In this document: positions 1 to 64,000 of the stretch, in pieces
Position numbering within the stretch: the stretch's first letter is position 1
How the letters are laid out: the number at the start of each line of letters is the position of its first letter
Position numbers and translations under genes: made by a program
Sequence record: OR142618.1
Direction: 5' to 3' (one strand)
Length of the DNA: 64,000 bases
The notes under the pieces: generated by a model
What the model was told of the DNA's origin: nothing
What the model saw: the letters and a program-made list of their open reading frames with translations, nothing else
Database searches by the model: none

Positions 1-2
1 TC

Positions 3-521
3 TTAAAGAAATATCCACAAAATAACTTCGATGTCTTTCATGTAAACCACGGATCGGAGTATGATATCAAAGCAGAGCAATTTGTGAGAGATTATTGCAG
101 CGACAATAAAATAAATTGCCATGTATACTGCATTAACACAAAAAAACCAAAAGGTTGCAGTTGGGAAGAACATTGGCGAAACGAACGATATAAATTTCTG
201 CACTCTCATGAATTAGAAATCATGACTGCACATACACTAGACGACAACGTAGAGACGTGGTTGTTTTATAGTATGCACGGTTCGCCTCGTATCATTCCGT
301 ATCGGAAAAAAAATGTCATCCGACCGTTTATGCTTACTACAAAAAACGAATTTAAAAAATATGCGAAAAGTAATGGTGTACAATGGTTAGAAGATCCTAG
401 TAACCGAGACACTAATTTTAATAGAAATCAAATTCGACATAATATAATTCCTCAAGCACTTAAAGTAAATCCAGGATTGTTTAAAGTGATTGCAAAAAAA
501 GTAAGAGAAGAGAATGGCTAA
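3..521 (+). CDS. tilS: tRNA(Ile)-lysidine synthase, PP-loop domain (5'-partial; reading frame open to window start)
   Basis: Frame open from nt 3 (LKKYPQNNFDVFHVNHG...). TilS motifs HVNHG, AHTLDDNVET, RPF(M)L, WLEDPSN and RNQIRHNIIP. Stops right after the catalytic domain. Confidence 0.85.
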   Translation, partial: LKKYPQNNFDVFHVNHGSEYDIKAEQFVRDYCSDNKINCHVYCINTKKPKGCSWEEHWRNERYKFLHSHELEIMTAHTLDDNVETWLFYSMHGSPRIIPYRKKNVIRPFMLTTKNEFKKYAKSNGVQWLEDPSNRDTNFNRNQIRHNIIPQALKVNPGLFKVIAKKVREENG

Positions 522-629
522 ACACTCACTTTTAACAATGCTTGTTATTTCTATTCAAGCAAGGAATTATCATATAATACCGTATGTCGGTGTTAAACAT
601 AAACTTGTGTTTATTTTATCTAGTAGCAA

Positions 630-977
630 ATGAATACTATAATAACGCTAAGTGCTTTGCAGGAAACAATACAAGCAGACGAATGGTCATACCGCTATAA
701 TTTTATTATCAAAGATAAACGTGGTAGTAATATATTTTATTGTGTAGAAATCGAAAATTCATTACAGTCGTGGTTTGTAGACTATACATATAACAATAGT
801 TTGATATACTTAGATATATTTAAGATTCAGCTATTAACACAAAAAATATCATCTTATATTATTAATAGAATAGTAGTAGTATTGACAGACAGTAACTCAA
901 GTACAATTTTATACAATGAAATGGAAAATGATAGTATTAGTAGTAAAAATTATTCATCTAAAATAGTATTAGCATAA
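630..977 (+). CDS. hypothetical protein (AT-rich array)
   Basis: 115-aa ORF, co-oriented with and tightly packed among neighbours. Confidence 0.55.
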   Translation: MNTIITLSALQETIQADEWSYRYNFIIKDKRGSNIFYCVEIENSLQSWFVDYTYNNSLIYLDIFKIQLLTQKISSYIINRIVVVLTDSNSSTILYNEMENDSISSKNYSSKIVLA

Positions 978-1188
978 ATGAATGTATTTTAGCATAAGAC
1001 CATAACGCACTATTTGCATTAAATTCCAAACTAAAAATGTAACTTCTTTATGTATATTCTTATTATTGCAATTCTAGTAAAATCTGTACAACTATTACTG
1101 AGTTAGATGTACAGGACAAAGAACCGCAAAATGCTTGACTATCCATTCGTGTTGGGTTAATTTAACAAAATTATATAAGGTATTTTAA

Positions 1189-1521
1189 GTGTTTATCATT
1201 AAATTACAAAGCAATTGTGACAAAATAGAAATAGATAACTCAAAATACAATTACGGGTTTTTTATTGTTAACTCAGAAAACATGAAAGTATTCCATTACA
1301 GTAACAAAGAATCGTCTTTGTATTCTATGTTTGCAAAAAATCTACATATCAATGTATTTTTGGTGTCTACCTTGTGTTGTATTATATGTTTCGACTATCC
1401 TACTTTATACTTAGAAATGGAATCAAACCGTGCAGTGACATTAGGTATAAATCCATGTTTCTTAAATATAGATATACAAGGTTCTCGGTTCCATAATTGG
1501 GATCCGGTGTGTTTTGTATAA
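1189..1521 (+). CDS. small-ORF repeat-family protein
   Basis: Starts MFIIKLQSNCDKI, the family N-terminal motif. Confidence 0.6.
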   Translation: MFIIKLQSNCDKIEIDNSKYNYGFFIVNSENMKVFHYSNKESSLYSMFAKNLHINVFLVSTLCCIICFDYPTLYLEMESNRAVTLGINPCFLNIDIQGSRFHNWDPVCFV

Positions 1522-1569
1522 ACATGTGATATAATTTATGTTTAGTTATTTCTTAAATAAGGTATTGAA

Positions 1570-1911
1570 ATGAAGGAAAACAATATACTAGAAATGCAAG
1601 CAGGATGCTCAAACGTGGCTGTTATAGGTAACAGTGTTATAAGTATAGAAGGATTATATGACAAACCAACAAAAACATTAAACTTCTTTGTAAGATATAA
1701 TTTAAACCATGATTCAGAGTACTTATCATACATTTACACATTTAAAAATGATATATGTGTACTGTCTTTATCTAGTAAATGTTTTATGATTAAAATGGCC
1801 TCAGAGATGTACTATAAAACCAGATCTGTATGTATTATTAATAATAAAGGAAACGGATTGTTATATAGTTACAAAAATCACACATGGGCTCGGACATGCA
1901 TTCTAATATAG
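1570..1911 (+). CDS. hypothetical protein (AT-rich array)
   Basis: 113-aa ORF, packed in array. Confidence 0.55.
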   Translation: MKENNILEMQAGCSNVAVIGNSVISIEGLYDKPTKTLNFFVRYNLNHDSEYLSYIYTFKNDICVLSLSSKCFMIKMASEMYYKTRSVCIINNKGNGLLYSYKNHTWARTCILI

Positions 1912-2243
1912 AAAAAATTTATTATATTTCTAAAAATACACGAAGTATAAAGGTAATGGACCATACAATTACTATATGGTCGTTATATATTTCACCTAAT
2001 ATTACTATAATTTTATGGGCAACTAATTTAACTACAGGATTATGTACCTTAAAATATAAAAATGAATTCAAAATAGATTTATTTAAATTAGTCAATACAG
2101 TGTATTCTATAAAAAACAGATATAGAAACAGTACATATGTATTAGATGATATAATGCACAATACTATATGCTCTGTGGGTATATTAAGACCCCGTATTGC
2201 AGATGAAGTATATTGCAGATATAGAATATCGTATGTCAGCTAG
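1884..2243 (+). CDS. hypothetical protein (AT-rich array)
   Basis: 119-aa ORF overlapping neighbours. Confidence 0.5.
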   Translation: MGSDMHSNIEKIYYISKNTRSIKVMDHTITIWSLYISPNITIILWATNLTTGLCTLKYKNEFKIDLFKLVNTVYSIKNRYRNSTYVLDDIMHNTICSVGILRPRIADEVYCRYRISYVS

Positions 2244-2667
2244 CATTACATATATTGTATCAATTACTGCTAGATGCACATCTATATATGAAGATGCGTA
2301 TAGTGATTTCGTTATATTTTGTATAGCAGATGTATTTGGTAGTTATATAATTCAATATATGACAGAACGCAACAATAGGTTTATAGCTGTATATGAATAT
2401 ACATTTTCTACAATATGATATGTCTGATTCAAGTATATTATGCAATATAACAAGATATTCGTATACAATAAGACTGAGTAATTATACATCGTTTTATTTT
2501 GTTATATCCGGAATGGGTAGGCCTATAACAAAAGTTGTATCCAGTATACTGTGTACTCCTATTCATATAATAGATGTGTGTAATGTTTCGCATCGTGCAA
2601 GAGATACGATTTTTTCGTACAATGACACCCAATTACGCAGTTCTTTGCATTTGTTTTCTATATCATT

Positions 2668-3207
2668 TTGGAAGTTAAAAGCATGTACTATGATAAACGT
2701 ATCCTACATAATATGATATTTCAAAAACCATTTATAGAATTAAATAGTATCCCAGATTACACTCATCCGGGCGGATTTGCATACCAACGAAAAAATCATA
2801 TACACGAAGGCGTAGACCTTTATTGTAAAAATAAAGAACCTGTGTTTACAATGTTATCGGGTAAAGTAGTTAATATAATAAAAGATTTTACAGGACCGGG
2901 CTGCGGAACACCTTGGTGGAATAAAACAAGTGCAATAGTAATAGAGGACGTATTCGGTGTATGGGTATACGGCGAAATATTAGTAGGAAATTGGATTAAC
3001 ATAGGAGATACTGTACCAGCTGGAACATGTATCGGCAGAGTAGAACAAGTGTTAAAAAAGAACAAAGGACGTCCTATGTCTATGCTTCACGTAGAACGAT
3101 ATACAAAAGGAACTACAAATTCTATTGGATTATGGCAATTAAATACTAGCAGACCTGAAAATTTATTAGATCCAACACCTTTGTTACGGCGTATCATAAA
3201 TGAATAA
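2668..3207 (+). CDS. M23 family Zn-metallopeptidase (peptidoglycan hydrolase-like)
   Basis: HEGVDL (HxxxD), PVFTMLSGKV, VPAGTCIGRV, MLHVE (HxE/HxH position) and C-terminal LDPTPLL. Confidence 0.8.
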   Translation: MEVKSMYYDKRILHNMIFQKPFIELNSIPDYTHPGGFAYQRKNHIHEGVDLYCKNKEPVFTMLSGKVVNIIKDFTGPGCGTPWWNKTSAIVIEDVFGVWVYGEILVGNWINIGDTVPAGTCIGRVEQVLKKNKGRPMSMLHVERYTKGTTNSIGLWQLNTSRPENLLDPTPLLRRIINE

Positions 3208-3541
3208 TATATTATATATTCAGAATTTTATAAGAAGTAGAAAATTAGAAGCAGAATACGGATGTATAGTTACCATTAATAATAATACAGGAGCTAGAGA
3301 ATTTACAGCATATCATCTCAAAAACTGGCATAATTGTTCATTTATATCCTATAATAATTGCAGTATAGATATTATTGCATTATGTAACCATACACACACG
3401 ATAGCATATGGAGCAGATAATGCAAGTTTTATAATAAAAAATAATAACAGAAATATACTACTGTCAGTAGTTGATACGAATATGACATATTCGTCTTGTT
3501 ATTCATCTTCTGTAATTATAAATATTTCTGTTTTATTATAA
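3200..3541 (+). CDS. small-ORF repeat-family protein
   Basis: ILYIQNF at the N-terminus and IIALCNHTHTI internally; overlaps upstream stop. Confidence 0.6.
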   Translation: MNNILYIQNFIRSRKLEAEYGCIVTINNNTGAREFTAYHLKNWHNCSFISYNNCSIDIIALCNHTHTIAYGADNASFIIKNNNRNILLSVVDTNMTYSSCYSSSVIINISVLL

Positions 3542-3542
3542 A

Positions 3543-3866
3543 ATGAATTTAATATTTTGTATAGCTAGCATTGATAATATACAAATAGGTATAGACCGGT
3601 CAATCGGACATATAAACAATATAATATATATCCGAACTAGCCCCTCTAATGATATAATCAAATATATAACAGAAGTAAAATATGGTAAAACAGTATCACT
3701 TATGTTAAATCTCGATATATCAATATTTAAAGAATTATTTATTTTTATTTTGTCATGTAAATGTAAACACATCACTGAACTAAGAATATACAATAAAGTA
3801 GTATTTTATTTTTATTCTGATAACAGAAGATCTTTAACAGATTTGTTATATTACATAGGTCAGTAA
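3543..3866 (+). CDS. hypothetical protein (AT-rich array)
   Basis: 107-aa ORF starting MNLIFCIAS, 1 nt after previous stop. Confidence 0.55.
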   Translation: MNLIFCIASIDNIQIGIDRSIGHINNIIYIRTSPSNDIIKYITEVKYGKTVSLMLNLDISIFKELFIFILSCKCKHITELRIYNKVVFYFYSDNRRSLTDLLYYIGQ

Positions 3867-3978
3867 CAGTACATTTACAGAAAAATATAATATCTTATGT
3901 ATTATTCATTATAAAAACTCTGTTGTGTTATTAAGTATTGTATGTTAGCGTACAAGTTAATTAAATGCGGAACACTAA

Positions 3979-4272
3979 ATGGATATTATTCTTTTTATAT
4001 CAAATAATACATACTATATAACATCAACGAGTAATAGCACATTCTTATTATACAGATTTGATCAAAAATGTATCTATGTTGTAACAAAAAATCTTAATTC
4101 ACATCCGGTAGTGATAGACGACGGAAGTAATGGCTGGGGGACAATATATGAGATTCCCGCATTAGTTCAGTTTTACACAGATATTTTTAAATTTTCTGTG
4201 CATCACGAGTTAATTCAAATATATGTGCTCACAAAAGTAGGTCAATTTTTCTCTAAGATTGTTACTTACTAA
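3979..4272 (+). CDS. small-ORF repeat-family protein
   Basis: MDIILFISNNTYYI ... ALVQFYTDIF. Confidence 0.65.
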   Translation: MDIILFISNNTYYITSTSNSTFLLYRFDQKCIYVVTKNLNSHPVVIDDGSNGWGTIYEIPALVQFYTDIFKFSVHHELIQIYVLTKVGQFFSKIVTY

Positions 4273-4594
4273 TACAATTGTACAATACATAGGTAATTTG
4301 ATGGACAATATATTTTATATTTCGTACGAGATAGCTGTCCAGTGTTCTAATATAACTACATTTTATTTAATTAATAAACACAATAGAGTATTTTATGCAA
4401 TACGTTCAGCCGCAGGACACCCAATCGACATTTTCGATTTTGATTGGAAACAAAAAATCTTACTAACGTCTAAATATTGTAATAAGCTTTTATTTATTAT
4501 TGGTAGAGAAAAGATACAGGTAACTACTACTAAGTTAAAGATATTTTATTGTCTTAGTAACGTATCTGCTAAATCGGATCAAGTTACACTATAA
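4259..4594 (+). CDS. small-ORF repeat-family protein (probable)
   Basis: Internal MDNIFYISYEI; packed in array. Confidence 0.5.
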   Translation: MLLTNTIVQYIGNLMDNIFYISYEIAVQCSNITTFYLINKHNRVFYAIRSAAGHPIDIFDFDWKQKILLTSKYCNKLLFIIGREKIQVTTTKLKIFYCLSNVSAKSDQVTL

Positions 4595-4814
4595 ATATCA
4601 CACCATTAATTTTAATTAGTGTATACTATTATTGTGACACTATTAAATATGTTAATTAGATAAAATAAATTATTAATGAAAAATCTATTTCCTACTGGAT
4701 GCATATTTAATATATTGGTATTATCTTATCACACAGATACAATATATGCTGTATGTTACTCAGATTGTCGTGTTATTGCACTAAACAGTTATTATACATA
4801 CTATATACCTTTAA

Positions 4815-5075
4815 ATGACTAAATTAATACTTACAATTTCTATTAATACCAAACAGATAGCATTATTAAACGATGTTGTGCATTTTCGAAATTATAATAA
4901 AATGGTATACTTTATAAATTTTTTATCTAAAACTAAGTCATTAATTATTATGGACAAGTTAATAACAGATAGTTTTATTATCTTTTATATAAGTGAAAAT
5001 TGTTCCGAAATTTATGTCACCCCTAGATATGCTTTTATATGTAATTTCAATGGGGTTGGGTTTTTTAGATCATAA
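4815..5075 (+). CDS. small-ORF repeat-family protein
   Basis: LILTISINTKQI ... IIFYISENCSEI (two units). Confidence 0.6.
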   Translation: MTKLILTISINTKQIALLNDVVHFRNYNKMVYFINFLSKTKSLIIMDKLITDSFIIFYISENCSEIYVTPRYAFICNFNGVGFFRS

Positions 5076-5106
5076 CTAGTTGTGTTAATTAGGATAACTA
5101 TACTTA

Positions 5107-5400
5107 ATGAAATATGATTTTATATTACATATGAGTAATAACACAAATTGTATTATATTCGACACAAGTATTACCTTTGTTGACAACAAAGGTATATTCT
5201 TTTATAAAATAATACCAATACACTTGCATGGTATGTGTAATTTTCCTTATATAGATAACAGTTGGTCAAACTATATTTCATTACCTATAATTATACAATA
5301 TTATACAAATAAACTGGTATATTTACCTTCTAAAATAGTTTTTCGTCAAAATAAATCTAATATATCAGCAGATACTGTATTTCGTACAAATATGTTATGA
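5107..5400 (+). CDS. small-ORF repeat-family protein
   Basis: FILHMSNNTNCI ... PIIIQYYTNKL. Confidence 0.65.
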   Translation: MKYDFILHMSNNTNCIIFDTSITFVDNKGIFFYKIIPIHLHGMCNFPYIDNSWSNYISLPIIIQYYTNKLVYLPSKIVFRQNKSNISADTVFRTNML

Positions 5401-5678
5401 ACGATGAATTAATACTATTGTTAAGTAAAGAGACTTATATAACATCATTTTCTCATAACTGTGTAGACTTGTTCAGCGCTGCTGGAATTATATTTTATAG
5501 CATATCTATACCATACATGGGTTCCCGTGCTGCTAGCAGAATACATCATTTATATTTGTGTGTGTTTACACTATCTCCTTTCATAATACAATCATTTTGC
5601 CGTGTAATATTCGATAATAAGTATACAATTGGCATAGCACATAATGGCACACTTATATGGAAAGGTCTTTACCAATAA
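5397..5678 (+). CDS. small-ORF repeat-family protein
   Basis: LILLLSKETYI ... FIIQSFCRVI; ATGA overlap with upstream gene. Confidence 0.65.
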   Translation: MNDELILLLSKETYITSFSHNCVDLFSAAGIIFYSISIPYMGSRAASRIHHLYLCVFTLSPFIIQSFCRVIFDNKYTIGIAHNGTLIWKGLYQ

Positions 5679-5746
5679 CTTTTTCAGTTGCTATAATATG
5701 CACAATGTGCAATAATAAAAACAATGTGCAATTGTGAATAAAATAC

Positions 5747-6052
5747 ATGAATATTATCATTAACATTCAAGCATCAACATCCGAAATCTTCTTTGACACA
5801 GACTGTATCACGTTAATAACGAGTTTAGGCGGTCATGTTCTTTCGATAAACCGAAGAACAGGAAAAGGCGCAGTTGTACTTCATAACATAAAGTTAGATT
5901 CCATATATCGTATTCTACTATTACAGCACACAACTACATCACTTGTTGTATGGGGTGCTGTGGACATTAAAGTATCATTTAAAGACATAGCCGATGAATA
6001 CATTTTCCTTGCTATAGGAAGAATACATTATCACGGCAAATGGTTAAAATAA
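5747..6052 (+). CDS. small-ORF repeat-family protein
   Basis: MNIIINIQASTSEI ... ILLLQHTTTSL. Confidence 0.65.
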   Translation: MNIIINIQASTSEIFFDTDCITLITSLGGHVLSINRRTGKGAVVLHNIKLDSIYRILLLQHTTTSLVVWGAVDIKVSFKDIADEYIFLAIGRIHYHGKWLK

Positions 6053-6321
6053 TTCCGACTATGCATAACATTCATTATGACGAAATTTTAGAAATATCTA
6101 ATAAAGCTAGATTAATTGTAATTTACTCTGGCATATGTTCTATATACACAAAACCTTCTGTTTATTATAATGTAAATTATAATTTTTATAGTAATCCATT
6201 TAGTTGTTGGAATAGGGCAGTATTTATAGCATCTAAACAATGCGGACGCATAATATTCACTAATAACCGGGTGCGTATATTAACTGATAAAAAAATAATG
6301 TGGTATTATAGTACTCTATAA
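6040..6321 (+). CDS. hypothetical protein (AT-rich array)
   Basis: 93-aa ORF, overlaps upstream. Confidence 0.5.
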   Translation: MVKIIPTMHNIHYDEILEISNKARLIVIYSGICSIYTKPSVYYNVNYNFYSNPFSCWNRAVFIASKQCGRIIFTNNRVRILTDKKIMWYYSTL

Positions 6322-6336
6322 GGTATAGATTGAAAA

Positions 6337-6645
6337 ATGGTATATAAAATACCTAATGACAAGTGTATGTTGTTAATATTTCTGAGTAGTGTCTCCGATA
6401 CTATACACATAGAATTCAGTTTTAGAAAAAGAATTAGAAAATATTTGCACACACTAAAAATATACAAAGAAGATAACATTTGCATATTTATAAATGGCAT
6501 ATTACTATTTAAAAAAGTTATATGTAACGATATGATAATTCCTATTTTGATACAATCGAACACAAGATCTATATCACTGCATAACAACTTCTTAGAAATA
6601 TTTTCTAACAGATATTATTTGACGTTATTTAGAAAACTGACATAG
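6337..6645 (+). CDS. small-ORF repeat-family protein
   Basis: LLIFLSSVSDTI ... PILIQSNTRSI. Confidence 0.6.
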   Translation: MVYKIPNDKCMLLIFLSSVSDTIHIEFSFRKRIRKYLHTLKIYKEDNICIFINGILLFKKVICNDMIIPILIQSNTRSISLHNNFLEIFSNRYYLTLFRKLT

Positions 6646-6665
6646 TCTTAAATAGGCAAAAATAC

Positions 6666-6917
6666 ATGATTGTTATACTTCTTTCACACTTTACACGTGA
6701 ACTAAATGCAGAATTTAATGAATTAAAACTTACTGTACATGGTAAAAGATTAGCGCAAATATATCCGACAGCATACATAGATACTAACGTCTTATGCCAT
6801 TATATGCGTGAACTTGATTTCTTACTATTATACATTTCTAACAATGCAAAAACGATACAATTAGACTATTCACACAGAATAATATTATATCACTCTCCTA
6901 TACCGCACTATATTTAA
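6666..6917 (+). CDS. small-ORF repeat-family protein
   Basis: MIVILLSHFTREL ... LLYISNNAKTI. Confidence 0.65.
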   Translation: MIVILLSHFTRELNAEFNELKLTVHGKRLAQIYPTAYIDTNVLCHYMRELDFLLLYISNNAKTIQLDYSHRIILYHSPIPHYI

Positions 6918-6949
6918 AGAGATAAGTATGTGAACTATCATTTAAATAG

Positions 6950-7318
6950 TTGCTGTACAGAAACTACATTATTAAACTCTTTTTTAATAAGCAAGTTAAT
7001 GTCTATCTAAACACTATGTGCAACCTACCATTTATTATATCAAATAATTCCTACACACTAACCTACGGACCAAATATAACGTCAACAGGAGCAGGCATAT
7101 ACATTGCCAATATATACGGATTTGTGTTTCTATACTCAGTTGTTACTATTTCTAATTTTCAAATATGTTTTAGTATGCTTAACGAAATAGATCCTTCGTA
7201 TTTGCAATACGAATGCGATTCAATAAAAACAATAAACACAAAAATGTATTATAGACTAAATGTCAATTCATTACTTAATACAATGATATGTAAAGAATAT
7301 TATGAATTTATTATTTGA
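6950..7318 (+). CDS. hypothetical protein (AT-rich array)
   Basis: 122-aa ORF; contains FIISNNSYTL and YLQYECDSI. Confidence 0.5.
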   Translation: MLYRNYIIKLFFNKQVNVYLNTMCNLPFIISNNSYTLTYGPNITSTGAGIYIANIYGFVFLYSVVTISNFQICFSMLNEIDPSYLQYECDSIKTINTKMYYRLNVNSLLNTMICKEYYEFII

Positions 7319-7586
7319 ATTATTAAGAAACACTAGTAAAATCATACCGCGTGATGGTCTAAATGCTGCTAGATTTATTCTTGTAAATACCCATTATATA
7401 AAAATAGCATCTTTTTGTTTATTATTTTCTACATGGACCTGCCGTACATTTTTAAGTATAAACCAGTTTCAAATGTCAGAATCTACGTTAGTTATCATAT
7501 CTAATAAAATAAAGAAGATCAAAAGAGTAAAAAAATCATACGCTTTAGTTTTTGACGAATCATATATTCTGTTGAAAATCAAATGA
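7302..7586 (+). CDS. hypothetical protein (AT-rich array)
   Basis: 94-aa ORF with coupled overlaps. Confidence 0.55.
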   Translation: MNLLFELLRNTSKIIPRDGLNAARFILVNTHYIKIASFCLLFSTWTCRTFLSINQFQMSESTLVIISNKIKKIKRVKKSYALVFDESYILLKIK

Positions 7587-7837
7587 TAATACATATCTCA
7601 CATTTAACACATATAATAAATGCATATTCTAAATATATAATCGTCACTAATAAAGCTAATGAAATTATACTTTGCAATTACATATATAACCAAACTAAAA
7701 TTTACATTAACAAAGTATTACCAAGTATCGACTTAATCTGTTATATTCAACATAACACAAAAACTATTAGTTATCCCATTGTAAATAGCCATTTTCTATT
7801 ATATCCATATCTTTGCAATAATGCCTTGGTTGTATAA
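7583..7837 (+). CDS. small-ORF repeat-family protein
   Basis: MIIHISHLTHII ... LICYIQHNTKTI. Confidence 0.65.
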   Translation: MIIHISHLTHIINAYSKYIIVTNKANEIILCNYIYNQTKIYINKVLPSIDLICYIQHNTKTISYPIVNSHFLLYPYLCNNALVV

Positions 7838-7839
7838 TT

Positions 7840-8139
7840 ATGGATTTTATTTTCCTACTACAACATAACACTTCTATTATATTATATAATAATATATCAT
7901 ATGGTATTATAGAATTATACACAAAAGACGAAGTTCCAGTATTAGACATAGAACTATCAAGTTCTATGTACATATATCAAGGTAATTTTAATGACAAAAC
8001 TGCAATACTCTATCTACAGCAAAATACACACCAGATACAAATAGATATAGATCCATATAATTTTATTATAAAAATGAGAAACATGTACTATAAAGACATT
8101 TATTATATTGTATTACATGGATTATATGGATTATATTAA
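7840..8139 (+). CDS. small-ORF repeat-family protein, duplicate copy 1
   Basis: MDFIFLLQHNTSII ... AILYLQQNTHQI; paralog at 8206. Confidence 0.8.
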   Translation: MDFIFLLQHNTSIILYNNISYGIIELYTKDEVPVLDIELSSSMYIYQGNFNDKTAILYLQQNTHQIQIDIDPYNFIIKMRNMYYKDIYYIVLHGLYGLY

Positions 8140-8203
8140 ACTTATCTCCGCAGAAGTAAATCAAATATATCCATATCTTTGCAATAATGCCTTGGTTGTA
8201 TAA
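8126..8203 (+). CDS. chimeric 25-aa junction ORF (N-terminus of the 8474 gene fused to C-terminus of the 7583 gene)
   Basis: MDYIKLISAEVNQI + YPYLCNNALVV*. Confidence 0.55.
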   Translation: MDYIKLISAEVNQIYPYLCNNALVV

Positions 8204-8205
8204 TT

Positions 8206-8487
8206 ATGGATTTTATTTTCCTACTACAACATAACACTTCTATTATATTATATCGTAATAGTATTATAGAATTATACACAGAAGACGAAATGCCAGTAAT
8301 AGACATAGATATAACAAATTCTATGTTCATATATCAAGGTATTTTTAATGACAAAACTGCAATACTCTATCTACAACAAAATACACACAGTATAGGTATA
8401 GAATCATCAAATTCTTATTATATGATAAGAATGAGAAATATGTACCATAGAAACGTTTATTATATTATAACACATGGATTATATTAA
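8206..8487 (+). CDS. small-ORF repeat-family protein, duplicate copy 2
   Basis: MDFIFLLQHNTSII ... AILYLQQNTHSI. Confidence 0.8.
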   Translation: MDFIFLLQHNTSIILYRNSIIELYTEDEMPVIDIDITNSMFIYQGIFNDKTAILYLQQNTHSIGIESSNSYYMIRMRNMYHRNVYYIITHGLY

Positions 8488-8758
8488 ATTTATCTCCGCA
8501 GAAGTAAATCAAATTAAAAAATCCACCCACCCTGGCAGCACCCGCGACGGCTTAACACTATATAACGTACATGACCAACCTATAATAGAAATAAAGATCC
8601 AAAAAATAATATCCCGTGCATATGTGCGTGCAAACTACGATAAGTTGTGTAATGAAATCTGCATTCTTTATATACAAAGCCAAACAACTTTAATATCTAC
8701 CACACGGAACACACTAGTAATCTTTACTTCCCACTATATAGTTCACTCTATCACATGA
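8474..8758 (+). CDS. small-ORF repeat-family protein
   Basis: MDYIKFISAEVNQI ... ICILYIQSQTTLI. Confidence 0.7.
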   Translation: MDYIKFISAEVNQIKKSTHPGSTRDGLTLYNVHDQPIIEIKIQKIISRAYVRANYDKLCNEICILYIQSQTTLISTTRNTLVIFTSHYIVHSIT

Positions 8759-9045
8759 ACCTAATATATACACTACAACATAAAACTAGATATATATCCC
8801 AATTTGATACTAATTTTGATACTACTTATCGTTTAATTAACTCAGATAGAAAATGCTTTTATCTTATAACACGCAAGAACAAAAAGACCATAGTAGACAT
8901 AGACTATAATGTCTTTAATGATATTTTCGGTATATTACATTTACAGTCTAAAACACATATACTACAACGTTCATACTACCTAATAAAAATATATGATGCA
9001 TGTACGGATTTAATATTTTTTATATACCACCACAACCATAAATGA
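8755..9045 (+). CDS. small-ORF repeat-family protein
   Basis: MNLIYTLQHKTRYI ... FGILHLQSKTHIL. Confidence 0.75.
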   Translation: MNLIYTLQHKTRYISQFDTNFDTTYRLINSDRKCFYLITRKNKKTIVDIDYNVFNDIFGILHLQSKTHILQRSYYLIKIYDACTDLIFFIYHHNHK

Positions 9046-9323
9046 AATTTATTATAACATTACAATCATACACAACTACAATACAGTTTCTAACTAATGA
9101 TTTTATATTATATTCTGATAGAAATAGATTATTAGAATTAGGTATATACAATAACAAATTCAACTGTTACATACATATCAATAATTTTAATAATAACAAT
9201 ATAATCTTGTGTTATCTTCAGCATATAATTTATACAATACACATTCATCCCTTTGTTTTATCGATGTGTAATAGTAATTGGTTATCAGTTAATACAAAAT
9301 GTTATTCAAGAAGACTTTACTAG
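9042..9323 (+). CDS. small-ORF repeat-family protein
   Basis: MKFIITLQSYTTTI ... ILCYLQHIIYTI. Confidence 0.7.
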   Translation: MKFIITLQSYTTTIQFLTNDFILYSDRNRLLELGIYNNKFNCYIHINNFNNNNIILCYLQHIIYTIHIHPFVLSMCNSNWLSVNTKCYSRRLY

Positions 9324-9329
9324 ATCCGA

Positions 9330-9720
9330 TTAGTAATGAATGATAGAAATCACTATACTATAACTAATGAGTGATAATACTAATAGATAGCTATAATGAG
9401 TGATACTAATAGATATCAATACTAATACTAATATTGATAGATAGCTATAGTGTACAAATAATGAGTGAATTATATAGTACATATTTCGGTGAATACTGAT
9501 ATAATACCAATAGATAGTGATACTGATAGACATCGATACTAATACTGATAGATAGAAACTATAGTGTAACAAATAATAAGTGATACTAATAGAAGCTATA
9601 GTGTACAAATAATGAGTGATAGTGATAGTGTACAAATAATGAGTGATAGTGAGTGATACTAATAAGATAGTGATAGTGTACAAATAATGAGTGAATTATA
9701 TAGTACATATTTCGGTGAAC
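9330..9720. repeat. purine-skewed low-complexity tract of degenerate short repeats
   Basis: Reiterated tagtgtacaaataatgagtga and gatactaatagatagcta; tacaaataatgagtgaattatatagtacatatttcggtgaa occurs at about 9453 and 9681. Confidence 0.85.
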
Positions 9721-10000
9721 CCTAACATCACCGAAGAAAGAAGGACCAAAATTTTGGAAATCTTGCTCTATAGGTCCCATCCATTTTCTTCCCAGTTACA
9801 TTCATTTTCTTCCCAGTTACATTCATTTTCTTTCCATTTCTAACCATTTCTAACCATTTTTATAGATTTTTTTTGGAAAAATCCGTTTTCTGCTATATAG
9901 GGACCTTCTTATAAAATATAATCTTTTTCAATAAAAAATATTTTTTTTGAAAATTTCCAATTCTTGCTATATAGGCCGGTTTCATTATATATTCCCGTTT
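9720..10000. repeat. pyrimidine-rich tract with short direct repeats
   Basis: ttttcttcccagttacattca x2, ttctaaccatt x2, TTGCT(A/C)TATAGG-like x3 (about 9764, 9889, 9964). Confidence 0.7.
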
Positions 10001-10125
10001 GCATAACATATACGGAATATAGTATGCTATACGTATATAAACCGTGACTCTAGACAACTCACTTACTGTACGCTTGTTAATATAATTCCATTTCGTAGTA
10101 TAACGTATATACAGGACAACTAGTT

Positions 10126-10395
10126 ATGGATCTGATACTATTTCTTCAACATAATACTGTAGAGATGGACTATAGTGAATGGTACGTTCGTCTTAACAAC
10201 AAGAATGAAAAGCATATAGCTATGATTACAGGTAACGGTATTAGACTGTATTATAGAAATATTAATAGCTTACTTGGTATTCTTCATTTACAATACTGTA
10301 ATTATAAATTTTTCATGCATACGGACAATTATATTTCTTTTACTTTTGCTAATAATAATAGGTTTGTACATGAAATACATGTTGATTTGAAATAA
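10126..10395 (+). CDS. small-ORF repeat-family protein
   Basis: MDLILFLQHNTVEM ... LGILHLQYCNYKF; AGGA upstream. Confidence 0.75.
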   Translation: MDLILFLQHNTVEMDYSEWYVRLNNKNEKHIAMITGNGIRLYYRNINSLLGILHLQYCNYKFFMHTDNYISFTFANNNRFVHEIHVDLK

Positions 10396-10398
10396 TAT

Positions 10399-10716
10399 AT
10401 GGATTTCATACTATTACTTCAATCTCAATGTCATGAGATTGTATATACCAAACAAATTATTGATATGCTTAATGCGCATGATGATAGGCAGTTTGTATAT
10501 GGAATTACGTTGCCTATGGGGAGAAAACATGTGACATATAAGGCATATTGTTTGTATAATAATATATGCGATGTGATAGGTTTATTACATATGCAATCTA
10601 TTCTATCGTTAATAGAAGTTAAACATTTAAAATCAGTTTCTGGTAAAACAGATATTATTGTTAATATGGTGTTTGCTAACGATTTTCTTCAATATGCTAT
10701 ATATTTATGGACTTAA
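10399..10716 (+). CDS. small-ORF repeat-family protein
   Basis: MDFILLLQSQCHEI ... IGLLHMQSILSLI. Confidence 0.75.
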   Translation: MDFILLLQSQCHEIVYTKQIIDMLNAHDDRQFVYGITLPMGRKHVTYKAYCLYNNICDVIGLLHMQSILSLIEVKHLKSVSGKTDIIVNMVFANDFLQYAIYLWT

Positions 10717-10991
10717 TATTATTATTTCAGTCTCGTTGTTGTAAGATTTGGTATTCAGATTATATTATAGATATGATCGACTATAGTGATTATACTATAG
10801 TATCATTACTACGCCCGCCGAATGGGCGTATGTATGCCTATTGTTCGTGTAACAATATATACAACGAAATTAGTATAATGCATTTGCAGAATAGCATACA
10901 TTCATTACAAATAAGTTATAGTACCCGTTCTATAATGTGTCGTATGACTAATGTGTATGAAGATCTAATTCAATATATTAGTATACTTTAG
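10707..10991 (+). CDS. small-ORF repeat-family protein
   Basis: MDLILLFQSRCCKI ... ISIMHLQNSIHSL. Confidence 0.75.
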   Translation: MDLILLFQSRCCKIWYSDYIIDMIDYSDYTIVSLLRPPNGRMYAYCSCNNIYNEISIMHLQNSIHSLQISYSTRSIMCRMTNVYEDLIQYISIL

Positions 10992-10993
10992 TA

Positions 10994-11269
10994 ATGTATT
11001 TTATTTTGTTTATACAGAGATTGTGTTGTTCGATTAGAAGGGCTTCGCATGGATTCGATATTTTTGATACAAATGAAGTAGCATATTCATTAATAGATCA
11101 TCATGGTTTCAGTATGAAACATTTTGTTTCATACTCTGTTATAAACGATGTAATAGGAATTATACATTTACAAGTGCATACAAATAAGTTTTATTTTCTT
11201 AATGAAAAACATCAAATGGATATGATTTGTTTTCTAGATAGTAAAGGCGGTCATTTTTTTAGTTTATAG
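10994..11269 (+). CDS. small-ORF repeat-family protein
   Basis: MYFILFIQRLCCSI ... IGIIHLQVHTNKF. Confidence 0.75.
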   Translation: MYFILFIQRLCCSIRRASHGFDIFDTNEVAYSLIDHHGFSMKHFVSYSVINDVIGIIHLQVHTNKFYFLNEKHQMDMICFLDSKGGHFFSL

Positions 11270-11281
11270 AGGACGGAATTT

Positions 11282-11545
11282 GTGTTATTAATATTAATGC
11301 TTCAGCGTAATGTCGAATGGATTCTTTATACTGATTGTGAAATTCGACTTGTTCTGCCCGATTATAATACGTTATATCGTTTTCTAATTCAGATACAGAA
11401 AATTAATGGGTATCTAAATTGCCATGCTAGTAATGACATTGTAGGTATGTTTTATTTACAGTACAATTGTGATACTATATCATTTAATAGATTTGATGAA
11501 TTTATGATACTAAACCACAATGGCGTAATAATTTTTGGCTGGTGA
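11282..11545 (+). CDS. small-ORF repeat-family protein
   Basis: MLLILMLQRNVEWI ... VGMFYLQYNCDTI. Confidence 0.75.
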   Translation: MLLILMLQRNVEWILYTDCEIRLVLPDYNTLYRFLIQIQKINGYLNCHASNDIVGMFYLQYNCDTISFNRFDEFMILNHNGVIIFGW

Positions 11546-11841
11546 CTAGTATGGATATTATATTGATCCTTAGCAGTGAAGTTATAAGAATACAAGGTTG
11601 TTTTTATGATATAGAAACTTTACAAATAAGGTTCTTCAATAAATACGACTCAATATATTCTTGTAATAAAATGGGAGGATTTGTTAACTATAAAACATTT
11701 CCCAATGAACTACTAAGTATAATTCATTTGCAGCAGAATACACATAGGTTGATAACACACGGTAAATGTATATTTTTTGATAGTGTAGATTTTATTTCTA
11801 TTCACTGGGAGACTTTGTTTGACACAAACGAATATGTATAA
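11542..11841 (+). CDS. small-ORF repeat-family protein
   Basis: MDIILILSSEVIRI ... LSIIHLQQNTHRL. Confidence 0.75.
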   Translation: MTSMDIILILSSEVIRIQGCFYDIETLQIRFFNKYDSIYSCNKMGGFVNYKTFPNELLSIIHLQQNTHRLITHGKCIFFDSVDFISIHWETLFDTNEYV

Positions 11842-12085
11842 TGATATGAATTATATATTACTAATTAGTAACCAGTCTAAATATATTTCGTTGAAGGCAC
11901 TTGGATTAACTGTAAAAACACGTGAACCAAGGTTAACTCATTATATTATATTTTAAATATGAACGAAGAATATGATATATTATATTTGTCTAACAATACT
12001 ATGCAAATAACATTTCGTTTTTCAGTATATTGTTTTTATGATAAAACTCGTAGTATTATATATTGTCAATAAGACAGAAATATAA

Positions 12086-12400
12086 ATGGATTTAATATTA
12101 ACACTTCAGCATAAAACTGTGCTAATATCACAGTTTAGTGCATTATTTGTATTTCAAAATATAAACAGTGATACTATATTTTGTTTGGATATAAGTAGAC
12201 ATGTATATTATTTCGAAATAATATTCAGGTTATATAATAATAAGAATGGCATGGTGTATTTGCAACATGCCATTAATTCTATTAAGTTTACCTTTAGTTT
12301 ACAATATCATACAATTCGTGGATATTCTAGTATACCATCTATATATATGTATGATAAAAAATATGCTATTGTACACGTACCATATGTTAGGAATACTTAA
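12086..12400 (+). CDS. small-ORF repeat-family protein
   Basis: MDLILTLQHKTVLI ... NGMVYLQHAINSI. Confidence 0.75.
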   Translation: MDLILTLQHKTVLISQFSALFVFQNINSDTIFCLDISRHVYYFEIIFRLYNNKNGMVYLQHAINSIKFTFSLQYHTIRGYSSIPSIYMYDKKYAIVHVPYVRNT

Positions 12401-12699
12401 TGGATCTTATATTATACATTCAGTACAGTGCTCATAAAATAGAAACTGTTTATAAATCATATCTATTTTATAGTAATAACTATTCACTTTATTACAGACT
12501 GTCTGTATATAAGAGATTATTGGTACCATCGGGTAGTGAATCATATGCAAGGGCTTCGGCTGAATATTCTGCTATTACAGACAAAATAGGAATTATACAC
12601 TTACAATCGAAAACACACGCAATATTATTTGTTATAGACAGTATGTGCATTCACGACAAATCGTATCAAACACTCCATTATATTATACTAAGGTCATAA
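12400..12699 (+). CDS. small-ORF repeat-family protein
   Basis: MDLILYIQYSAHKI ... IGIIHLQSKTHAI; TAATG coupling. Confidence 0.75.
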   Translation: MDLILYIQYSAHKIETVYKSYLFYSNNYSLYYRLSVYKRLLVPSGSESYARASAEYSAITDKIGIIHLQSKTHAILFVIDSMCIHDKSYQTLHYIILRS

Positions 12700-12798
12700 T
12701 GTTTATAAGTTTTATTCCGCCTGTTGCAATGTTGATACGACTACAATCAAATCTACATATTATCTGTTTTGATTCTGTTTATGATAGTATAGTGTTTT

Positions 12799-13080
12799 GT
12801 GATAAAGACTACGACGAAATACATTGCTGCTTATGGTAGCGTGTTTGCATTTAACGCAAAAACATGTTATACAGTATTGTTTGTTGAGTATTTTGACATT
12901 GTTGTTTCTAAAAATCTTTTATATAAAGGATTAATATGCATAATATATTTAAATTATCATATTGTACAAATATGTTTAAATTTAAAATATTATGGGATCA
13001 AAAAGTATACCTATGCTCGTTTATGTCATTGCGGTATACTACCCTATATATTTCTGCAGGTCGTATCAGATAAATGGTAA
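12799..13080 (+). CDS. hypothetical protein (AT-rich array)
   Basis: 93-aa ORF; start uncertain. Confidence 0.4.
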   Translation: MIKTTTKYIAAYGSVFAFNAKTCYTVLFVEYFDIVVSKNLLYKGLICIIYLNYHIVQICLNLKYYGIKKYTYARLCHCGILPYIFLQVVSDKW

Positions 13081-14400
13081 CAAATATATTAGAATTAATG
13101 TATGTATGTCACCATACATATAATATAACAACTGACAGCTACTATAACATTTTCTTCTTAAATAAAAATAATAAAATTATCTTTGTTGTGTATTAAAACA
13201 AATGGGAATATTTCTCTTATCACGCAATACTTGCTATATTTGTGTTATACATGTCAGACGCATTGTATACAAGATTAAAATGTATGACAGACATGGCAAT
13301 TATGTGTGTACAATTAATGTTATCTAAGAACATATTAAATTATATAGAATTTGGTTGTATGTAATACAGTTTAATAATGGCAACAGATATTGATAAAATA
13401 ACATACATTTCATTTAACTCATGCTATATATCAGTTAATCGTTTTAGTGTTATTATATATTATGAGTACGGTAGATTGATTTTATATGATGATACCCCCG
13501 GGCTTATATAAGAACGTATTCTACATACAGTATAATGTACGTCATATCAGCATATATTATTTTGATGCATGTGAATGTAATATATTACAAGTAGAATGCA
13601 ATAATTTTCTTACTCTAACATATAAATTAAATGAAAAAACCAATAAGTAATATAGTTGAATTATCGCTTAATACGCACCGGTTTAATACCAATTATATAA
13701 CTAGTGCTCATTGTTTAGTATTTTATAATGCGTCGTCATATCCTATACATTATGTTCGTTTACACACAAACAAACGTTAACACTTATGTCGCCGGTATCA
13801 ATTCATAATATAGTTTGTATTCAACACTATCTTAATAGATGGTATACTAGAATATCCCCAACAGGTATTAATGTGTATTCAGATTCATATGTTAGAATTA
13901 GAATAAATGTTCATAAATAAAAATATTATAAATCACGATATACATTATGATATGTTGCAGGTATCTTCATGCGCACATACAATAGATTCATCGCTATGTA
14001 GTACATATCTATTGGCATGCATTTATAATAGTAATGAAAAAATTATTATAATTAGTGTTGCATATCTAAGATGAATGGTATAAAAGATATAATAGAATTT
14101 TCATCGCATGCATACGAAATATGTGCAAATACAGCAAGACTTAGAGATATAGTATACTACTCGATACTCATAAAGGCAAAAGACGGTCTTGCATTTTATA
14201 TGGTAGACTCGTTTGCATATATAACATGACCAGTATCCTTGAATGTTCTTACAATACTTCTAATATTAGGTTTCGTTTTTGTAAAAACAGTGGCATTTTA
14301 ATTGTGAACTTTCTAAACAAAAATGATGACATACATTTCATTGTAATAATTAGATACAAATATACATATCGTTAATTACTAATACATAGGAGAGTAATAA

Positions 14401-14535
14401 ATGAATAGAGCAGCAAAGAAAAATGTTTCTATATTTGTTATTCAGAATCATACTTTTAGAGTTCATGTTGTACGATATGATCCTGCGAGAATTTCAATAT
14501 ATCTCTCACTTGTACATAATTGTGTTGCATCTTAA
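14401..14535 (+). CDS. single-unit micro-protein, 44 aa
   Basis: AGGAG RBS; MNRAAKKNVSIFVIQNHTFRV... Confidence 0.6.
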   Translation: MNRAAKKNVSIFVIQNHTFRVHVVRYDPARISIYLSLVHNCVAS

Positions 14536-14643
14536 GAACTATATCTGTATAATGTAGGTTACATTTGCATGTATAGGATTATCTTTCATATAATATATGC
14601 TTATTAACTATACGACATGTATTGAATTACTTTATAGTATTGT

Positions 14644-14790
14644 ATGATTCGTAAAAATATAGTTCTAATATCACATAACACGTCAAAAATAATATTAGAA
14701 AGAAGAACAAGCAAAGTATTACGTGTTTCTATATTTAAATCAATCGGAAAATACTACTACCATTATTATACAACGTGTGGGAAACTATAA
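14644..14790 (+). CDS. single-unit micro-protein, 48 aa
   Basis: MIRKNIVLISHNTSKII...; TAATG-coupled to next ORF. Confidence 0.55.
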   Translation: MIRKNIVLISHNTSKIILERRTSKVLRVSIFKSIGKYYYHYYTTCGKL

Positions 14791-14930
14791 TGCAAGATCA
14801 TCATTTCACTACACTGTTGTATATGTCTAATCGTGCAGATAGAATAAAGATTTTTCGACAGCCTTCCTGTCTTATTGTATATATTAAGTCAGGTATGTTA
14901 TATATTAATAAACAATTCTTAAAATGTTAG
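14790..14930 (+). CDS. single-unit micro-protein, 46 aa
   Basis: MQDHHFTTLLYMSNRADRI... Confidence 0.55.
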   Translation: MQDHHFTTLLYMSNRADRIKIFRQPSCLIVYIKSGMLYINKQFLKC

Positions 14931-15700
14931 AATATATAGATACTCTCAAATATAATTACATTTTAACTGTATGCAGCGGTGTAGAGTCTATATCATTTGA
15001 ATCATTTACTAGATCAGTAATATCAGTTTCCATAATATATAATAATATTACTATCTTTCCGTACCAAACTACACGAACTATACTGTATGGTGTATAATCT
15101 TATTTTTATTTCTTGTAATGTTTCTTTAATTAGTTTTTCTATTTTTAATAAAACATTTGAAGTTTATATTTATGGAAAAATGTTAGTGGTAATTTATTGT
15201 ACAGGACTACATATATGTTAGATATATTGCTACAGTTCCAACGCAGGGTGGATACAATTAAGATGGAGTTAATGTGGCGTCACTTGCATTTTTATGAAAA
15301 AGCCGGCGAGGAAATTGAGTTATTTCATGCTATATTTCTGCCGCCCGATCACCGAAGTATTAATTAATAAAATTCTATAACAAAAACAAGTTGTATTTTT
15401 CGGCATAAAAATTTATGAATAAAGATACAAACAAAGAATCACCTATTATTAAAGAATTATATTTTATATTAAGATTGTAAGTAAAATAAAATACTTTTAG
15501 AATCTAAAACTAAAATGATCGATTGGGTATTTAAATTGTCTGCTAGTTGCTACGAAATAGACGGACAACACAGTGAGTCAATAAGAATATATAATTCATA
15601 TTGTCTTTTAGGAACTATACAATGTTATTGTGCTCAGTTAAAAATAAATTTATATAAATTTTAATATTGTGGGAAGAATTCTTTTAAATAGGCATACTAT

Positions 15701-15844
15701 ATGAATGATCTATTACAATATCAACTCACATTATGTTCCATATCTTTGCAGAAAGCTCGTTTTAAGTCAGGCAATGTGTATTACATTCTAATTGAACGTA
15801 ACGACAGCGGTAGGTATTCCCGAGATGTAAAAATACTTAAATGA
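15701..15844 (+). CDS. micro-protein, 47 aa
   Basis: MNDLLQYQLTLCSI... Confidence 0.45.
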   Translation: MNDLLQYQLTLCSISLQKARFKSGNVYYILIERNDSGRYSRDVKILK

Positions 15845-15845
15845 T

Positions 15846-16016
15846 ATGCGTATATTTGTAATATCACAAAATTGCATGACTATCAGACTTTTTTATCATA
15901 CATATTTCATTAAAGATGTAAATTATGATTCAATTTGTGTGTTATATAAAACGAATAGCAGAATTGTAATACATCCGAGTTTTACAGTAGATGAATATAT
16001 TCGATCTGTCTTATAA
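15846..16016 (+). CDS. single-unit micro-protein, 56 aa
   Basis: MRIFVISQNCMTI... Confidence 0.55.
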   Translation: MRIFVISQNCMTIRLFYHTYFIKDVNYDSICVLYKTNSRIVIHPSFTVDEYIRSVL

Positions 16017-16179
16017 TTCTTCATTTATTTTGATGAAATCGAATAGAATATACATTAGTAATAATATCTATCGTGTAGGAGCTATATATGTATTACCTGC
16101 AATAACGAAATATATACATCAAATATTCTATGTAAACGCTGCAATATATAGATTTTTAGATACAGGTATACTAGTATGA
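15991..16179 (+). CDS. single-unit micro-protein
   Basis: MNIFDLSYNSSFI. Confidence 0.55.
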   Translation: MNIFDLSYNSSFILMKSNRIYISNNIYRVGAIYVLPAITKYIHQIFYVNAAIYRFLDTGILV

Positions 16180-16364
16180 AATTCAATATATTTAAATTGC
16201 AAAGAAGATGTCACATTATAAATTGTCATTTTTATGACATTCTTAGATTTTCAAAACCTACATATTTTCGAGATGCTGATAGAATAACTATATTTTCATT
16301 AATAGGTACTAATAGTATCAGAATTTACGAGGATATGTATAAAGGATATGCACAAACCATATGA
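16176..16364 (+). CDS. single-unit micro-protein
   Basis: MKFNIFKLQRRCHII; ATGA overlap. Confidence 0.55.
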   Translation: MKFNIFKLQRRCHIINCHFYDILRFSKPTYFRDADRITIFSLIGTNSIRIYEDMYKGYAQTI

Positions 16365-16672
16365 TTGAAATATTAATATTTTCGAGTGTTAGTGATTATA
16401 TTAATATAAGCCACGATATGGCACGGCTATATAATCTTAATGGTGTTAGTGAATTAATATTTGCATCAAAACCATACAAGTATATTATATTAACTAATTT
16501 AAAAAATCGTATAGGTATATTCTGTATTTCAAATATAATAAGTGAAAGGGTGATGGGAGATATTACTAGTAATGAATGTTGGGCTTATCCTTGGCCTCCA
16601 GATACTGGCATAGATGTATATATTGATTTCCTGTATAAAAATGATGAGCTTTCTACTAAACACACAATATAA
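16361..16672 (+). CDS. small-ORF repeat-family protein
   Basis: ILIFSSVSDYI ... IFCISNIISERV. Confidence 0.6.
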   Translation: MIEILIFSSVSDYINISHDMARLYNLNGVSELIFASKPYKYIILTNLKNRIGIFCISNIISERVMGDITSNECWAYPWPPDTGIDVYIDFLYKNDELSTKHTI

Positions 16673-16709
16673 CCATAGACAAATAAGTGCATTATGCTAA
16701 TATATACAT

Positions 16710-17110
16710 GCTTACTAAACAGTTACTTGTTAAGTAAGTTAAAAAGTCGGTAACAGTGATGTTACAGGATACACAGGCAAATACGGTTGGAAGATGCTGT
16801 GTAAAGAACAAATATCCAGCTCATTCCTAGGCATTATAGCCTACACATTATATTTGAATGGGCATAAAAACTTCCAAAGAACCTTCGAAATTTTCTCATA
16901 GGATAGTGTATTAGAAGGAATGCACTATCAGGAAGCTGTAGGTGATGGTTGCTATCCCAGACAGTCCTTTCTAAAATACTTTAATATGATATAAAGTTCT
17001 ATGCAACCGTATACATGCTGTAAGATATTAGATTACACCATGTATTAAACGTAAAAGCAAAACCTTCAGTTAGTAATCTCGCAGTGAAGGGGGTAGGTGA
17101 GTGCTACCCA
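16710..17110 (+). ncRNA. putative large structured RNA or 5' leader (ncRNA-1)
   Basis: ORF-free; upstream TAGACA and extended TGcTAATAT; multiple helices with G-U pairs (see findings). Confidence 0.6.
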
Positions 17111-17152
17111 AACTCAACAAACAACTAATGGTCTAGAAAAGGTATAGTATAC

Positions 17153-17560
17153 ATGCAACATACTCACATTCGTTTCTACAACGAAGAAACTCAACAGATC
17201 GATAACCGCCGTGGCGCTACTGTTGCCTGGGAAACCGCCGGCAACAAGATCCGTATTTCCGTAGCAGCATGTTCGGAAATGGATAACTTCAACCGCAAGA
17301 CCGGACGTGAACATGCTGCTAGCCGTCTCGAAAGTGGCGACTACATCGAGTTTAACGGCACCGAACTTCTTAATGCACAGATGTCTTCTGTAAGTCATGT
17401 GCAGTCTGAAGGTCTCGTTCGTGCTATGTGCTTCTTGCTAGCACAAGGCAAAGGCGATCTATATTACCCGGCAAGCGAAGGTCAGCTTCGCAGCGAAGCC
17501 GAGTGCAATAGCTACAACGCCCTCGAGTACCTGAAACACCAGATGGGCATTCATCAGTAA
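17153..17560 (+). CDS. hypothetical protein, host-like codon usage
   Basis: 135 aa, GC-richer; phage-type motif ACSEMDNFNRKTGREHAASRL. Confidence 0.8.
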   Translation: MQHTHIRFYNEETQQIDNRRGATVAWETAGNKIRISVAACSEMDNFNRKTGREHAASRLESGDYIEFNGTELLNAQMSSVSHVQSEGLVRAMCFLLAQGKGDLYYPASEGQLRSEAECNSYNALEYLKHQMGIHQ

Positions 17561-17573
17561 GTATTCGGCCATT

Positions 17574-17616
17574 CGGAATTGCGATTTAGGTTTTGGAATT
17601 CTAAATCGCAATTCCG
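17574..17616. repeat. perfect 16-bp inverted repeat, 11-nt loop
   Basis: cggaattgcgatttag / ctaaatcgcaattccg. Confidence 0.9.
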
Positions 17617-17801
17617 GTTTCCAAATTCAATTTTAGGCACAAACTCGGATCCGCATTTGCATTTTGCATTTACATTTTGTGTTCTGAGTGTATATGCAAA
17701 ATGCAATCGCGCATGTTGTCGATGCATTGGCTAATCTTTTATTTTTGATAGTTTAGAAAAGATTAAGAACAGAAACTATCTGTAAATTAATAAAAATAAC
17801 A

Positions 17802-17830
17802 TTTACATTACATACACATATGCATATACT
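17802..17830 (+). promoter_or_regulatory. sigma70-type promoter
   Basis: TTTACA-17-TATACT with A-rich upstream sequence. Confidence 0.7.
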
Positions 17831-17836
17831 ATATAT

Positions 17837-18115
17837 AAGTTATGCGCTGTTGCATACGTAAATACCTCCTATGTTGTTTAGATATGTCGATTCTGGTATA
17901 ACCAGATAGACCTAAGGATGATGCTAGTGATTCCTTAGTATTGTATATTCTAGCTGAGTATAAAGAGTAAGGGGCTTTATACAAATAACAATTCCTTAGG
18001 CAAGATATACCGCTCCGTTGTGCTGACGAGCATAATTTGCCCAGATACAGAGCACGTGACTGGTCTGAGGAGCATTTATATCAGAAAGGCAGACTTATGT
18101 TTGCCTTTCTTTTTG
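17837..18115 (+). ncRNA. putative small RNA (ncRNA-2)
   Basis: Lies between a promoter and an intrinsic terminator, has no credible ORF, forms several hairpins and carries ACCUCCU near the 5' end. Confidence 0.6.
18084..18115 (+). terminator. intrinsic terminator
   Basis: gaaaggcagac-ttat-gtttgcctttc followed by T-tract. Confidence 0.8.
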
Positions 18116-18129
18116 AGCAGATATTCTCT

Positions 18130-18300
18130 TATTCACTTCCTTATTCATTTCTTTATTCATCTCTATTTCGTTTGTCACTTCCTTATTCATTTCTTTATTC
18201 ATCTCTATTTCATTTGTTATTGCAAATAAGACTAATTCTTATTTGCGTTTGTAATTTCATTTGTTATTGCAAATAAGACTAATTCGTATTTGCATTTGCA
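18130..18300. repeat. pyrimidine-rich direct repeats
   Basis: cttccttattcatttctttattcatctct x2; catttgttattgcaaataagactaattc x2. Confidence 0.85.
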
Positions 18301-18513
18301 ACGAAAAAGAATATGCAAATAATAACTAATCTTATTTGCATTTGCACTGCCTAGTATATGGATTGGTAGCATACTTGGAAATGGATAGTAAATAAGTAGT
18401 TGATTTGTTTATAAATTATACTTCTACACCATACAGATTGACCTTGCTATATATAGCTCGTGCGCGTGTATACAAGATGGTAAAAAATAATTTAAAAATA
18501 TTTTAAAAAATGC

Positions 18514-18637
18514 TTGACTTTCCATTACTACGACCTTAAAGTGCGAACTGTAGACGCAGTGTGTAGAGCGCTACATAGTAAGCAACGCAGAAAGTAAACA
18601 AAAAATGCTTGACGCAATGCAAACTAGGCTCTACACT
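18514..18637 (+). promoter_or_regulatory. tandem sigma70-type promoters with A-tract UP elements
   Basis: TTGACT-17-TAAAGT (18514-18542) and TTGACG-17-TACACT (18609-18637), both preceded by aaaaatgc. Confidence 0.75.
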
Positions 18638-18720
18638 GTATACAAGCTTAAGGGGTAGGTGCCCCGAAAGTGTAGTAAGTAAACAACATAATCCTTCCAT
18701 CAGCTACAGAGGTATACAAC

Positions 18721-19425
18721 ATGTCCGTACATATCACTCGTCAACGTACCGACAAACAGCACGTCCTGGCACTGGCAATCAACGGCGTGGTCATCGGCCA
18801 GACCATGGCTACTTACACCACCCCGAGCAAGCGCACCTGGTCGGCGACCGCCGAAGTCGAACTGGCAGACGGCACTGTCGTTCAGTTCGAACAGAAGGAA
18901 GTGTTCAGCGCGATCCGCATCACCCGCGAAATCGAGCAGGCGCTCGACGGCAAGGAACTGGCGGCCAAGTACACCCCGGAACCGAAAGTTCCCGGGCAGA
19001 AGGGTCCGAAACCGCTCACCGACGAAAGCCGGCTCAGCAACGCGATCGCGATCGTCAAAGCGGCCATCACCCACACCGGCTTCGACGAAGCTACCCTGGT
19101 GTTCGACGGGGTCGACAAGGCCAACTTCGAGCAGAACAGCACCTCCGTCGGCAACAAGCTGCGTCGCCTGGGCTTCGTCTTCGAACTCGGCGCCGGCAAG
19201 GCGAACAGCGGCAAGGGCTTCCTGATCAACCGCAAAGCGCAGGCCGAGGCAGAAGCTGCCGAACGCAAGGCCAAGCGCGACGCCGAGAAGAAGGAACGCG
19301 AAGAAAAAGCGGCGGCTGCCAAGCGCGAAGCTGACGAACGCAAGGCCAAGCGTGAAGCCGAACGCGCCGAAAAGGTCGCTGAAAAGAACGCAGCGATCGC
19401 CGGGGCAGCGCAGGAAAGCAAGTAA
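18721..19425 (+). CDS. paralog A of a three-member GC-rich family; K/E/A-rich C-terminal tail
   Basis: Shared domain NGVVIGQ...TPSKRTWSA...EQKEVFSAIRITR; GAGG RBS; terminator follows. Confidence 0.9.
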   Translation: MSVHITRQRTDKQHVLALAINGVVIGQTMATYTTPSKRTWSATAEVELADGTVVQFEQKEVFSAIRITREIEQALDGKELAAKYTPEPKVPGQKGPKPLTDESRLSNAIAIVKAAITHTGFDEATLVFDGVDKANFEQNSTSVGNKLRRLGFVFELGAGKANSGKGFLINRKAQAEAEAAERKAKRDAEKKEREEKAAAAKREADERKAKREAERAEKVAEKNAAIAGAAQESK

Positions 19426-19440
19426 TTGCCCAACTGCGCC

Positions 19441-19469
19441 AGAAGGGGAGCAATAGCTCCCCTTTCTTC
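19441..19469 (+). terminator. intrinsic terminator
   Basis: gaaggggagc-aata-gctcccctttc. Confidence 0.8.
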
Positions 19470-19494
19470 ATGACCACACAATCTATATACTACT

Positions 19495-19731
19495 ATGTCT
19501 TTAACTATATTTTCTATATCAGCTAATTTGTATACAATAACTTGGTATTCTGCGCAACTGACACAATGGTGTTATATAGACATAATAACACGCGACGCTA
19601 ATATTTTTATAACCTATCCATTTTATAATAACATATTTGTATCTAAAATTAGTTCTAATACAATAATTGAAGAAAAAATTGAAGAAAAATATGAACACTA
19701 TATTAGAGATATGTCGTGGAATAAGAAATGA
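19495..19731 (+). CDS. hypothetical protein
   Basis: 78-aa AT-rich ORF. Confidence 0.5.
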   Translation: MSLTIFSISANLYTITWYSAQLTQWCYIDIITRDANIFITYPFYNNIFVSKISSNTIIEEKIEEKYEHYIRDMSWNKK

Positions 19732-20391
19732 CTATATAACAGTCAATAATTTTACATATGACTACTATCTAGAGGTAAACACACCTGCGTTTTCTTTAAT
19801 GATAATTATTCCGACAGTTCCTATATTAGACAATATTTGCATTACTTTTATAAAAAAGTATTAATATGAATATATTCTTTATATCAAACAGTCTATCTAA
19901 TATACTATATCATAAAGCTTATGATATACATATGATAGATATTAAGATTAATAATTCTACTTCTATTTGGCTTACATATTCTTTCAATATTACTAAGGTA
20001 TCATTTAAATATATTATCTGATTCGTTTTCTTATTGTATGAGTTGCAATTGCAAATTACTCTTATTTGTAATTGCATATAAACAATCAGTTGCTATTAAA
20101 AGTATTTGCTGTTAATATATTATATAACAGTGCAATTGATATTTTAAAATACAGTGTGCAATACATCTTACATGTATTAAAATTTGTGTGTTACTTATTT
20201 TGCATTAATGATTAATATACCTCTCCTACAGTACAAAACTCATACTATAAACAATTTGTTCGGGCGATCGTTCTCGAAAAGTATACAAGTGAGAGATAGC
20301 AATCTAATTATACTTGTTAGTTTCTATATAGAAGGTTCTAAATATAGAAAATTTGTATATAACAAAGAATACCTCAAAGAGATTTCAGCAT

Positions 20392-20658
20392 ATGCAAACA
20401 ACAATCGTTAATGCCCTAAAATCTATTAATGTAAAGTATTCGGATATATTTTACACAAATGGTAATTTGTGTAATACCGTTACAATACGAAATATTCGTA
20501 AAAATGGTAAATTAGATTCGGCAGAACAAATTAATGTAGAATCAGTTGTGAGCAATTATTTGATTCAAAAAGATTTAAATTTGCCCTTTTCTATTCAGTG
20601 GGCAAATAATGATTGTTGCGAAGAGTATACTACACTTATTCTCTTCTTCAGAAAATAG
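20392..20658 (+). CDS. hypothetical protein
   Basis: ORF MQTTIVN... (ATG within track ORF 20353). Confidence 0.55.
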   Translation: MQTTIVNALKSINVKYSDIFYTNGNLCNTVTIRNIRKNGKLDSAEQINVESVVSNYLIQKDLNLPFSIQWANNDCCEEYTTLILFFRK

Positions 20659-20916
20659 TGTATGATTAGATTAAAAAGATATGTTCAATTGCATAGCATA
20701 TACAGATTGTCTTACTATGCGCACGGCATACATTTTAGCAAAACAAAGAATATAATGCTTTACGTAGGAAACGCAGGTCCCGTACCCGTAACATGACAGT
20801 ATATAGCGTTAAAATGTGCATTTTTTGCACGATTTTGCGGGGTATGCGTTACAAGCAATACACACATACTGCTTTTAAAATGCATGCTTACATGCGCTTT
20901 GTAGGGGGTTTAAAAC

Positions 20917-21129
20917 ATGCTTAAATTAGTTACCACTGTGCTATACAACGTCTGTGTAGCTTCGTTGATAATGATTGTGTTTGTATGCGGTATAAATTTA
21001 GTAATGTATCTCGATAACATTACTGACAATAATCCAGTTGTTATCTTTATTTCCCTTCTATCAGTTATTTATGGTGTTGCGTGGTTAAGCTATATGTTTG
21101 TTACTATCCAATTTCAGTCCAAGAAATAA
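20917..21129 (+). CDS. small membrane protein (2 predicted TM segments)
   Basis: Two long hydrophobic stretches; GGGGG RBS-like sequence. Confidence 0.65.
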   Translation: MLKLVTTVLYNVCVASLIMIVFVCGINLVMYLDNITDNNPVVIFISLLSVIYGVAWLSYMFVTIQFQSKK

Positions 21130-21144
21130 AAGTATTGGTAACAT

Positions 21145-21486
21145 ATGATAGATAAAAATGGAAATACAGAAGACTTTGATTTTGATAATGCATGCACTAT
21201 AACTGATCTGTCTGTTCCTCTTCAGCAAAAAATACAATCATATAAATTAAATAAAATATTGGTTATGGTTGCAATCCTTAAATATTCGAATATAAAACAA
21301 GAAATAGGATGTTTCGCTATCATATGGGATCATATAATAAAAATAACGGTTGAAGTAAAATGCAATCCGTATGCAGAAACACACATACTCATGCATGCGC
21401 ATGTATTTTCTAATTCCGATTCATGTACTCATAGTGTATTGCTGAATTACAGAAACAAATATTTACCCACTAATTATTATAATTAA
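21145..21486 (+). CDS. hypothetical protein
   Basis: 113-aa ORF in operon. Confidence 0.65.
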   Translation: MIDKNGNTEDFDFDNACTITDLSVPLQQKIQSYKLNKILVMVAILKYSNIKQEIGCFAIIWDHIIKITVEVKCNPYAETHILMHAHVFSNSDSCTHSVLLNYRNKYLPTNYYN

Positions 21487-21487
21487 T

Positions 21488-21895
21488 ATGGAAGATATTC
21501 TTAAAATTGCTAAACTAATCGGGTACGTAAACATACATGCAAATAAACATCTTCAGTATGATTTTAACAAAGATATGGAACATGTATGTGTTAGTGCCAA
21601 GACTAGGACAAGTATGAACGGAATAAAATACCTTTATGTAGTAATGAATATATATTATATATATTGCCAGCAAGAAAGTGTTGCCGTTATATTAAACGAA
21701 GTAAACATCGATGAAATGCCTATATTAGATAATCTTTATGCTAAACTTAATGATTTAACTACACATAAATCTGTTATAAAATTTAAATATACAGAAATAA
21801 CACAAGAACAAATAGATTTGTTGAATAATAGTGAAAGATATATAGTATATTTTGACTCTTATTTAGAAGAATACGGAATAGCTTCGTTTTATTAA
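21488..21895 (+). CDS. hypothetical protein
   Basis: 135-aa ORF in operon. Confidence 0.7.
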   Translation: MEDILKIAKLIGYVNIHANKHLQYDFNKDMEHVCVSAKTRTSMNGIKYLYVVMNIYYIYCQQESVAVILNEVNIDEMPILDNLYAKLNDLTTHKSVIKFKYTEITQEQIDLLNNSERYIVYFDSYLEEYGIASFY

Positions 21896-21908
21896 TTTTG
21901 AGGAATAT

Positions 21909-22106
21909 ATGAAAAAACAAACAGGATTTACAGATTGGCCATTGATTAGTTTGGGTACAATTATTATCTTGTGTGTATGGGTATTAATTCTACAATACAC
22001 AGAAATAAATGTACTAGAAGAAAAATGTAACAAAGTAGGTGGTATTTTTAATAACACGGTTTGCATACGGTCAGATGCAGTTATTAACTTAGATAAGGTA
22101 AAATAA
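21909..22106 (+). CDS. small membrane-anchored protein
   Basis: GAGG RBS; one TM segment followed by a C-x3-GG-x6-C motif. Confidence 0.7.
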   Translation: MKKQTGFTDWPLISLGTIIILCVWVLILQYTEINVLEEKCNKVGGIFNNTVCIRSDAVINLDKVK

Positions 22107-22107
22107 A

Positions 22108-22365
22108 ATGCCAAAACTTTACGTTAACAAAAAACATGATACCATTTATCTTCAATTAGATCATTTCTCATCCGATACTGTATCTCCAATTAATTACAAC
22201 GAAGATGTAGAATATGTAATTGATAGGATCCGTAGTCTGCACAAATCCGGATTCGGGTTTAGTCATATGAATACTCTACAAGAATATCTTACGGCAAGAA
22301 CAGAACAGGATAAGAAGTTTAAGCTTAAAGTAGAAGACTTTGAAGTAGTATCATTTAAGATTTAA
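22108..22365 (+). CDS. hypothetical protein
   Basis: 85-aa ORF in operon. Confidence 0.7.
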   Translation: MPKLYVNKKHDTIYLQLDHFSSDTVSPINYNEDVEYVIDRIRSLHKSGFGFSHMNTLQEYLTARTEQDKKFKLKVEDFEVVSFKI

Positions 22366-22386
22366 AATTATACATAATCAAAGAAT

Positions 22387-22415
22387 TTGACATTTGATGT
22401 GTATACTAGTATAAT
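22387..22415 (+). promoter_or_regulatory. perfect-consensus sigma70 promoter
   Basis: TTGACA-17-TATAAT. Confidence 0.9.
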
Positions 22416-22421
22416 TTGCTC

Positions 22422-22952
22422 ATGCTGTCGTAACAGCTACTTTGTTCCATTCACAAGCAGCTCTGTTCCATTACTGGATATTGGTAGTAGAAACTATCCC
22501 CATCGTGCCCACAGTATTGTTCTGTTAGAGACAGATTAAAACATACAAAAGTGGGTTATTTAAATTATGATTTTGGGTGCTGAAGTATAGTCGTTAGACA
22601 AGGATATGTCTAATGTTGCAAAGGACTATGCGAAACGTATTATATATCTTATCCGATATTAGATATGTAATAAAAGGATGAAGCTCTGGTAGAAACAGAG
22701 TGTAATTCTTGCTTGTATATCACACGGATATACAAAAGAATATACACACCAACTTCAGCATTGATGTAAATTTTCTAGCATAGGTATATAACATCGATGT
22801 TCCGGGATTCATTGGAAACAATGAGAGAATGATGTAATCTGAGGAAAAAGGTCCCCGCCTCGTCCATATTACGAAATGGTTTTGAGTACTTATGCCCTCG
22901 TCCTATATTGGCATATGGGTTTTATATTTCTCCCGTAATTACGGGAGAATAT
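22422..22952 (+). ncRNA. putative ~530-nt structured RNA (ncRNA-3)
   Basis: No ORF after a consensus promoter; long-range helix tgctgaagt/acttcagca, GAAA tetraloop, ends at a 22-bp palindrome. Confidence 0.7.
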
Positions 22953-23281
22953 AATTTCCTGAACCTACTTGGAAATGGACGCTTCTGCTGTGCTTCGCAC
23001 ATCATCTAAGGGCCTTCACCCTTACCGCTAAGAGCAAGAGCAAAAGCAATATAATTACAAATAAGAATTAATTATTGTTTAGTTTTATCGTAATGAATAT
23101 GAAGATAAAAACTAAACAATAATTCACATGTAGCGTTAGCTACTGTGAATATCTACTATAATATTAACCATATATGTATACAAGGGCATATTATGGCTGT
23201 TACTTGTTGACAGTTTGATATATGTGTTACACTGCATAAATCAAATGTACATTACAATGTTTTGATTATTAGGAACATACT

Positions 23282-23869
23282 ATGTCATTTTCTTTGACTG
23301 CTGCTATTAATCGATATACTAGTCTAATAGAAGAAAATTTCAAAATAAATTATCTGAAGAATTTTGCGTCAGGATATATCTCGTATAAATTACTAAGAAA
23401 TAAAACATTCCTACATACTGAAATATCACATAGACTTGATTATATAAAGGTATTTACTTCTTATACATATGTAGAAAATAATGTCAAATTAGATAAAAAA
23501 TCACCTGTTGTACATTCGTATATTTCTACTACTGAATGCTCTAAATTTAGAGTAGGAGATATAAGAAGAATGTTTTACGATTCATTTCCACGAGGAAATG
23601 TTTTTAATATTAAAGAGAATACTCAAGTTAGCTGGTCATCAGCTAATATTGGAATTTACGAGAATTCGTTTAATCTTAATTATATTTCGAACAATAAGTA
23701 TATTCGATTAGAAACAGGAGATATATTTGTCTGTATTAATGATAGTATGGTAAATGAACTACAAGAACATATGCATGTTCATTCTATATGTACTAACGAA
23801 ACAAAGAAGTTTTATGTAAGAGAAATTGATTTAAATATGCTACATTACAAAAAACACATTATGGAATAA
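23282..23869 (+). CDS. hypothetical phage protein
   Basis: 195 aa; AGGA RBS; VHSYI...GDI...PRGNV motif of a type seen in large-phage hypotheticals. Confidence 0.75.
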   Translation: MSFSLTAAINRYTSLIEENFKINYLKNFASGYISYKLLRNKTFLHTEISHRLDYIKVFTSYTYVENNVKLDKKSPVVHSYISTTECSKFRVGDIRRMFYDSFPRGNVFNIKENTQVSWSSANIGIYENSFNLNYISNNKYIRLETGDIFVCINDSMVNELQEHMHVHSICTNETKKFYVREIDLNMLHYKKHIME

Positions 23870-23872
23870 AGA

Positions 23873-24421
23873 ATGAACTACAAAGCATTAGAAGTATTTT
23901 ATTTCTTTCTAGAACATTACAAGGTAAATCCAGTAGCCGATTTGGAATTTAAATTCGAACCTTCAGGTAGTGATGACCAATCTAAGCGCAAGTCATCACT
24001 GTCGTTTGTTAAACGTATTGGTGTTCTTACTCCTTCATTTAACGAATTATACGAAGTTCAGAATCGATTCATGACAGATCTTCGAGAAATGAATGTAGTA
24101 TATAAGATAGGATTTAATTATAATGCATTCAACGTATTAGCACCTTTGTATGCAAGATATGAAAAGAATGTAAAAGAATTTCGTCGACTTTTAAAGAAAT
24201 ACTCAAGTTTCAACGAAGTAACAGAATATTACAAAAAAGCCGACAACATGTTACCGGACAATGTATACGAAACAATGAAGGAAGATTTTTCATTGTTTAA
24301 TGACGTTACTACAAAGAGGTTATCTGAAATAAAACTTTGTTATCCTAATTGGCAAGTATGGGATTCTGAACATCCCAACTGGGAAACAATAAATCAACTT
24401 TATAAGAATGCAAAGAAATAA
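23873..24421 (+). CDS. hypothetical protein
   Basis: 182 aa, followed by terminator. Confidence 0.8.
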   Translation: MNYKALEVFYFFLEHYKVNPVADLEFKFEPSGSDDQSKRKSSLSFVKRIGVLTPSFNELYEVQNRFMTDLREMNVVYKIGFNYNAFNVLAPLYARYEKNVKEFRRLLKKYSSFNEVTEYYKKADNMLPDNVYETMKEDFSLFNDVTTKRLSEIKLCYPNWQVWDSEHPNWETINQLYKNAKK

Positions 24422-24430
24422 TGCATATTT

Positions 24431-24460
24431 AGAAAGGGAATTATAATTCCCTTTCTTTTT
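24431..24460 (+). terminator. intrinsic terminator
   Basis: agaaagggaat-tata-attccctttct followed by T-tract. Confidence 0.8.
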
Positions 24461-24579
24461 GGATCTATATTAGCAAATACTAATTAATCTTATTTGCACA
24501 AATTTAATCCTATTGTGTTTTCTATTTTGAAGTGCTACATTACATGTAGTTGCATAAAACTATATACAGGAGAAATGAT

Positions 24580-25131
24580 ATGTGCTATGCATGGGATATC
24601 AAAGACGGGGATGATATCGAAGTCGAAGCAGTTATGGATGAACGAAGCTATGAGTGGACCGGCAAGTTACGTATCATCCAGTATCGGATCCAAGATCGGT
24701 GGCGTGTTATTATCAATATAGTAGAATTTTGGAGTCATTCTACTGAAAGTATACTGAAAGAACTTGGTATAGAAGCTAAACACATTACTAAAGGATATGC
24801 CACACTTAGTATGGTTCGTTTCCCGGAGGTTGATTACCTATTTAGTGTAACACCCGATAATGCAGATTATGTAACTGTTAACCGCAGTGCAGTAGATATT
24901 TCTGACAGTTGGTTTGTTGCAAAAAACATAAAAGCAGTTATGTATCATTTGGGATCTGAAATCCAGATCACTCCGTGGTTTGTGCGTAAAGATAGTAGCG
25001 AGACAAATTTCAATTGTATTGATCGATTAGTAGCTCTAGTAAAAGAGAATACTGACGTTGACACGTATCAGTACATCAAGGTAGGTTGTCCTGAGGACAA
25101 GTCATTTTACTTTGCGTGGATAGACAAATAA
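24580..25131 (+). CDS. hypothetical protein
   Basis: AGGAG RBS 7 nt before ATG 24580. Confidence 0.8.
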   Translation: MCYAWDIKDGDDIEVEAVMDERSYEWTGKLRIIQYRIQDRWRVIINIVEFWSHSTESILKELGIEAKHITKGYATLSMVRFPEVDYLFSVTPDNADYVTVNRSAVDISDSWFVAKNIKAVMYHLGSEIQITPWFVRKDSSETNFNCIDRLVALVKENTDVDTYQYIKVGCPEDKSFYFAWIDK

Positions 25132-25220
25132 TTCGTTTGCTATACGTACTAATACGTTGTATACTGTTAGTACGTATAGCAAAAGTAACACATAACGTTT
25201 TGATTTAATGGAGCCCTAAC

Positions 25221-25514
25221 ATGAAAAAAGAATTTGAATCGCGGATTCGGACTCCCTCTCCGGCGCCAGCGCCCCGGACGCCCGATGTGTGCAGCGAGTG
25301 CAATGACACCGGGAAAGTCTATGACGAAAGCGGCGCCGGTCCGTGGAGTTGCTACGCCTGTACCGGTAACCCGGAGGTGATCGGCTACGCAAACGGCGAT
25401 GAGTTGGACAACATGCTGGATGACCGCACTGCTGTTCTCTCTCCAAGGAAGACCAGTTTTCACACCGTGCCAGTGTATCGACTGATCCACACCCAAAACA
25501 AAAGTTTTCAATAA
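25221..25514 (+). CDS. hypothetical protein with CxxC...CxxC Zn-ribbon, GC-rich
   Basis: CSECNDTG...CYACTG; GGAG RBS. Confidence 0.75.
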   Translation: MKKEFESRIRTPSPAPAPRTPDVCSECNDTGKVYDESGAGPWSCYACTGNPEVIGYANGDELDNMLDDRTAVLSPRKTSFHTVPVYRLIHTQNKSFQ

Positions 25515-25562
25515 AATCGATATGGAATTGGCCCTCCGGCAAGCCGGAATAGAGGTGAAGCC

Positions 25563-25772
25563 ATGAAGACATTTTTGAAGATGCTCGCATATTGCGTGCT
25601 TGGGACATCCATTGGCATTGCCATCAGCCAATGGTTCATCTTCGTCCTAGAGATGAGGCTTGGCGCCGTGCTCTGGTACATCGTTGGCCTTGGTCCTGTG
25701 CTGCTTGTGTTTTGCATTTTGGGCAGCTTCCTTCAATGGCTGATTCATAAGAACTTGGAGAAAAAGCAATGA
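25563..25772 (+). CDS. small membrane protein, GC-rich
   Basis: GAGGT RBS; two hydrophobic segments. Confidence 0.7.
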   Translation: MKTFLKMLAYCVLGTSIGIAISQWFIFVLEMRLGAVLWYIVGLGPVLLVFCILGSFLQWLIHKNLEKKQ

Positions 25773-25843
25773 CCGACCACGCAGAGCTGCGGAGGCTGGC
25801 TAAAGAAGTGATCCGAATTGAACGAAATGAGGATGCAGCATGA
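25769..25843 (+). pseudogene. 24-aa remnant resembling the N-terminus of Ead/Ea22-like prophage proteins
   Basis: MTDHAELRRLAKEVIRIERNEDAA*; ATGA-coupled on both sides. Confidence 0.45.
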
Positions 25844-26376
25844 GCATTGACTGGAGCAAGGCACCAGAGGGTGCGACGCACTACCAACCGGAATCACGTG
25901 GCTTCCATGCGGCATGGTTCCGACTTCAAGGGGGGAAGGCTCGCGAAATGTGGGTCGTGATACCCGGCGGTGCGCTTGAGCACATCATCGATCCGACTGT
26001 CTTCGACGAGAGCATGCAGAACCTGATCGCCCGCCCCGTAGAACCTGCCACCTGGAACGGCCAGGGCCTGCCGCCGGTTGGCCTGATGGTGGAGTGGAAG
26101 GCAGGCCTTGATCACGACTGGCAGCGCGTAACCGTGCTTGCCTACGCCAATGGCGACGCGTGGTTTCAGCCTGAGGATGGCCCGTCTTTCATCGTCGGCA
26201 ACCCGGCAAACTTCAGGCGTATCCGCACCCCCGAGCAGTTGGTCGCCGAGGAGCGGGAAAAGGCGATTAATCAGATGATTTCTGATGCTGGATACGTAGA
26301 TCCGAAGATTGGCACATTTGTGGCTATGCGCAATCTCTACGACGCCGGCTACCGGCGTCGGGAGGAAGGGAAATGA
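25840..26376 (+). CDS. Pseudomonas temperate-phage-type hypothetical protein
   Basis: MSIDWSKAPEGATHY ... WNGQGLPPVG ... RTPEQLVAEEREKAI ... LYDAGYR, a typical prophage-family pattern. Confidence 0.8.
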   Translation: MSIDWSKAPEGATHYQPESRGFHAAWFRLQGGKAREMWVVIPGGALEHIIDPTVFDESMQNLIARPVEPATWNGQGLPPVGLMVEWKAGLDHDWQRVTVLAYANGDAWFQPEDGPSFIVGNPANFRRIRTPEQLVAEEREKAINQMISDAGYVDPKIGTFVAMRNLYDAGYRRREEGK

Positions 26377-26639
26377 GCAGACTGACAGCTGAGCAAGCCC
26401 GTGACATAGCGCGAGCGAAAGACGATGTCGATACTATCCTCAACGACATCGCCAAAACAGCCGCAGAAGGAAAGTACGTGTACACTACCCGCGCCTATGG
26501 GTTCGGCACAGGCGGCGGACGGCGCAGCGACGCGATCCTCAAAGTGTTGCGTAGCCTCGGCTACGACTGTGCTGTGCATGCTGAGGGACGCCAGTCTGTT
26601 GACCTGTGGCTTGAAGTGAAATGGGGAGACAAGCCATGA
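26373..26639 (+). CDS. hypothetical protein, GC-rich
   Basis: 88 aa, ATGA-coupled, GGAAGG RBS. Confidence 0.75.
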   Translation: MSRLTAEQARDIARAKDDVDTILNDIAKTAAEGKYVYTTRAYGFGTGGGRRSDAILKVLRSLGYDCAVHAEGRQSVDLWLEVKWGDKP

Positions 26640-27082
26640 CTAACAACCCCGGAGATTCAAAAATGATCGTAGAAAACGCCAAGCAAGCCGCCGAAGACTT
26701 CAAAACTTCCATGGCTAAGATTTTTCCGAATTACATCGCCAGGGCGTCGGTTTCCGATAACCTTGGTCCGGCGATGACAATTTCGTTTGCGAATGTCGGT
26801 TGCGCTTCCGAAGCCCCTAACAGCATTCTGATGAATGCGAGCGGTTACATGCGCTTTATGATGCATTTGTGTGACAATTGCGGGAATGTATTGCCAGAAG
26901 GTTCGCCGGTAGAAATTGAGCTACTAATGTGGTCTATCCCCTATCGTTCGGAAGTGATCAAGTTCCGCAAGATCAAGGGCAAGACACCAGCCGAAGCTAT
27001 GCAAAAGCTAGTCAAGTGGTTTGAAAAAACGCTGAAGCTATCCGGGGTCTGTAATGGTCTCCACGTAGGACACGCAGAATGA
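26636..27082 (+). CDS. hypothetical protein
   Basis: ATGA-coupled start MTNNPGDSK; GGAG RBS. Confidence 0.7.
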   Translation: MTNNPGDSKMIVENAKQAAEDFKTSMAKIFPNYIARASVSDNLGPAMTISFANVGCASEAPNSILMNASGYMRFMMHLCDNCGNVLPEGSPVEIELLMWSIPYRSEVIKFRKIKGKTPAEAMQKLVKWFEKTLKLSGVCNGLHVGHAE

Positions 27083-27480
27083 ACATTGTGTTGGACAAAT
27101 TGCTGTTTGGCGGTTTCATCGACCAGCACCGCAATGAACTTGCCCAGCAACAACTGAATCGGTTGTTTGCCAAGTACGGTGAGCCGAAGATTGGTATCAC
27201 ACGGGCATGCTTTCTATCTAAGCATTACGTCCTGAAGTTCCCGATTAATGACAGGGGTGAGCGGTGCAACGATTGGGAAGGTAGCTGTTCCGGCAGCTAT
27301 TTGGCACGCGGACGCTGGCTAGAAATCGGAGGCTTCATTTGCGTCATGCAAGAGCGTTTGGTTGAAGTGGATTGGAAGAACAACACCCATGCAAACTTTC
27401 CTGATTGGGTAGGCAGCATAGATTGTGGTCAAGTCGGCTACGATAAACATGGCGTTCTGAAAGCGTATGACTTCGGGTGA
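27079..27480 (+). CDS. minimal protein-kinase-like fold protein (putative)
   Basis: GITRACF, VLKFP, NDWE, VMQERL, IDCGQVG and terminal YDFG in canonical kinase order. Confidence 0.55.
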   Translation: MNIVLDKLLFGGFIDQHRNELAQQQLNRLFAKYGEPKIGITRACFLSKHYVLKFPINDRGERCNDWEGSCSGSYLARGRWLEIGGFICVMQERLVEVDWKNNTHANFPDWVGSIDCGQVGYDKHGVLKAYDFG

Positions 27481-27729
27481 AGCATGACCCCGGTCGACCC
27501 TGACAGTGGCATTAATAGCATCAGTAAAACCACAAGAAATTCTCATAGCTGAAATGGAACAGTTAAGAACAAAGAACAGTGAATACAAAGAAAGAGGTTT
27601 TTAGCGGCTAAATTGTTGCGCTTTTCTTCGATATTTAGTATATTTCTATTGACGTGCTAGGGCATTTTGTACTAATATAGCACTTGAAGGCTAGGTATTC
27701 CGCCAAAGTCTACTACCGGAGAACTTCCG

Positions 27730-28017
27730 ATGATTGTTAAAGTCGCTGCTTTCCGTAACGCTGTTGACCACCTTTTCCGCGTGGTCAATGTCGACTATCA
27801 CGCTTGCGTGCGCGCAGACGAGCTGCGCAACTGGCAAAGCATTGCAAGTCGTGTTCTAGCCGAAGTCGATGCCTTAGAATGCAAGCGCGCTAGACAGGAC
27901 GACCTCGATCAGCAGCGCCGCAGCATCGAAACAGCCCGCGAACGCATGGACCAGGCAGCGCAACGCATCGCCCAACTCGAAACCGTTATCCGTCCCGCTG
28001 TAGGGCGCATGCAATGA
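27730..28017 (+). CDS. hypothetical protein with C-terminal coiled coil, GC-rich
   Basis: TTGACG promoter at 27649; GGAG RBS. Confidence 0.8.
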   Translation: MIVKVAAFRNAVDHLFRVVNVDYHACVRADELRNWQSIASRVLAEVDALECKRARQDDLDQQRRSIETARERMDQAAQRIAQLETVIRPAVGRMQ

Positions 28018-28168
28018 GCGCCCTTCGCTTCGCCGCAATCCGGAATTGTCAAAACCAGCATGCACCAGCGCCATCAAAACTGACGATGAACATCCGCAAT
28101 GCAGATATGGAAAGAGACAAGAAATGAAATTCTAAATTACTTAAACAAACACAATAGGAGCAGAATAC

Positions 28169-28399
28169 ATGAGCCTTAAATATAATGGATATGTCTTAAG
28201 CATCAATATCCTCGGTCAAAACGAAACTATCAGTGAATACGCCTATCCTACCGATGATCCTAAAAGTGATAAAAAGAAAGCTTTTTTGGCTGCAATGACA
28301 AAATTCGTTGAATCAGATGATTTTGAGAAATTTACTAACGAAATGTATACAAATTTCTCGATTAATGTTCAAGCCCTAGTTTCTACGTCTACGGAGTAA
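28169..28399 (+). CDS. hypothetical protein
   Basis: AGGAG RBS. Confidence 0.75.
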   Translation: MSLKYNGYVLSINILGQNETISEYAYPTDDPKSDKKKAFLAAMTKFVESDDFEKFTNEMYTNFSINVQALVSTSTE

Positions 28400-28403
28400 A
28401 TTA

Positions 28404-28580
28404 ATGAACATCTTAAAACATATATATTGGGCTGTGCGTTATGGTGATTGGAATATAGGATGGGATCCGACTTGGGGTAGCAAACCTGATGAACCTTTTA
28501 TTTGGTGTAAGCCGATATATTATGACGGACATCATTGCTACCTGCGAGTAGGCTACTTTTGGATAGGAGTAACATACTAA
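28404..28580 (+). CDS. 58-aa Trp-rich hypothetical protein
   Basis: GGAG RBS; MNILKHIYWAVRYGDWNIGW... Confidence 0.6.
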   Translation: MNILKHIYWAVRYGDWNIGWDPTWGSKPDEPFIWCKPIYYDGHHCYLRVGYFWIGVTY

Positions 28581-28821
28581 CATTTACAATATATCTATAA
28601 AAGAATATAGTAGTGACACAGTTGTTAAATTGCAAACACTAATTAATCTTATTTGCATTTGCTATCTTGTATAATAGAAACGACTTCTAAACATGGATAT
28701 GAGATGGAAAACTTAGATAGGATCTCTGTTACAAATTTTTGAGTTACAATACATAGTAGTTTTGCTATTATGTGTTTATAGAAGTTTAATAACAGAACTA
28801 AAACATAAAGGATTGTCTGTC

Positions 28822-29163
28822 ATGAAAAGTTACGCAAAGTTTTATGTAGGGAAAAACATATATGATGCTGAAGTGCCGGATTTGGACATAAACATGTCAG
28901 ATGCAGAACTTTTCGAAGTAGCACTGCATCAAATGGCAGTACAGTGGTCTAGCACTGCCGGGCATCCGCATCACAAGGATGCAATGCGTAAAGACGGCAA
29001 GGTAGCCCGGAGTAAAGAACGGGTGTATATTCGCGGCAACGGCTGGTCCGTTTCGTTACATAGTCCTGAATTTGTAGAAAAACATTCGGCATACCTTGCC
29101 GCAGCGGAGTGGAAACTACTAACAGATTTGCTTGTGTTTGACACTTGCTGGAACGCTAATTAG
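28822..29163 (+). CDS. hypothetical protein
   Basis: AAGGA RBS before ATG 28822. Confidence 0.7.
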   Translation: MKSYAKFYVGKNIYDAEVPDLDINMSDAELFEVALHQMAVQWSSTAGHPHHKDAMRKDGKVARSKERVYIRGNGWSVSLHSPEFVEKHSAYLAAAEWKLLTDLLVFDTCWNAN

Positions 29164-29192
29164 TAATTCTCTCTCTACACAGGAGAACGGCA

Positions 29193-29525
29193 ATGAATAC
29201 TATCAGTGTAAGAAATATGCGTTATATTGTACGTGGTTTTGTTACTCATGCAATTGCCCAGGGTTATTCAGTTTCCGTTTATGAAGGGGGTGATTGGGCG
29301 ATCGAGAAGAGTACTTCTGTAAAAGATATTATGAATTCTATCATGTCTACTGACAGTGATACATTCTGTATTTATAATGCAGAGAAAGTGAAGGTAGGTC
29401 ATGTATATTGCATTTATTGCAATAGTGATTACGAAGTTATTGCAGATTACACCGATTCACCTCTTATGCAATCGATTCTCGTCGAAGCTCTACGCAGAGC
29501 AAATCGAATAGAAGAACTGAGCTGA
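29193..29525 (+). CDS. hypothetical phage protein
   Basis: AGGAG RBS; terminator at 29528-29558. Confidence 0.8.
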   Translation: MNTISVRNMRYIVRGFVTHAIAQGYSVSVYEGGDWAIEKSTSVKDIMNSIMSTDSDTFCIYNAEKVKVGHVYCIYCNSDYEVIADYTDSPLMQSILVEALRRANRIEELS

Positions 29526-29527
29526 GA

Positions 29528-29558
29528 AAAAGAAGCAGGAATAATTCCTGCTTCTTTT
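29528..29558 (+). terminator. intrinsic terminator
   Basis: aaaagaagcagga-ataa-ttcctgcttctttt. Confidence 0.8.
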
Positions 29559-29630
29559 GTATGTTACAAGTTAAACAAGATTAATTTGCATTTGCTATGT
29601 AATAATATTTTCTATTGAATTAAATATTAT

Positions 29631-29867
29631 ATGTGTTACTATATGCACAATGCTGTTAAACAAAGCGATAAATTAATAGCTATGGCAAATAAATTACATA
29701 TCATCTGTGCAAAATGTGGTAGCACTCTTATAAACATAAAAATACCAAAGGTATGTGCAGATGATCCATTAAATGTAGTATATTTTTCGTGCGAAAACTG
29801 TAAGGAACTTACAGGCATATACGAATGGGCAGAAACAAATAATCGCAAAGTAGTCGACGATAGGTAA
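29631..29867 (+). CDS. small Zn-finger protein
   Basis: CAKCGS...CENCKE. Confidence 0.6.
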   Translation: MCYYMHNAVKQSDKLIAMANKLHIICAKCGSTLINIKIPKVCADDPLNVVYFSCENCKELTGIYEWAETNNRKVVDDR

Positions 29868-29874
29868 GAAGTAA

Positions 29875-30180
29875 ATGGAAGCATATACAGATCATCCTAT
29901 CCTAATGATCGGCGATGTTCCGTATGAAGAAGCACCTATAAGAAAAATAATTATAAAAGGTTATGATTTTAAATATATCTGGGCAGTATACTATTATATG
30001 GATTTAATTCCTATAAGGGTTCAGATAAAACGCTGTTATGTGTACGAAACTCCGGGTAGAGTAGGTTATGTAAAATCTATTAGAGAAGAAGTATTAAGAA
30101 AACGCAAAAAGAAACAACGTGACATATGTGAATACGATACATATCAAGATGAAGACGATTTTTGGAAAGGAATGTATTAA
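29875..30180 (+). CDS. hypothetical phage protein
   Basis: AYTDHP...GD...APIR...YD motif of a type seen in lytic-phage hypotheticals. Confidence 0.75.
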   Translation: MEAYTDHPILMIGDVPYEEAPIRKIIIKGYDFKYIWAVYYYMDLIPIRVQIKRCYVYETPGRVGYVKSIREEVLRKRKKKQRDICEYDTYQDEDDFWKGMY

Positions 30181-30181
30181 A

Positions 30182-30475
30182 ATGCATAATACCCGTATTG
30201 TTGTTCGACTCAATGTTATCACTCCTATTTCAACTGCCAATGGCGTTGTAGTTGATTCGGTAGTCCGCGGGCATCGAGCAGGCATTAAGCAAGGCAAACA
30301 AATGTATCATGTTTATTCTATTCAAACAGGCGAGTATCTCGGTTTGAAATCAGAAGACGACGTAAGTGAAATTAAACCGTCTTCGTATGAAGAATTTCTT
30401 ACTCCGAGAACAATTACTTCAACTGAAGTAGAACAAATTAAATCTTCTTTCGAGTGGTACGAAGCTAACATTTGA
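30182..30475 (+). CDS. hypothetical protein
   Basis: ATG at 30182; terminator at 30478-30506. Confidence 0.7.
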   Translation: MHNTRIVVRLNVITPISTANGVVVDSVVRGHRAGIKQGKQMYHVYSIQTGEYLGLKSEDDVSEIKPSSYEEFLTPRTITSTEVEQIKSSFEWYEANI

Positions 30476-30709
30476 TATAAAGGGGGAATTATCCCCCTTT
30501 ATTTTTCTTTTATAAACATAAATAATTCGCATTTGCACCGAAGATGCTTTATAACGCATAAATTTACATAGCTAATACATACATATTGCTAACGTTAAAA
30601 AGCGCGTTATATAGCTTATAATTGCATATTGTGCAATGCATTTGTTGGTGTTATATTAAACATGCGCAACAATCAACTATACAAAAACATTTATTATGGA
30701 GATACAACA

Positions 30710-31000
30710 ATGAAAAATACACTGTGTCTCGTTGCATTTTTGGGTCTCACAGTAATAGCTCATACTTATGCAGCAGATTCTGCAAATAAAGACGTGAGCA
30801 CCCTCACTATGGAACAGGATCTAGAAACATATCTAAACGAAGAGTTTGGATTAACAGGGAAAGTTAATTGCAATAATGCTGTTAACGGAATGTTCGAGTG
30901 TGTCATGCACGACGGACAAAAGAAATACATGTTTGCATGTAATGCAGAAGACAGTGTATGCATAGTAGTATCTGTCCCGATTAAAGGAATTCGGTTATGA
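30710..31000 (+). CDS. secreted/periplasmic protein with signal peptide and Cys pairs
   Basis: GGAG RBS; MKNTLCLVAFLGLTVIAHTYA signal-like N-terminus. Confidence 0.7.
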   Translation: MKNTLCLVAFLGLTVIAHTYAADSANKDVSTLTMEQDLETYLNEEFGLTGKVNCNNAVNGMFECVMHDGQKKYMFACNAEDSVCIVVSVPIKGIRL

Positions 31001-31185
31001 AAAAAGCTCTTTCAAGTGTAATAGGTATCATTGTTCTGTTACTAGGCGTATTTATGGTAGATAATCCTACAATAGGATTAATGCTAGGAGGGTTAGTAGG
31101 TAGTTATATTTTCAGCATAGGCGGAGTAATTCTATGTGTTATATCGTTTATGATATTTGCACTTGCCTTTGTTGAGATGAAATGA
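30997..31185 (+). CDS. small membrane protein
   Basis: Almost entirely hydrophobic; ATGA overlap. Confidence 0.65.
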   Translation: MKKALSSVIGIIVLLLGVFMVDNPTIGLMLGGLVGSYIFSIGGVILCVISFMIFALAFVEMK

Positions 31186-31383
31186 ATGATTTATTTAAGT
31201 ATTTGGACATTTGTATCTATAATAGTATCGATATATCATAATATTTTAACTATAAAAATGCATAAACAGGTACTGTTGTATAAAGATTATACTTTTTATA
31301 AGGAAAGATTAGATTTTGTCTGTAATAGTTATATATTTTTCAATGTAATATTCTTCATTTTCATTGCATGCGTTACAAAATAG
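31186..31383 (+). CDS. small membrane protein
   Basis: Two hydrophobic segments. Confidence 0.55.
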   Translation: MIYLSIWTFVSIIVSIYHNILTIKMHKQVLLYKDYTFYKERLDFVCNSYIFFNVIFFIFIACVTK

Positions 31384-31407
31384 ATCACAAAAAGTTTTAA
31401 AATTCAG

Positions 31408-31436
31408 TTTACAGCATGCATAGTTTTACGTATTAT
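31408..31436 (+). promoter_or_regulatory. sigma70-type promoter
   Basis: TTTACA-17-TATTAT. Confidence 0.65.
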
Positions 31437-31442
31437 AAACAC

Positions 31443-31945
31443 ACAAAGCAATACAGCATAACGCATTGTAAGCAACACTAAACGGGAGACACCGTCCCGC
31501 AAGCAGCCCGCCCGCGATGTTCGCGGGCTGCGGCAAACAGGTGTACAAGGTCTAGTAACGTGGAAGGCGCAGCATACCTTTCCTTAAATCGGAAATCGGT
31601 CAATGACGTACCTGCCCCTGGACACTGCTAGACCTTGCTGCTACAGGCGGGACAGCTACAAAGGTACACTGTATGTATCTATGCTTTACCCCGCTTTGTA
31701 GCAGGTCTTAAAACGGTCTACTGGCATATGCCTTAGTGCTAGTAGGAATCATTAACCTAAAACTATTATATGCTTCCTGGAGGTGAAGAGTATGCCGCCG
31801 CAGCATTAAATATACATTATGATGATGATAATTATGAATGCCGAAACACCGCTTCGATTCGTTTAAAAGACAGATGTCTGAATCGAATGTTTTTGGGCAA
31901 AAAGGTCCCTTAGATGGGATTTTTTTGCGGCTGCTAACTAGCAAA
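31443..31945 (+). ncRNA. putative ~500-nt two-domain structured RNA (ncRNA-4)
   Basis: GC-rich and ORF-free; nested helices gtcccgc/gcgggac, caaggtctag/ctagaccttg, gcagcccgc/gcgggctgc, gctacaaag/ctttgtagc, tgctagt/actagca. Confidence 0.7.
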
Positions 31946-32042
31946 CGCGAATTAATCTTATTTGCAATTTAAGAAAAATACCAGTTGACTGTAGCTTGCT
32001 AACATAGTACATTTAACTCATAAATCCGCAGGAGTAGCAGTT

Positions 32043-32210
32043 ATGTCGCTGAAAAAGAAACTTTTAAATTCTGTGCAGATTAAATATTTCGGCAACATTT
32101 ATACTTACATTTATGATGCCGTTCATGACGTTATTTATTTCGATAACCAGCAAATGTCTTATGCTGAATTTGAAGAGGCAGTAGACTGTAAGCTAGGAGA
32201 AGTTCTGTGA
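32043..32210 (+). CDS. 55-aa hypothetical protein
   Basis: TTGACT-17-TACATT promoter at 31985; GCAGGAG RBS. Confidence 0.7.
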   Translation: MSLKKKLLNSVQIKYFGNIYTYIYDAVHDVIYFDNQQMSYAEFEEAVDCKLGEVL

Positions 32211-32482
32211 ATGAATATGTTGATACACACAGAGCTAAAAGAATACTAATAATTTCTTCTATATGTTTTTTTGTAACTGGCATTCTGATAGGATACAGCC
32301 TAGCGTCGAATTCTGAGTCTGCTTCGTTATATATGCAGTATAAAGAACTTGTAAAGTCTTGCGAAGCAGAATTGCCAAGAAATGAAAATTGCCAAGTAAT
32401 CGTATATGCTATACCAACACCCGAAGTAGAAGAAGAGAAACTAGAAATACAAACAATTCTTAAAGGGGTCGAAATAAAATGA
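32207..32482 (+). CDS. membrane-anchored hypothetical protein
   Basis: AGGAG RBS, GTG start, one TM segment. Confidence 0.7.
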   Translation: MNEYVDTHRAKRILIISSICFFVTGILIGYSLASNSESASLYMQYKELVKSCEAELPRNENCQVIVYAIPTPEVEEEKLEIQTILKGVEIK

Positions 32483-32715
32483 GCGTATACTGTAATTGCA
32501 TAGCATGCGGTGGAGATGATCCGTATGCTGTATGTGAAAATGTGTTAATGGATATCCAAAAGCACAAATATAATACTGGTCCCAGCTGGGGGCTGGTAGT
32601 TGCGGCAGTATTGTGTTTGGTAGGAATGGGATTAGCAGGTAACGCAGCACTATCTGATAAAAAAGAAACACCGTGCGAAACTACACAACAAAAACAAGAG
32701 GTGTATAATGAGTAA
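32479..32715 (+). CDS. small Cys-motif membrane protein
   Basis: CNCIACGG plus one TM segment. Confidence 0.65.
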   Translation: MSVYCNCIACGGDDPYAVCENVLMDIQKHKYNTGPSWGLVVAAVLCLVGMGLAGNAALSDKKETPCETTQQKQEVYNE

Positions 32716-32914
32716 CAAAACAACAGACATGCTGGTAGATGAATTTCTGTGCGAGCGTGCATCTTTTTCTCCGTTTAGCGAAGGTGTTCATGCAGCTAAA
32801 CTAGGGCAGAAATATACAGACTGCCCGTATACCAAAAATGAGCCGTATGAACGTAACGAATGGATTCGAGGACATCAAATGTGGCATGATTATTCTGTTC
32901 AACAATACAAATAA
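32708..32914 (+). CDS. Rmf/CrpP-fold protein (ribosome modulation factor-like)
   Basis: EG-VH-A-AKL-G-QKYTD-CPY-x7-R-NE-W-IR-G matches the RMF pattern G-x2-A-x3-G-x5-CPY-xn-R-x2-W-x2-G. Confidence 0.65.
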   Translation: MSNKTTDMLVDEFLCERASFSPFSEGVHAAKLGQKYTDCPYTKNEPYERNEWIRGHQMWHDYSVQQYK

Positions 32915-32929
32915 TATTCAGGGGATATT

Positions 32930-33133
32930 ATGAAGAAACTATCTATGTGCGATTTTGCCAAATGGAAGGCAAACTATTATAGCACTAATAAATCCGGTCA
33001 GCCACTCCGTCTAGGACAAGCATTTATTAACGAATTTTCCGAACAGGGTGATATGCCTCAGCCAAATCTATATTATGAAGAAGATAATGCAACTGCTGAG
33101 CTTATCATTCTAGAAAAATACATTATATACTAA
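32930..33133 (+). CDS. hypothetical phage protein
   Basis: RLGQAFIN motif; GGGG RBS. Confidence 0.7.
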   Translation: MKKLSMCDFAKWKANYYSTNKSGQPLRLGQAFINEFSEQGDMPQPNLYYEEDNATAELIILEKYIIY

Positions 33134-33143
33134 GGAAGTAGTA

Positions 33144-33338
33144 ATGTATCTTGCACACCTATTCGCTTTGGTCCCGTCTATGTTTGCAGTATTAATTAAT
33201 GCTATCTTTATTAAATACGGTTTGGGACCTGCTTCTATAATAGTATTTATGGCCTTAGTTGTAACTGTAACAGGAATTGGGTCTGTAATAGATATGATGC
33301 GTGCATTGTCTGAAGTAGACAATATTATTGATAGATAA
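33144..33338 (+). CDS. small membrane protein
   Basis: Two TM segments; AAGGA RBS. Confidence 0.65.
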   Translation: MYLAHLFALVPSMFAVLINAIFIKYGLGPASIIVFMALVVTVTGIGSVIDMMRALSEVDNIIDR

Positions 33339-33369
33339 TATTTACATATTCGTAGTAAAAAGAGAAATT

Positions 33370-33669
33370 ATGAAACTCAACGAAGTTACTACAATTTCTG
33401 ATCTAGACAATATTCCTGTCACTGACAAATTTATAGTTGTCGGCGAAGATATGGTAGGTCTTGCTTTTATCGATAACGATGGAAAGTTAAATGATGGATT
33501 CTTTTTTGAGTGTACTTATACTCAGAATAAGGAACAAATATTTAAAGCTGTTCAACAATTGAAAAAACAAGTAGATGAATTAAATAATTGTAATAAAGAG
33601 AAAGTTATAGCACATATCATGCGAGCTCCTGAGTTTGCATATGTTTGGGTATACTTTGAACAAAAATAA
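33370..33669 (+). CDS. hypothetical protein
   Basis: ATG at 33370 in track ORF 33328. Confidence 0.65.
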   Translation: MKLNEVTTISDLDNIPVTDKFIVVGEDMVGLAFIDNDGKLNDGFFFECTYTQNKEQIFKAVQQLKKQVDELNNCNKEKVIAHIMRAPEFAYVWVYFEQK

Positions 33670-33951
33670 TAGTTCTATATTTTTTGATATATGCAAACGC
33701 AAATAATTAGAATTTGCAGAACCTGTTACAAACTTTCTGTTTATATAAAATACAATCATGCTATAATAGTTTATAATAAAAATGTAAGCATATAGCACCA
33801 AAAGAACAAAGATGAAGTTCATTCTTTGTCTAAAGATTAAGTTTGCTGAGAATTTTGATAAGAAACTTCAACTGCTAGATATTATATCAATAGTGCATTT
33901 ATCATGCATTGAACAGAAAAGAAGTACTCTTTTATCTACGAGGAAAAGCAA

Positions 33952-34167
33952 ATGAAATACAAAATCATTCTTCAAAACCGTAGCAATGGTGTTGTCGCTG
34001 AATTTTCGGTAGATAACGAAATTAACCCCGAGATCATGGATACTTCTATTATTGTTCATGAAGGGACATCGTATATGTTTACTGGCCAGCGCGGTTCTTA
34101 CTACGATATCCTTTATTTTAGTGAAATATATAAGACTATTAACACGACAGACCTGTCTTTGCTATAA
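33952..34167 (+). CDS. hypothetical protein
   Basis: GAGG RBS. Confidence 0.75.
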   Translation: MKYKIILQNRSNGVVAEFSVDNEINPEIMDTSIIVHEGTSYMFTGQRGSYYDILYFSEIYKTINTTDLSLL

Positions 34168-34240
34168 CAGAAAACGCTTTACAATAGCTCTAAATGTGCT
34201 ATTATGTAGTTGTACATAAAACAACGCAGGAGATTATATC

Positions 34241-34438
34241 ATGCGTAGCACACTCGGAGTAGAACATGCATCGAGAGAAATTCTTTCTGCATGGGTTGAT
34301 GTAATGCAGCAACTCAACTGTGAGCATTTCTATAGCGAACTGAAAGACAATGCAGTTCGCTTAGATTTACAGGAATATATGTATACTGAACGTCTCGTTC
34401 AGTATTATACAGATCTTCCAGTCACTAATGCTGGTTGA
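34241..34438 (+). CDS. hypothetical protein
   Basis: GCAGGAG RBS; own promoter; terminator at 34469-34498. Confidence 0.75.
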   Translation: MRSTLGVEHASREILSAWVDVMQQLNCEHFYSELKDNAVRLDLQEYMYTERLVQYYTDLPVTNAG

Positions 34439-34617
34439 TGCCGTCGCCGGGCGTGAACTACATTTATTAGGAAAGGGGTTTTAAGCCCCTTTCCTTTTGA
34501 ATGTTAAGTGTAAGTGCAAATTAATCTTATTTACTTGTTACAATTTAGTTCTTGAATTCACACATAATAGTATGTATAGTTTTAATATATAAGATACCAA
34601 CATGTGAGATTGTAAAA

Positions 34618-35070
34618 ATGAAACTTCATAAAATGAATGGTAATGTTTTTATTCGGTTTGAAGTAGATACTTCATCGGATAATTTTGTAGAGAAGGTTTA
34701 CGAAGAAATTATGCAACTTCCTGCAAAATTGTATTTCGAAAAGATAGAACGTAGAACTTGGTTCTGTAGCTTTTACACAGGCTACGACGAATTGGTAGAA
34801 TTCGTTAATGAAATAAAAGACAGAGTTAGTTCAGAAGGTGTTTTCTTTGACAGGCCATTGCAGCTAACTCTTATCAATTCGGGCGGGGTAGAAGTAAATA
34901 TTTCCGATATAGAACCAGATCTTCACTATCTCTTTGATAACGATATTACAACTACAAAACTTATCTCTATGGAAGGATCCTGCAATATGGTAGATTTGCT
35001 CATGTGCGAATGGGTACCTATTAGCATTCGAACTTCTATTGCTAAGGCATTTACTGACAAATTTTTATAA
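34618..35070 (+). CDS. hypothetical protein
   Basis: ATG at 34618 in track ORF 34552. Confidence 0.7.
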   Translation: MKLHKMNGNVFIRFEVDTSSDNFVEKVYEEIMQLPAKLYFEKIERRTWFCSFYTGYDELVEFVNEIKDRVSSEGVFFDRPLQLTLINSGGVEVNISDIEPDLHYLFDNDITTTKLISMEGSCNMVDLLMCEWVPISIRTSIAKAFTDKFL

Positions 35071-35162
35071 TAAAATACCTGTTGACGCATATAGCAATAT
35101 GCGCAATAATATGCACGAAAGCAAGAACAGATCCAAATAACCTTTTTATAAGAGATTATATT

Positions 35163-35810
35163 ATGTCTAAGTATCTTTCTTTTAGCGTAAACGTAGACAT
35201 GGACAACACTGGTCTGTTGAAATGGTTGCGTCCTACCACCGGTCGGTTGGATGGATTCGAAGAGAGTGTTAAAAACTTCGTTTCTTCTTTCCGCTCAGTC
35301 GAGTCGAGCCCTACGGTGTTTCAAGTTTACGATGACGATAACCAGCCGTTGCAAGTAAGCAACATGAGCTGCTTCTTCCGATACTTTCCGGTGTATGGTA
35401 TGTGCCTTGCACCGGGTTCGATGGTCCGGGAACAATATCGTCGGGAGATCCTCGACTACACTACTGACGAGTTCTGTTCATTCAGTAACTACTTCAGTGA
35501 CGGCAAGGCCATCCGCGGCGGGGCAGTCTTGTGGTGGGATGTAGAGAAAGACTTGGTATGGTCTGTTAGTCCCGAATTGATTCGCCTCGTATATGCCCGC
35601 TTGCAAAGCGATCTGGACATCGGGTGGTATCATCTCGGGCAAGAAGTTATGGCTGTAGTTCCCCTTCGTTCGTATCCCAACGATGTTGCCCGATGGAAAT
35701 ATGTACAAGGTAATATCTGCGGCATCGACGATCAAGTGAGCATTCGCAGCAATGTCGACGGTCGAGTCACCCGGCTTAATTGGGAATACATCGTGACCCA
35801 AGGGGGATAA
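35163..35810 (+). CDS. hypothetical protein, intermediate GC
   Basis: ATG at 35163 after a GAGA RBS-like site. Confidence 0.8.
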   Translation: MSKYLSFSVNVDMDNTGLLKWLRPTTGRLDGFEESVKNFVSSFRSVESSPTVFQVYDDDNQPLQVSNMSCFFRYFPVYGMCLAPGSMVREQYRREILDYTTDEFCSFSNYFSDGKAIRGGAVLWWDVEKDLVWSVSPELIRLVYARLQSDLDIGWYHLGQEVMAVVPLRSYPNDVARWKYVQGNICGIDDQVSIRSNVDGRVTRLNWEYIVTQGG

Positions 35811-35811
35811 T

Positions 35812-36039
35812 ATGGGCGGTCTTGCTAATATAGTTGCATGCATAGCTTCTATTGTTGCAATTGTTACTGGAAATATCTGGTATTTTATCGCACTGTTGCT
35901 ATGCACAGCATTTATGTCGCCCGAACGAAAAGGATCATTAATTGATGTATTTTCGGTCATTGTCGGGATTGGTGCTATATTTAACGGAGACATTGCATGG
36001 GGCATAGTGTTCATAGCATTAGTGATAATAGTTAAATAA
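35812..36039 (+). CDS. small multi-TM membrane protein
   Basis: Highly hydrophobic; terminator at 36041-36067. Confidence 0.7.
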   Translation: MGGLANIVACIASIVAIVTGNIWYFIALLLCTAFMSPERKGSLIDVFSVIVGIGAIFNGDIAWGIVFIALVIIVK

Positions 36040-36081
36040 AAAGGAAGGGGTTTAACCCCTTCCTTTCTATGCAGGTGTTAA

Positions 36082-36231
36082 ATGTCATCAATTTTTTATC
36101 TTAGCAATTTAACAGAATACATAGTAATTTTAAACAATAAAAGAATAAAAATAAGTGCCAAGAAATATTCTATAGGATATGTATCACTAGAAACACCTCG
36201 GCGCACAATTTACTGGACACTTTTTAAATGA
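36082..36231 (+). CDS. single-unit micro-protein, 49 aa
   Basis: MSSIFYLSNLTEYI. Confidence 0.5.
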   Translation: MSSIFYLSNLTEYIVILNNKRIKISAKKYSIGYVSLETPRRTIYWTLFK

Positions 36232-36473
36232 AATACAATAATCGTATCTAAATAGCTACCTACCTTTATATCAAAAACCATTCTATTAAATATATTTCCC
36301 AAATCATATTACAAAAGTTATATTTGAATTTTGGATTCTTATCTCAACCTTGCATTGCAATATAAAATGCGAATATGAGTGTGCTGTATGTGTTTGCATA
36401 CGCATGTACATACGCATAAACGTATTAAGAAATACAATTTATTTTATCCTATACGATTATCTTTAATACCTAT

Positions 36474-36818
36474 ATGTTGTTTGATAATAAAAGTATAATA
36501 AGTAAAAGACATTATCCATTGTATAATGGTTTTAATATATTTCGCTGTAGTGTCGGATGTATATATTTTTCATATGATAAAATGTCATTTATTCACGACA
36601 TATTCATGCAAACCATTTCGTTGTTCCTTACGACGTTATTATTGTTTTTACTTATAACTCCTTTATATTATATAGGATTGAAAAATCCAGTCAATATAAC
36701 TACATTTGTTTCGTGTTTAATAATAACCATTCTTATAACAAGTTATTATTTTATGTCAGTTTTGACTTATATATTCTGTATTACCGTTCAGTCAATAATT
36801 TATAAAAGAAAGAAATAA
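36474..36818 (+). CDS. membrane protein (AT-rich)
   Basis: C-terminal hydrophobic segments. Confidence 0.5.
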   Translation: MLFDNKSIISKRHYPLYNGFNIFRCSVGCIYFSYDKMSFIHDIFMQTISLFLTTLLLFLLITPLYYIGLKNPVNITTFVSCLIITILITSYYFMSVLTYIFCITVQSIIYKRKK

Positions 36819-36829
36819 TTTAGTTTCTT

Positions 36830-36906
36830 TTTCATTATCAATATCTTTTTCTTTTTCAATATCTTTTTCTTTATCTTTTTCTTTATCTTTTTCTTTATCT
36901 TTTATC
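36830..36906. repeat. atctttttcttt tandem tract
   Basis: About 4 copies of (t)atctttttcttt. Confidence 0.8.
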
Positions 36907-37029
36907 ATTGCAAATACAAATAATAATTATTCTTATTTGCATTTAGTGATGTAAATAATTCTTATTTGTATTTGCGATTAATTCTTATTTGCTACAATAG
37001 ATAGAATAAGAATAATTCACATTTGCAAT

Positions 37030-37139
37030 GCCGCTAAAAGCGCTGTAAGCGCTGTATATTGCGTAGTAGTGCTAAGCAATGCGTTAGTACAGCTACGCGC
37101 ACAAACGCTGTTATGCGCGCTTGTAGCGCGTTTTAGGGC
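37030..37139 (+). other. ~110-nt imperfect long hairpin
   Basis: ctaaaa/ttttag, gcgctgtaagcgc/gcgcttgtagcgc, gcgtag/ctacgc and gtgctaa/ttagtac; the mismatches are G-T on the + strand. Confidence 0.7.
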
Positions 37140-37374
37140 CCATGCGCATGCGTATACCTGTAGCTTTACATAGTAAAATGCAGAAAAGACGTCGTCTATT
37201 AACGTGCCTGTCTTAATAGAAATATACAATTGTACAATACCTGCGAAATCCTACACACTACAGACATGCAAACAAGCAATGTGCTTGCAAGCATAAAAGT
37301 TTTTAAAAAGTAGTAGACACAGTGTAGCATCCCTAGTAAGCTACACACATAAACAACACAACGGAGTACAAGCT

Positions 37375-37845
37375 ATGTCTAATGTAAGCATCCCTGCTGT
37401 AACTGTAGAGAACATCGGCACCCTGCGCATCGTGCGCACCGCTAACAAGGAGGTCGGAAGTGTGCTCGACCTAAAAGTTAACGGGGTAGTAGTAGGGCAA
37501 GCTTTCCCGCTCTACAGCACAAAAACCCAGCGTAGCTGGAACGCGAGCATGCACGCTACCGTTAACGGCGTAGAGGTGCAGTTTGCACAGGAAGGCGTGT
37601 TCAGTGCAATCCGCATTGCACGGGCGTTCGAGGATGCAGTAAAGCACGCCGTTAGCAACGGCGAACAAGGGCAACCCCTCCCCGCGCCGGCGGCGGCAGA
37701 AGCGCAAGCAGAAGCGCAAGCAGAAGCCCCGGCAGCGCAGACCGAGGATGCGCCGGAGACCCCGGCAGCCGAAGCTAAGCCCGCCCGCAAAGGCGGCAGC
37801 AAAGGCGGCAGCAAAGGCGGCAGCAAAGGCGGCAGCAAAAAGTAA
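37375..37845 (+). CDS. paralog B of three-member family; A/E/P linker and (KGGS)4 tail
   Basis: NGVVVGQ...STKTQRSWNA...AQEGVFSAIRIARA; TAGACA-17-TAAGCT promoter at 37314; GGAG RBS. Confidence 0.9.
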   Translation: MSNVSIPAVTVENIGTLRIVRTANKEVGSVLDLKVNGVVVGQAFPLYSTKTQRSWNASMHATVNGVEVQFAQEGVFSAIRIARAFEDAVKHAVSNGEQGQPLPAPAAAEAQAEAQAEAPAAQTEDAPETPAAEAKPARKGGSKGGSKGGSKGGSKK

Positions 37846-37999
37846 GCGCTGCTAACACAGGAAAGGGGCAACTGCCCCTTTCCTTTTATGTCCTAGTTGT
37901 AAACGCAAATTAATCTTATTTGCATTTGCACAAGTCATTCTCCGGTTGCATTACTGCGGTAAGATGTTAGTATATATGTAGCTATACGGAGTAATTGCT

Positions 38000-38230
38000 A
38001 TGAAGCGCAAGTACCTAAAGGCACAGTTCGAGCATGTCAGTGCCGGGCGAGTTGCAAAAGAACTCGACGAGAAGTTCAATTTCGTTGTAGGCGATAATGT
38101 ACACTACTGGGCCATCTTCGAAACTAATGTCAAACCCGAAGTTCTACAAAAGGCAATTCATGACATGAACGGTGGTGCTTACTGCCATGCATATTCTATT
38201 CCGTATGAGGATGTAGAGGAGTATCTCTAA
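38000..38230 (+). CDS. hypothetical protein
   Basis: GGAG RBS, immediately after joint promoter. Confidence 0.8.
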   Translation: MKRKYLKAQFEHVSAGRVAKELDEKFNFVVGDNVHYWAIFETNVKPEVLQKAIHDMNGGAYCHAYSIPYEDVEEYL

Positions 38231-38444
38231 TGCTCTACTATCGCGATGTTTATGCAGGTGTTTGCTGTTAAACTTGTATAGCCGGCACCAGGTCGCATAT
38301 AACACGCCTAGCCCCATGCAAACTGCGGACATGATCCATTCACGCCTGTAGCGTATGTTCGAAGAATTCGGTTGCAAGCCCGACGGTTGCTCTGCTAGCA
38401 TGTACGAGGATAAGACGCACATTACACTAGCCTGGAGCAAGTAA

Positions 38445-38735
38445 ATGGATATGTCGATTGTGAACAAGCGCTTCGAGAAAGAACTAGCGCTGTTTAATGT
38501 CGAAGTTCTCAGTAAGCGCACAGTGAATCATATAACGAAACCGAACATCGAAGTTTCGTTCAAACTAAAGGGTCATACTACTGAAGAAGAGATGACCACT
38601 GTTACTCAGCTCGCACGTCCCATTATGGAGTATGTAAGCGGACGTAGGGTGGTCTGGGCACATACCGGTCTTTGGCGCTCAATGAAAGACGACCTCGAAG
38701 TAGCAGTGCTGACAATGAAGTTATCCAAACAATAA
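38445..38735 (+). CDS. hypothetical protein
   Basis: GGAG RBS; followed by joint terminator. Confidence 0.75.
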   Translation: MDMSIVNKRFEKELALFNVEVLSKRTVNHITKPNIEVSFKLKGHTTEEEMTTVTQLARPIMEYVSGRRVVWAHTGLWRSMKDDLEVAVLTMKLSKQ

Positions 38736-38890
38736 GAGAAAGGGGCACTTGCCCCTTTCCTTTTATGTCCTAGTTGTAAATGCAAATTACTCTTATTTGC
38801 ATTTGCACAAGTCAATCTCCTGTTGCATTACTGCGGTAAGATGTTAGTATGTGTTTAGCAGTAACACATAACTAGCAGGAGCAACAGACA

Positions 38891-39151
38891 ATGGCAAAGG
38901 TTTACCAAGCAAGTGACAGCACCGGTGAGTGGCAGTGTGTTGTTATCCTCCCCGACGTTGACTCGGCTCTTCTGTACGCTACCAAGCGCTGCGCGCAAAT
39001 GGGCAAGGTGGAAGTTGTCGGTCCGTGGGCTCCTGTAATGCCACAGCATTACGCGAACATGCCGAAAGGTGACGGTGCGGAAGTGCAGTGGCGCCTCATC
39101 CCGCCGGGTTGCGGTGTAGCCTGGTACGTCACTTCGGTTAACGACAAGTAA
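38891..39151 (+). CDS. hypothetical protein, GC-rich
   Basis: GCAGGAG RBS after joint promoter. Confidence 0.8.
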   Translation: MAKVYQASDSTGEWQCVVILPDVDSALLYATKRCAQMGKVEVVGPWAPVMPQHYANMPKGDGAEVQWRLIPPGCGVAWYVTSVNDK

Positions 39152-39161
39152 GGAGACAGAC

Positions 39162-39464
39162 ATGAACCTCGTTACTCTGTGGATCAACGGGCGTGCTGTG
39201 ACTGCCCGCAAGGTTGTCAGTAAACACACTGTCCGCAATCCGAACAGTCCGATCGATATCGAGACTATCGACGTTGTTCGACTGCGTCTGCCCCGTGGTG
39301 TTCGTGCTAGCAGTTGGGCACTCCGTAAGGCAGTGTACCAACTCATGGAGCAAAGCTGTAGCTGCTCGAGAGACTGTTGTGGACACTGGTTCGGCGGCGC
39401 ACGCAAGATCTACATTAAAGGCAGAGACGTCAGTGTAGTTGCCGGGTACCAGCGCAATTACTAA
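39162..39464 (+). CDS. hypothetical protein with CSCSRDCCGHW motif, GC-rich
   Basis: AAGGAG RBS; Cys cluster. Confidence 0.8.
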   Translation: MNLVTLWINGRAVTARKVVSKHTVRNPNSPIDIETIDVVRLRLPRGVRASSWALRKAVYQLMEQSCSCSRDCCGHWFGGARKIYIKGRDVSVVAGYQRNY

Positions 39465-39719
39465 AGGAAAGGGGGCAACTGCCCCTTTCCTTTTATGTCC
39501 TAGTTGTAAATGCAAATTATTCTTATTTGCAATGATAATATCCCCGCCACGCAAATAAGAACTAATCTTAGAACAAATATTCACTTGATTTTTCTCCCAA
39601 TATAGTGTATGTGTATACCGGATAAGATTAAGTCTTGTTTGCTTGTTACATTTTATATGTTGCAATGCTAAGGCAATGATACTATTATATGTACAGTAAT
39701 ATAACCCAGGGGATATAAC

Positions 39720-40025
39720 ATGTCAGCAGAATTGAAGCGGTTGTTAGAGATTTTTCCAACCTTTAAATCATTCATTTATGCTGAAGGGGCATATGGCATT
39801 GATGTTTGGAAGGCTACGGGTAGTGTTACTTTGGAACAGGTATTCAATGCTGTTAATGCAGGTAATGCAGAATGGCAATGTAAAGGTGATCCAACATGCA
39901 GCCTGGAACAAAACAGCATGTATATTTTCATTACTATTCAGGAACCAGACTACACAGGAATGGTTGATATTGATGTTTGTGTAAAGATTACTAACGGTAA
40001 TGAAGTAAGTTATCAAATAGCATAA
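39720..40025 (+). CDS. hypothetical protein
   Basis: GGGG RBS; terminator at 40029-40059. Confidence 0.75.
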   Translation: MSAELKRLLEIFPTFKSFIYAEGAYGIDVWKATGSVTLEQVFNAVNAGNAEWQCKGDPTCSLEQNSMYIFITIQEPDYTGMVDIDVCVKITNGNEVSYQIA

Positions 40026-40244
40026 TAAAGGAAAGGGGGAATTAATCCCCTTTCCTTTTATATATAATATACTTATAAATAAGAATTAATTTTATTTAAT
40101 TAAAATTAGAATAATTCTTATTTGCACGATCCCGCACTTATAACACAAGTATATTACAAAAGCAAGAATAAAATTAACTTGACACACATATGTAGAATAT
40201 AGCACAATGTGTTTATAAATTATATTACTACAGGAGTGTTAACC

Positions 40245-40616
40245 ATGTTCAAATGCAAATTGTTTGTAGTAGATCCTGTTTATAACAACCTTTGCTACAC
40301 TCAACAAATATGGCTCGAAAGTGACATAAATGTGTGTAGTCAAATAAAGCGTATTATTTCTGACGCAGAATTGGCATGCGCAAACAGGATAGTAAATAAT
40401 CCTCATAGTCCGCTGTGCGTTAAATCGGCAGCATTAAAAATGGTTATGGACGGGCGCATTGACATCGAACTCAAAGATGTCGATAGTTACGTTGATCAAT
40501 ATAAAGACATTCTTCCTAGCACAAATATTTTGGGTGTTTTTAAACCGACGTTTTTATCTAACTGGAAAGAAGAGTGTGAACTTTATTTCCTCACTTGTGT
40601 TGAAAAAGACAATTAA
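40245..40616 (+). CDS. hypothetical protein
   Basis: AGGAG RBS before ATG 40245. Confidence 0.75.
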   Translation: MFKCKLFVVDPVYNNLCYTQQIWLESDINVCSQIKRIISDAELACANRIVNNPHSPLCVKSAALKMVMDGRIDIELKDVDSYVDQYKDILPSTNILGVFKPTFLSNWKEECELYFLTCVEKDN

Positions 40617-40627
40617 TATAATATAAT

Positions 40628-40915
40628 ATGGAATATGATTTAAAAAATATTGTTTCGAAGACTATCTTATCTAATAAAATTAAGATAGTCTCTTTACGTA
40701 CTGTAGTAAAAACTCAGTATAAAAGAGTAGACTTCCATTATAAGATAGAATGTGAAAATAGTTCTACAAAACGTAATTTGGCACTTGCCCGTATATACAA
40801 ACCATTAGAACACACATTAGGTTCAAAACTTGTTTATGTAGATGTTGTGCCTATCAAGTTTAAGAAAGATGAAATGCCATCTACTATTCTATCGGTAAGT
40901 GTAATGACTAGTTGA
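40628..40915 (+). CDS. hypothetical protein
   Basis: 95-aa ORF in operon. Confidence 0.65.
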   Translation: MEYDLKNIVSKTILSNKIKIVSLRTVVKTQYKRVDFHYKIECENSSTKRNLALARIYKPLEHTLGSKLVYVDVVPIKFKKDEMPSTILSVSVMTS

Positions 40916-41065
40916 TATTTGGATTTGATAATTGGAAATATAATAGTAATTCTTATTTGCAATTATAATAAATTCTTGTTTACTTTTAAAATAAAAGCAA
41001 ATTCTAGTTGCATAGCTAGAGGCACTGTGCTAGTATATTAAAAAATAAAGACAGGAGTGTTATTC

Positions 41066-41248
41066 ATGCAAACCAAAGCAACCGAGTTGGCAGTAGGCGA
41101 TGTTGTTTTCTACAATGGCATGAAAATGACTATCCAGAAAATTTCTAAAGGTCGGTGTGCAATAGATATTACACTAGTAAATACTTTGGCTAAACTCACA
41201 TCTTATGTGACAGTCGACTACGACGAAGAATTTGAAGAAGTATTATAA
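41066..41248 (+). CDS. small beta-barrel-like hypothetical protein
   Basis: AGGAG RBS; KATELAVGDVV motif. Confidence 0.7.
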   Translation: MQTKATELAVGDVVFYNGMKMTIQKISKGRCAIDITLVNTLAKLTSYVTVDYDEEFEEVL

Positions 41249-41265
41249 TGCAGAAATTATAGTCA

Positions 41266-41294
41266 TAAGAAAAGGGGCATTGCCCCTTTTCTTA
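41266..41294. terminator. bidirectional intrinsic terminator
   Basis: taagaaaaggggc-att-gccccttttctta between convergent genes. Confidence 0.85.
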
Positions 41295-41531
41295 TAGTCC
41301 CAACAAATGCTTGCCACTTTTGACTTGCATCATACGTACTTTCTTTTTGCGCATTTGCGTTCTTACGTTCAGGCTGTTGGGACCTTTGAAGCTATACAGT
41401 ATTTCAGTAGTCCCGTCTTCATAGTTGCGTACCACATTTGCAACAATTTGACTGCCTTCCTGGAACGCTTCGATAAACACGCAGTAATTGAAATTTTCCT
41501 TGTTAGCGTTATGTGCGCGTAGTTGCATCAT
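41292..41531 (-). CDS. hypothetical protein (only minus-strand cassette in the early region)
   Basis: Minus-strand GCAGGAG RBS and TTGCAT...TATACT promoter; ends at the bidirectional terminator. Confidence 0.7.
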   Translation of the reverse strand: MMQLRAHNANKENFNYCVFIEAFQEGSQIVANVVRNYEDGTTEILYSFKGPNSLNVRTQMRKKKVRMMQVKSGKHLLGL

Positions 41532-41884
41532 TTTCTGTTACTCCTGCGTTGTTTTGCTTTGTTATGTGTAGTATACGCTATGTGTGTACTAATGCAAGAA
41601 TTTTCTTCCATTTTCTTTCAAATAAAATGTTATTAGCATCTATTCTGTTATAACATTTTCTATGACTTCGTGTTTTGCAAATAAGAATTATTCGCATTTG
41701 CATTCCTACCTATCTGCCTAAATTTTAGGCAGCCTGGGTGATTGTCTCCCCCGCCCTATTACTGGTCTCTGTATAAAGATAATAGCATATTTGCATCTGC
41801 ATGCAAGCATTTTTTGTAGAATTTTCCTCTTGACATTCCTTGCTGTAGGCTACATTATGCACACACAAAGCAGGAGATACCATT

Positions 41885-42265
41885 ATGGCACTCATAGCAT
41901 TAGTCGCAACTGCATATGACAAAGAAGGCGATAAGTTCGACTATGTTCGATATCTTAAAGCTCATATCAATTTTGTGTCTGCTCAAGATCAACTGAAAGA
42001 ATGGATCAAAAACAAAATTGATGCAAGTATAGCAGAAGTTAAAATCGGATTACGTGCAGAAATCGAAGTATTGGCCTATTTGGGAAACTATATAAGCCAT
42101 AGTCAACGGATTATTAGTCCCGCCGGGATCATCATGTACATTGTTCTTGATGAGAAGTATGTTAACGAACTTCACGGTCAAATTTCTAATGCAATTGATT
42201 GTGAAGAAAAGAAACATGTAATAAAGAAAGAAGAAAACGTCACTTATATTGATTTTAAAAAATAA
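41885..42265 (+). CDS. hypothetical protein
   Basis: TTGACA promoter at 41830; GCAGGAG RBS. Confidence 0.8.
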   Translation: MALIALVATAYDKEGDKFDYVRYLKAHINFVSAQDQLKEWIKNKIDASIAEVKIGLRAEIEVLAYLGNYISHSQRIISPAGIIMYIVLDEKYVNELHGQISNAIDCEEKKHVIKKEENVTYIDFKK

Positions 42266-42298
42266 CTTGCGTTAGCTGTAATGTATATGTATTATGTA

Positions 42299-42458
42299 CT
42301 CAAGTTTGCAGCAAGACGTATTAATTTGTTTTGCTGTTAGTTGTAACTCCTGCTACCAAGTATGTGTTGAGCTAATGCTCCTGACTTGGTTCTTGGTACA
42401 CTGGTTTGGGTGTACCGTTCTTGAGCTGCAAAGGGCTTGCCCGGAGCAGCTTTTTTTT
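42299..42458 (+). ncRNA. putative ~160-nt small RNA with two CUCCU motifs (ncRNA-5)
   Basis: TTGCGT-17-TATTAT upstream; stems ctcaag/cttgag, ccaagt/acttgg and ggtacac/gtgtacc; terminator gctgc...gcagc followed by T8. Confidence 0.55.
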
Positions 42459-42538
42459 GACCAATATTATTCATTTGACAAAAAATAATAATTAAAAATA
42501 TAATAGCTTAGTGTATAACTTCCCGTATTAGGCTAATT

Positions 42539-42910
42539 ATGAAATTTGTTATTGCTGCTATTGCATTGTCTTTGTCCACACTAGTTTCTGCAGAATCTAT
42601 TTCTGAAGTTAAGATAACTAAAGAAACATGTCTTACACTTCTAGAATTATCTAAGATTCATGTTGATATGGTAGTAAATGAACACATGAATGCAATACAA
42701 ATTGCATCTCAAATGGATATTGTATCTAATTCATATAAGAATAATAATAGTAAATGGCTTGCATTCTTGCAAGCTCAAGCAAATATTTCAAAATTAATTG
42801 ATAATGTATATGAGTTTTCATCTACTGAAGAAAGAAAGATTATTCCTCTAGCCATATTTAACGGTTGTATGGAAAGAGTTGGTAATACTTTAGAAATATA
42901 TAAGAAATAA
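42539..42910 (+). CDS. secreted/periplasmic hypothetical protein
   Basis: Signal peptide MKFVIAAIALSLSTLVSA; TTGACA-18-TATAAT upstream. Confidence 0.8.
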   Translation: MKFVIAAIALSLSTLVSAESISEVKITKETCLTLLELSKIHVDMVVNEHMNAIQIASQMDIVSNSYKNNNSKWLAFLQAQANISKLIDNVYEFSSTEERKIIPLAIFNGCMERVGNTLEIYKK

Positions 42911-42911
42911 T

Positions 42912-43220
42912 ATGTATAATGTATATGTAGTCCACGGAATAGTCAACACAGGCGTTGAGACTAATATTTGTGATATAGAACGTTACATTACAAGTAACGA
43001 CTTCCATGCTGTAGCAAAGTTTCTTAATTTTAAAGAACATATGGTACCAAACACACGATTAATTGTTTCTGGATTAAATACTAAAAAGAACATATTAGAA
43101 TTAGAATTAAATTTATCGAAAAAAGAATATGTAGTATCAGGTTTTAGAGTTACATCACCTGATATAAATGAATGTATTGAATATTACCTGTGTAGAAGGA
43201 TATTTAAGTTACATGATTGA
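42912..43220 (+). CDS. hypothetical protein
   Basis: 102-aa ORF in operon. Confidence 0.6.
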   Translation: MYNVYVVHGIVNTGVETNICDIERYITSNDFHAVAKFLNFKEHMVPNTRLIVSGLNTKKNILELELNLSKKEYVVSGFRVTSPDINECIEYYLCRRIFKLHD

Positions 43221-43552
43221 ATTTATATTAAAATCCCTTTTATTAACTTCAGTTGTCAGTGTTGGCATACTACTGATATTCATTATTATTTCATTATTAA
43301 TGTTGGGCTTAGGACCGATAGTTCCATTCCTTATTTAATTTTAATTATTTGCAAGCAAATGCAAATGCGAATAATTCTTATTATCCAGCAGGCTACTGTA
43401 CCTAATCTTCGTTAGATAAAATCTATTAGAATCTACAAAGTCCATTAAAACGTTCAATTGTACATGGTGGCCAGATCTGCATATACTACACACATGAAGC
43501 AAGCAAACAGCGCTTCATAAACAAACCCAAATACAGCTAGGAGTTCCAAATC

Positions 43553-43990
43553 ATGACCAAAGCAACCGTTACCGTCGAGCAATCCGCAATCAAACTGGTC
43601 CGCCGCAACCTGGAAGGGCACCGGCAGGCCCTGCTGCTGAACGGCGTCGAAGTAGGCAGCAGCGAAGCGTTCTACAAGACCAAAACCCAGCGCACCTGGT
43701 CGGCGAAGATCGACGCCAACATCAACGGCAAGGACATCGTCCTCGAACAGAAAGGCGTGTTCAGTGCGATCCGGATCGCCCGGGCGATGGAACAAGCAAT
43801 CCTGTTCATCCTGACCGACGGCAAAGAAGGCGCCGAGATGCCGGCCAGCACGCTGAGCAAGGAAGAGCAAGCCCACAACCTGGTCAAGGCAGTAGTTCAG
43901 GTTGCCGGCCACGCAGTCCAGTCCGGCGACGCTGCCCCGGCGAAGAAAGGCAGCTCGAAGAAGCGCAAAGAAGCCCAGCCGGAAGCATAA
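43553..43990 (+). CDS. paralog C of three-member family; basic tail
   Basis: NGVEVGS...KTKTQRTWSA...EQKGVFSAIRIARA; AGGAG RBS; terminator at 44004-44029. Confidence 0.9.
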   Translation: MTKATVTVEQSAIKLVRRNLEGHRQALLLNGVEVGSSEAFYKTKTQRTWSAKIDANINGKDIVLEQKGVFSAIRIARAMEQAILFILTDGKEGAEMPASTLSKEEQAHNLVKAVVQVAGHAVQSGDAAPAKKGSSKKRKEAQPEA

Positions 43991-44146
43991 TCCGGACTAC
44001 ACCGAGAAAGCACCGAAAGGTGCTTTCTCTATGACTGTTAATAACAAATATTCTTATTTGCATCTATTCTGATATAATAATAACTCTTATTTACAAATCA
44101 TACTGAATACTGTATTTTACACATTAAACATTGTAGGTAATATAAA

Positions 44147-44635
44147 TTGAATATATTTGTGACTGACACAAATCCTTATGTATGTGCCAAACATCATTGT
44201 GATGTTCATCTAAGAAAGATGATAGTAGAAACAGCACAATTGTTAAGCACTACTCATTATATAATAAACGGATATACTCCTGCATATAAACCTACTCATA
44301 AAAATCATCCATGTGCCGTTTGGATTAGAGAAAGTTCAAAAAACTATGAATGGACTTATGAACTTCTTACAAGTCTTATAAATGAATTTGAATATAGATT
44401 TGACAAACAACATGCAACTAAAATTCACCTTTCGTCATTAAAAACTATACCAAAACTCCCTAATATAGAAAGAACAGAGTTTGTCTTAGTTATGCCAGAC
44501 GAATTTAAAACAGGTAATGTAACACATTCATATCAGTTATATTTAAATGACAAATTTAAAGAATGGGCATCGAGATCTAACAGACCCATTTATGCTACAT
44601 ATACAAAGACACCTAAACCATATTTTATTAGTTGA
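44147..44635 (+). CDS. pyrimidine-dimer DNA glycosylase / endonuclease V family
   Basis: MNIFVTDTNP...HCDVHLRKMIVETAQLLST...YKPTHKNHPCAVWIRES...NYEW...F..VMPDEFK. Confidence 0.8.
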   Translation: MNIFVTDTNPYVCAKHHCDVHLRKMIVETAQLLSTTHYIINGYTPAYKPTHKNHPCAVWIRESSKNYEWTYELLTSLINEFEYRFDKQHATKIHLSSLKTIPKLPNIERTEFVLVMPDEFKTGNVTHSYQLYLNDKFKEWASRSNRPIYATYTKTPKPYFIS

Positions 44636-44707
44636 AATATAATAAAAATGATTGACATGTACATAAGATCATATTATGCTGTATAAAACAGCAAGGAGTA
44701 GATATAC

Positions 44708-44941
44708 ATGTACCGCAAACTGAATACAAATCCACGCCCAATGCCAAAAACAAAGGCAATTCCAACTAAATTTGTCATTCAGTACACTGCACGGAATAAA
44801 GCAACAGAAAGTTTGTTCAAAAAAAGAACTATTACATTACATGCGTTTGGGCGTCTCGATGCACAAACACTCCTATCGAAACATATCCGAAAAAATAATT
44901 TGGAATTAGGTGTAATTATTGATTTCGGTGAAACAGTTTAG
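44708..44941 (+). CDS. basic hypothetical protein
   Basis: TTGACA-17-TATGCT promoter at 44652; AAGGAG RBS; terminator at 44952-44979. Confidence 0.8.
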   Translation: MYRKLNTNPRPMPKTKAIPTKFVIQYTARNKATESLFKKRTITLHAFGRLDAQTLLSKHIRKNNLELGVIIDFGETV

Positions 44942-45160
44942 TTAGTGACACAGGAAAGGGGGCAGTTGCCCCCTTTCCCATTATTAAGTCAAATGCAAAT
45001 GCAAATACAAATTATTCTTATTTGCACAGATCAGACCATCCATTCCAATAACATTACTAACTTGGATGAAATGGCTTACTACAATGAACTTTGAATACTA
45101 AAAAGTACCTAAGAAGTAATTCCAGTTGTATCTAAAACACTATGTGTTATTATACATATA

Positions 45161-45532
45161 GTGTTTTTATTTCTTATAACTATATTCAATAATAATGGTA
45201 AAACATATATGATTGAAGTAATTAAATGCATTATATGTAATGAATCACCCCGTCCTGGTGCATTTGCAGCATTTATTACTCAAATGCGTCAAGTAGTAAA
45301 ACCTCATGCAACTATAACTAGTTGGAATATTCTGCCCGGCATTAATGATGATCCAACTAGTTATATTCATGCATTCAGTATAAAATCAAAAACAGCATAC
45401 AATATTAATCAAGCAGTTACCTTATTACTAATGTCATTATATAATGCTAGTGAATATAAGACTAGCTACATACCTACTTCGTTTAAAGACTATGAATCTA
45501 CAATAAAACATTTATCTAAGATCAAACAATAA
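45161..45532 (+). CDS. hypothetical protein
   Basis: 123-aa ORF; start probably at the internal MIEVIKC. Confidence 0.55.
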   Translation: MFLFLITIFNNNGKTYMIEVIKCIICNESPRPGAFAAFITQMRQVVKPHATITSWNILPGINDDPTSYIHAFSIKSKTAYNINQAVTLLLMSLYNASEYKTSYIPTSFKDYESTIKHLSKIKQ

Positions 45533-45536
45533 CCAG

Positions 45537-45752
45537 TTGCATATTTACAAATATACATGTATGCTAAAACATATACACAATCATGAGTACATTATCATGA
45601 CAAAAGAAATTGCTTTTACTGAAGGATTAAAAGCAGGCACTCAAATAAAAGAAGGCAAAGCTATCCTAACTGACTTCTTTCGATATTTCAATTCCTTACC
45701 AACTAATATGAGAACTTCTTTTATCATCGGTATCAAAACCGGTAGAAACTAA
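45537..45752 (+). CDS. hypothetical protein
   Basis: Likely start at the internal MTKEIAF. Confidence 0.5.
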   Translation: MHIYKYTCMLKHIHNHEYIIMTKEIAFTEGLKAGTQIKEGKAILTDFFRYFNSLPTNMRTSFIIGIKTGRN

Positions 45753-45839
45753 TAAGCATATTAATTTTCATATTTTGGTAGACAAGGGTACTCACTGGAT
45801 GCATACTGTACACATACAGAACATACGGAGTACAAAGGG

Positions 45840-46109
45840 ATGGATGCGCGTAGCCTGCTTCGCCTGATAGAAGACCTCCCTATAGCTGTCTTCGGCAGCA
45901 CAATGGATATTGTTCATCGAGTCAATTTTGAAGCTCTGGACAATGCCGCCCACACCGACGGGGTAAAAGTCCACGAAGACGGAACCAACCGTTATACGGA
46001 CGCTTTTGTTGATTGTTGGCTCCGCAGCGTCGAAACAATTTTGGCCTGTTGCGATTTTGTGACCGAGGATGCCGCTAAGTGGTATATCGAGCACGGTGTC
46101 AAGTTTTGA
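45840..46109 (+). CDS. hypothetical protein, GC-rich
   Basis: GGAG/AAGGG RBS. Confidence 0.7.
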   Translation: MDARSLLRLIEDLPIAVFGSTMDIVHRVNFEALDNAAHTDGVKVHEDGTNRYTDAFVDCWLRSVETILACCDFVTEDAAKWYIEHGVKF

Positions 46110-46207
46110 CATCCTCCGCCTCGCCTGCAGATAAAAAGGTTGACGTAGACTAGCAATGGACACATAATAATTACAACGCAACGCAACTAGCCCTGGAGGG
46201 CAAAACT

Positions 46208-46357
46208 ATGTGTAACATTCAATGCATGAACAGCAAAGCCGGCGAGTCCTACGCATGGGTTTGGAGCGATAGCGATAGCGATATCTGCTACGAAGTTATC
46301 TTCCGGCATGGCCAAGTCCTCACCCAGGTTTGGCTCGGATATGATATTGTAGCCTAA
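46208..46357 (+). CDS. 49-aa acidic micro-protein
   Basis: TTGACG-17-CATAAT promoter at 46140; GGAGG RBS; terminator at 46366-46390. Confidence 0.7.
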   Translation: MCNIQCMNSKAGESYAWVWSDSDSDICYEVIFRHGQVLTQVWLGYDIVA

Positions 46358-46406
46358 CACCAACTAAAGCCCCGTCCCAGGCGGGGCTTTACCGAAGGAA
46401 AAGATC

Positions 46407-46616
46407 ATGATCGAACAACTGAAAGACATGCTCGTAGCGCAACGCATGCGCATGAACCAACTCGAAAAACTGCGCTACACCGGACGCGTCGCTAGCGAGT
46501 TGCATGCCCACGCCAGGGAATTGTGTGAAGCATTGGAACTGGCAATTGCAAATGCCCAGTGCCTGGAAATGCGCAAGTGCGAAGAGGGCACCCTGCACGC
46601 CCTCTTCGCACAATAA
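46407..46616 (+). CDS. hypothetical protein, GC-rich
   Basis: AAGGA RBS; helical. Confidence 0.7.
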   Translation: MIEQLKDMLVAQRMRMNQLEKLRYTGRVASELHAHARELCEALELAIANAQCLEMRKCEEGTLHALFAQ

Positions 46617-46649
46617 CCCACCGCGCACAACCCGACAAGGAAACTAACC

Positions 46650-47141
46650 ATGAGCACTACCATCCCCGATTCGATTCATCCGAGTGATCTTCCTGAAATC
46701 GGGCTGCCATTAGCCGACGGAACCTTCTTTGCCCGCCAATGGCTCAATGGCAAGGAATACGCCTACGTCGATCTCGGCAAAAGCGCCGAGTTCACTGGAG
46801 AATGGGGCAAGTATGGCCATGACGTGGTCGGCGCCGGCAGCTACCGAGACGGAGCTTCGAACACGGTCGCTATGGCAGAAGCTGGCAGTCCGATTGCCAA
46901 GCAAGCCATGGAGATCGGAGAAGGCGTATTTATTCCCTCTGTTCTGGAACTGGCTCTTCTGTTCTCCGCCAAGCAAGCAGGCGAGTTGTCTGGTTTCGCA
47001 GATCGCTGGTATTGGTCGAGTTCGCAGGACTCCGCTAACGCCGCCTTCAACATGGACTTCGGCGACGGCTACACAAGCGGACACGTCAAGTACGTCGACT
47101 TCCGTGTCCGCCCCGTCCGCAAGATTCTCATCCTTCAGTAA
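46650..47141 (+). CDS. DUF1566 / Lcl C-terminal (C-type lectin fold) protein
   Basis: IPSVLELALL ... WYWSSSQDSANAAFNMDFGDG ... FRVRPVR. Confidence 0.75.
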   Translation: MSTTIPDSIHPSDLPEIGLPLADGTFFARQWLNGKEYAYVDLGKSAEFTGEWGKYGHDVVGAGSYRDGASNTVAMAEAGSPIAKQAMEIGEGVFIPSVLELALLFSAKQAGELSGFADRWYWSSSQDSANAAFNMDFGDGYTSGHVKYVDFRVRPVRKILILQ

Positions 47142-47279
47142 TATAGCCCCGGCGAGCAAACATTGCTCGGAAGGTGCTAGCTGAACGACTGACGGAACAA
47201 TAAATAACGGTTGACGTGCGTCTAGCGGCGGATGCATAATAGCTACAAGACAACACAGCAAGCCCCGGAGGGCGCAACC

Positions 47280-47480
47280 ATGTCCCAGATCGTAGATGTC
47301 AAGCAAATTGCAATTGATGCAAACCGTCGCCCGGCCTACAATGCGGTCATGGTGCGCTGGTTGATGCAGGAAGCTGAACTTCACCGTAGCTGCGGTCGCA
47401 CCGCTACCCTGTTCTGCATCGTTCGCAACCGCCCCGACGGCACCCAGCGCCAGCTTGTGCAGCTTGTGGCTAGCGAGTAA
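47280..47480 (+). CDS. hypothetical protein, GC-rich
   Basis: TTGACG-18-CATAAT promoter at 47211; GGAGG RBS. Confidence 0.75.
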   Translation: MSQIVDVKQIAIDANRRPAYNAVMVRWLMQEAELHRSCGRTATLFCIVRNRPDGTQRQLVQLVASE

Positions 47481-47510
47481 CCTCTACAACCCTACGCCCA
47501 GGAGGCCGTC

Positions 47511-47675
47511 ATGAATGCTGTACTGGCTAAACTTCAAAACGAACGCTGTGCAACCCTTCGCTTGATGTTGCTCCCAGAGAACCGCGGGTATCGGTTCACT
47601 GACCACCCCTGGGCAAAGCAAATCCGCAATCTGCACGACGAAGCCAAGTGCATCCGCGAACATTACAGTAAGTAA
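47511..47675 (+). CDS. 54-aa hypothetical protein, GC-rich
   Basis: AGGAGG RBS; MNAVLAKLQNERC... Confidence 0.7.
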   Translation: MNAVLAKLQNERCATLRLMLLPENRGYRFTDHPWAKQIRNLHDEAKCIREHYSK

Positions 47676-47846
47676 TCCAATCCCACTGGATCTTACTGAG
47701 GATAAGATAATGACCTACGCAGAACTAATAAAGAAATTTCATAACATAGAAGCCGGTCATTATCTTTCCGACATTGAAGTAATCTTTCAGGAACATTGAG
47801 TACAACATTAATGAATTGCTGGGCTTCATCATTTATTGACTAGCCT

Positions 47847-48161
47847 ATGCACAGGAGAACTAAAATGAATTGCGAACATTTTTTCCTCAGTGCAGTAAAA
47901 GAACTTCTGTCCCTGTACCACATTAAGAGTACTATTCAACCGTCTTCTGATAACCTCGAAGAATTGGTAGTAGTTATTACCGATACTGCTTTCGGTACTA
48001 TCAGATATGTCGGTAATAACACCGGATCAGTTATGTGTTATACTATGGGCAGTAATTACCCGTTGTATGACACTGAATGTTATTCCGACCGAACTATGAT
48101 AGATTGTGTTATGTTGATATCAGTTTGGTATTCAATGTTCCCGACATTCGATAATAAGTAA
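47847..48161 (+). CDS. hypothetical protein
   Basis: AGGAG RBS before the internal MNCEHF. Confidence 0.7.
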   Translation: MHRRTKMNCEHFFLSAVKELLSLYHIKSTIQPSSDNLEELVVVITDTAFGTIRYVGNNTGSVMCYTMGSNYPLYDTECYSDRTMIDCVMLISVWYSMFPTFDNK

Positions 48162-48419
48162 TATAATGGTTGCCCTATATAGTGTATGATGTTAGTTGTA
48201 TACTATATAGAACATTTCTATTAACTGGGAGGGATTAATAAAAATATTTTCTTGACAATAGCAGGTATAGGATAATTCTATTATACTGAAAATTGTTATA
48301 GAAAAATATAGTTGACAAATTTTGAAAGTGATGAATTCCAACACCGGGTGGCTGTAAGCTGAGACGGTTGACATTCGGTGAGTGGTGGATTGTTACGCGG
48401 GTAGATTTTGAAATTCACC

Positions 48420-48660
48420 GTCTATAGGTTCACTTATGTCACTTATGAGTCATTTCCGTATATAGGTTCACTTATAACACATATAAGTTACTTCCATTCG
48501 CTCATAAGTAACGTTCGATTATAAGTATCTTTTGCTTATATGTTCACTCATAGGTTATGATAAATCACATTCAATACTGTTACTACACACATTCAAACCT
48601 ATAAGTCATTTCACTGTATTGTACTGTACTGTACTGTATCATATATACTTCATACAATTT
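48420..48660. repeat. low-complexity tract (TCACTT/TCACTC-rich)
   Basis: tataggttcacttat x2, gtcacttatgag, gttcactcatagg, (ctgta)n. Confidence 0.75.
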
Positions 48661-48744
48661 TCTTCTTTATCATGCTGCTAGTAAACAATCTATGTTATTA
48701 TGCGTAGAAATGTTGTATAGTGTATTATAGTAAGTATAGTATGA

Positions 48745-50136
48745 TTGCTATACAATATTCCTAATCTCATATTGTTGTTTAACTTTCCAAATCTGTCTCG
48801 GCTGTTCTACTTTATGTCTCATAGTTACGTATTTTCTTTATCTAGGCGTATACGTAATAAACAAAGTAACTTTATAAAAAATTACTATAACTCATTAAAA
48901 TGGGTATACGGTGAAAGAAACATTTATAGATATATTACACGATACTCATTATGTAGAGCACTATATAGAGGCTATTAAATAAAAATGAGTGGTATAATAA
49001 AAACATCTGTGTATTATAATAATATTAATATATCTTCTTATGTTGCAATTATTAAACTAGCTACAACATATAGGTTAAAAGAATTTTCACACGTTGGAAA
49101 TTTAAATATATCTTTAATACGCAATAAAACGTATGTTACATTAAGTGTAAGTAAATATGGTATAAAAATTAATGTTAATATTAGAAATATCTAGTAGAAT
49201 AAGGGTTATACGATATCATACATTCCTTAATGCTAAATATACACTTTTTAGTAGTATACCGAATTTAAGCATGTATAAAATAGGCATTGATGTTGATGAT
49301 AACGTTATATCTATAATAGTTTACCAAACATATGAATAAAATATTTTTAATTTCTAACAATATTAATTTAATGAAGTATAACATACTTTACTATTATTAT
49401 TCTGCTATTGCAGTTAATACACATAAATTCTGGAAGGATAGAAGCTACGATATTGAAATAACATTTACAGGAGGCAATGCAATTATTCTGGAGTTGTTAT
49501 TTCTAAATTGTAGAATAAAGGTTAGGAAACAATATGACTACGAATAAGATGATACACTGCTCGCGTATTGTAGGGATGAACAGAATACGAAAATACATTG
49601 TTGTATTTTATAAATGTGAGTTTAAAAGTTTATATATACAGCTTAATAACGAGCTTGGCTATTATGGAAGTTTAAGTTTAATGTATAGAGACTTTGATTC
49701 AGATATACTTTTTCGTATAATTCGATAATTATGAATATATTTAAAATTAGTGTTTTATCTTATGAAACAATGCAATTAGATACATTGCTTCGATATATTA
49801 CAATACCCCAACATGTACCTATAAAGACTGTTTCTATAGTATATTTAAATGATTCAAAATTTGAAGTATACATTATCTTTGATAATATGAATTATATAAT
49901 ACTCACACATGAATAGTATTTTATTAAGATCTAGAATTCTATCATACGAAACTATAAATTCTTTTTTTAATATACTCTCGGCTATCAGTAGTAAGCGTAA
50001 TCATACCTGGTCTGCTGTACGCAGCGTATCGTGCGAGTGTTTCAGAGACAATAATTACACACGGGTAAATTTCTCTGTTGAAACCTTTGCAGATAATACA
50101 TTTATTTTAGCCAAATATAGAAGTAACAAAGCATAA
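48745..50136 (+). CDS. array of AT-rich small ORFs (48745, 48985, 49332, 49534, 49731, 49909)
   Basis: Co-oriented, overlapping 61-77 aa ORFs; MNKIFLISNNINL and MNIFKISV starts. Confidence 0.5.
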
Positions 50137-50269
50137 CTCTATATTAAATATACACTAGGGTGAAGGGTGAATAGTATAAGATTGAAACTTGTATATAAGA
50201 AAGTGGATAATACATGATAAAATGAATAAACATGTAGGAATGGGTTATATGTGTGATTATGCTGTAGTG

Positions 50270-50375
50270 AAGTGTTGGGAGTGAAATGAAGTGGATGAAG
50301 TGAAATGAAGTGGATGAAGTGAAATGAAGTGAAGTGAAATGAAGTGGATGAAGTGAAGTGAAATGAAGTGGATTA
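50270..50375. repeat. GAAGT/GAAAT/GGAT tandem repeat
   Basis: gaagtgaaatgaagtggat reiterated about 4 times. Confidence 0.9.
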
Positions 50376-50507
50376 TCTACTAGCACAATTGATTTAAAAA
50401 AATGCGTGCTAGCTCCACCATTCTAAAAAAATAAAATCTTGCTATGCGAATGTATGCAGTTTTGCTATAATATTATTATATTTAATCTAATATAACGGAA
50501 TTTTAAA

Positions 50508-50882
50508 ATGATATTTGTTTTTGGTAGTAATGAAGCGGGTCGACATGGCGCTGGTGCAGCAAAATTTGCACTACAGCGTAAAGGTGCAATCTACGGTATC
50601 GGTGTAGGTCATCATGGACAAAGTTATGCAATTCCTACTAAAGATCATAACATAATTACACTACCGTATGCTGATATAGAAAAATATGTTAAGCAGTTTT
50701 TAGAATATGCGAAAAATAATCCACAATTGCAATTTCAAGTAACCCGAATTGGTTGTGGTCTAGCAGGTTTCACTGATAACGAAATAGCTCCGCTGTTTGT
50801 TACTGCATCGGATAATTGCTATTTCGATAGCGCCTGGTCGCCTTATCTTCCTGGCAATTTTAAATTTTGGGGAAGTATATGA
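50508..50882 (+). CDS. A1S_2505-family phage non-structural protein (macrodomain-like fold)
   Basis: IFVFGSNEAGRHGAGAA ... SYAIPTK ... FQVTRIGCGLAG ... IAPLF. Confidence 0.8.
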   Translation: MIFVFGSNEAGRHGAGAAKFALQRKGAIYGIGVGHHGQSYAIPTKDHNIITLPYADIEKYVKQFLEYAKNNPQLQFQVTRIGCGLAGFTDNEIAPLFVTASDNCYFDSAWSPYLPGNFKFWGSI

Positions 50883-52507
50883 ATATAATAGAGAGAATAC
50901 AAGACTATAATAGTGTTTTTGATAGAATAACAGTCTCATATTTATTGCAATTAATATCAGGACCTGAAAAGTTAAATAACTTTGATTTTATCAATATAAA
51001 GATAGTAACATATAAAACTAGTGTAACTAGTAAACCTAGTGCAACACTAGAATATAGAACATGCAGTTTTCCTATAAAAATAGGATTAGTATAGTGAATA
51101 AACAAACAGAATATATTCACGCATACATCAAGGTATTAAGCGTCTGTTCTATTAATAAAATTATTAATAAGCGAGTGAAACATTTTAGTATATACATAAC
51201 AGAAGTTATTCATGATTTTGATGGAAAATATTTAATTGTGAGAGCTAAATTTTATATTGTAGGTATTTACGGTTGTTATAGCAAGCCGGTTATATACAGA
51301 TGCATATAGATATATTAGATTATTCAGCACGTTTCGGCAGAAGGTCTAATGCCGTATATATGTTAATTTACCTTGCGTTTTTAACGGTTAATAGTAAACA
51401 TATAAAAATAAAAATAGATAAATCGTCTAGGGTTTTCTTTTCTATAATAGAAAACAACAATTTAAGATATAGTATAGGTATAGTATGTCAGTAAAGGATA
51501 TACTAATTTTATCTAATTTCTTTAATAAAGAAAAGTCGATTGCATCTATTTGTCCCATGCTAACAGTAAATTCAAATCTTGCTCCTTTAGAAATGCCGTT
51601 CGAAAACATAAAACTTCTAACTGTAAATATACATTTTTCCAAAGCTACCTCAAACCACATAAAATATGAGTTTACTTTTGTAACAGACAACACCGTACTT
51701 AACAACTTAAATGGATATGCAGTGTATATAAGACATGATTAAATATTTCGACAGTGTTACCAATATCCTATTTTTATCCCATTATATTATTGTAAATGAT
51801 AAACTTATATCTGCATTTGTAAAATTTTACAATACGGATAAAAATAAAGATGTTAAACCGCATTTTATTATAGTTACAGACTATTATAATAGAATATCGA
51901 AAAATATATTTTTCGTAGTAGACGATGCGTATTATGTAACTAGGTATAACGAATGAATTATCATACCAAACTTTTTACATCAGTTAATACATTTTCTATA
52001 TCACATGCCATGCACTGCAATATATGTAATGCACATTTAGCTAACATAACGTTTTTATTTTATATTAAAGATGCATATTGTGTAGATTTGCATCACGTTA
52101 AGTTAACAACAAAAAAATTGTTTAATAAAGATGAAATTTATATGTTTACTAATATAAATTCTTTAAAAATATGTGAAATACGTTGTGTATAACTTTTTAT
52201 ATTATAATAAGTTTTATAGCATGATTGAGAATCATCTAAATTTATGTTCAATGTATATACGAATGCCTAATAATCTTACTTATTAACGTACTATTCAGCA
52301 TTATAGGATTTTATAATTGATATGTATATAATAGACCTGCAATATTTTTATTCCTACAAATCTATAATAAAATCCATAATATATATTAACACACATTCCA
52401 TTAATGTACGTTTTTCATTAATAAAATACCACTACGCATGGCTAGTATATACTAGTCACGGTCATACATTATTCAACAAAATAATAACAGATAATATTGC
52501 TAAGTAA
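50867..52507 (+). CDS. array of AT-rich small ORFs (50867, 51061, 51300, 51485, 51735, 51953, 52322)
   Basis: Co-oriented, overlapping 61-85 aa ORFs; ILILSNFF and ILFLSHYII motifs. Confidence 0.5.
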
Positions 52508-52607
52508 TCGTTTCATATTTGCTTATAAACAAATGTTTACATAATTGTATTACATAGTGTATTATTAAGTATTGTTGCAAGGATCGCAACAACGGAGATA
52601 ACAAGGA

Positions 52608-52793
52608 ATGTTAACAATTTCATCAGTAGAATTGGCATATGTAAATACTACATGCCTTTTTAGGGCATCTATGTTGCTAAGGGAAATGCCAGGTAGTAAT
52701 ATAAGAGTTTATCTAGGTAAAAAAGTACAAACGATGGTAATGTTGTCACGTACATTACCTGTTAAAATTGGATATATTCCGCAGAAGGGTTAA
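52608..52793 (+). CDS. hypothetical protein
   Basis: GGAG/AAGGA RBS. Confidence 0.55.
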   Translation: MLTISSVELAYVNTTCLFRASMLLREMPGSNIRVYLGKKVQTMVMLSRTLPVKIGYIPQKG

Positions 52794-52796
52794 GAA

Positions 52797-53774
52797 ATGA
52801 CTATAGTATATGCACATGAAATAAAAAATGATGTTTTTGTAGTTAGAACTAGTGCATATCTGTTTAACAATAATACAGCAATCCCTAGGCAAAATAACGG
52901 AAAACCTATTATTTCTGTCGATTTTGCTATACATGACGGAATAAAAGAACATGCAGTAAAAAGTAATGGTTTGATAGAATTTTATGCATCTAAAGACGAC
53001 ATAGAAACTAAACAGTACACAATAATAACATATATTCATTATGTTTCTCATTATATTCATTCTGTAGATAATACTATATTGTCTGTTCAAGATTATGACA
53101 CATTTAAACTATGTAATGAAATAGATAAAGGATATTTAAATCTTTATTCTGAGTGCTATGCCAAGACAAAATACAAAGAAGATACAATCCAAATTGTCAT
53201 ACAAAATAAGCTCGAAAGTATTGAAGACGAAATGCTAAGAAAGCATGCAATGCCTGTATTTTTGCCAGATCCGTACAACGTAAGTTCCGGAAAATCGGTG
53301 TATTCTATAAATTTAGAAAATGTAATTATAGATTACATTGAAACTAATGTTAATTCTGTAGTTAAAAATAAACTTGAACAAAAAATAAAAAATCCTTCTG
53401 ATCCGTATTTTTATAAATCAAAAATTCTTAGAAACCAATATTATATAGAAAAAACAAACATTTCTATTGCACTAAGTATAGGACAGTCACTACACAGTAC
53501 ACTCTATACTAGTAATACGTTCGTCGGGTCTATAGAAAGTATTAACATATCGTTAAAACATGCTATGAAACAATTAAAAATGATGTGCGATCTTTATATA
53601 TCGTTAAATGATACATCAAATACCGATATGACCTTTTTAGTTGGCCATCTCGACTCATTAGCTAGAATAGTACGACAGATAGATTTTAAAATAAAAGATA
53701 AAGACAAAAGAACTTTATTAATTGATTCGATTGATAAAATAAAAGAAAGTATAATAAAAAGAAAAGAAGATTAA
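52797..53774 (+). CDS. hypothetical protein, 325 aa
   Basis: Long ORF converging on the virion operon. Confidence 0.85.
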   Translation: MTIVYAHEIKNDVFVVRTSAYLFNNNTAIPRQNNGKPIISVDFAIHDGIKEHAVKSNGLIEFYASKDDIETKQYTIITYIHYVSHYIHSVDNTILSVQDYDTFKLCNEIDKGYLNLYSECYAKTKYKEDTIQIVIQNKLESIEDEMLRKHAMPVFLPDPYNVSSGKSVYSINLENVIIDYIETNVNSVVKNKLEQKIKNPSDPYFYKSKILRNQYYIEKTNISIALSIGQSLHSTLYTSNTFVGSIESINISLKHAMKQLKMMCDLYISLNDTSNTDMTFLVGHLDSLARIVRQIDFKIKDKDKRTLLIDSIDKIKESIIKRKED

Positions 53775-53788
53775 ATCTTCTTTTCTTT
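53758..53788. terminator. bidirectional A/T-flanked hairpin between convergent genes
   Basis: aaagaaaagaagat-taa-atcttcttttcttt. Confidence 0.6.
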
Positions 53789-55008
53789 TATATTATTAAA
53801 ATTGTTTTTGTATAAGTATACGTATTATTGTCGTATGTAGTTACTCGCCATGATATGTCTTGCGTCTGTCCCACTGTGCCGGAATTTGACGAAAAAGTCC
53901 ATGTTCTGTTAACTACAACAGGATCATTTGGTCTTACATAATTAACAGAGCCCTTTGAATTTGTTCTAGTTGTATTAGATCCTACAGGCAGAGGGTATGC
54001 AACTCCGTCAAATACTATTTCTTCAGATACGATTGCTTGATAGCCGAATGTAAATATTGCAGATCCGGTTACACTAGCACCCTGCTGTACTTGGTTAGGA
54101 CCGGAAATGTTCATAGTAGGAACTATTGCTGCACTATTTGTTAAATTATATAACAGTGCATAAGTAGGCGATATAACAGGATATATTGCACTAGAAATAT
54201 GTTCTATTACTGTAAATTGCAAATTTCCTTGAACTATAGTTTGTGTGTCAAATTCCGTAAATATTACATAAAATGATATAACAGATGGACTGTTTAACTT
54301 TGCTTGAACAGACATCTGGACGTTGTCTATTTTAAGTATAAAAACTGTTTGATATGTATTATTTAATTCATAGAACGTTTTAGTACATGGTTTGCTGTTA
54401 GTTGGTACGCTTGGTGCAGATATTCCGAAAAATACAACAGAATTTATATTTTCTAAAAGCTCCTTCATCTTTGTAGAAATAGTAGTGCTCGGCGAGGTCA
54501 TCTGAGGCGTTATTCTTATTGCGCCGCCTGTATTGAAAAATTGTCTTGCATGATTATTATCATTAAATGTGACAGTAAACTCTGAATATACAGATTGATC
54601 CCACGGAGCACTCGTCGGTCTACTAGATGTTAGTTTAGTAGTATAAGTCGGATTTGCTAATTTACCTCTATTAGCTTCTAATAAAGATAATGCATCGCCT
54701 AATGGTAACAATGTACCGGGCGGTTGCATTACATCATAGTTATATGCAGCAATTGTATTACTTGAAGATACAATTGCTGGCCAGGCTGCGCCTAGTAACG
54801 ATGTGCCTTGATGTAATGCAATAGTTTGCATAGTAGAAAACAGTGTATTCCAGTTAGATGCACTGATTATATTTCCTATAGCAACTTGTTGTACAGGAAC
54901 AGTCTGTCCGTATCCGTAGCTACCTGTTCCTGTACCTAAAATATTTTGTATTTTAGAAGAAAATAGATTATAATCAGCAGCCTGTATTACCTGATTTCTT
55001 GCGTACAT
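53788..55008 (-). CDS. virion structural protein (baseplate/tail-associated)
   Basis: IQAADYN...GTGTGSYGYGQ N-terminus of jumbo-myovirus type; operon context. Confidence 0.8.
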   Translation of the reverse strand: MYARNQVIQAADYNLFSSKIQNILGTGTGSYGYGQTVPVQQVAIGNIISASNWNTLFSTMQTIALHQGTSLLGAAWPAIVSSSNTIAAYNYDVMQPPGTLLPLGDALSLLEANRGKLANPTYTTKLTSSRPTSAPWDQSVYSEFTVTFNDNNHARQFFNTGGAIRITPQMTSPSTTISTKMKELLENINSVVFFGISAPSVPTNSKPCTKTFYELNNTYQTVFILKIDNVQMSVQAKLNSPSVISFYVIFTEFDTQTIVQGNLQFTVIEHISSAIYPVISPTYALLYNLTNSAAIVPTMNISGPNQVQQGASVTGSAIFTFGYQAIVSEEIVFDGVAYPLPVGSNTTRTNSKGSVNYVRPNDPVVVNRTWTFSSNSGTVGQTQDISWRVTTYDNNTYTYTKTILII

Positions 55009-56444
55009 TATTTAGAGCCTATTGCACATAAAACTAATTCTACATCCGATGTTGATTTAGAACTAATAGCACGTCCTATAATACTATATACACCCATAGG
55101 ACCTAACTGTTGCAATTCTGACATTGTTATTCTACGAGCAACACCAGGAACATCACTAGCAACTAATCTATCGCCCTTAGATATGGGTCCTATTACTTTC
55201 ACGGGTACTCTTCCTGCTAATGCAACAAACGGATGAGTGTCATCTGTCCCTGCGTCGGCATTCATCATTATGCCTGCACTTGTACTTATTACACCGAATA
55301 CTTCTGTATCTGCATCGAATGTTGTCATTGTTATTTCTTTAGAACCACCCAATTTAACTACAGTTCCTGTATCTAATTCTCCATCAGCTTCATATCTTTC
55401 TGCAAGATCTGCATATTTACTTGATGTAGACGTACCTATTAAATTAGTTCCATAAATATTTTGGAAAGGACTAATTTGGCTTCCTATAGAAGAAGTAGTT
55501 GTTCTAGCATTTATTTTAGATGTTGTTATTTCGTTTATGTATGATAGGCCAAATGCATTATTAATATCGCCGATTGTGGTAGTATCAGGTACACCGGGAA
55601 TTAGTTTATCTCTTGCATATAATTCCATACCGTATATTTTAGAATATCTATTTGTATCTGAACCTAAAGTAAATGCATTAGTTGTGCTAGGTATTAAGTT
55701 AGTAATAACACCATAACCTGGCTGCCCGGATCCGACTGATAAACTATTAGCATACATCCCGCTTGCATATATACCTGCAATTCTACTCGAAGCACTACCT
55801 AGAGTATCAGTTGTGTTTTTCATCCCAACTGCTGTATCACTAAGAGGTATAAAACCTAAAGTAATATTACCGTTTGATCTAGAAAATACAATTTCTTGTG
55901 TTGCAAGAAATCTTCTTGCATATACATCTGCAAATGTTAAACTTGCCGAACCTATAGAATACTGAGAAGTTGTACTGGGTAGTACATTACCGCCTATAGT
56001 AGTAGCACCTAATTGGGTTGTTCCTGCAACTAAATTAGTTGTATTAACTGTACTGAAATAACCTACTCTGAATCTATTTGCGGCGGCGCCTAAATCTACT
56101 GTATTTGTTGCAGGAATTATTGTAGAATCTACTGTACTTATTAATGATTTCCACGATGCATGATTTGGGTTTGCACTAGTGTTGTCTGTAGAATTGACAG
56201 GATCGTTTCCTATCCATACTTTCATTACATTAGTTCTAGTATCAAACCAAAGTTGCCCTTTTATTGCACCCCTAGGAGATGTATTATTTGCAAAGTTTTC
56301 TAATGTTCTTATTGTAGACTGTGCTAAAGATTGTCCATATGCAGGTGTTATTCTACCAACTAAGCTAGTAGAATATACGTTAGATATAGTACCATCAGGT
56401 ATTGCTATTATATTTCCGTTTGACTTTGTAATTGTATATGACAT
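55008..56444 (-). CDS. tail fibre/spike with C-terminal autocleaving intramolecular chaperone (Peptidase_G2/IMC-like)
   Basis: LENFA...GQLWFDT anchor; repeated DLG/TLGS-x4-R/F-x2-I/Y units; KYADLAERYE ... ALAGRVPVKV ... KGDRLV. Confidence 0.8.
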   Translation of the reverse strand: MSYTITKSNGNIIAIPDGTISNVYSTSLVGRITPAYGQSLAQSTIRTLENFANNTSPRGAIKGQLWFDTRTNVMKVWIGNDPVNSTDNTSANPNHASWKSLISTVDSTIIPATNTVDLGAAANRFRVGYFSTVNTTNLVAGTTQLGATTIGGNVLPSTTSQYSIGSASLTFADVYARRFLATQEIVFSRSNGNITLGFIPLSDTAVGMKNTTDTLGSASSRIAGIYASGMYANSLSVGSGQPGYGVITNLIPSTTNAFTLGSDTNRYSKIYGMELYARDKLIPGVPDTTTIGDINNAFGLSYINEITTSKINARTTTSSIGSQISPFQNIYGTNLIGTSTSSKYADLAERYEADGELDTGTVVKLGGSKEITMTTFDADTEVFGVISTSAGIMMNADAGTDDTHPFVALAGRVPVKVIGPISKGDRLVASDVPGVARRITMSELQQLGPMGVYSIIGRAISSKSTSDVELVLCAIGSK

Positions 56445-56446
56445 TA

Positions 56447-58192
56447 TTAACCTACCCTAATCCATACGTATGCACATTGCCACGGAGATTGGTTATTATG
56501 TTTTCCGTCGCCGCCGACAGAAGAAGTTAGAGGCGCTGTAGTAACGCTCTGGAATCCGTAACCGTCTTCGACCCTAGCAGATTGACCGCCGACTGAACCG
56601 AATCTACCCGATTGCGAAACGTTATTTCCGAAACCTTGTATATGCTGATGCGCTGGCATCTCTGCTACAGTAAGTTTATGGAAATAAGTTCCTCCTGTTG
56701 ATCCGGCAGCATATCCACCCGAATCTCCATTTGCATCAGTAGTAGATCCGTTCCCGACTATAGATCTGCCCTGTGCATACGGATTCCAGACCCCGAATCC
56801 TAAATAAGTTGCTGGGTTTGCCGAATTAGTTGCGTTAATGTATACAGAACCTATAGGATATACTAATTCTCTAGTAGCTGCAATGGCAGTTAAAATTTTC
56901 TGATCTACTTGGTCTTGGGTATAAACGGTAGGAAGATTGCCAGTATGCCATATTCTTTGACCGTTTATATATAGTGCGCCGTCGTTTACGCCATCTGTAT
57001 GCAGTCGAACATCGTAATCAGTAGAAGAGTTCGTGGCATGGTGAAAATCTAAATACCTAGCTATTTCTGTAACACCAGATGTACTAACAACAGGAATCTT
57101 GTTAGCCATATTTCCAGGAACACCAGGTGCTATAACATCGTGTGACGCTGCTGTGCCTAATCCAACTACAGTTGTGTTCATTGTAACGTTTGTAGTACCG
57201 TCTAATACTACTGAACCTAAAACATTTCCAGTTAGTGTTAATGTTCTGCCAAACGTCCATTTATCTGCAGAAGCTGCTCTGGTTGCATTAGTCGCACTTG
57301 ATGCATTACCTACGAAATTTACAGAATACATGTTTCTATAGCGCCGAGCAGTAGAACCTAAGTCATACGTATTATCTATTACAGGCATCAAATGAGAATT
57401 TAAACCTTGATTTGTGCCAGTTCCTAGTGTTAATAACGTCGTATTTACATCTTGGCCGAAGAATCTTGTTACTCTATATGAAGTACCACCTATAATCCAT
57501 GTGCCCCTACAGAATAAATCGTTATTAGGTCCGTTTTCTAATGCTATAACAGAAGAACCATTAGTAAAAGTTATACCACCGGAATTAATCCATGCTTTCT
57601 TTGTATATAAATTATCCCATTGTTTTGCAGACGAACCCAAACTAGACGATGTTATAAACTGACAAGGATTCGGCATAGTCGATTGGGTTTCGGGTAATAT
57701 GTCGCCTTGAACTGAAGTATTTCCTACAACTGTAAGAGCAGTTCTGTTAGAACTAGATGTACATTTTCTTAAAGTTGCTTCTGTTCCGAAAAAGCCCACT
57801 GCATAGATATTTTTAAATCTAAGTGTAGGAGACCCTATATTAATTGTATTATCAACTTTTGGCAATAGATCTTGTATTAATGCTCCGCCAATAGGAGTCC
57901 ACATTTCGTTAGATCTATCTGCACTAGTGTTATCGTTAGGAGATAGAGGGTCTGCTCCTTTCCATACTTTAAGTATTTCCTGCTGAGTATCATACCACAG
58001 TTGGCCCTTAATGGCCCCCCGAGGCGGAATTGTATTGGCAAAATTTTCTAAATGCCTAATTGTACTCTGTGCTATTTCTCCGCCATATGGTGATATGTCT
58101 TTGCCTAGTAATGGCAAAGTATAATTCTCTAATATCGTTTGGTCTGCAACAGTAATAGGGGTGCCGTTACTTTTGGAAATATTATATGACAT
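56447..58192 (-). CDS. tail fibre / baseplate protein with T4 gp10/gp12-like C-terminal collar region
   Basis: LENFA...GQLWYDT anchor; DFHH...DYDVRL; YPIGSVYINA...NPATYLGFGVW...GRSIVG; GGTYFHKLTVAEMPAHQH. Confidence 0.8.
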   Translation of the reverse strand: MSYNISKSNGTPITVADQTILENYTLPLLGKDISPYGGEIAQSTIRHLENFANTIPPRGAIKGQLWYDTQQEILKVWKGADPLSPNDNTSADRSNEMWTPIGGALIQDLLPKVDNTINIGSPTLRFKNIYAVGFFGTEATLRKCTSSSNRTALTVVGNTSVQGDILPETQSTMPNPCQFITSSSLGSSAKQWDNLYTKKAWINSGGITFTNGSSVIALENGPNNDLFCRGTWIIGGTSYRVTRFFGQDVNTTLLTLGTGTNQGLNSHLMPVIDNTYDLGSTARRYRNMYSVNFVGNASSATNATRAASADKWTFGRTLTLTGNVLGSVVLDGTTNVTMNTTVVGLGTAASHDVIAPGVPGNMANKIPVVSTSGVTEIARYLDFHHATNSSTDYDVRLHTDGVNDGALYINGQRIWHTGNLPTVYTQDQVDQKILTAIAATRELVYPIGSVYINATNSANPATYLGFGVWNPYAQGRSIVGNGSTTDANGDSGGYAAGSTGGTYFHKLTVAEMPAHQHIQGFGNNVSQSGRFGSVGGQSARVEDGYGFQSVTTAPLTSSVGGDGKHNNQSPWQCAYVWIRVG

Positions 58193-58195
58193 AAA

Positions 58196-58801
58196 TTACC
58201 CCATTTGCACTCTAACAGTATATTGTATTTGTAATGCTCTATTAGATGATTTTTGTATAGGATGGAATATTACATGAGTAATCATTATTGCTTCACTTTG
58301 ATCTAAATTTCCAGCTATACTAGGTGGCCCTACATATAACGCAATTTCATCGAATACAGAACTATCTTTATTATCTTCTGCAAAACTGGGAGCTCTGTCT
58401 ATAATTTGTTGTTGTAGTCCTGCTTCATCGTATGCAAGAGTAGTGGTTACTTTTAAATCTGAAAAATTTGTACTTCCTAAAATAACTTCTATTTTATTCT
58501 GAAGTGTATTATCTATTTCTTTTTTAAATGTTTCGTTATATAACGAATCGTCGGGATTACGTATAATAGAAACATTGGGTTCCCTATAAATTATTTCACC
58601 CTCAGCAGTCACTCGAGTACCGCCGTTGCCGAAAGCCATATATCTTACGTGCCCGTTATCTTGTCCAGCCAATGCAGATACTATAGCAGCAGCCAAATTA
58701 CCGAAATGAATTGCATTCTTTTTGCTAAGAAGTATTTCACCCGTGTCTTTATCTACAATAGTAAGATGCCCAATAGCACGGATAGTTCCACTATCTTGCA
58801 T
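58196..58801 (-). CDS. virion structural protein (baseplate-associated)
   Basis: KKNAIHFGN...MAFGNGG...FDEIAL...HVIFHPIQKSSNR pattern; operon context. Confidence 0.75.
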   Translation of the reverse strand: MQDSGTIRAIGHLTIVDKDTGEILLSKKNAIHFGNLAAAIVSALAGQDNGHVRYMAFGNGGTRVTAEGEIIYREPNVSIIRNPDDSLYNETFKKEIDNTLQNKIEVILGSTNFSDLKVTTTLAYDEAGLQQQIIDRAPSFAEDNKDSSVFDEIALYVGPPSIAGNLDQSEAIMITHVIFHPIQKSSNRALQIQYTVRVQMG

Positions 58802-58952
58802 ATTAACCCCTTTTATTTAATAATTCTTTATTTGTTTTCAGATCTACAATTTTAACGTGATCGAGGGCGTGACCGAGCACGTCCTCGTCTGGTTTTTTAT
58901 TGTTACTGTTATCTTTCTTATTATCCATATCGATATTTATCTGTGTTTTAAA

Positions 58953-61900
58953 CTACGGAGTTAATCCACTTCCAGGTCTGTTTTGTAAAAATATAGCCCA
59001 GGGAGTTGTACTTAGAGCAAGACCACCGTTATTATTTTCCCATATGTACTTACCTGTATCTTCTTGTTCTTGTTTATACGAACCGTCAAATACTCTAGTA
59101 TATAAAGGCACAGTTGTATCTCCATTTGTTCCGGTATATACAGATGTCCCTAATGATCCCCTAGTCAATCCGTGTAATTTATTACCGCGTTTATATAAGA
59201 ATTCTATACGTTCGGTTCCTATCCAAACTACACCGGGTTTACTATTAGACGGATCTACTATTGCAGATGCATCTACTAACTCTATAGATTTATCTGTAAG
59301 TTTTAATGGTTTAGCTAATCTAGTGCTATAATAATCAGAAATCCTAACATAGTGTGTTTCGCCCATTTCATCTAGGTGTACCCTGAAGCTTAGTGGTTTG
59401 GCAGGATATTTGATTACAACATTATCACCTTGCATTGTAACTGGATTTATGAAATTGTGTTGTTCATTGAATACAGCTACCCACGAATTATTAACAATAT
59501 CGGTTACTTTTTGAATGTTTGTTTCAGTCCAATCGATTCGTATAATATCGCCTGCGTTAAGAGTACCCTTATATACTACTAATAACTTAGCATTATCACC
59601 TGTTATATTTGTGAATTCTATAGTGTAGTCTTTGTCTTTAGTTTTACTAATTCCATTTATATAAACTGTCTCTCCTACAAAATTACGTATACTAGTATCT
59701 ACAGTGAAAAGTTTTGTATTTGTATACAATATTTCTTTACTCTTACGAGTATATAAATTATTAGATACACTGATCATTCTTTTGTTAGCAGCAACAAACA
59801 TGTCTAAAGTCTGCAACTTATATTCAGATGTAGTAACAGAAGTTATGTTATATTTGTTCATTACATACGAAACATAATCATCTAACTTCATTATAGAATA
59901 AGATTGATATTTAACTGTAATTACAGTTCCTGCACTCGGCGCAATTTCAAAATTAATAACAAGTTCAGGAGTAATTCCACTATTATCTACAACTACTGTA
60001 TAGCCATACATTGCAACTCCGCTTGAATAAACACCCTGGACTCTGTTGGGGAGAATATTCATACCTGTATGTATCATAGTATCTACACCATTTGCAGTAA
60101 TATCTACAAACTTGTATGTAAGTTGTCCCGATGCCTGTGCGACTACTTCGTCAGGATTAGCAATAGTTGGCATATCTATAGGTAGTAGGTACACACTATC
60201 TGCATTTTCTGGAGAATCTATGCTTGGATCCCAAGCAAATGTATCCCATGTGTTTATATCTTTATTTTGTTTTGTATTTCTTAAATCTACAGTTATGTAT
60301 CCTTGAGTATTATCCCTTACTACCGAATTAGTATCAAACCTATAATCGTTAGCTACAGTAGTTTGTGAAGTATAATTATCTTTATAGACTACTGATATAA
60401 TATCACCTGTACTGAAACTAGTAGGATATGCAATGACTACGGTATTAATGCCGTTGTTATCTATATTAAACTTCAATTTGTCTTCAGTATTAGGATCTCC
60501 GTTTATAACTAACCCTATTATATCCTGTAACACTATTTTTTCAGTTAATACTATTTTAACAAACGGGTTCGAAGTATCTGTATTAGTAACAACATACTGA
60601 ACTTCTGTAGTCTTCGCATTAGAATCTACAATAATAACCATGTTCTCTGTAGGAGATACTAATGCTTGTTCTTCTGGGATGCCTTCTCTTACGTCAGTAT
60701 CTTCAAAATATGCACCATCTATTATAGGCTTACTAGTGTCACTGTTAAATGTATTAGTAACAGGATTAAAAGTAAACACTATTTCGTCACCTTCTACTGC
60801 GCCAGGAACTTCTATAGATGTAAAATTAGAACCTTTTGTAGCAGTGTATTGTGTAGAAGATCCATTTAGTGTTACGCTAGTTATATCTACTACATATCGT
60901 ATGACAAATGTTGTTTTTCCTTCCGATATGACTGTTGCACTTGTTTCGGTATAATTAGGAGTAATAACATACGTAGCAGTAGAGGCATCCCATGCGTATT
61001 CGTCCCATTTTGTACTATCCCACGGTCTGCTAAATATGTACTCAAAATCTTTAGCATCTATGACCTTGCCTTCATAGTCACACCCGTATTCGTCGCCGAA
61101 TCGTTCGTTAAATTGGAATAAAACATCTCTCTCGCCGGCTGAACTTTCGTATAGACGTTCAGTAAACGAACTGTATGGATATGAACCGTTTATGGGTGCG
61201 GCACTTAAAATATCCCGTTGCAAGTCAGTTTGATATAATATATATCTTCCAGCAGCGCCAGAATATTGTAAGTATTCAGTCCATAATTGACGATTACCTT
61301 CTTGTATTGTGCCCGGTATACCCCAACGTAATTGACCCCACTTAGGTATACCCCAGCCGCCTGCGATTTTACCAGCTGGATCTATTGCTAAATCAAATAT
61401 AGGTTTAAGCACTTTACCGGGTTGTCTAGCATTATATTCTAACCTCATTTCCTCTAACGGAGTTTGGGTGAATTCTGTACCAGAATATAATTTTATTTTA
61501 GATCCTATTTTAATAAGAGTATTTGATTTAAATGTTACTTGTAGATAACCATTCTCGTTTATTTCTACATCATATTGCTCTTTAGTAATAGTTTTTCCAT
61601 CTACCTTAATTTTCCAAACAGATTTTATATCGGTGTAGTTTACTATTATTACATCACCTGCATCAGGAGTAGAAGGAAGTATTATAAATGTTGCATTTAA
61701 TATTGTAGTGAATGTGTAACCTTCTATTTCTTGCCCATTTATTGTTACAGATGTTATTCTAGAAATATCTTTATTAGCACCTAATTGATATTGAGAAATT
61801 CCATCTAATGCTATAAATTCATCATTAGGAGTATTTGCTATAAGAACTACTTGGCCACCGGTACCGATAAATGTTTGGTCGCCTAAGTCTATATAATTCG

Positions 61901-63998
61901 GTTTAGTTATGTAACCGCATTGTACTCGATCGTATAACGAATTTATATCAAATAATCTGGGTACTTCTATCGGACGGAATGGTGCTTGTTCTCCCTCGTG
62001 ATCGTCTGGCCAATCATATAATGAATCATAGTCATACGCTGTTCCGTTCGCGATATCCATAGGAACATTATATTTTACCCCTAAGTCTCTTATTTTTGTA
62101 GTATACGGTTTAATTTCTTTTATATAAGAAATAAAACTCTGTATAGGATCAGTTGTAACCGATTCTTGCTGAGTTAAACTTTCTCCTTCTTGATTAACTT
62201 TTATATAAGTAGTCTTGAATACCCAATCTAAGTTTTGTTGCTCAGATAAAACATAATTTATTAACGCAAAGAACACTAAGTTCCTCATTACTAAGTTTGC
62301 GTCTTTAAATACATTGTTATAAAGAGCAAATATTAGTTCTCGCAGTGCATTATCATTTGTATATGATCTAGATACTGTATAGATTGCAGGCAACAACTGA
62401 ATAGCACTGTTCTGACGTCCAATTAGCGTAAAATTCTGATTACTGTATTGATAAAGTGTAAATTCTTCAGGTCTTACTAATTTAACTATATCGCCGTCTT
62501 TTAGTTTTCCTACAAGTCCCGTTAATTCACCTACAGTAGACACTTGTTTTACAGGTGTTGTATTAAATTGATTAAATCCGTCAGCATACCAGTTTACATA
62601 TCTCCAAAGAACAGAAGACGCTAATCCATCAGCCCATGCAGGATTAAAATCTTTTATAGATATAGTAGACAGAAGACTGTTTGCATTTTGAACAAATACT
62701 TTTCTTGCTGCCATTCTATTATCTATCATAGATTGTCTAGGTCTTACTTTTATACCCAATTTACTAAATTCAGACAACGTAGGATCAGGAACTATATCTC
62801 CGTTTATGTTATATCCAACTAAACTATCTACTAATCTATTCCATAGATATGTAGGGATAACCGAAACTTCGTCGCCTTCCCTTAGTAGTTTCCATTCTGT
62901 ATGTTTCTCGTTTATATTTTTAGTGTATCTATAATTAACCTGGAATACTGGTGTTTTTCCATTAATAGTTTTTGATACATTAGAAAATACAAACGAATTA
63001 TTTCCTATAAACGAGAACCATTTATAACCCTGCGATTTAGGATTAGTTATAAGATTTTCTACACTAGTAGAAGTCATATTTCTACTTTTTATATTATTAG
63101 GTATTTCTTGTTTACCTTTTACCCAATAATAATATATAGGTGTTGCTTGGCCAGCAGAATTAGTGTCATACCTGACAACATAATCTGTTAACGATTTCGG
63201 TGTGCCAGTGCCGTTGTATAAATCAGGCGTAAACGGACTCGAAACCCATTCGTAAACATTTATTACTGAACCTGGGAATAGTTTACCCCAATTATCCCTT
63301 CTATATTCTAGAATTTGTTCTTTGGTTTCAGATCCATCTAGTTTTCCGGGTTGTTCATATTGTAAATACCTGCAAGTAGATGTATCCCACCATAATCTCC
63401 CCACTTCAGAATCTGTAAATGCCAATTCGTCGTCTATATTTGCAGAATTAGCCGAAACAGAATATGTAGTAGGATCTATTTCTGATTTATAGTGAATGTT
63501 TCTATCAGCAGTTCCGGGTATTAATCCTTTAACTGGATCGTAAACTGGTAGAAAATCTATAGTTTGTTTAGTGTCTTTATCATAGAAATATGCATTTTCA
63601 AATAATTTACTATCTACTAAATTTTGTCTAGAACGAATATTTGTTATAGTAGATCCGGAAACAACAGCAACAGCCCAGTCATTGTCTGAATTTATACTAT
63701 CTATCCATACTTTACCCGATGTTACATTAACCGTTGCATTATTTTTAAATCTCACATTTTTAAAGAATAAAGGATTCTGTATAGGTACATTAGTTACTTG
63801 GTTACCTTCTTTATCAAATATTGCATCTATAACACCGTCCGAATCTACAGTATACGAATATACCATATTGTTTATAACACAATACGGATATAGCGCATTA
63901 GTAGCAGGTGTTAGTCCAGAGTATATAACAAATACACCCCAGTCGATACCTACTGACGAGGCATTACCTACCCAAATGTAACTAGTTAGACTCGGTTT
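58953..63998 (-). CDS. large baseplate wedge protein (>1680 aa; start lies beyond the window)
   Basis: Frame stays open from 63866 to the window end; YLQYEQ...NWGKLFPGS...YEWV, DWVFKTTYI and YIKEIKPYTTKIR motifs of jumbo-myovirus wedge subunits. Confidence 0.85.
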   Translation of the reverse strand, partial: KPSLTSYIWVGNASSVGIDWGVFVIYSGLTPATNALYPYCVINNMVYSYTVDSDGVIDAIFDKEGNQVTNVPIQNPLFFKNVRFKNNATVNVTSGKVWIDSINSDNDWAVAVVSGSTITNIRSRQNLVDSKLFENAYFYDKDTKQTIDFLPVYDPVKGLIPGTADRNIHYKSEIDPTTYSVSANSANIDDELAFTDSEVGRLWWDTSTCRYLQYEQPGKLDGSETKEQILEYRRDNWGKLFPGSVINVYEWVSSPFTPDLYNGTGTPKSLTDYVVRYDTNSAGQATPIYYYWVKGKQEIPNNIKSRNMTSTSVENLITNPKSQGYKWFSFIGNNSFVFSNVSKTINGKTPVFQVNYRYTKNINEKHTEWKLLREGDEVSVIPTYLWNRLVDSLVGYNINGDIVPDPTLSEFSKLGIKVRPRQSMIDNRMAARKVFVQNANSLLSTISIKDFNPAWADGLASSVLWRYVNWYADGFNQFNTTPVKQVSTVGELTGLVGKLKDGDIVKLVRPEEFTLYQYSNQNFTLIGRQNSAIQLLPAIYTVSRSYTNDNALRELIFALYNNVFKDANLVMRNLVFFALINYVLSEQQNLDWVFKTTYIKVNQEGESLTQQESVTTDPIQSFISYIKEIKPYTTKIRDLGVKYNVPMDIANGTAYDYDSLYDWPDDHEGEQAPFRPIEVPRLFDINSLYDRVQCGYITKPNYIDLGDQTFIGTGGQVVLIANTPNDEFIALDGISQYQLGANKDISRITSVTINGQEIEGYTFTTILNATFIILPSTPDAGDVIIVNYTDIKSVWKIKVDGKTITKEQYDVEINENGYLQVTFKSNTLIKIGSKIKLYSGTEFTQTPLEEMRLEYNARQPGKVLKPIFDLAIDPAGKIAGGWGIPKWGQLRWGIPGTIQEGNRQLWTEYLQYSGAAGRYILYQTDLQRDILSAAPINGSYPYSSFTERLYESSAGERDVLFQFNERFGDEYGCDYEGKVIDAKDFEYIFSRPWDSTKWDEYAWDASTATYVITPNYTETSATVISEGKTTFVIRYVVDITSVTLNGSSTQYTATKGSNFTSIEVPGAVEGDEIVFTFNPVTNTFNSDTSKPIIDGAYFEDTDVREGIPEEQALVSPTENMVIIVDSNAKTTEVQYVVTNTDTSNPFVKIVLTEKIVLQDIIGLVINGDPNTEDKLKFNIDNNGINTVVIAYPTSFSTGDIISVVYKDNYTSQTTVANDYRFDTNSVVRDNTQGYITVDLRNTKQNKDINTWDTFAWDPSIDSPENADSVYLLPIDMPTIANPDEVVAQASGQLTYKFVDITANGVDTMIHTGMNILPNRVQGVYSSGVAMYGYTVVVDNSGITPELVINFEIAPSAGTVITVKYQSYSIMKLDDYVSYVMNKYNITSVTTSEYKLQTLDMFVAANKRMISVSNNLYTRKSKEILYTNTKLFTVDTSIRNFVGETVYINGISKTKDKDYTIEFTNITGDNAKLLVVYKGTLNAGDIIRIDWTETNIQKVTDIVNNSWVAVFNEQHNFINPVTMQGDNVVIKYPAKPLSFRVHLDEMGETHYVRISDYYSTRLAKPLKLTDKSIELVDASAIVDPSNSKPGVVWIGTERIEFLYKRGNKLHGLTRGSLGTSVYTGTNGDTTVPLYTRVFDGSYKQEQEDTGKYIWENNNGGLALSTTPWAIFLQNRPGSGLTP

Positions 63999-64000
63999 AG

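Follow-up and report, generated by a model that had tools for sequence, protein, structure and literature searches.

The Callisto copy of PA5oct ncRNA001 is a stand-alone gene for a conserved, structured non-coding RNA of ~258 nt

Results

Locus and identity of the RNA

The window, i.e., the whole 64,000-nt stretch of DNA that was analyzed, is sequence of the Pseudomonas jumbo phage Callisto (Wroclawvirus, PA5oct-like), with which the identity is 100%. The features located at the RNA gene and in its immediate surroundings are as follows.

17650–17801, + strand: upstream DNA, highly conserved in the alignment, that includes the long imperfect palindrome I4 (arms 17649–17674 and 17689–17714)
17802–17830, + strand: sigma-70-type promoter-like site (TTTACA at 17802–17807, 17-nt spacer, TATACT at 17825–17830), with 10/12 matches
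17829–17855, − strand: 8-codon frame MQQRITYI* behind AGGAGGT, from translation, with 8 nt between AGGAGGT and the ATG
17837–17856, + strand: segment predicted to belong to a 5' precursor only, from the predicted start up to where the published mature RNA begins
17857–18115, + strand: non-coding RNA (ortholog of ncRNA001 and the remainder of its terminator), from identity, RNA-seq, fold, and conservation
17864–17870, + strand: ACCUCCU, a heptamer resembling the anti-Shine-Dalgarno sequence, at a distance of 7 nt from where the mature RNA starts, invariant in ten genomes
17892–17906, + strand: hairpin UCUGGU-AUA-ACCAGA, present in every predicted fold
17911–17999, + strand: switch-like region around a stable hairpin (17944–17962), from the exact 9-nt direct repeat D9 and predicted folds
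18012–18073, + strand: 3' domain with a GACG-loop hairpin (18018–18035) and a second arm (18040–18067), from predicted folds
18066–18079, + strand: internal partner UGAGGAGCAUUUAU (GAGGAG at 18067–18072), predicted to pair with 17858–17870
18083–18115, + strand: intrinsic terminator (inverted repeat I14) with a 12-bp stem (18083–18094/18099–18110) capped by UUAU and followed by a U tract that reaches 18115

Comparison with PA5oct demonstrated that the + strand segment 17857–18115 is the Callisto copy (ortholog) of the published transcript ncRNA001. The unit is 99.4% identical to that of PA5oct over 330 nt, three differences were counted in 331 bases, and the aligned stretch 17560–18120 of the two phages contains two differences. 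The neighbors on the + strand are also alike in both phages, namely a 135-aa gene (EST35_0035) and a structural protein gene (EST35_0038). In GenBank, ncRNA001 is a + strand ncRNA feature of MK797984 (EST35_0036, "putative lncRNA"), and positions 8263..8498 of that entry correspond to 17857–18092 of the window. Lood et al. 2020 (PMC7318152) reported its coordinates and read shares only, without a function, and none is assigned in the later literature that we searched.

The RNA is therefore a real feature that was already known and is not newly discovered here; the present analysis adds the candidate promoter, the full terminator, predicted folds, a predicted closing helix, conservation statistics, and a T/C polymorphism predicted to flip the fold. 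The gene stands alone, running on the + strand from 17857/8 to ~18115, and its product is a structured non-coding RNA ~258 nt long. A preliminary description, made from the sequence, had proposed a stand-alone + strand non-coding unit of ~280 nt ending at a terminator. The unit is borne out by the match to ncRNA001 and by RNA contigs; the length is not, since the mature RNA starts at 17857/8, and a ~280-nt form would be the precursor if the promoter is used.

Promoter, transcript ends, and expression

The TTTACA-17-TATACT element is present where the preliminary description had placed it and matches ten of the 12 consensus positions. It is the top-scoring site in 17000–19000 and is invariant in ten genomes, and its predicted start lies at ~17835–17838. 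An AT-rich tract adjoins the −35 hexamer on the upstream side. The ncRNAs of PA5oct were listed without a known promoter (PMC7318152). Because rifampicin stops phage production (PMC7318152), the phage depends on the host RNA polymerase.

Published stranded RNA-seq attributed 2.4, 5.07, and 4.68% of the phage reads to ncRNA001 in the early, middle, and late samples, respectively (PMC7318152, Table 1), and the RNA is thus highly abundant at all three infection times sampled. We also placed RNA contigs from three public RNA-seq runs, which derive from PA5oct-type phages and not from Callisto. The contig depths served for placement only and give neither exact ends nor levels; on this basis, high-depth contigs lie within 17854–18097. 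Upstream contigs were low-depth up to 17731 in all three runs, so that 17650–17801 is probably regulatory DNA and not part of the abundant RNA.

At the 3' side, the high-depth contigs end in the 18037–18097 bin. Contigs past the terminator are sparse and low-depth, with almost none in 18098–18524 in the three infection samples, and termination takes place at the hairpin. The strong terminator noted earlier is confirmed by its predicted energy (−17.9 kcal/mol) and by the contigs stopping there; it is invariant in ten genomes and is directly preceded by the AU-rich stretch AUUUAUAUCA. The next real gene starts at 18721, ~600 nt downstream, and the DNA in between consists of repeats and palindromes. 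Tandem AAAAAATGCTTGAC promoters at 18505 and 18600 belong to this gene, and it is only from there on that RNA coverage returns.

The published 5' end of ncRNA001 maps to 17857, ~27 nt past the −10 hexamer, and an adapter junction was found at 17858 in run X2. We infer that a precursor is trimmed by ~20 nt at its 5' end. Position 17836 is covered by contigs in the RNA runs, mostly in X2, whose contigs extend upstream of the −35 hexamer, and the 5' coverage over 17732–17914 differs between the RNA samples. In polarity, the adapter junctions at the ncRNA agree with those of the + strand genes on either side. This polarity and the published stranded RNA-seq establish the + strand transcript, whose absence would have spoken against the preliminary description.

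Conservation and distribution

Among ten genomes, the RNA including the predicted precursor segment (17837–18115) has three variable columns out of 279, and the same three fall within the 259 columns of 17857–18115. The downstream non-coding DNA has 35 variable columns out of 461 (P 4e-5 against the RNA), and the next gene has 44 out of 705, 40 of which are third codon positions. The segment 17650–17836 varies in one column out of 187, at 17836. The alignment indicates that the RNA and the 190 nt upstream are under strong purifying selection; the conservation of ncRNA001 equals that of first and second codon positions. Only four sites (17836, 17903, 17996, and 18063) vary across the ten genomes, and hence no helix is backed by a compensatory change.

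When 50,697 phage records were searched by blastn (11-base words), 11 Wroclawvirus records matched at an identity of at least 99%, and otherwise there were only chance matches of 32–35 nt. Submitting each flanking protein to tblastn returned the identical 11 records only. IMG/VR yielded no match to either flanking protein or to two patterns of the RNA, and a pattern scan of metagenomes found one contig (L011), which is 99.5% identical. In the collections searched, the RNA is thus confined to Wroclawvirus, without relatives in other genera.

Within the 64,000-nt window, blastn with 7-base words detected no paralogs; ncRNA001 does not belong to the group of three sister RNAs at ~22.4 kb and is unrelated to ncRNA002. 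Rfam gave no match at the gathering score over the whole window. With E values up to 10 on 17400–18700, there was nothing within 17837–18115, and the weak matches obtained were spurious miRNA-type ones on the flanking palindromes or AT-rich DNA. None of the Rfam covariance models for 6S, RsmY/Z, CrcZ, PrrF, riboswitch, and ribozyme families matched the RNA, and a tRNA/tmRNA scan found none.

Predicted fold and alternative pairing

The RNA is predicted to fold with a minimum free energy (MFE) of −83.9 kcal/mol (z-score −3.8), and none of 200 shuffled sequences was as stable. In the hairpin at 17892–17906, the sole variable site is C17903T in phage PAC2, which converts a G-C pair to G-U and keeps the pair. 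Downstream of this hairpin, CCTAAGGA occupies 17911–17918, and exact copies of ATTCCTTAG occur at 17930–17938 and 17991–17999, so that CCUAAGGA at 17911–17918 is able to pair with AUUCCUUAG at either of the two positions. The two competing folds that had been proposed through cctaagga and tccttag are right at the sequence level and are backed by predicted folding.

One of the two alternative helices acquires an A-C mismatch in half of the isolates through T17996C, which five of the ten genomes carry, as do the metagenome contig L011 and RNA run X1. The distal helix had a predicted probability of 0.75–0.99 with U17996, and the proximal hairpin had one of 0.90–0.95 with C17996 alone. For the PAC2 combination (U17903 and C17996) folded from 17837, the distal helix was still predicted to lead, at ~0.7. 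The natural T/C difference at 17996 is thus predicted to flip the fold between a form with the anti-Shine-Dalgarno motif exposed and one with the motif buried.

In the 3' domain, GCUCC (18012–18016) and GGAGC (18069–18073) provide a predicted alternative closure. The substitution G18063T, found in PA5oct and phi30-2, would either improve the hairpin 18048–18054/18061–18067 or break a pair of the alternative arm.

The anti-Shine-Dalgarno motif and its internal partner

The ACCUCCU motif reported in the preliminary description is present at 17864–17870, and the heptamer is presumably the sole part shared with the 3' tail of the host 16S rRNA. The + strand of the window contains one copy of ACCTCCT, compared with 1.77 expected from the base composition; the heptamer alone is not above chance and offers no statistical evidence of function. 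Strong GGAGG sites are rare in this phage, occurring at only two of the 158 predicted phage ribosome sites of the window, where AGGA or GGAG is common.

The segment 17857–17885 was compared with these 158 predicted start regions of the window using RNAduplex. The pairing was no better than that of shuffled queries (P 0.4 for the best match and 0.33 for the fifth). The target search suggested earlier, as carried out here on the phage start regions, therefore showed no excess complementarity.

The top matches of the 5' segment included the 3' segment of the RNA itself, which led us to a predicted closing helix of 11 bp that immediately precedes the terminator and is composed of GUAAAU/AUUUAU and CUCCU/AGGAG. 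Its duplex energy is −9.3 kcal/mol, the best for any partner inside the RNA (P ~0.02–0.05; 0.05 versus shuffles), and 1.7% of the 22-mers of the window pair with the 5' segment as well as the internal partner does. The MFE fold includes the closing helix for RNAs that start at 17857 or carry C17996. Two states of the motif are predicted, as loop sequence of a weak AU hairpin (17859–17880) or paired to 18068–18072, and its predicted unpaired fraction ranges from ~97% to ~20%, depending on the 17996 allele and the assumed 5' end.

These results leave two earlier suggestions without support. Trans-acting blocking of ribosome-binding sites through ACCUCCU is at odds with the chance frequency of the motif, the rarity of GGAGG sites, pairing at the level of shuffles, and the internal GAGGAG partner. 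A ribosome decoy mimicking the 16S 3' end would call for a motif that is above chance and constitutively exposed, and it is neither (1 versus 1.77 copies; 0.97 to 0.2 unpaired). Loss of conservation, which had been named as evidence against the motif, was not observed in the ten genomes; burial, named alongside it, is predicted to vary with the allele and the 5' end.

Short reading frames

On the minus strand, a perfect AGGAGGT, an 8-nt spacing, and an ATG..TAG frame encoding MQQRITYI* (17855–17829) are present as had been described. We estimate that an ATG occurs 5–10 nt past a given heptamer with odds of ~1 in 10. An 8-codon frame is expected of AT-rich sequence, and together with these odds the arrangement is not above chance. 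We judge the frame to be a chance by-product of the Shine-Dalgarno-like complement and not part of the unit. The frame is the tail of a mechanical 51-aa frame (17829–17984, − strand), which is annotated in several sister genomes and has no PHROG match; an "extensin-like" frame at 18097 has no PHROG match either. MQQRITYI is a polar peptide of eight residues, and its codons overlap the −10 hexamer; for the most part they coincide with the promoter and precede the mature RNA. T17836C replaces the tyrosine with cysteine in all nine sister genomes.

There was no sign of minus-strand transcription at the locus: the adapter junctions listed were all of + polarity, and a rare antisense RNA could escape notice in contigs. 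Early transcription was described as almost exclusively from the Watson strand (2018 preprint version). The sole minus-strand promoter-like site (18381–18353) lies in the stretch nearly without RNA contigs. On the + strand, the 19-codon frame MRCCIRKYLLCCLDMSILV at 17842–17901 starts ~5 nt past the predicted start; it has no Shine-Dalgarno sequence, its ATG is absent from the published mature RNA, and it encodes four charged residues.

Discussion

Its place among the most abundant phage transcripts of PA5oct infection and its conservation, at the level of first and second codon positions, make an important role for ncRNA001 very probable. Jumbo phages are candidates for phage therapy, and most of their early functions are unknown. 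The best overall explanation of the locus, to which we give an even chance, is that it carries a copy of ncRNA001, that this is a stand-alone structured RNA, and that the RNA acts in an Hfq-type manner.

We propose that the host RNA polymerase transcribes the RNA, probably from the near-consensus sigma-70-type promoter at 17802–17830, and that the 5' end would be trimmed by ~20 nt. The 3' end is set by the strong intrinsic terminator. Action in trans as an Hfq-type base-pairing regulator is our best single guess, a tentative one that falls somewhat short of an even chance. The guess is based on a layout that is standard for such regulators: the unit comes with its own promoter, the 5' end is single-stranded or weakly paired, and AU-rich sequence adjoins a terminator hairpin that ends in a U tail. 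The seed would be the 5' end, with CCUCCU as part of it, partly masked by the internal GAGGAG in the closing helix, and the alternative pairing of CCUAAGGA with the UCCUUAG copies would decide how often the seed is free. At the motif level, the layout of such a regulator is found (a promoter with 10/12 matches and a terminator of −17.9 kcal/mol with a U run at which contigs stop), but the corresponding complementarity is not, at least among the 158 ribosome-site regions of the window (P 0.4 and 0.33 versus shuffles).

A more specific form, which we consider improbable, is a self-masking translational silencer, in which the CCUCCU seed is held by GAGGAG and, once freed, blocks the Shine-Dalgarno sites of defined host messages during takeover. 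The seed would be freed when CCUAAGGA swaps its UCCUUAG copy or upon processing of the 5' end. If this is true, the U and C alleles at 17996 would set different resting states of the switch. The internal GAGGAG partner opens a clean compensatory-mutation test of the motif, and the existing isolates are ready material for comparing the 17996 alleles.

Several other explanations have to be weighed against Hfq-type regulation. Without pairing to any mRNA, the abundant multi-hairpin RNA might titrate or recruit a host or phage protein (e.g., Hfq, an RNase, a ribosomal protein, or the 30S subunit), with CCUCCU/GAGGAG merely forming the GC-rich core of a closing stem. The size of the RNA, its number of hairpins, its very high abundance throughout infection, and conservation along the whole length rather than in a short seed are all consistent with this idea, as are the absence of excess complementarity to phage ribosome sites and the predicted closing helix, in which the published 5' end would meet the terminator at its base. 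We nevertheless regard it as somewhat unlikely, as nothing points to a partner protein, Rfam gave no match to 6S, RsmY/Z, or CrcZ even at E values up to 10, and only two GGA motifs and one AAnAAnAA were found by eye. It is quite unlikely that the RNA is a general blocker or 16S-3'-end mimic whose exposed ACCUCCU binds the Shine-Dalgarno sites of many mRNAs or competes with the ribosome. The abundance of the RNA and its 7-nt identity to the anti-Shine-Dalgarno core near the 5' end would suit such a role, and the U17996 allele folded from 17837 is predicted to place the motif in a hairpin loop, ~0.97 unpaired. Against it are the chance frequency of the heptamer, the two GGAGG sites out of 158, and pairing equal to shuffles; moreover, the C17996 allele (half of the isolates) and the published 5' end are predicted to leave the motif mostly paired to GAGGAG, and non-specific action would strike the phage's own messages as well.

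The alternative pairings could in principle act in cis, as a leader or attenuator controlling read-through of the terminator into the downstream DNA. The terminator does close a long untranslated RNA, in which CCUAAGGA is predicted to alternate between the two UCCUUAG copies, but 18098–18524 is nearly without RNA contigs in the three infection samples and the gene at 18721, ~600 nt away, has its own tandem promoters (18505/18600) where coverage resumes, making such control highly improbable. The last explanation is a small-protein mRNA or an antisense, type-I-toxin–antitoxin-like pair, in which MRCCIRKYLLCCLDMSILV or MQQRITYI is translated and the RNA of the other strand regulates it. A perfect AGGAGGT 8 nt before the minus-strand ATG and a + strand frame opening ~5 nt past the predicted start would fit. 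The pair, which had also been suggested in the preliminary description, is very unlikely, however: the eight polar residues do not resemble a type I toxin, their frame coincides with the promoter, ahead of the mature RNA, and carries Y->C in all sister phages, and only + polarity was seen, the promoter-like site 18381–18353 lying in a nearly contig-free stretch. The + strand frame lacks a Shine-Dalgarno sequence, loses its ATG in the mature RNA, and contains four charged residues, and the 51-aa minus-strand frame has no PHROG match.

Type I toxins are hydrophobic and ~18 to 60 residues long. The locus resembles type I systems (Ibs/Sib and hok/sok) in that an abundant RNA overlaps a short opposite-strand frame with a strong ribosome site, but in Callisto the frame has only eight codons, all for a polar peptide, and lacks both conservation and any sign of being transcribed; its position is that of the promoter and not of the RNA body. 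Hfq-dependent sRNAs of Gram-negative bacteria, phages, and prophages include DicF and the prophage anti-sRNAs AgvB and AsxR. Such sRNAs and ncRNA001 have in common their own promoter, a 5'-proximal candidate seed, an AU-rich stretch by the terminator, a U tail, and no ORF, whereas the Callisto RNA is longer and more structured than most of them and has no sequence or Rfam relationship to them. A sponge for RsmA or Hfq/Crc of the known type was rejected, two GGA and one AAnAAnAA being too few. With ~258 nt, at least five hairpins, and very high abundance, the RNA resembles a protein-binding RNA as much as a base-pairing one.

The closest counterpart, PA5oct ncRNA001, is the same gene in a sister phage, and nothing biological differs. 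The large virulent phage T4 produces the stable small RNAs rnaC and rnaD. These two and PA5oct ncRNA002 are, like ncRNA001, abundant, stable, structured, non-coding, and phage-encoded, and none of them is known to have been assigned a function. ncRNA002, which has no sequence similarity to ncRNA001, corresponds to about 31408–31945 of the window; it is highly expressed and lies in the same long terminal repeat region as ncRNA001 (PMC7318152).

Identity and transcription of the RNA gene

The 2.5 kb around the RNA gene are 100% identical to Pseudomonas phage Callisto (OR142618) and 97–99.6% identical to ten other records of Wroclawvirus, jumbo phages of the Arenbergviridae that include vB_PaeM_PA5oct and MIJ3. 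The PA5oct counterpart lies inside a ~39-kb stretch annotated as a long terminal repeat and carries a + strand ncRNA feature (EST35_0036, 'putative lncRNA', ncRNA001, 8263..8498; 'annotation based on RNA-Seq data'). Since the pairwise alignment with PA5oct has no gap before 18132, ncRNA001 corresponds to 17857-18092 of the window. Stranded RNA-seq showed it as one of four regions that are transcribed but have no plausible ORF, and it accounted for 2.40, 5.07, and 4.68% of the phage reads at 5, 15, and 25 min, respectively; the authors found GenBank similarity to MIJ3 alone and proposed no function (Lood et al. 2020, PMC7318152). None was assigned in the later literature searched. The feature is real, important to the phage, and already published as ncRNA001; new here are a candidate promoter, a helix closing the molecule, conservation figures, and a natural polymorphism predicted to flip the fold.

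The RNA matched no Rfam family, had no paralog within the 64-kb window, and had no sequence in common with the window's other RNAs. No relatives outside Wroclawvirus were found in phage records, using the DNA and both flanking proteins, or in IMG/VR, and a metagenome contig search gave a single match (99.5% identical).

In three public RNA-seq runs from one 2020 study, the region is present as assembled contigs, from which exact ends and levels are not readable. Contigs of high depth cover approximately 17854-18097, those over 18098-18524 are few and of low depth, and coverage returns from ~18525-18590, ahead of the next gene. Contig depth is low also over 17610-17731, in the gap that separates the RNA from the upstream gene, indicating that the unit stands alone. 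Adapter junctions on the RNA (17858, 17892, 17903, and 18027) share the polarity of those on the flanking + strand genes (17141, 17306, and 18562), which agrees with the published strand, and junction 17858 adjoins the published 5' end (17857). The PA5oct annotation, the published stranded RNA-seq, the adapter polarity, and the isolated contig coverage together bear out the stand-alone non-coding + strand unit proposed in the preliminary description. In one run only (X2), contigs of high mean depth in the 17732-17853 stretch extend upstream past the -35 hexamer, to at least 17784; the other two runs lack them. These contigs could mark an additional start used at a particular time, or be an artefact of reading depth from contigs.

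Features of the RNA gene
17802-17830, +, promoter-like site TTTACA-17-TATACT; 10/12 positions matched, best within 2 kb
17855-17829, -, MQQRITYI*; AGGAGGT, 8 nt, then ATG
17864-17870, +, ACCTCCT, anti-Shine-Dalgarno-like heptamer
17911-17918, +, CCTAAGGA, possible partner of either ATTCCTTAG copy
17930-17938 and 17991-17999, +, ATTCCTTAG, two exact copies
18083-18110, +, terminator: 12-bp hairpin with U run to 18115; predicted -17.9 kcal/mol

The promoter-like site and strong terminator previously described as bracketing the unit were both found. The -10 hexamer lies 27 nt from the published 5' end, too far for a direct start, so that either a primary transcript from ~17835-17838 is trimmed or a different promoter is used. 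The PA5oct ncRNAs were listed with 'no known promoter', and rifampicin blocks the phage, which therefore needs the RNA polymerase of its host (Lood et al. 2020, PMC7318152). AAAAAATGCTTGAC, common to the phage's early promoters, is absent from the promoter-like site of the RNA; its two copies ahead of the next gene fit tandem early promoters of the TTGAC/TATAATA class known from PA5oct. The candidate promoter of the RNA is outside this class.

Conservation and flanking elements

Variable columns were counted per region in an alignment of ten genomes (17000-19500).

Variable columns in ten genomes
RNA, 17837-18115: 3/279, 1.1%
Upstream region, 17650-17836: 1/187, 0.5%
Downstream non-coding DNA: 35/461 plus 80 gapped columns, 7.6% (Fisher P 4e-5)
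Intergenic, 17561-17649: 13/89, 14.6%
Upstream gene: 15/408, 3.7%; 13 at third codon positions
Downstream gene: 44/705, 6.2%; 40 at third codon positions

These counts, with four variable sites in total over the RNA and its upstream region, show that both are constrained like first and second codon positions. The segment 17650-17836 is as conserved as the RNA despite the low contig depth over 17610-17731, and is thus probably regulatory DNA. Run X5, a pitcher-plant inquiline metatranscriptome, contains three contigs of a PA5oct-like phage (window 17182-18709), showing that the genus is not restricted to sewage or clinical sources. The same contrast between conserved RNA and divergent downstream DNA is repeated in a contig from this community, with 1 difference inside the RNA versus 15 differences and a 12-nt gap in the next 340 nt. 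One X5 contig spans the terminator and may come from DNA.

Elements flanking the RNA gene
17574-17616, perfect 16-bp hairpin 3' of gene 17153-17560; RNA contig depth falls here
17649-17714, related ATTTGCAT-rich palindrome, upstream of the RNA gene
18106-18217, tandem array of a 42-nt unit from 12-nt sub-repeats (TTCTTTATTCAT-like), starting right behind the terminator
18207-18346, three copies of a ~27-bp palindrome (TGCAAATAAGACTAATTCTTATTTGCA type), downstream of the RNA gene
18505-18518 and 18600-18613, AAAAAATGCTTGAC (A-tract plus TTGAC -35), two exact copies preceding gene 18721, 95 nt apart

The RNA gene has palindromes of the TGCAAATAAGA...TCTTATTTGCA type on both sides. With TTTGCATTT(A/G)CA repeated at 17663, 18289, and 18335 and ATATGCAAA at 17692 and 18311, operator-like sites thus bracket the gene. 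The hairpin at 17574-17616 is likely the terminator of gene 17153-17560; Cassandra has seven changes in its loop (17590-17600) with both arms intact. The tandem array varies in copy number: PA5oct and MIJ3 have one additional 42-nt unit, Deifobo a 30-nt deletion, and Cassandra a 6-nt insertion. PA5oct annotates it as an 'extensin-like protein' (gp037), the ATG of which (18097) lies in the terminator loop. Because RNA contigs are nearly absent over the array, this ORF was probably called in error; the array itself may be an element at the DNA level.

Predicted structure

The minimum free energy of 17837-18118 is -83.9 kcal/mol (z-score -3.8; none of 200 shuffles as stable). Hairpins at 17892-17906, 17944-17962, and 18018-18035 (GACG loop) and the terminator appear in all predictions; of the variable sites, only C17903T falls in a robust hairpin, where it converts G-C to G-U. 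The two possible partners of cctaagga noted earlier are indeed present: CCUAAGGA is predicted to pair alternatively with the distal UCCUUAGG or the proximal UCCUUAG. The 5' end likewise has two predicted states, a weak AU hairpin (17859-17880) whose loop contains UCCU, and a helix with 18066-18079 that closes the molecule just ahead of the terminator. No segment of the RNA offers the 5' end a better partner than this closing helix (GUAAAU/AUUUAU and CUCCU/AGGAG, 11 bp on either side of a small internal loop; -9.3 kcal/mol). The helix is equalled by 5% of shuffles and 1.7% of window 22-mers, which is suggestive but not compelling. It permits a clean compensatory-mutation test.

The natural alleles at 17996 are predicted to shift this balance. 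For a U17996 RNA that starts at 17837, the distal helix has a probability of 0.99 and the ACCUCCU motif is ~97% unpaired, while the published 5' end or C17996 favors the proximal hairpin and the closing helix. C17996 alone raises the proximal hairpin to 0.90-0.95 and leaves the motif only ~20-40% unpaired. By contrast, in the PAC2 combination (U17903 with C17996, from 17837) the distal helix stays ahead (~0.7). C17996 creates an A-C mismatch in the distal helix and can be accommodated by a local hairpin (AGGGG 17970-17974/UCCCU 17993-17997). It occurs in five of the ten genomes, the metagenome contig, and one RNA run.

Possible functions

We consider it fairly probable that the RNA is some form of trans-acting riboregulator. 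The leading, if tentative, version of this role is Hfq-type base pairing in which the partly masked 5' end would be used, and general Shine-Dalgarno blocking or a ribosome decoy is an improbable one; the two overlap within the trans-acting role, and the likelihoods given here are not meant to add up to a whole. ACCUCCU is present at 17864-17870, as described, but its proposed part in blocking or decoying ribosomes is not upheld. The + strand of the window has a single ACCTCCT, versus 1.77 copies expected from base composition. Among 158 mechanically predicted gene starts, the usual ribosome-site cores are AGGA (36) and GGAG (21), and GGAGG (2) and AGGAGG (1) are rare. The 5' segment (17857-17885) pairs with these start regions no better than its shuffled versions (best pairing -19.1 kcal/mol versus a shuffle mean of -18.5, P 0.4; fifth-best, P 0.33). 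The motif may act as a seed, for example for host messages; a purely structural role is also plausible, and no measurement here singles the motif out.

Protein binding or a sponge role is a serious rival, if on balance an unlikely one. The size, abundance, and whole-length conservation of the RNA are in its favor, whereas the repeated GGA or A-rich motifs of known Pseudomonas sponges are missing and the sponge Rfam models do not match. A cis leader or attenuator for the downstream gene is very unlikely, given the lack of read-through past the terminator and a next gene that is 600 nt distant and has its own promoters.

Least credible of all is a coding role or an antisense pair. The minus-strand AGGAGGT 8 nt before the ATG of MQQRITYI* exists as reported; this strong site is the mere complement of CCUCCU on the + strand, and the mini-ORF is taken as chance. 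A type-I-TA-like pair is disfavored by T17836C, which changes Tyr to Cys in 9/9 sister genomes, by the position of the eight codons under the -10 hexamer and presumed precursor segment, not the mature RNA, and by the only minus-strand promoter-like site (18381-18353), which lies where RNA contigs are nearly absent. The eight codons end a mechanical 51-codon minus-strand frame without a PHROG match, annotated in several sister genomes apparently by over-calling. A 19-codon + strand frame, MRCCIRKYLLCCLDMSILV, was rejected; it lacks a ribosome site, and the mature RNA does not include its ATG.

Short minus-strand 'hypothetical proteins' form a chain across the RNA gene and its flanks (17100-18700 equivalents) in Ettore, Paride, PAC2, Cassandra, and Deifobo, some opposing real + strand genes. 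They are not called in PA5oct, phi30-2, phi30-3, and Callisto, and the chain looks like systematic over-annotation.

Follow-up and report, generated by a model that had tools for sequence, protein, structure and literature searches.

A hexamer-array palindrome between early-gene cassettes of PA5oct-like jumbo phages

A previously undescribed palindromic element of 25-31 bp recurs between the early-gene cassettes of PA5oct-like jumbo phages. In genome alignments its copies are the places at which cassettes have been gained or lost or have changed order, an anti-defence gene being among the cassettes concerned. On balance, a boundary module made up of terminator, palindrome and early promoter is probable, the element being its conserved core and acting as a protein-binding operator or insulator and also as a substrate for recombination.

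The analysed stretch of 64,000 nucleotides (here called the window) is part of the Pseudomonas jumbo phage Callisto (OR142618.1; genome 286,854 bp), a relative of PA5oct classed as Wroclawvirus, family Arenbergviridae. With PA5oct position 1 corresponding to window position 9729, the element-bearing domain (18.2-45.0 kb of the window) is located within the long terminal repeat (1-39080 in PA5oct). Coordinate mapping further places it inside the PA5oct stretch gp34-gp105, for which high transcription at 5 min, dependent on host RNA polymerase, was reported (PMC7318152). The domain comprises about 30 cassettes of the same orientation with a GC mosaic of 26-52%. The gene at 24580-25131, directly following the element at 24473-24497, is the ortholog (93% identity) of PA5oct gp52, a validated anti-END1 inhibitor. 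Within the terminal repeat, this early region serves host takeover and anti-defence. One gene of the cassette cargo is also found in unrelated Pbunaviruses.

Occurrence and architecture of the element

All 18 exact copies of the 9-mer GCAAATAAG that a sequence-only reading of the window had listed were recovered, compared to 1.09 expected, and none of 100 shuffles reached this number. The 25-bp palindrome occurs in 11 copies with up to three mismatches (0.08 expected); its perfect form has a single place, 18222-18246, as had been claimed. The proposed confinement to the domain was borne out as well, since 18 of the 21 exact 9-mers of the genome and all eight genome copies of ATTTGCATTTGC lie between 18.0 and 45.1 kb of the window, i.e. 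in 9.4% of the genome. A genome-wide motif scan, suggested earlier as a check, gave 30 sites of at least 20 bits with a 41-nt weight matrix, and none in ten Markov-simulated genomes. At 12 bits or more the matrix finds 31 sites in the domain, an in-domain enrichment that is partly circular since the matrix was trained on sites of this domain; this circularity affects neither the counts of exact words nor the independent contigs described below. Although 67% of the domain is coding, 29 of the 31 sites are intergenic, the opposite of the equal frequency in CDSs that had been named as counting against the motif. Of the other two, one sits in a doubtful minus-strand CDS call. Gene orientation is shared by 12 of the 13 strongest sites (at least 30 bits). 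Coordinates are collected in Table 1.

The palindrome originally noted, GCAAATAAG-N7-CTTATTTGC, is real but merely one form of a more general element, in which a WWTTCTT core is surrounded by an array of convergent GCAAAT/ATTTGC hexamers that keep a strict 6-nt register. At the 31 sites, the hexamers are found at positions R1 (ATTTGC, 26), L2 (GCAAAT, 18), L1 (9) and R2 (8). Exact convergent hexamers are spaced by 13, 19 and 25 nt only, and direct pairs occur eight times at 6 nt versus once each at five others. The remaining 260 kb of the genome contain none of these spacings.

The same consensus, GCAAAT-GCGAAT-TATTCTT-ATTTGC, is shared by three metagenomic contigs (L122, L123 and L127; 47-49% GC), which have most genes in common with Callisto at an amino-acid identity of only 30-55%. 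Together they contain 19 element sites versus 0.01 expected, and the element again lies at boundaries between cassettes. On contig L128, which carries the most divergent homolog of paralogs A/B/C (see below), palindromes containing GCAAAT are present at the orthologous leader.

Table 1. Elements and neighbouring features in the element-bearing domain (window coordinates)
Feature	Position	Strand	Details
Pyrimidine-rich tract, into cluster 1	18110..18217	+	degenerate 6/12-nt repeats (CTTATTCATTTC-like); repeat search: family D1, 6 copies, 12/18-nt spacing
Cluster 1, three elements	18222..18339	+	18222-18246 (perfect), 18269-18293, 18315-18339; spacing 47 and 46 nt; 382-475 nt upstream of paralog A
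Paralog A, 234 aa	18721..19425	+	conserved N-terminal domain, charged tail
Single element	20045..20069	+	33.8 bits
Terminator, element	24431..24497	+	terminator 24431-24456, 16 nt, element 24473-24497
Single element with extra ATTTGC	28632..28656	+	38.7 bits
Two overlapping weak elements	29571..29612		23.3 bits minus strand, 17.3 bits plus strand
Terminator, element	30477..30536	+	terminator 30477-30502, element 30512-30536; 21 bits
Single element	31941..31965	+	36.2 bits; TTGACT-N17-TACATT starts 19 nt downstream; just 3' of region matching PA5oct ncRNA002
Weak element	33693..33717	-	22.4 bits
Terminator, element	34473..34534	+	terminator 34473-34492, element 34510-34534 (26 bits), then TTGAAT-N17-TATAGT at 34552
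Pyrimidine-rich tract, into cluster 2	36824..36905	+	TWTCTT-like hexamer repeats; repeat family D2
Cluster 2, four elements	36916..37026		mixed orientation; 349-435 nt upstream of paralog B
Paralog B, 156 aa	37375..37845	+	basic KGGS-repeat tail
Canonical module 1	37859..37973	+	terminator 37859-37884, element 37899-37929, promoter TTGCAT-N16-TAGTAT 37946-37973
Variable cassette	37983..38737	+	between direct repeats of ~125 bp (modules 1 and 2)
Canonical module 2	38738..38850	+	terminator 38738-38759, element 38776-38806, promoter 38823-38850
Terminator, element	39469..39531	+	element 39506-39530
Weak element	39618..39642	-	20.6 bits
Terminator, two elements	40033..40125		terminator 40033-40053, elements 40075-40099 (-) and 40101-40125 (+)
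Two overlapping weak elements	40936..40983	+
Single element	41677..41701	+	34 bits
Element with three GCAAAT-type hexamers	43361..43385		168 nt upstream of paralog C
Paralog C, 145 aa	43553..43990	+
Two elements	44037..44094	+	3' of terminator-like hairpin (by eye)
Last element	45001..45025	+	three left hexamers; 34.3 bits

Terminators and early promoters around the element

In canonical modules a terminator is followed after 9-21 nt by the palindromic element and after another 15-22 nt by a sigma70-like promoter; L123 carries the full module in four consecutive gaps. With a strict search, a terminator hairpin was found within 25 nt upstream of 8 of the 31 sites (stem ends 9-21 nt upstream), one of these matches (18263) being the neighbouring palindrome itself, compared to 1.25% of random intergenic positions. 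About three more terminators were judged by eye, and about two thirds of the copies are without recognisable hairpin within 25 nt. The coupling to terminators stands, but the sequence-only reading had overstated it in placing most copies just after one. Its second statement, a position just before a sigma70 promoter, is valid for the canonical modules. Elsewhere the distance from the element to the inferred -35 box extends to about 175 nt, and a generic promoter scan performs at chance in this AT-rich DNA (59 found, 55.8 expected). The strong consensus promoters at 22387 and 42475 as well as some terminators of the domain have no element nearby.

The distance between element and promoter follows no fixed helical phase, and this variability argues against a classical class-I activator. 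A sigma70 UP element is an A/T-rich tract at about -38 to -59 with a fixed distance to the -35 box and without conserved G/C. This assignment was rejected on account of the conserved G/C positions and of a promoter distance ranging from 15 to about 175 nt; the AT-rich part of the element lies at about -55 to -76 relative to the inferred start in canonical modules.

A host factor (a nucleoid protein, or an activator in contact with RNA polymerase) could use the site to boost immediate-early promoters before phage proteins are available. The element is not known to fit the consensus sequences of Fis, IHF, Vfr, Fur or Anr, which counts against this explanation. The immediate, host RNA polymerase-dependent transcription of the early genes (PMC7318152) would suit it, as would the element centre in canonical modules, which precedes the inferred start by about 60-68 nt as is typical of upstream activators. 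However, a scan of 185,579 species genomes for the perfect palindrome gave 36 scattered single hits, at chance level, with none in Pseudomonas, the promoter spacing varies with no phase lock, and many sites have no promoter anywhere near. We regard a host factor as unlikely. The suggestion of a nucleoid-organising site received no specific support.

For the preferred operator or insulator, a sequence-specific, probably oligomeric protein would read the GCAAAT/ATTTGC hexamers in their 6-nt register together with the WWTTCTT core. Sitting downstream of one terminator and ahead of the promoter that follows, centred at about -60 to -68 in canonical modules, this protein would control or insulate the early units jointly, acting on a regulon-wide operator or as a stoperator-like roadblock.

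Cassette gain, loss and reordering

Indel breakpoints were mapped, as the sequence-only reading had suggested, in five related genomes (Callisto, PA5oct, Ettore, Deifobo and MIJ3). Three of six pure indels are bounded by the element on both sides and one more on one side. An 877-bp Callisto cassette that is missing from PA5oct and MIJ3 lies between the 125-bp module repeats, and PA5oct has a hybrid module. The other four genomes carry a further cassette of about 700 bp, which has an element copy on each side and joins the Callisto map (39469..39531) exactly after ...CTTATTTGCA. The same flanking holds for a 445-bp extra cassette of MIJ3 at 40033..40125. A 368-bp GC-rich insert shared by Deifobo and MIJ3 begins 12 nt past element 45001-45025. 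In L123 the same cassettes occur in another order, and the homology blocks stop at element edges. Differing cassettes between two element copies and the changed order in a divergent relative support the earlier reading of the element as a cassette boundary and as a recombination core for cassette shuffling.

These junctions might also be the work of a phage-encoded enzyme capturing and reordering cassettes by dedicated, integron attC-like recombination. Some 30 cassettes of one orientation and mixed GC (26-52%), the placing of the element behind the terminator at the 3' end of the cassette, junctions recurring directly after ...CTTATTTGCA and the cargo gene common to unrelated Pbunaviruses are in accordance with such an enzyme. 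Yet a scan of 50 proteins of the domain turned up no recombinase, the cassettes have their own promoters, one insert lacks the second element copy, and one crossover lies past the element inside the 125-bp repeat, leaving a mosaic typical of homologous recombination. Since homology must stop at the element edges under any mechanism, the position of the junctions does not discriminate. The alignments are compatible with ordinary homologous recombination between repeats and do not single out a dedicated site-specific mechanism, which we consider very improbable.

Near-identity over about 125 bp unites the modules at 37.9, 38.8 and 39.5 kb, between which recombination is documented. Among four close relatives the element (2.7% substitutions) is under no extra constraint compared to other intergenic DNA (2.9%) and CDSs (3.3%); with a rate no lower than that of the surroundings, constraint is visible only at greater divergence. 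Both observations would also suit a pure recombination module of the type of the promoter-early stem-loops (PeSLs), known to behave in this way in T4-like phages (PMC4122927), where the palindrome would have no binding role of its own and would merely persist along with a terminator-promoter unit spreading by duplication and recombination. Most copies, however, are alike over 25-31 bp only and have unrelated flanks, and the sequence is kept at 47-49% GC where the neighbouring DNA cannot be aligned. The strict 6-nt register is hard to explain without a sequence reader, and so are the terminator-less arrays of three to four copies that precede members of a single gene family in several genomes. 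A module without a reader seems rather unlikely. Under the preferred combination of operator and recombination substrate, an element recurring about 30 times in one orientation would also provide homology for cassette shuffling.

Arrays, candidate binding proteins and known systems

The clusters of three and four elements reported before paralogs A and B were confirmed, and the two genes behind them are true paralogs (E 4e-16). The third paralog, C, also has an upstream element, which is single and has three hexamers. Arrays of three to four copies precede members of this ORFan family in Callisto, L122 and L123; in L127 the array is located about 920 nt upstream of the homolog with two ORFs intervening. 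Two clusters of this size, each next to repeat tracts within some 1.1 kb of non-coding DNA and situated in a terminal repeat, are reminiscent of origin iterons, partition sites or packaging signals. About 20 more single copies, one per intergenic gap over 27 kb and tied to terminators and promoters, fit poorly with an origin or packaging signal, and we give these functions hardly any credence.

Comparison of the 50 domain proteins with Pfam gave no DNA-binding family, and neither a repressor-like protein nor a recombinase was among them. The proposed operator for a dimeric phage regulator of the early regulon is plausible by architecture, orientation, early confinement and arrays; its protein partner was not identified in this set. 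More speculatively, the A/B/C family itself may be the binder of the hexamer arrays. The domain model (pLDDT 74) has a predicted fold of five strands and a helix, for which no known fold matched above noise, and the PA5oct ortholog of paralog A is annotated as a structural protein (ESI-MS/MS). It is conceivable, if quite unlikely, that the A/B/C family, with one member packaged in the virion, is a new kind of sequence-specific DNA binder that coats the hexamer arrays at all cassette boundaries of the terminal repeat, organises immediate-early transcription and, with its sites, forms a dedicated platform for the exchange of anti-defence cassettes. Such a protein would be delivered with the DNA or made first. 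If true, this platform would play the part of an integron in a lytic jumbo phage.

Among known systems, the stoperators of Cluster A mycobacteriophages (L5, Bxb1) likewise occur in 20-30 copies in short intergenic regions, mainly in one orientation relative to transcription, some at promoters and most not; Callisto has 31 sites with 29 intergenic. Stoperators are asymmetric 13-bp sites, bound genome-wide by a monomeric immunity repressor that blocks elongation in temperate phages (PMC6550527, PMC9283540). In contrast, Callisto is lytic, and its element is pseudo-palindromic, 25-31 bp long and confined to one 27-kb early domain. Membership of the stoperator class proper was rejected by site length and symmetry and by the lack of a repressor-like protein among the 50 domain proteins.

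Integron attC sites are imperfect palindromes at the 3' ends of many same-orientation cassettes of mixed origin, and cassettes are gained, lost and reordered at palindromes in both systems. The Callisto cassettes carry their own promoters and terminators, whereas attC cassettes are promoterless, and the Callisto junctions are compatible with plain homologous recombination. An integron has the tyrosine recombinase IntI and attI beside its array; no attI was found, and no integrase was recognised among the 50 domain proteins by Pfam or named in the annotation of the rest of the 416-protein genome. Identity with attC was rejected, the consensus GCAAAT-N-WWTTCTT-ATTTGC being unlike RYYYAAC ... GTTRRRY.

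Repeat-array operators upstream of the regulator's own gene are known for omega of pSM19035, ParR/ParG and MetJ. Units of 6-8 bp in register, direct and convergent, and arrays before a small conserved gene are common to these systems and Callisto, but the candidate A/B/C protein is predicted not to adopt their ribbon-helix-helix fold.

The PeSLs of T4-like phages (Arbiol et al. 2010, PMC2839356; Comeau et al. 2014, PMC4122927) share a composite of terminator stem-loop and sigma70-type early promoter, repeated in the gaps of ORFan-rich hyperplastic regions. Composites of this kind were found at 37859-37973, 38738-38850, 24431-24560 and 34473-34580 and in the four L123 gaps. The stem-loops are of similar type (A3-4G3-loop-C3T3-4 in nt-1, AAAGGGG-loop-CCCCTTT in Callisto), and both adjoin insertions, deletions and replacements between close relatives, seen here as GC mosaic, indels and the permuted order of L123. 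The lineages differ, T4-like myoviruses on the one hand and an Arenbergviridae jumbo phage with a long terminal repeat on the other. Between stem-loop and promoter only a generally AT-rich stretch was described for PeSLs (PMC2839356, PMC4122927), whereas Callisto has a 25-31 bp hexamer palindrome with conserved G/C, which also occurs solitary or arrayed without terminator or promoter. Overall, the Callisto boundary is best read as resembling the T4 PeSL elements plus an operator.

Anatomy and distribution of the element

The element is real and oriented, confined to the early domain and deeply conserved, and cassette changes repeatedly end at it. In the window the half-site GCAAATAAG occurs 18 times with 1.09 expected, which bears out the 18 exact 9-mers of the sequence-only reading, and the 25-bp palindrome with up to three mismatches occurs 11 times with 0.08 expected. 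Genome-wide counts were made on the whole Callisto genome assembled out of its record (window 18000-30000 matches positions 204000-216000 of Pseudomonas phage Callisto, OR142618.1, with 100% identity, so that window position equals record position minus 186000), using an iterated 41-nt weight matrix. Inside 9.4% of this sequence lie 18 of the 21 exact 9-mers and all eight copies of ATTTGCATTTGC; the strong concentration in 18.2-45.0 kb is thus confirmed, the other three 9-mers lying elsewhere in the genome. The matrix found 30 sites of at least 20 bits genome-wide compared to none in ten Markov-simulated genomes, an enrichment that is partly circular because the matrix was trained on the motif region, a limit that does not apply to the word counts or to the independent genomes. 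At 12 bits or more the motif region holds 31 sites. Instead of all copies, 29 of these are intergenic, in a region of which two thirds are coding sequence. Of the strongest sites, 12 of 13 are oriented as the genes. Chance or AT content as the cause is excluded by shuffles, Markov genomes and higher-GC relatives.

At 26 of the 31 sites ATTTGC (at most one mismatch) stands 3' of a 7-nt core, WWTTCTT, and at eight a second ATTTGC comes after it. The 5' side of the core carries between one and three hexamers of the GCAAAT type; 18 sites have the second position occupied and nine the first. Exact GCAAAT...ATTTGC pairs in the region show start-to-start distances of 13, 19 and 25 nt only, and direct hexamer pairs lie 6 nt apart in eight cases compared to one case each at five other distances; the remaining 260 kb of the Callisto genome lack all of these spacings. 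The palindrome described at first represents one form of a more general hexamer design.

Most copies had been placed just after a terminator and just before a sigma70 promoter. A GC-rich terminator hairpin was found 9-21 nt 5' of the element at eight of 31 sites under strict criteria (one of them, at 18263, being the adjacent palindrome itself, and about three more being visible by eye) compared to 1.25% of random intergenic positions, which is an enrichment but not a majority. In canonical modules a sigma70-like promoter follows 15-22 nt 3' of the element; at the other sites 50-175 nt separate the element from the next plausible promoter, and only for the former does the placement hold. A generic promoter scan remained at chance level and is uninformative in the AT-rich DNA of the window. 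The distance to the promoter is variable and not phased, which argues against a classical upstream activator site. An insulator or a regulon-wide repressor fits better, given that the element sits behind terminators and mostly points with the genes.

Features of the window and their coordinates
Feature	Position	Strand	Remark
Cluster 1	18222-18339		three copies, ahead of paralog A
Cluster 2	36916-37026		four copies, ahead of paralog B
Canonical module	37859-37973		promoter TTGCAT-N16-TAGTAT
Canonical module	38738-38850		promoter TTGCAT-N16-TAGTAT
Paralog A	18721-19425	+	tail repeats 19243-19361, charged KAEA-type
Paralog B	37375-37845	+	tail repeats 37679-37841, KGGS-type
Paralog C	43553-43990	+	
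Element 5' of gp52-like gene	24473-24497		
gp52-like gene	24580-25131	+	93% identical to PA5oct CDS EST35_0052
68-aa early ORF	32708-32914	+	
Glycosylase-like ORF	44147-44635	+	
GBBBJNDB_00354	39138-39584	-	CDS
Region matching ncRNA001	17857-18092		ends just 5' of cluster 1
Region matching ncRNA002	~31450-31915		ends just 5' of the site at 31941
Packed small ORFs	1-13100	+	
Part of very large gene	58953-63866 and beyond	-	record 244953-256526
GC-rich blocks	25200-28200, 46000-48000		42-52% GC

Callisto belongs to Wroclawvirus, the sole genus of Arenbergviridae, that is, to the PA5oct group of jumbo phages of 285-288 kb. For PA5oct a direct terminal repeat of 39,080 bp was estimated, the early genes gp34-gp105 were described as strongly transcribed, and dependence on host RNA polymerase was reported (PMC7318152). 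By alignment PA5oct position 1 corresponds to window 9729 and gp34-gp105 to about 16.8-48.1 kb, within which the whole motif domain lies. The stretch of about 35 tightly packed ORFs of 83-120 aa belongs to the same terminal-repeat neighbourhood but is differently organised, almost lacking intergenic space and lacking the element; the very large gene (about 3,850 aa) lies outside the early domain. Each of the two PA5oct ncRNAs with counterparts here made up 1-5% of phage reads in published RNA-seq. Scanning the window for Rfam families and tRNAs gave no match. GBBBJNDB_00354, which shares its stretch with plus-strand ORFs, a terminator and an element, is probably a spurious gene call.

Cassette change and cargo

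The motif region was compared with PA5oct, Deifobo, MIJ3 and Ettore, which carry 26-28 element sites each at syntenic positions. Six pure indels of at least 100 bp were found in the motif domain; three have the element at both ends, one on one side and two are unrelated to it. Two terminator-element-promoter repeats of 125 bp enclose an 877-bp cassette (37983-38737), and PA5oct has a hybrid module. The joint left by deletion of this cassette was seen independently in RNA-seq contigs (2020 runs), with 54 nt common to both sides. These contigs were examined over 36.5-42.4 kb, and where one stops at a repeat this is no evidence of a transcript end; a further joint, 40061 to 36909, is only apparent, since the PA5oct ortholog of the module at 45.0 kb cross-maps there. 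All four relatives, but not Callisto, carry a cassette of about 700 bp with an element copy on each side, the Callisto junction lying at the end of ...TTCTTATTTGCA. A 445-bp cassette found in MIJ3 only is flanked on each side by a copy of ATGCAAACTATTCTTATTTGCAC, and a 368-bp GC-rich insert, the fourth of the six, starts 12 nt 3' of an element. The proposal that the element marks cassette boundaries is thereby supported. Other breakpoints, near 28.4, 31.2 and 33.8 kb and within the GC-rich block (25.2-28.2 kb), lie away from elements; the element is therefore a frequent, not the sole, site of change.

The suggested recombination core for cassette shuffling holds up insofar as cassettes end at elements. 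A dedicated site-specific system acting there is not needed, since the junctions can be explained without one, and no recombinase was seen among the 50 region proteins scanned; repetition of the element would itself offer a substrate for homologous recombination.

The two GC-rich blocks stand out in a phage of 27-30% GC. The first varies among the close relatives by replacements with breakpoints off the element, and its part at 25531-25839 shows 89-93% identity to unrelated Pseudomonas phages of 50-84 kb (BR153a, PAO1_Ab17 and others), a sign of DNA recently acquired from other phages that infect the same host.

EST35_0052, the counterpart of the gene directly 3' of the element at 24473-24497, is taken to be PA5oct gp52, an anti-END1 nuclease inhibitor. 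PA5oct gp52 inhibits END nucleases and is homologous to Pbunavirus 14-1 gp88 (bioRxiv 10.1101/2025.03.31.646159). In line with this assignment, the N-terminal half of the Callisto product has homologs in about 230 Pbunavirus genomes at 35-39% identity. On this assignment, the identity to EST35_0052 and the Pbunavirus homologs indicate that at least one cassette carries a validated counter-defence gene common to an unrelated phage family. The 68-aa early ORF matches the Pfam ribosome modulation factor below threshold (24.7 bits, cut-off 27.9; E 2.5e-5) and may encode a ribosome-hibernation factor.

Distant relatives and candidate readers

Among the four close relatives no slower evolution of the element was found (2.7% compared to 2.9% in other intergenic DNA and 3.3% in CDSs), a test that is uninformative at 3% divergence. 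Distant homologs were sought with a profile of the N-terminal domain shared by the genes 3' of clusters 1 and 2, which are paralogs (A and B), and by a third paralog (C), against 1.84 billion proteins. The resulting contigs come from uncultivated relatives of 45-51% GC that have most genes in common with Callisto at only 30-55% amino-acid identity. Three of them (L122, L123 and L127, 13.3 kb in total) hold 19 element sites compared to 0.01 expected from shuffles, with an unchanged consensus, GCAAAT-GCGAAT-TATTCTT-ATTTGC, and identical hexamer register. Four consecutive intergenic gaps in L123 read terminator, 14-18 nt, element, 16-22 nt, TTGCAT-N16-TAGTAT (TTGCAA/TACTAT in one gap), Shine-Dalgarno and ATG. 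Homology blocks of this contig start and stop at element edges (3624-4367 corresponds to window 38775-39531, and 5370-5908 stops at window 38801), and its cassettes follow another order, with a novel one in between. There is good evidence that the element sequence itself is under selection, because an AT-rich stretch of 25-31 bp is nearly unchanged in a 48% GC background while the adjoining non-coding DNA is unalignable. In IMG/VR the 22-mer form had no match; the 16-mer form matched 71 contigs, singly in 69 and as three tandem copies in two, none with two matrix sites of at least 18 bits.

As proposed earlier, clusters precede paralogs A and B, at 350-475 nt; each cluster lies between a pyrimidine-rich tract of degenerate hexamer repeats on its 5' side and a GC-richer leader, about 350 nt long, that runs up to the gene. 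Paralog C has an element with three left hexamers 168 nt upstream. Four sites lie about 460 nt 5' of the homolog in L122, four about 300 nt 5' of one in L123 (29-bp spacing) and four about 920 nt 5' of that in L127, here with two ORFs between. The most divergent homolog examined, in L128, has the same-hexamer palindromes TTGCAAATTG-N13-CAATTTGCAA and TTGCATTT...AAATGCAA in the orthologous 1-kb leader; L120 shows only TTCTTATTTGCA upstream, and L119 and L126 encode the protein but contain no element site. Autoregulated DNA-binding proteins classically show such a pattern, a repeat array 5' of the gene that accompanies it from one divergent genome to the next; for this family it amounts to an association only. 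With five strands and a helix (pLDDT 74), the domain model gave nothing above noise in Foldseek PDB, BFVD, AFDB clusters or VIA-align wide, and no lead came from the protein atlas. For paralog A, the PA5oct ortholog carries the annotation of a structural protein detected by mass spectrometry. The paralog tails consist of short GC-rich tandem repeats, and RNA-seq contigs show 12-nt length variants in those of paralog B (37698, 37787). The glycosylase-like ORF, a 'DNA binding protein' in the Deifobo, Ettore and MIJ3 annotation, shows only a weak, sub-threshold Pfam match (21.2 bits, cut-off 23), to a T4 endonuclease V-like pyrimidine-dimer DNA glycosylase.

The earlier idea of an operator for an early-regulon regulator agrees with confinement, orientation and arrays, but Pfam on 50 region proteins returned no transcription factor and no DNA-binding family. 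Since early transcription begins before any phage protein is made, a host factor could conceivably read the element; the perfect palindrome is, however, absent from Pseudomonas, its 36 matches in 185,579 species genomes being scattered. We infer that a sequence-specific protein reads the hexamers in a 6-nt register, probably as an oligomer. The element would then act collectively on the early transcription units, either by insulation, as a roadblock behind each terminator, or by promoter switching. According to a preprint, PA5oct DNA is resistant to several restriction enzymes and is likely to contain a 7-deazaguanine-type modified G; folE and queE homologs lie outside the window at Callisto record 77021-77710 and 136018-136890. 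Any protein reading the element would meet this base within the GCAAAT hexamers.

Meaning and comparison with known systems

Host-takeover and counter-defence genes, almost all ORFans, gather in the early region of jumbo phages. This region would gain a grammar of discrete units with one conserved element between them, whose boundaries are usable for annotation. One DNA site and one candidate protein family would provide a handle on early-gene timing or insulation in a jumbo phage that depends on the host polymerase. The element may also explain the traffic of genes such as the anti-END nuclease inhibitor into and out of these genomes, and cassette gain and loss is relevant to therapeutic use of PA5oct-like phages.

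The PA5oct paper reports -35 and -10 motifs and terminators only (PMC7318152), and a full-text literature search for the motif strings returned unrelated primers only. The proposed roadblock behind each terminator resembles stoperators. The closest described system is the promoter-early stem-loop (PeSL) of T4-like phages, repeats serving homologous recombination (PMC2839356, PMC4122927). Here too a regulatory sequence would act as a recombination linker. The element differs from PeSLs in its phage lineage, in its location in a terminal repeat, and in being a distinct operator-like palindrome that also occurs alone and in arrays. The idea of regulatory sequences as recombination linkers would thereby extend past the T4 group.

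Follow-up and report, generated by a model that had tools for sequence, protein, structure and literature searches.

Do three dispersed, GC-rich reading frames of Pseudomonas phage Callisto, a PA5oct-like jumbo phage, encode one protein family, and what may their products do? The window analysed here (64,000 nucleotides of the 286,854-bp Callisto record, OR142618.1) holds these frames, called A, B and C (Table 1). Orthologs of all three are found in PA5oct, MIJ3, Paride and others, and within the PA5oct-like phages they are 93-99% identical and occupy matching positions in the early terminal-repeat block. In the PA5oct records EST35_0038 is annotated as 'structural protein', EST35_0086 and EST35_0098 as 'hypothetical protein', the three are not linked as a family, and the sole functional information is that gp038 was detected by mass spectrometry; in the Paride and Cassandra records, different frames or strands are annotated at these genes.

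Table 1. Features of the A, B and C loci (positions in the window; promoters are read from sequence, with RNA depth where given).
Feature	Position	Strand	Remarks
CTTATTTGC box, four copies	18222..18339	.	Upstream of A
A promoter 1	18514-18542	+	Sigma-70-like TTGACT-17-TAAAGT; RNA depth rises in bin 18510-18643
A promoter 2	18609-18637	+	Sigma-70-like TTGACG-17-TACACT
Paralog A, 234 aa	18721..19425	+	Ortholog of PA5oct EST35_0038; N-domain aa 1-76, basic linker 77-100, alpha/beta middle domain 101-172, Glu/Lys/Arg-rich long helix 173-234
A terminator hairpin	19442..19465	+	-18.7 kcal/mol, z -3.9; RNA depth drop
Ortholog of PA5oct gp52	~24550-25131		
CTTATTTGC box copies	36932, 36984, 37915		Around B
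B promoter-like element	37230..37257	+	TTGTAC-16-TACACA; sequence reading only; homologous to that of C
Paralog B, 156 aa	37375..37845	+	Ortholog of PA5oct EST35_0086; N-domain aa 1-93, acidic Pro/Ala/Glu linker 94-136 (net -7), (KGGS)4KK tip 137-156 (net +7)
B terminator hairpin	37859..37884	+	Opens terminator-box-promoter joint
Recurrence of the joint	38737-38870		
C promoter-like element	43459..43487	+	TGTACA-17-TATACT
Paralog C, 145 aa	43553..43990	+	Ortholog of PA5oct EST35_0098; N-domain aa 1-88 (pLDDT above 94), low-confidence helix 103-118, Lys-rich tip 132-145
C terminator hairpin	44004..44029	+	-20.6 kcal/mol, z -6.4
CTTATTTGC box copy	44053		After C

A phage-restricted family with a common N-terminal domain

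The three products share a homologous N-terminal domain (N-domain) of ~80 amino acids (estimates ~75-90). Pairwise BLASTP comparison gave E-values of 1e-16 (A-C), 4e-16 (A-B) and 3e-26 (B-C), and their alignment contains 24 invariant columns at 43-47% identity. These results bear out the original prediction of three dispersed paralogs with a common domain, the length of which had been put too low, at ~65 amino acids. A profile search of the whole Callisto record found the domain in A, B and C only. The family core consists of an 'NG-x-x-VG ... Y-x-T-x-(T/S)-(Q/K)-R-x-W' hairpin followed by the helix start 'FSA(I/V)R(I/L)', and all three proteins carry this core together with a significant match to the profile of the new gp038/gp086/gp098-type N-domain family.

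The domain had been called novel, and no match to it was found in Pfam, PHROGs, NCBIfam, PDB sequences or PDB folds; the first three were searched with A, B, C and 22 family members, and the PDB sequences with a profile. The ESM Atlas gave no usable match for whole B or for the middle domain of A. A word-based protein search with C alone returned close orthologs only, and a 22-sequence profile reached the distant members P0021, P0030 and a ~107-aa subgroup (P0027, P0034-P0041); neither search returned an annotated or characterised relative. No relative was obtained by the IMG/VR locus scan, and a tblastn search of cultured phages with a distant member as query hit PA5oct-like phages only. The profile search for family distribution, which had been proposed as a check, found ~20 relatives, all on uncultured phage contigs and often with more than one paralog in the same phage (E 1e-10 to 1e-42 for 10 representatives), and no bacterial homolog among 1.8 billion representatives. 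The giant Ig/PKD/Cna_B repeat proteins P0018, P0028 and P0029 were rejected as relatives, their scores being sums of weak hairpin matches. The three proteins belong to a phage-restricted, previously undescribed family, whose A, B and C types are already distinct in distant relatives, where synteny is conserved.

A, B and C are real genes under strong purifying selection, as indicated by an excess of synonymous changes, in-frame indels and RNA-seq contigs covering A. Across four related phages, the variable codons of A comprise 24 synonymous and 3 amino-acid-changing ones, with 25 of the 27 variable sites at codon position 3. For the N-domains of B and C the synonymous to amino-acid-changing ratio is 4:1 each, and the N-domain is nearly constant within PA5oct-like phages (0-1 changes). 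Indels in the orthologs occur in the linkers only and always preserve the reading frame.

The AlphaFold model of the N-domain, the structure prediction that had also been proposed, is confident and shows an antiparallel beta-meander with the C-terminal helix over one face, an open beta-sheet platform and an exposed conserved hairpin (Y-K-T-x-T-Q-R-T-W). No significant structural neighbour was found among known structures (threshold: Foldseek E <1e-3 or Z >=8): one search had a best E of 0.065, and two others a best Z of 5.3 and of 5.6, the latter for actin capping protein. Beta-sheet-plus-helix platforms ranked top in three fold searches (Z 3.5-5.6, Foldseek E >=0.065). Among them, ThermoDBP-RP2, levivirus coat proteins, dsRBD and actin capping protein resemble the N-domain in having an antiparallel sheet with a helix on one face; however, their strands differ in order and length, and the sequences show no similarity. 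The ssDNA binder ThermoDBP-RP2 (Foldseek E 0.065, Z 5.2-5.5, below significance) is the sole nucleic-acid binder that ranks high in both of two independent fold searches; Z is ~4 for dsRBDs and levivirus coat proteins. By the above thresholds the N-domain belongs to none of the levivirus coat, ThermoDBP or dsRBD folds. These similarities (Z 4-5.6) lie within the noise band of the tools and are leads rather than evidence for the nucleic-acid binding that had been predicted.

Three different basic tails had been described. This holds for A, whose additions are an alpha/beta domain and a long charged helix, but not for B and C, which are variants of one conserved plan and colinear to the C-terminus ('..PARKGGSK' aligns with '..PAKKGSSK'). 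The plan of N-domain, acidic Pro/Ala-rich linker and short Lys/Gly/Ser tip was seen in B, C and many relatives (P0010-P0016). Basic tips are short (14-20 residues, net +3 to +7), and the N-domains, with net charges of -1, +2 and +5, are at most mildly basic. An AT-hook (Gly-Arg-Pro core with Lys/Arg flanks) is absent from the tails of A, B and C; the tip of the distant relative P0021 ends in an AT-hook-like 'GRP' core. Several relatives are acidic overall, and some distant members are tail-less.

Autonomous cassettes in host-type codons

All three genes lie in the early terminal-repeat region of PA5oct-like jumbo phages, and each forms an autonomous cassette with a promoter and a terminator of its own. 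The GC content of A, B and C is 0.60-0.62 in a background of 0.27-0.33, and GC3 is 0.77, 0.63 and 0.77, respectively, compared with 0.17-0.35 in AT-rich neighbour genes. In agreement with the host-like codons noted earlier, they use the Pseudomonas-type major codons CTG, CGC, GGC, CCG, ACC, AGC and ATC, and the genes next to them favour TTA, AGA, GGT, CCT, ACT and ATA; each of the three has been recoded into the optimal codons of the host. The GC3 of family members ranks first or second among neighbours in four related metagenome contigs and exceeds the neighbour median in two distant ones. Recent horizontal capture from a GC-rich host or phage, with no special expression role, would fit the GC content of 0.60 and the Pbunavirus homolog of gp52 in the same block, but it is very improbable, because selection on codons fits better with the lack of homologs in bacterial genomes, none has been found in GC-rich cultured phages, the three types were already separate in distant relatives, and the GC3 excess recurs there.

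Individual promoters and terminators had likewise been proposed, and the genes are accompanied by sigma-70-like promoter sequences and by terminator hairpins with 10-11 bp stems (-17 to -20.6 kcal/mol, z -3.7 to -6.4). B and C have in common a TTGTACA-N16/17-TAyACw element and a homologous leader. A single study with four runs gave RNA-seq contigs that span A from ~18590 to 19447 and leave the flanks nearly bare: depth is ~0 at 18108-18509, and after 19447 it is at most 1/190 of that in bin 19314-19447 in the two runs with deep A (X2 and X4). A is therefore a discrete RNA unit, starting after its promoters and stopping at its terminator. Its depth relative to a neighbouring ncRNA varies ~100-fold between runs, which suggests that A is regulated on its own, with the proviso that depth in assembled contigs is a poor gauge of expression level. 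C is also present in RNA, as a loose contig end in run X3 continues into its sequence. The gp34-gp105 block of PA5oct is transcribed early and at a high level (PMC7318152); as the identities of the runs are coded, the term 'early' for A, B and C, which sit within the PA5oct terminal-repeat block, rests on this block-level statement.

The CTTATTTGC motif occurs 18 times in the window (1 expected) and adjoins A, B and C, as had been noted. It is contained in a near-palindromic box located between terminators and promoters, which punctuates the entire early region and flanks many unrelated cassettes, and is thus not specific to the family. The exact 9-mer has 8 copies in contig L009 and 5 in L017, and is absent from L007 and L008 (A-type relative) and from L016.

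Possible functions of A, B and C

We infer, with a probability of about 0.35, that A, B and C are abundant early nucleic-acid-associated proteins. They would be made in large amounts directly after infection, and the likeliest nucleic acid for them to bind would be the phage DNA, which is AT-rich. Specific contact might be made by the open sheet and hairpin of the N-domain, and the tethered lysine-rich tip of B and C, like the extra alpha/beta domain and long charged helix of A, could provide non-specific polyanion contacts or spacing. A would additionally be carried in the virion, so that some protein may be there at DNA entry. Points against this reading are the weak charge of the N-domains, the shortness of the basic tips, the relatives that are acidic overall or tail-less, and structural matches that all stay below the noise level. 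It is a long shot that the family acts as phage 'chromatin', coating the AT-rich, deazaguanine-modified genome from entry, with A delivered via the virion and B and C made within minutes; were this true, phage DNA would be shielded from AT-seeking silencers (MvaT/MvaU) and nucleases, and the B and C messages would be codon-optimised, GC-rich and RNase-resistant.

The three-part plan resembles that of bacterial SSB (folded domain, low-complexity flexible linker, conserved short charged C-terminal tip), but the family has no OB fold, its linker is acidic, and its tip is basic rather than acidic. The likeness is one of design only, membership being excluded by Pfam and fold searches. Similarly, histone H1-like tails, the mycobacterial HU/Hlp C-terminus and AT-hooks are short Lys/Gly/Ser/Pro-rich basic segments of small abundant proteins; in contrast, A, B and C have no GRP core and no HU, H-NS or MvaT domain, and the tips comprise only 14-20 residues. 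HU/IHF, H-NS/MvaT, Fis and OB-fold SSB profiles gave no Pfam/NCBIfam match in A, B or C.

A tentative alternative is that they are host-takeover or anti-defence adaptors, in which the N-domain confers specificity by binding a defence protein or another host factor, the conserved tails serve as effectors or anchors, and duplication with module swapping has diversified the family. The same early block holds the proven anti-defence gene gp52 of PA5oct, an anti-END1 inhibitor (bioRxiv 10.1101/2025.03.31.646159), and the multiple paralogs per phage and the autonomous, moron-like cassettes are consistent with such a role. In contig L009, where neighbour genes are 72-83% identical to those of Callisto, the protein at the position of B (P0015) has an N-domain that is only 36% identical and falls in another subclade (support 99/99), joined to a tail whose last 14 residues equal those of B exactly, with 4 synonymous differences in 42 nt. 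This tail is no proof of a selected linear motif: the DNA identity extends past the tail through the terminator-box-promoter joint, so recombination explains it equally well, and the conserved tail may merely belong to a recombining 3' joint. Furthermore, there is no match to PADLOC-independent anti-defence knowledge or to a known inhibitor fold, and the near-invariance of the N-domain within PA5oct-like phages is unlike an ongoing arms race at such scale.

A role of A, and possibly of B and C, as internal head or ejected proteins that are packaged along with the DNA and neutralise its charge through their basic segments appears unlikely. EST35_0038 is annotated 'structural protein, ESI-MS/MS', that is, detected in virions, as are two further genes of the early block, and the tails are basic. 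However, the orthologs of B and C carry no mass-spectrometry flag in the PA5oct record, the three genes lie in the early block with structural modules far away, and no similarity to PHROGs or BFVD virion families was found besides their own orthologs, nor any PHROG match to T4-type internal proteins. The 93 proteins of the PA5oct virion proteome include virion-unrelated enzymes (PMC7318152), and the detection of the A ortholog could be carry-over of an abundant protein. The original prediction had named a known virion family as counter-evidence; the A ortholog is indeed found in virions, but it matches no such family.

Another explanation, improbable in our view, is that the CTTATTTGC box is bound by one of the paralogs, the likeliest candidate being A, which has a putative winged-helix-like domain. 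All three genes have box copies close by, family members and the exact 9-mer are found together in two distant contigs (L009 and L017), and within A the middle domain follows the order helix-strand-helix-helix-strand-strand (H101-119, E125-127, H133-138, H142-149, E152-156, E166-170), in which the third helix is basic. This order fits the winged-helix-like segment proposed earlier, but it comes from a low-confidence model (pLDDT 50-64; 57.7 for A overall, from a 3-sequence alignment), and Pfam and NCBIfam searches gave no HTH/wHTH profile match. A word-based search with the middle domain matched the PA5oct ortholog only, and the fold search of A returned long-helix matches only, dominated by its C-terminal helix; this helix is uninterrupted over residues 171-233 (pLDDT 84-91), rich in Glu and Lys/Arg, and of the ER/K-type helix/coiled-coil class. 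The boxes that flank unrelated cassettes and the three contigs with no exact copy also argue against this explanation. Beyond neighbourhood, no link was found to support the proposed role as CTTATTTGC binder or ncRNA partner, and an Rfam search of the window gave no family.

Significance for PA5oct-like phages

PA5oct-like phages, in which over 80% of the genes lack a functional assignment, have been proposed as model and therapy phages. Few of the phage's genes have been rewritten into host-optimal codons and equipped with private promoters and terminators; A, B and C are among these, which marks their products as needed rapidly and in large amounts. The domain that they define is new and lacks a structural precedent, and its arrangement with an acidic tether and a basic tip is conserved. 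Standard gene callers mis-annotate such GC islands, and the pattern itself is a simple pointer to high-priority early genes in AT-rich phages of GC-rich hosts.

Three paralogs of one phage family

By megablast, the window at 18000-20000 is identical (100%) to positions 204000-206000 of the Callisto record OR142618.1, and ten PA5oct-like jumbo phages (Arenbergviridae, Wroclawvirus) match it at 94-99%. The original prediction of three dispersed paralogs with one shared domain was confirmed: the ORFs of A, B and C are present (see table), their common N-terminal domain (N-domain) aligns with 24 invariant columns, and pairwise BLASTP gave E-values of 1e-16 (A-C), 4e-16 (A-B) and 3e-26 (B-C). Across the entire Callisto record, a profile of the domain matched at these three loci and nowhere else. 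The PA5oct counterparts are EST35_0038 (gp038), annotated as 'structural protein' with the note ESI-MS/MS, and EST35_0086 and EST35_0098, both hypothetical; A, B and C all fall within the 39-kb stretch marked as terminal repeat in the PA5oct record.

Coordinates of the three paralogs, of differing gene calls over them in the Paride and Cassandra records (given as window positions) and of three members of a distant subgroup
Feature	Sequence	Coordinates	Strand	Description
Paralog A	window	18721-19425	+	ORF, 234 aa
Paralog B	window	37375-37845	+	ORF, 156 aa
Paralog C	window	43553-43990	+	ORF, 145 aa
Differing call over A	records OR805295.1 and OR805292.1	18609-19334
Differing call over A	records OR805295.1 and OR805292.1	18882-19481	-
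Differing call over B	records OR805295.1 and OR805292.1	37512-37871	-
Differing call over C	records OR805295.1 and OR805292.1	43454-43912	-
107-aa subgroup member	contig L010	10001-10324
107-aa subgroup member	contig L014	10001-10324
107-aa subgroup member	contig L015	3706-4029

Several reading frames stay open along the GC-rich stretches of the three genes. In the Paride record A is called in another plus frame; minus-strand calls are given for C in that record and for all three genes in the Cassandra record. The sequences of Callisto, PA5oct, Paride and Cassandra were compared codon by codon. In the frame used for A, 24 codons vary only synonymously versus 3 with amino-acid changes, and codon position 3 takes 25 of the 27 variable sites; the ratio of synonymous to changed codons is 0:26 and 1:25 in the two other plus frames. 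In each of the N-domains of B and C, 4 codons vary only synonymously and 1 changes the amino acid. Every indel keeps the frame and lies in a linker: the number of AEAQ or KGGS repeats varies, and an insert of 7-8 residues occurs in C. The frame is settled by this variation, by the existence of distant protein homologs and by the finding of gp038 by mass spectrometry, and the GC-rich islands appear to have been mis-called by gene callers tuned to an AT-rich genome.

The family is conserved and confined to phages. The profile search proposed with the original prediction gave 25 matches at E-values up to 1e-3 among 1.84 billion representatives. Three of these, giant Ig/PKD/Cna_B repeat proteins, are false and not relatives; the remainder are unnamed metagenome proteins of 75-244 aa. 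Among cultured phages, tblastn with a distant member limited the family to PA5oct-like ones. Four metagenome contigs (L007, L009, L016 and L017) are syntenic with the Callisto early region. The A-type protein P0017 adjoins a gp035 homolog, P0011 occupies the B position and P0010 the C position; since P0010 and P0011 come from one sample, two or more paralogs are present in that phage, and L009 also has two family members. The tree contains one clade (96/95) of A and P0017 plus the B/C type and a separate subclade (99/99) of P0012, P0014, P0015 and P0016, which indicates that the A type and the B/C type split before these phages diverged. Members of a distant 107-aa subgroup, on contigs of uncultured phage (42-127 kb), always lie just upstream of MoxR-like AAA, DUF2201 (VWA-type) and RtcB genes, with wide intergenic gaps.

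Transcription units and RNA

Each paralog forms an autonomous cassette. A 10-11 bp hairpin with a tetraloop lies within ~25 nt 3' of each stop codon (-18.7, -23.0 and -20.6 kcal/mol for A, B and C; z -3.7 to -6.4). As read from the sequence, two putative sigma-70-like sites (TTGAC-N17-TAnAnT) stand upstream of A, and B and C have in common a promoter-like element (TTGTACA-N16/17-TAyACw) and a homologous leader, which suggests that the duplication took in the promoter. The separate promoter and terminator originally claimed for each gene are thus probably present. Upstream of B, an ORF-poor stretch of ~50% GC (37017-37200) lies between the B promoter and a promoter-like site (36989-37016) linked to CTTATTTGC, the 9-mer of a near-palindromic box found between terminators and promoters of the early region. 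The stretch gave no match in an Rfam search; it could serve as a long leader or represent a small RNA in its own right.

RNA-seq contigs from four runs (X1-X4) of one 2020 study were mapped on 16500-20500. A is a transcribed unit, covered from ~18590 to 19447 in the four runs. Beyond 19447 the depth drops to at most 1/190 in X2 and X4, the runs with deep A, and only ~3- to 6-fold in X1 and X3. By assembled-contig depth, a weak measure of expression, A reaches ~0.4%, 0.5%, 6% and 60% of the adjacent ncRNA (17840-18107) across the four runs, and this variation points to regulation of A independently of its neighbours. Because the measure is weak and the runs are coded rather than tied to time points, the term 'early' is taken from the PA5oct paper, where the block gp34-gp105 is highly transcribed early (PMC7318152). 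The end of one X3 contig runs on into C, so C is also present in RNA. Additionally, depth is very high and run-independent over the leader and gene 17153-17560 (window 16634-17571) and over the equivalent of PA5oct ncRNA001 (17706-18107); the repeat region between the latter and A (18108-18509) is practically devoid of contigs in all four runs.

Domain architecture, exchange and possible function

Structure prediction had also been proposed as a check. An AlphaFold model of C, built on a 22-sequence alignment, has a mean pLDDT of 83.7, with residues 10-100 above 94 and the remainder of low confidence. Six antiparallel strands followed by a helix (72-87) are predicted, and the conserved Y-K-T-x-T-Q-R-T-W segment would form the hairpin between strands 32-41 and 47-57. 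Foldseek gave no match in the PDB below E 0.065 (best ThermoDBP-RP2), and a BFVD fold search found only the family's own orthologs. VIA fold searches gave no significant neighbour, with top Z of 5.3-5.6 (T4SS immunity protein, actin capping protein, ThermoDBP-RP2) followed by dsRBDs and levivirus coats at Z ~4; by the VIA guidance, Z below 8 may be just a common arrangement. The N-domain is thus modelled as a platform of sheet plus helix, and its fold has no recognisable relative.

B, C and P0010-P0016 follow one plan, in which an acidic Pro/Ala/Glu-rich linker (net -7 over 43 residues in B) leads to a 14-20-residue Lys/Gly/Ser tip (+3 to +7); the tip of the metagenome member P0021 is GRP-containing and AT-hook-like. 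In A and P0017 the linker is basic and conserved ('..P-K-(V/I)-P-G-Q-K-G..'); it is followed by an alpha/beta domain, in which the order of predicted elements agrees, at low confidence, with a winged helix, and by a 60-residue Glu/Lys/Arg helix as third part (pLDDT 84-91). The first helix of this middle domain in A has a homologous counterpart in C. The short members P0019, P0020 and P0025 end in 'P-M-S-D-L-V..' or 'A-M-A-D-L-V..' in place of the basic tip, which points to tail modules of a third type. We tentatively regard A, B and C as abundant early nucleic-acid-associated proteins (probability about 0.35); they match no known enzymatic or virion family, and it was a match of that kind that the original prediction had named as evidence against such a role.

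The genes neighbouring P0015 on L009 encode proteins with 72-83% identity to those of Callisto. The N-domain of P0015 reaches only 36% identity to that of B and falls in the other subclade, yet the last residues of P0015, 'PETPAAEAKPARKG', are those of B, with 4 synonymous differences in 42 nt. Beyond the tip, DNA identity also takes in the terminator, the CTTATTTGC box and the promoter that comes next. A near-identical joint of these three elements follows two unrelated genes in Callisto (37846-37990 and 38737-38870), and its counterpart at L009 3569-3720 is ~85-90% conserved. The identical tip reflects either strong selection on the tip or a swap of the N-domain by recombination near the 3' joint, and on both readings the N-domain is an exchangeable module.

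This exchange gives weight to an alternative only slightly less probable, that the paralogs are swappable host-factor or anti-defence adaptors, as does the presence of gp52 in the same early block. PA5oct gp52 is a proven inhibitor (anti-END1) of END nucleases targeting hypermodified DNA, and the same paper infers modified G in PA5oct DNA from deazaguanine genes (bioRxiv 10.1101/2025.03.31.646159). By coordinate offset alone, the positional equivalent of gp52 is 24550-25131. Just after C, an AT-rich gene (44147-44635) has a sub-threshold match to PF03013 (pyrimidine dimer DNA glycosylase, E 3.7e-4), and its equivalent in Paride is annotated as 'DNA binding protein'.

The mass-spectrometry flag of gp038 marks detection of A's ortholog in virions and weakens a purely intracellular reading of A; that A, B and C are virion internal proteins is nevertheless unlikely. 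The exact 9-mer CTTATTTGC occurs in 8 copies in L009 and 5 in L017, and it is quite improbable that the paralogs act as binders of the box.

GC islands and codon usage

Against a background of 26-30% GC, A, B and C are islands of 57-62% GC, with GC3 of 0.77, 0.63 and 0.77 (0.17-0.35 in AT-rich neighbours). Codon fractions in the family are 0.67 for CTG, 0.66 for CGC, 0.78 for GGC, 0.72 for CCG, 0.81 for ACC, 0.66 for AGC, 0.96 for ATC and 1.0 for TAC; neighbouring genes favour TTA, AGA, GGT/GGA, CCT, ACT and ATA/ATT. Coding is host-optimal, in line with the host-like codons first noticed, in that the preferred codons are the established major codons of P. aeruginosa. Family members rank high in GC3 in related contigs (1/27 in L007, 1 and 2/14 in L009, 1/12 in L016, 2/6 in L017) and above the median in two distant contigs (6/39 and 12/39). 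Given this codon usage, the recurrence of high GC3 in relatives and the lack of any bacterial homolog of the family in the profile search of 1.84 billion representatives, we read the islands as selected for fast and abundant translation by the tRNAs of the host; the GC-rich messages may also be more stable. Recent horizontal capture from the host fits less well than selection and is very improbable.

Further GC-rich islands lie at 25151-28150, 35176-35875, 38000-39525 and 45776-47725 (GC 0.47-0.55, GC3 0.49-0.69), and the other small genes in these four matched no Pfam family. Together with the ncRNAs, these islands may mark the most strongly expressed early units of the phage.

Follow-up and report, generated by a model that had tools for sequence, protein, structure and literature searches.

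An intergenic locus of Pseudomonas phage Callisto, a PA5oct-like jumbo phage of the genus Wroclawvirus, is best explained as the gene for a structured non-coding RNA (ncRNA), one of three Wroclawvirus paralogs, that would be modular, produced early and made by the host RNA polymerase; we put the probability of this combined reading at about 0.6. That the locus, hereafter copy A, is an expressed structured ncRNA gene of a three-paralog family is very probable, and that its RNA acts as a stand-alone molecule in trans is a tentative proposition which we hold at slightly less than even odds. Copy A was previously unannotated, and one member of the family, ncRNA004 of phage PA5oct, is already noted as a transcript. 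The original prediction of a promoter-driven, ORF-free structured RNA gene is supported by two paralogs in the same genome (copies B and C), by covariation in the 5' domain of the RNA and by the + strand transcript ncRNA004.

The window analyzed here is a 64,000-nt stretch of sequence record OR142618.1 (Callisto). The proposed ORF-free stretch of ~530 nt was confirmed, and the gap between ORFs is even larger (22366-23281, 916 nt). This gap is 100% identical to positions 208366-209281 of the Callisto OR142618 record and 97.6-98.9% identical to sequences in ten other records, all from the genus Wroclawvirus; the Wroclawvirus records compared were PA5oct, MIJ3, Paride, Ettore, Deifobo, Cassandra, PAC2, 30-2 and 30-3. 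The PA5oct counterpart (12810-13720) is blank in the PA5oct annotation and lies within the long terminal repeat reported by the PA5oct authors (PMC7318152). The coordinates of the features discussed below are collected in Table 1.

Table 1. Features of copy A and its surroundings (window coordinates) and of the two paralogous loci (coordinates of the Callisto record, marked "record"); variability refers to columns of the alignment of 10 genomes.
Feature	Position	Strand	Remarks
Perfect sigma70-type promoter	22387-22415	+	-35 at 22387-22392, 17-nt spacer, -10 at 22410-22415
5'-terminal hairpin GCUGU-CGUA-ACAGC	22424-22437	+	in minimum-free-energy (MFE) and consensus folds, pair probability 0.96
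Family-defining 5' domain, four-way junction	22458-22582	+	125 nt, common to the three paralogs, covariation
P1, closes the junction	22458-61/22579-82	+	consensus fold
P2, 4-bp hairpin with hypervariable tetraloop	22467-70/22475-78	+	consensus fold
P3, 6-bp hairpin with AGAA loop	22483-88/22493-98	+	consensus fold
Long arm P4 to P8	22499-22577	+	invariant 10-nt bulge UAUUUAAAUU, UAGNG apical loop
Two-tier hairpin with loop AGGAUA (AAGGA motif)	22585-22631	+	z = -4.4
Block 2, AAAGGAUGnnGC then hairpin CUCUG-GUAGAAA-CAGAG	22673-22701	+	93% identical to B, 89% to C
Copy-specific body	22702-22921	+	hairpins 22700-22747, 22757-22801, 22809-22824 (GAAA loop); C-rich motif 22851-22865
3' hairpin, presumed terminator or 3'-end stabiliser	22922-22954	+	core perfect palindrome 22928-22949, tail UAUAAUUUCC
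AT-rich hairpin	23070-23124		55 nt, 17-bp arms; short hairpin 23126-23148 follows directly
Copy B, 5' part	record 154694-154816	+	second block 154930-154958; local BLAST
Copy C, 5' part	record 271314-271442	+	second block 271662-271688; local BLAST
Unit B	record 154615-155285	+	= PA5oct ncRNA004
Unit C	record 271123-272130	+	RNA ~970 nt
Upstream gene, last 300 nt			variable columns 5.7%
Interval 22422-22555	22422-22555		variable columns 4.5%
Interval 22961-23281	22961-23281		variable columns 6.5%
Downstream gene, first 300 nt			variable columns 19.3%

The predicted TTGACA-17-TATAAT promoter of copy A is present on the + strand at 22387-22415 as the sole perfect match in the window, with 0.09 expected from shuffled sequences, and its -35 and -10 hexamers are invariant across 10 related genomes. 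Genome-wide, we counted eight perfect sigma70 sites with a 17-nt spacer against ~0.27 expected; therefore, the phage clearly uses such promoters. Transcription is predicted to start near 22422, directly before the 5'-terminal hairpin (22424-22437), for which covariation argues neither for nor against pairing because the hairpin is invariant. By analogy with the annotated ends of PA5oct ncRNA004, the copy A RNA is predicted to run on the + strand from ~22422 to ~22955-22975, just past the 3' hairpin, giving ~535-555 nt. The perfect 22-bp palindrome described in the original prediction lies at the core of this hairpin, and the 22-nt element scored as terminator-like; the sole bulge of the hairpin is removed by a 1-nt deletion in two genomes. 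The U-tract is poor, and transcription may therefore continue into the next genes.

The leader of copy A also partly duplicates the start of the 5' domain, from the 5' strand of P1 to the 5' half of P2, as a 17-nt direct repeat (22435-22451 and 22456-22472, 82% identical), and alternative pairing is possible there.

Local BLAST found the 5' part of the RNA twice more in the Callisto record, in each case on the + strand and in a large unannotated gap. The loci, unannotated in Callisto, correspond to 154526-156334 for copy B and 270992-272504 for copy C. Like copy A, both are preceded on the same strand by a sigma70-type promoter (TTGACA-17-TAAACT for B, and TTGACA-17-TATAAT with an extended -10 for C). 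Copies B and C are located exactly where leftward gene blocks switch to rightward ones. Furthermore, at all three loci, the 3' hairpin of the RNA is followed after 40-150 nt by an AT-rich hairpin of 54-55 nt and then by a hairpin of 9-10 bp, with the AT-rich hairpin loops of B and C being identical over 32 nt. The genome contains few hairpins this large; its perfect hairpins are mostly bidirectional terminators of 30 nt. Downstream of copy B, a very AT-rich stretch of ~1 kb carries two 52-nt direct repeats and two canonical terminators.

Copy B corresponds to PA5oct ncRNA004 (EST35_0353, "putative lncRNA", 246116-246734, 619 nt, + strand), which was annotated from strand-specific RNA-seq (Lood et al. 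2020, PMC7318152). The annotated start of ncRNA004 is 18 nt after the -10 element of promoter B, and its RNA-seq-based 3' end is ~24 nt past the GC-rich hairpin of B. It shares with copy A the 5' domain (136 bits with the covariance model R1 described below, 79% identity), the AAGGA-loop hairpin, block 2, a sigma70-type promoter, a GC-rich 3' hairpin and the downstream AT-rich hairpin. In contrast to copy A, it has an unrelated body after block 2 and a weaker -10 element (TAAACT), and sits at a divergent gene junction, whereas copy A belongs to the early region of the long terminal repeat. The PA5oct study presents ncRNA004 only as a transcribed ORF-free region, with structure, paralogy and function not reported (PMC7318152), and we found no paper in the searchable literature that links it to other loci or gives its structure.

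The copy A RNA had been expected to be very abundant, an expectation that the data do not support. With 0.08, 0.03 and 0.02% of the phage reads at 5, 15 and 25 min, respectively (PMC7318152), the paralog ncRNA004 is an early-biased but minor transcript, and the RNA-seq-guided PA5oct annotation, which comprises four ncRNAs (PMC7318152; five were counted in the 2018 preprint), leaves the copy A locus blank. The blank at 12810-13720 argues against a prominent discrete copy A transcript; reads from the repeated domain were perhaps discarded. Two other PA5oct ncRNAs, ncRNA001 and ncRNA002, account for 1-5% of the phage reads each (PMC7318152). Their counterparts (~17819-18054 and ~31507-31957, respectively) are not matched by R1 and are RNAs unrelated to the three-paralog family.

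The family is defined by the 5' domain, which in copy A is 79-82% identical to those of B and C (blastn), with stretches of 34 and 26 nt that are identical in all three copies and a diverged segment between them. Covariance model R1, built for this domain, identified exactly three sites in the 287-kb genome, all on the + strand, with a full-length + strand match at copy A (169.5 bits, E = 5e-38), 149.7 and 136.4 bits at the paralogs and 15.8 bits for the next match in the genome; because R1 was built from the sequences of the same three sites, these scores are partly circular, and independent support comes from blastn and covariation. The domain measures 125-138 nt across the family. In a model-guided alignment (16 sequences, 10 of them distinct), standard pairs fill 98.7% of the alignment cells, and compensatory changes keep the pairing in 11 of 40 pairs, located in P1, P6, P7 and P8. 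None of 500 shuffles reached the observed level, and shifting the partners by 1-3 columns left 0-3 such pairs. Likewise, RNAalifold on an independent MAFFT alignment yielded 10 compensatory pairs in the domain. Within copy A, the P6 partners C22510U and G22553A have changed together in phi30-3 and in one Logan contig. P2 to P5 show no variation and are thus neither supported nor contradicted by covariation. Invariant G-U pairs occur in P3, P5, P6 and P8, and A-U/G-U swaps at 22470, 22535 and 22541; therefore, the pairing of the domain fits the + strand only. The tetraloop of P2 is different in almost every lineage, and the 10-nt bulge of the long arm contains the palindrome AUUUAAAU.

Downstream of the 5' domain, the three RNAs share two further elements in the same order. 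In B and C, a hairpin with AAGGA in its loop is found at a place matching that in copy A, with unrelated stems, and ~90-220 nt further along the RNA follows block 2 (29 nt), which retains AAAGGAUG in all three copies and forms in each a hairpin of the CUCUG...CAGAG type with a GUAGAAA-like loop. Beyond block 2, the body of copy A has no similarity to paralogs B and C. The copy-specific remainder of each RNA measures 260-450 nt, yet is highly conserved between genomes. The body hairpins of copy A are present in both the MFE and the consensus folds; downstream of 22702, the body has no covariation support and shows a handful of substitutions among 24 sequences, two of which weaken the hairpin 22713-22735.

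The MFE of copy A has a z-score of -4.6 on the + strand and -3.0 on the - strand relative to shuffled sequences, and that of B is -5.7. Among 56 random 540-nt windows of the same genome, the mean z-score is -1.3 and 7% reach z <= -4, so stability alone is weak evidence. All complementary segments listed in the original prediction exist in the sequence, and the local hairpins tatagtc/gactatg, ttagaca/tgtctaa, ctctg/cagag and ttgtatatc/gatatacaa, as well as the tcattg-GAAA-caatga tetraloop hairpin, form in the MFE fold. The proposed closing of a multi-stem domain around the first four of these helices is not the conserved architecture, and the conserved domain lies upstream, at 22458-22582. The 9-bp helix proposed to close the multi-stem domain (22578-86/22752-60) is expected in 540 nt at roughly chance level, uses the 3' strand of P1 and thus competes with the conserved domain, and has no counterpart in B or C; at best, it represents an alternative conformer specific to copy A.

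Sequence constraint on the locus is pronounced. Only 6 of 405 columns (1.5%) vary at 22556-22960 among 10 genomes (Fisher p = 0.002 against the upstream gene, and p = 1e-11 against both gene flanks together). Compared with its coding neighbours, this non-coding segment shows 4-13-fold lower variability and is therefore under selection. In their own regions, the RNAs of B and C also belong to the least variable sequence.

The RNA could not be assigned to a described class, in line with the original prediction that it belonged to no named one. At the gathering threshold, Rfam 15 gave no match in the whole window, including GOLLD, ROOL, riboswitches, ribozymes, RsmY/Z, 6S, tmRNA and tRNA-like families, and at relaxed thresholds the best matches had E > 1 and fell outside the copy A RNA, with nothing in the RNA regions of B and C; ARAGORN found no tRNA or tmRNA. 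In overall character, the copy A RNA resembles GOLLD, ROOL and similar RNAs: it is a phage-borne RNA of several hundred nucleotides that contains no ORF and folds ornately, and its GAAA-type loops, as in GOLLD/ROOL-like RNAs, suggest tertiary contacts. Unlike GOLLD and ROOL, the family occupies one genus, has three diverged copies per genome that share only the first ~280 nt, and has no Rfam match.

No relative of the three-paralog family was found outside Wroclawvirus, and the family is so far confined to this genus. Exact-pattern scans with invariant 20-25-mers gave no match in viral, metagenome and bacterial-genome collections. The neighbours of copy A and the neighbour of copy B have no relatives beyond the genus in IMG/VR, GenBank phages and a 5.8-billion-protein set, and for the RusA-like neighbour of copy C, the only relatives are remote and non-syntenic.

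Ten Logan contigs from independent runs end exactly at 22502 or begin exactly at 22480, with their other ends scattered, and one further contig ends at 22504. A physical DNA end at 22480/22502, such as a genome terminus or cohesive end, was considered and rejected. The breaks occur because the 49-54-nt near-identical repeat shared by copies A, B and C exceeds the 31-mers of the Logan assembler; a 71-nt query across the break site has three match places in every Wroclawvirus genome. One contig and one metagenome scaffold from ENA run through the site without a break.

If copy A is a structured ncRNA gene of this kind, the host sigma70 RNA polymerase would transcribe it early after DNA entry, and the terminal hairpins would bound and stabilise the RNA. 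The invariant 5' junction could then be the module that all three RNAs use for docking or assembly with one partner, most probably a protein, with the copy-specific 3' body carrying the individual function of each RNA.

The put RNAs of phage HK022 are nascent-RNA antitermination elements that consist of two stem-loops and measure ~70 nt. Their example suggests the main rival explanation, which we consider unlikely: copy A would be a cis-acting leader whose 5' domain modifies the host RNA polymerase in the manner of put, nut or boxA, though with an unrelated fold, and the modified polymerase would read through hairpins and terminators into the rightward gene blocks, with the "ncRNA" being the terminated fraction. 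As with HK022 put and lambda nut, the elements are present in multiple copies per genome of a phage that depends on the host RNA polymerase, and all three lie between an early sigma70 promoter and terminators. The 5' domain lies 36-150 nt downstream of three strong sigma70 promoters, the positions of B and C at the exact switches from leftward to rightward blocks would suit a leader, several hairpins follow each copy, and two canonical + strand terminators separate B from its first gene. Moreover, the genome is full of strong bidirectional terminators, and PA5oct runs its whole cycle on the host RNA polymerase (PMC7318152). However, the distance from promoter to first gene (0.86-1.7 kb) is much larger than in put, the next gene at copy A apparently has its own promoter (TTGACA at 23207), and a 125-nt four-way junction bears no resemblance to two short stem-loops. 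A cis-acting leader leaves the conservation peak in the 400-nt copy-specific body unexplained. The 125-nt junction could also represent a new nascent-RNA class that mediates protein-independent processive antitermination in cis, or else its palindromic bulge AUUUAAAU could enable the formation of RNA oligomers; we regard this pair of ideas as speculative, with the odds clearly against it. If antitermination were confirmed, it would explain how a 287-kb phage without an RNA polymerase of its own drives long rightward units through many terminators, and if the bulge paired between molecules, the three RNAs could form homo- or hetero-oligomers.

By analogy with ColE1 RNA II or the T4 uvsY/gene-34 pattern, the three RNAs might instead be replication-origin transcripts that activate or prime DNA synthesis through an R-loop, with the nearby AT-rich hairpin as an unwinding or single-strand initiation site. 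A promoter-driven, folded non-coding transcript of ~550 nt next to AT-rich DNA is indeed reminiscent of these origins, as are the scattering of three copies over the 287-kb genome, the location of B and C where transcription switches direction divergently, the conserved geometry of the AT-rich hairpin after each copy and the very AT-rich, repeat-containing DNA after copy B. Nevertheless, we consider this explanation improbable: a conserved junction architecture is not a known feature of ColE1 RNA II or T4 R-loop origins, which are not known to need a 125-nt junction whose loops are invariant and whose stems change in a compensatory manner, GC skew tracks gene orientation without any feature at the three sites, and no origin-binding sites were identified.

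There is similarly little to recommend a decoy function, in which the loop AAGGA would titrate the host CsrA-family proteins RsmA/RsmN, as RsmY, RsmZ and CsrB do, or mimic Shine-Dalgarno sites. The persistence of AAGGA in the loop just after the 5' domain of A, B and C on unrelated stems, together with the retention of AAAGGAUG in block 2, would be accounted for, the copy B loop conforms to the ANGGAN hexaloop type, and AAGGA shows a mild excess in copy A (3 observed, 0.6 expected, p = 0.02). An Rsm/Csr sponge of the classical kind is nonetheless unlikely because GGA motifs are not enriched in the three RNAs (9, 10 and 14 against 7.2, 8.7 and 11.6 expected, p = 0.25-0.34). In the predicted structures, most GGA triplets are paired, only 1-2 exposed AAGGA sites per RNA are conserved, the 2-3 candidate sites per 540-970 nt are far sparser than in known sponges, and no Rfam Rsm/Csr model matched.

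Small protein-coding genes or a decayed gene at copy A are very improbable: the longest ORF in the gap, the 50-aa ORF at 22387-22539 (+), begins at the TTG inside the -35 hexamer (others are <=33 aa), the length of the annotated - strand ORF varies by genome (168 against 99 nt), no small ORF matched PHROG families, the paralogs differ in the shared domain by 5-nt and 1-nt indels, which are not multiples of three and therefore exclude a shared reading frame in the 5' domain, and the changes between them fall in base-paired doublets rather than at third codon positions. This leaves, on the coding side, the small ORFs of 30-55 aa annotated over the locus on both strands in Ettore, Deifobo, Paride, Cassandra and PAC2 (five GenBank records, among them the 50-aa ORF and 30-55-aa - strand ORFs) and a 22-aa ORF at 22613 with an AAGGA motif 8 nt upstream, for which B and C contain no equivalent downstream of their AAGGA hairpin; the curated PA5oct record and those of MIJ3, Callisto, 30-2 and 30-3 annotate nothing at copy A. 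The small ORFs over all three loci in several GenBank records are thus very likely spurious and call for a correction of the annotation. At copy C of PA5oct, four tiny ORFs on both strands (gp142-145) overlap the covarying domain and are probably spurious as well.

The genus Wroclawvirus includes PA5oct, a proposed model jumbo phage and therapy candidate, and Paride, which kills dormant P. aeruginosa; these phages run on the host RNA polymerase, and most of their early genes are without known function. With a structured ncRNA gene at copy A, a blank 0.9-kb gap becomes a defined gene linked to two sister loci, and the shared module gains a covariation-supported secondary structure. This provides three concrete loci to knock out, along with a 125-nt RNA that is well-behaved enough for structural studies and pull-downs.

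Several additional features of the window were recorded. Past the 3' hairpin of copy A, the hairpin 22986-23005 (7 bp, GCUGUGC/GCACAGC) has a 3-nt loop that reads TTC, GAA, AAA or TTT depending on the genome, that is, two reverse-complement pairs, as if flipped by template switching on a DNA hairpin; its stem shows a compensatory C-G to A-T change in Deifobo and a one-sided intermediate in Callisto. Further large perfect hairpins of the early region (43-53-nt span, arms of at least 14 bp) are located at 17574-17616, just upstream of the ncRNA001 counterpart, at 25136-25183 and at 45313-45365. The 2.9-kb stretch 13080-15991 contains neither an ORF of at least 60 aa nor a tRNA, and PA5oct annotates a run of 40-55-aa ORFs there. 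Islands of 40-55% G+C (17001-20000, 25001-28000, 35001-36000, 37001-40000 and 46001-48000) stand out from the remainder of the genome (25-35% G+C) and may be acquired genes; the G+C content of the PA5oct host is ~66% (PMC7318152). Finally, an operator-like motif, GCAAATAAGAnTnA, and its inverse, AATTCTTATTTGC, are dispersed over the window, often as inverted pairs, and cluster in intergenic stretches of the early region (18220-18340, 36900-37030, 39500-39580, 40050-40130 and 40920-41000), with one copy at 23055-23071; this motif set looks like candidate binding sites for one regulator.
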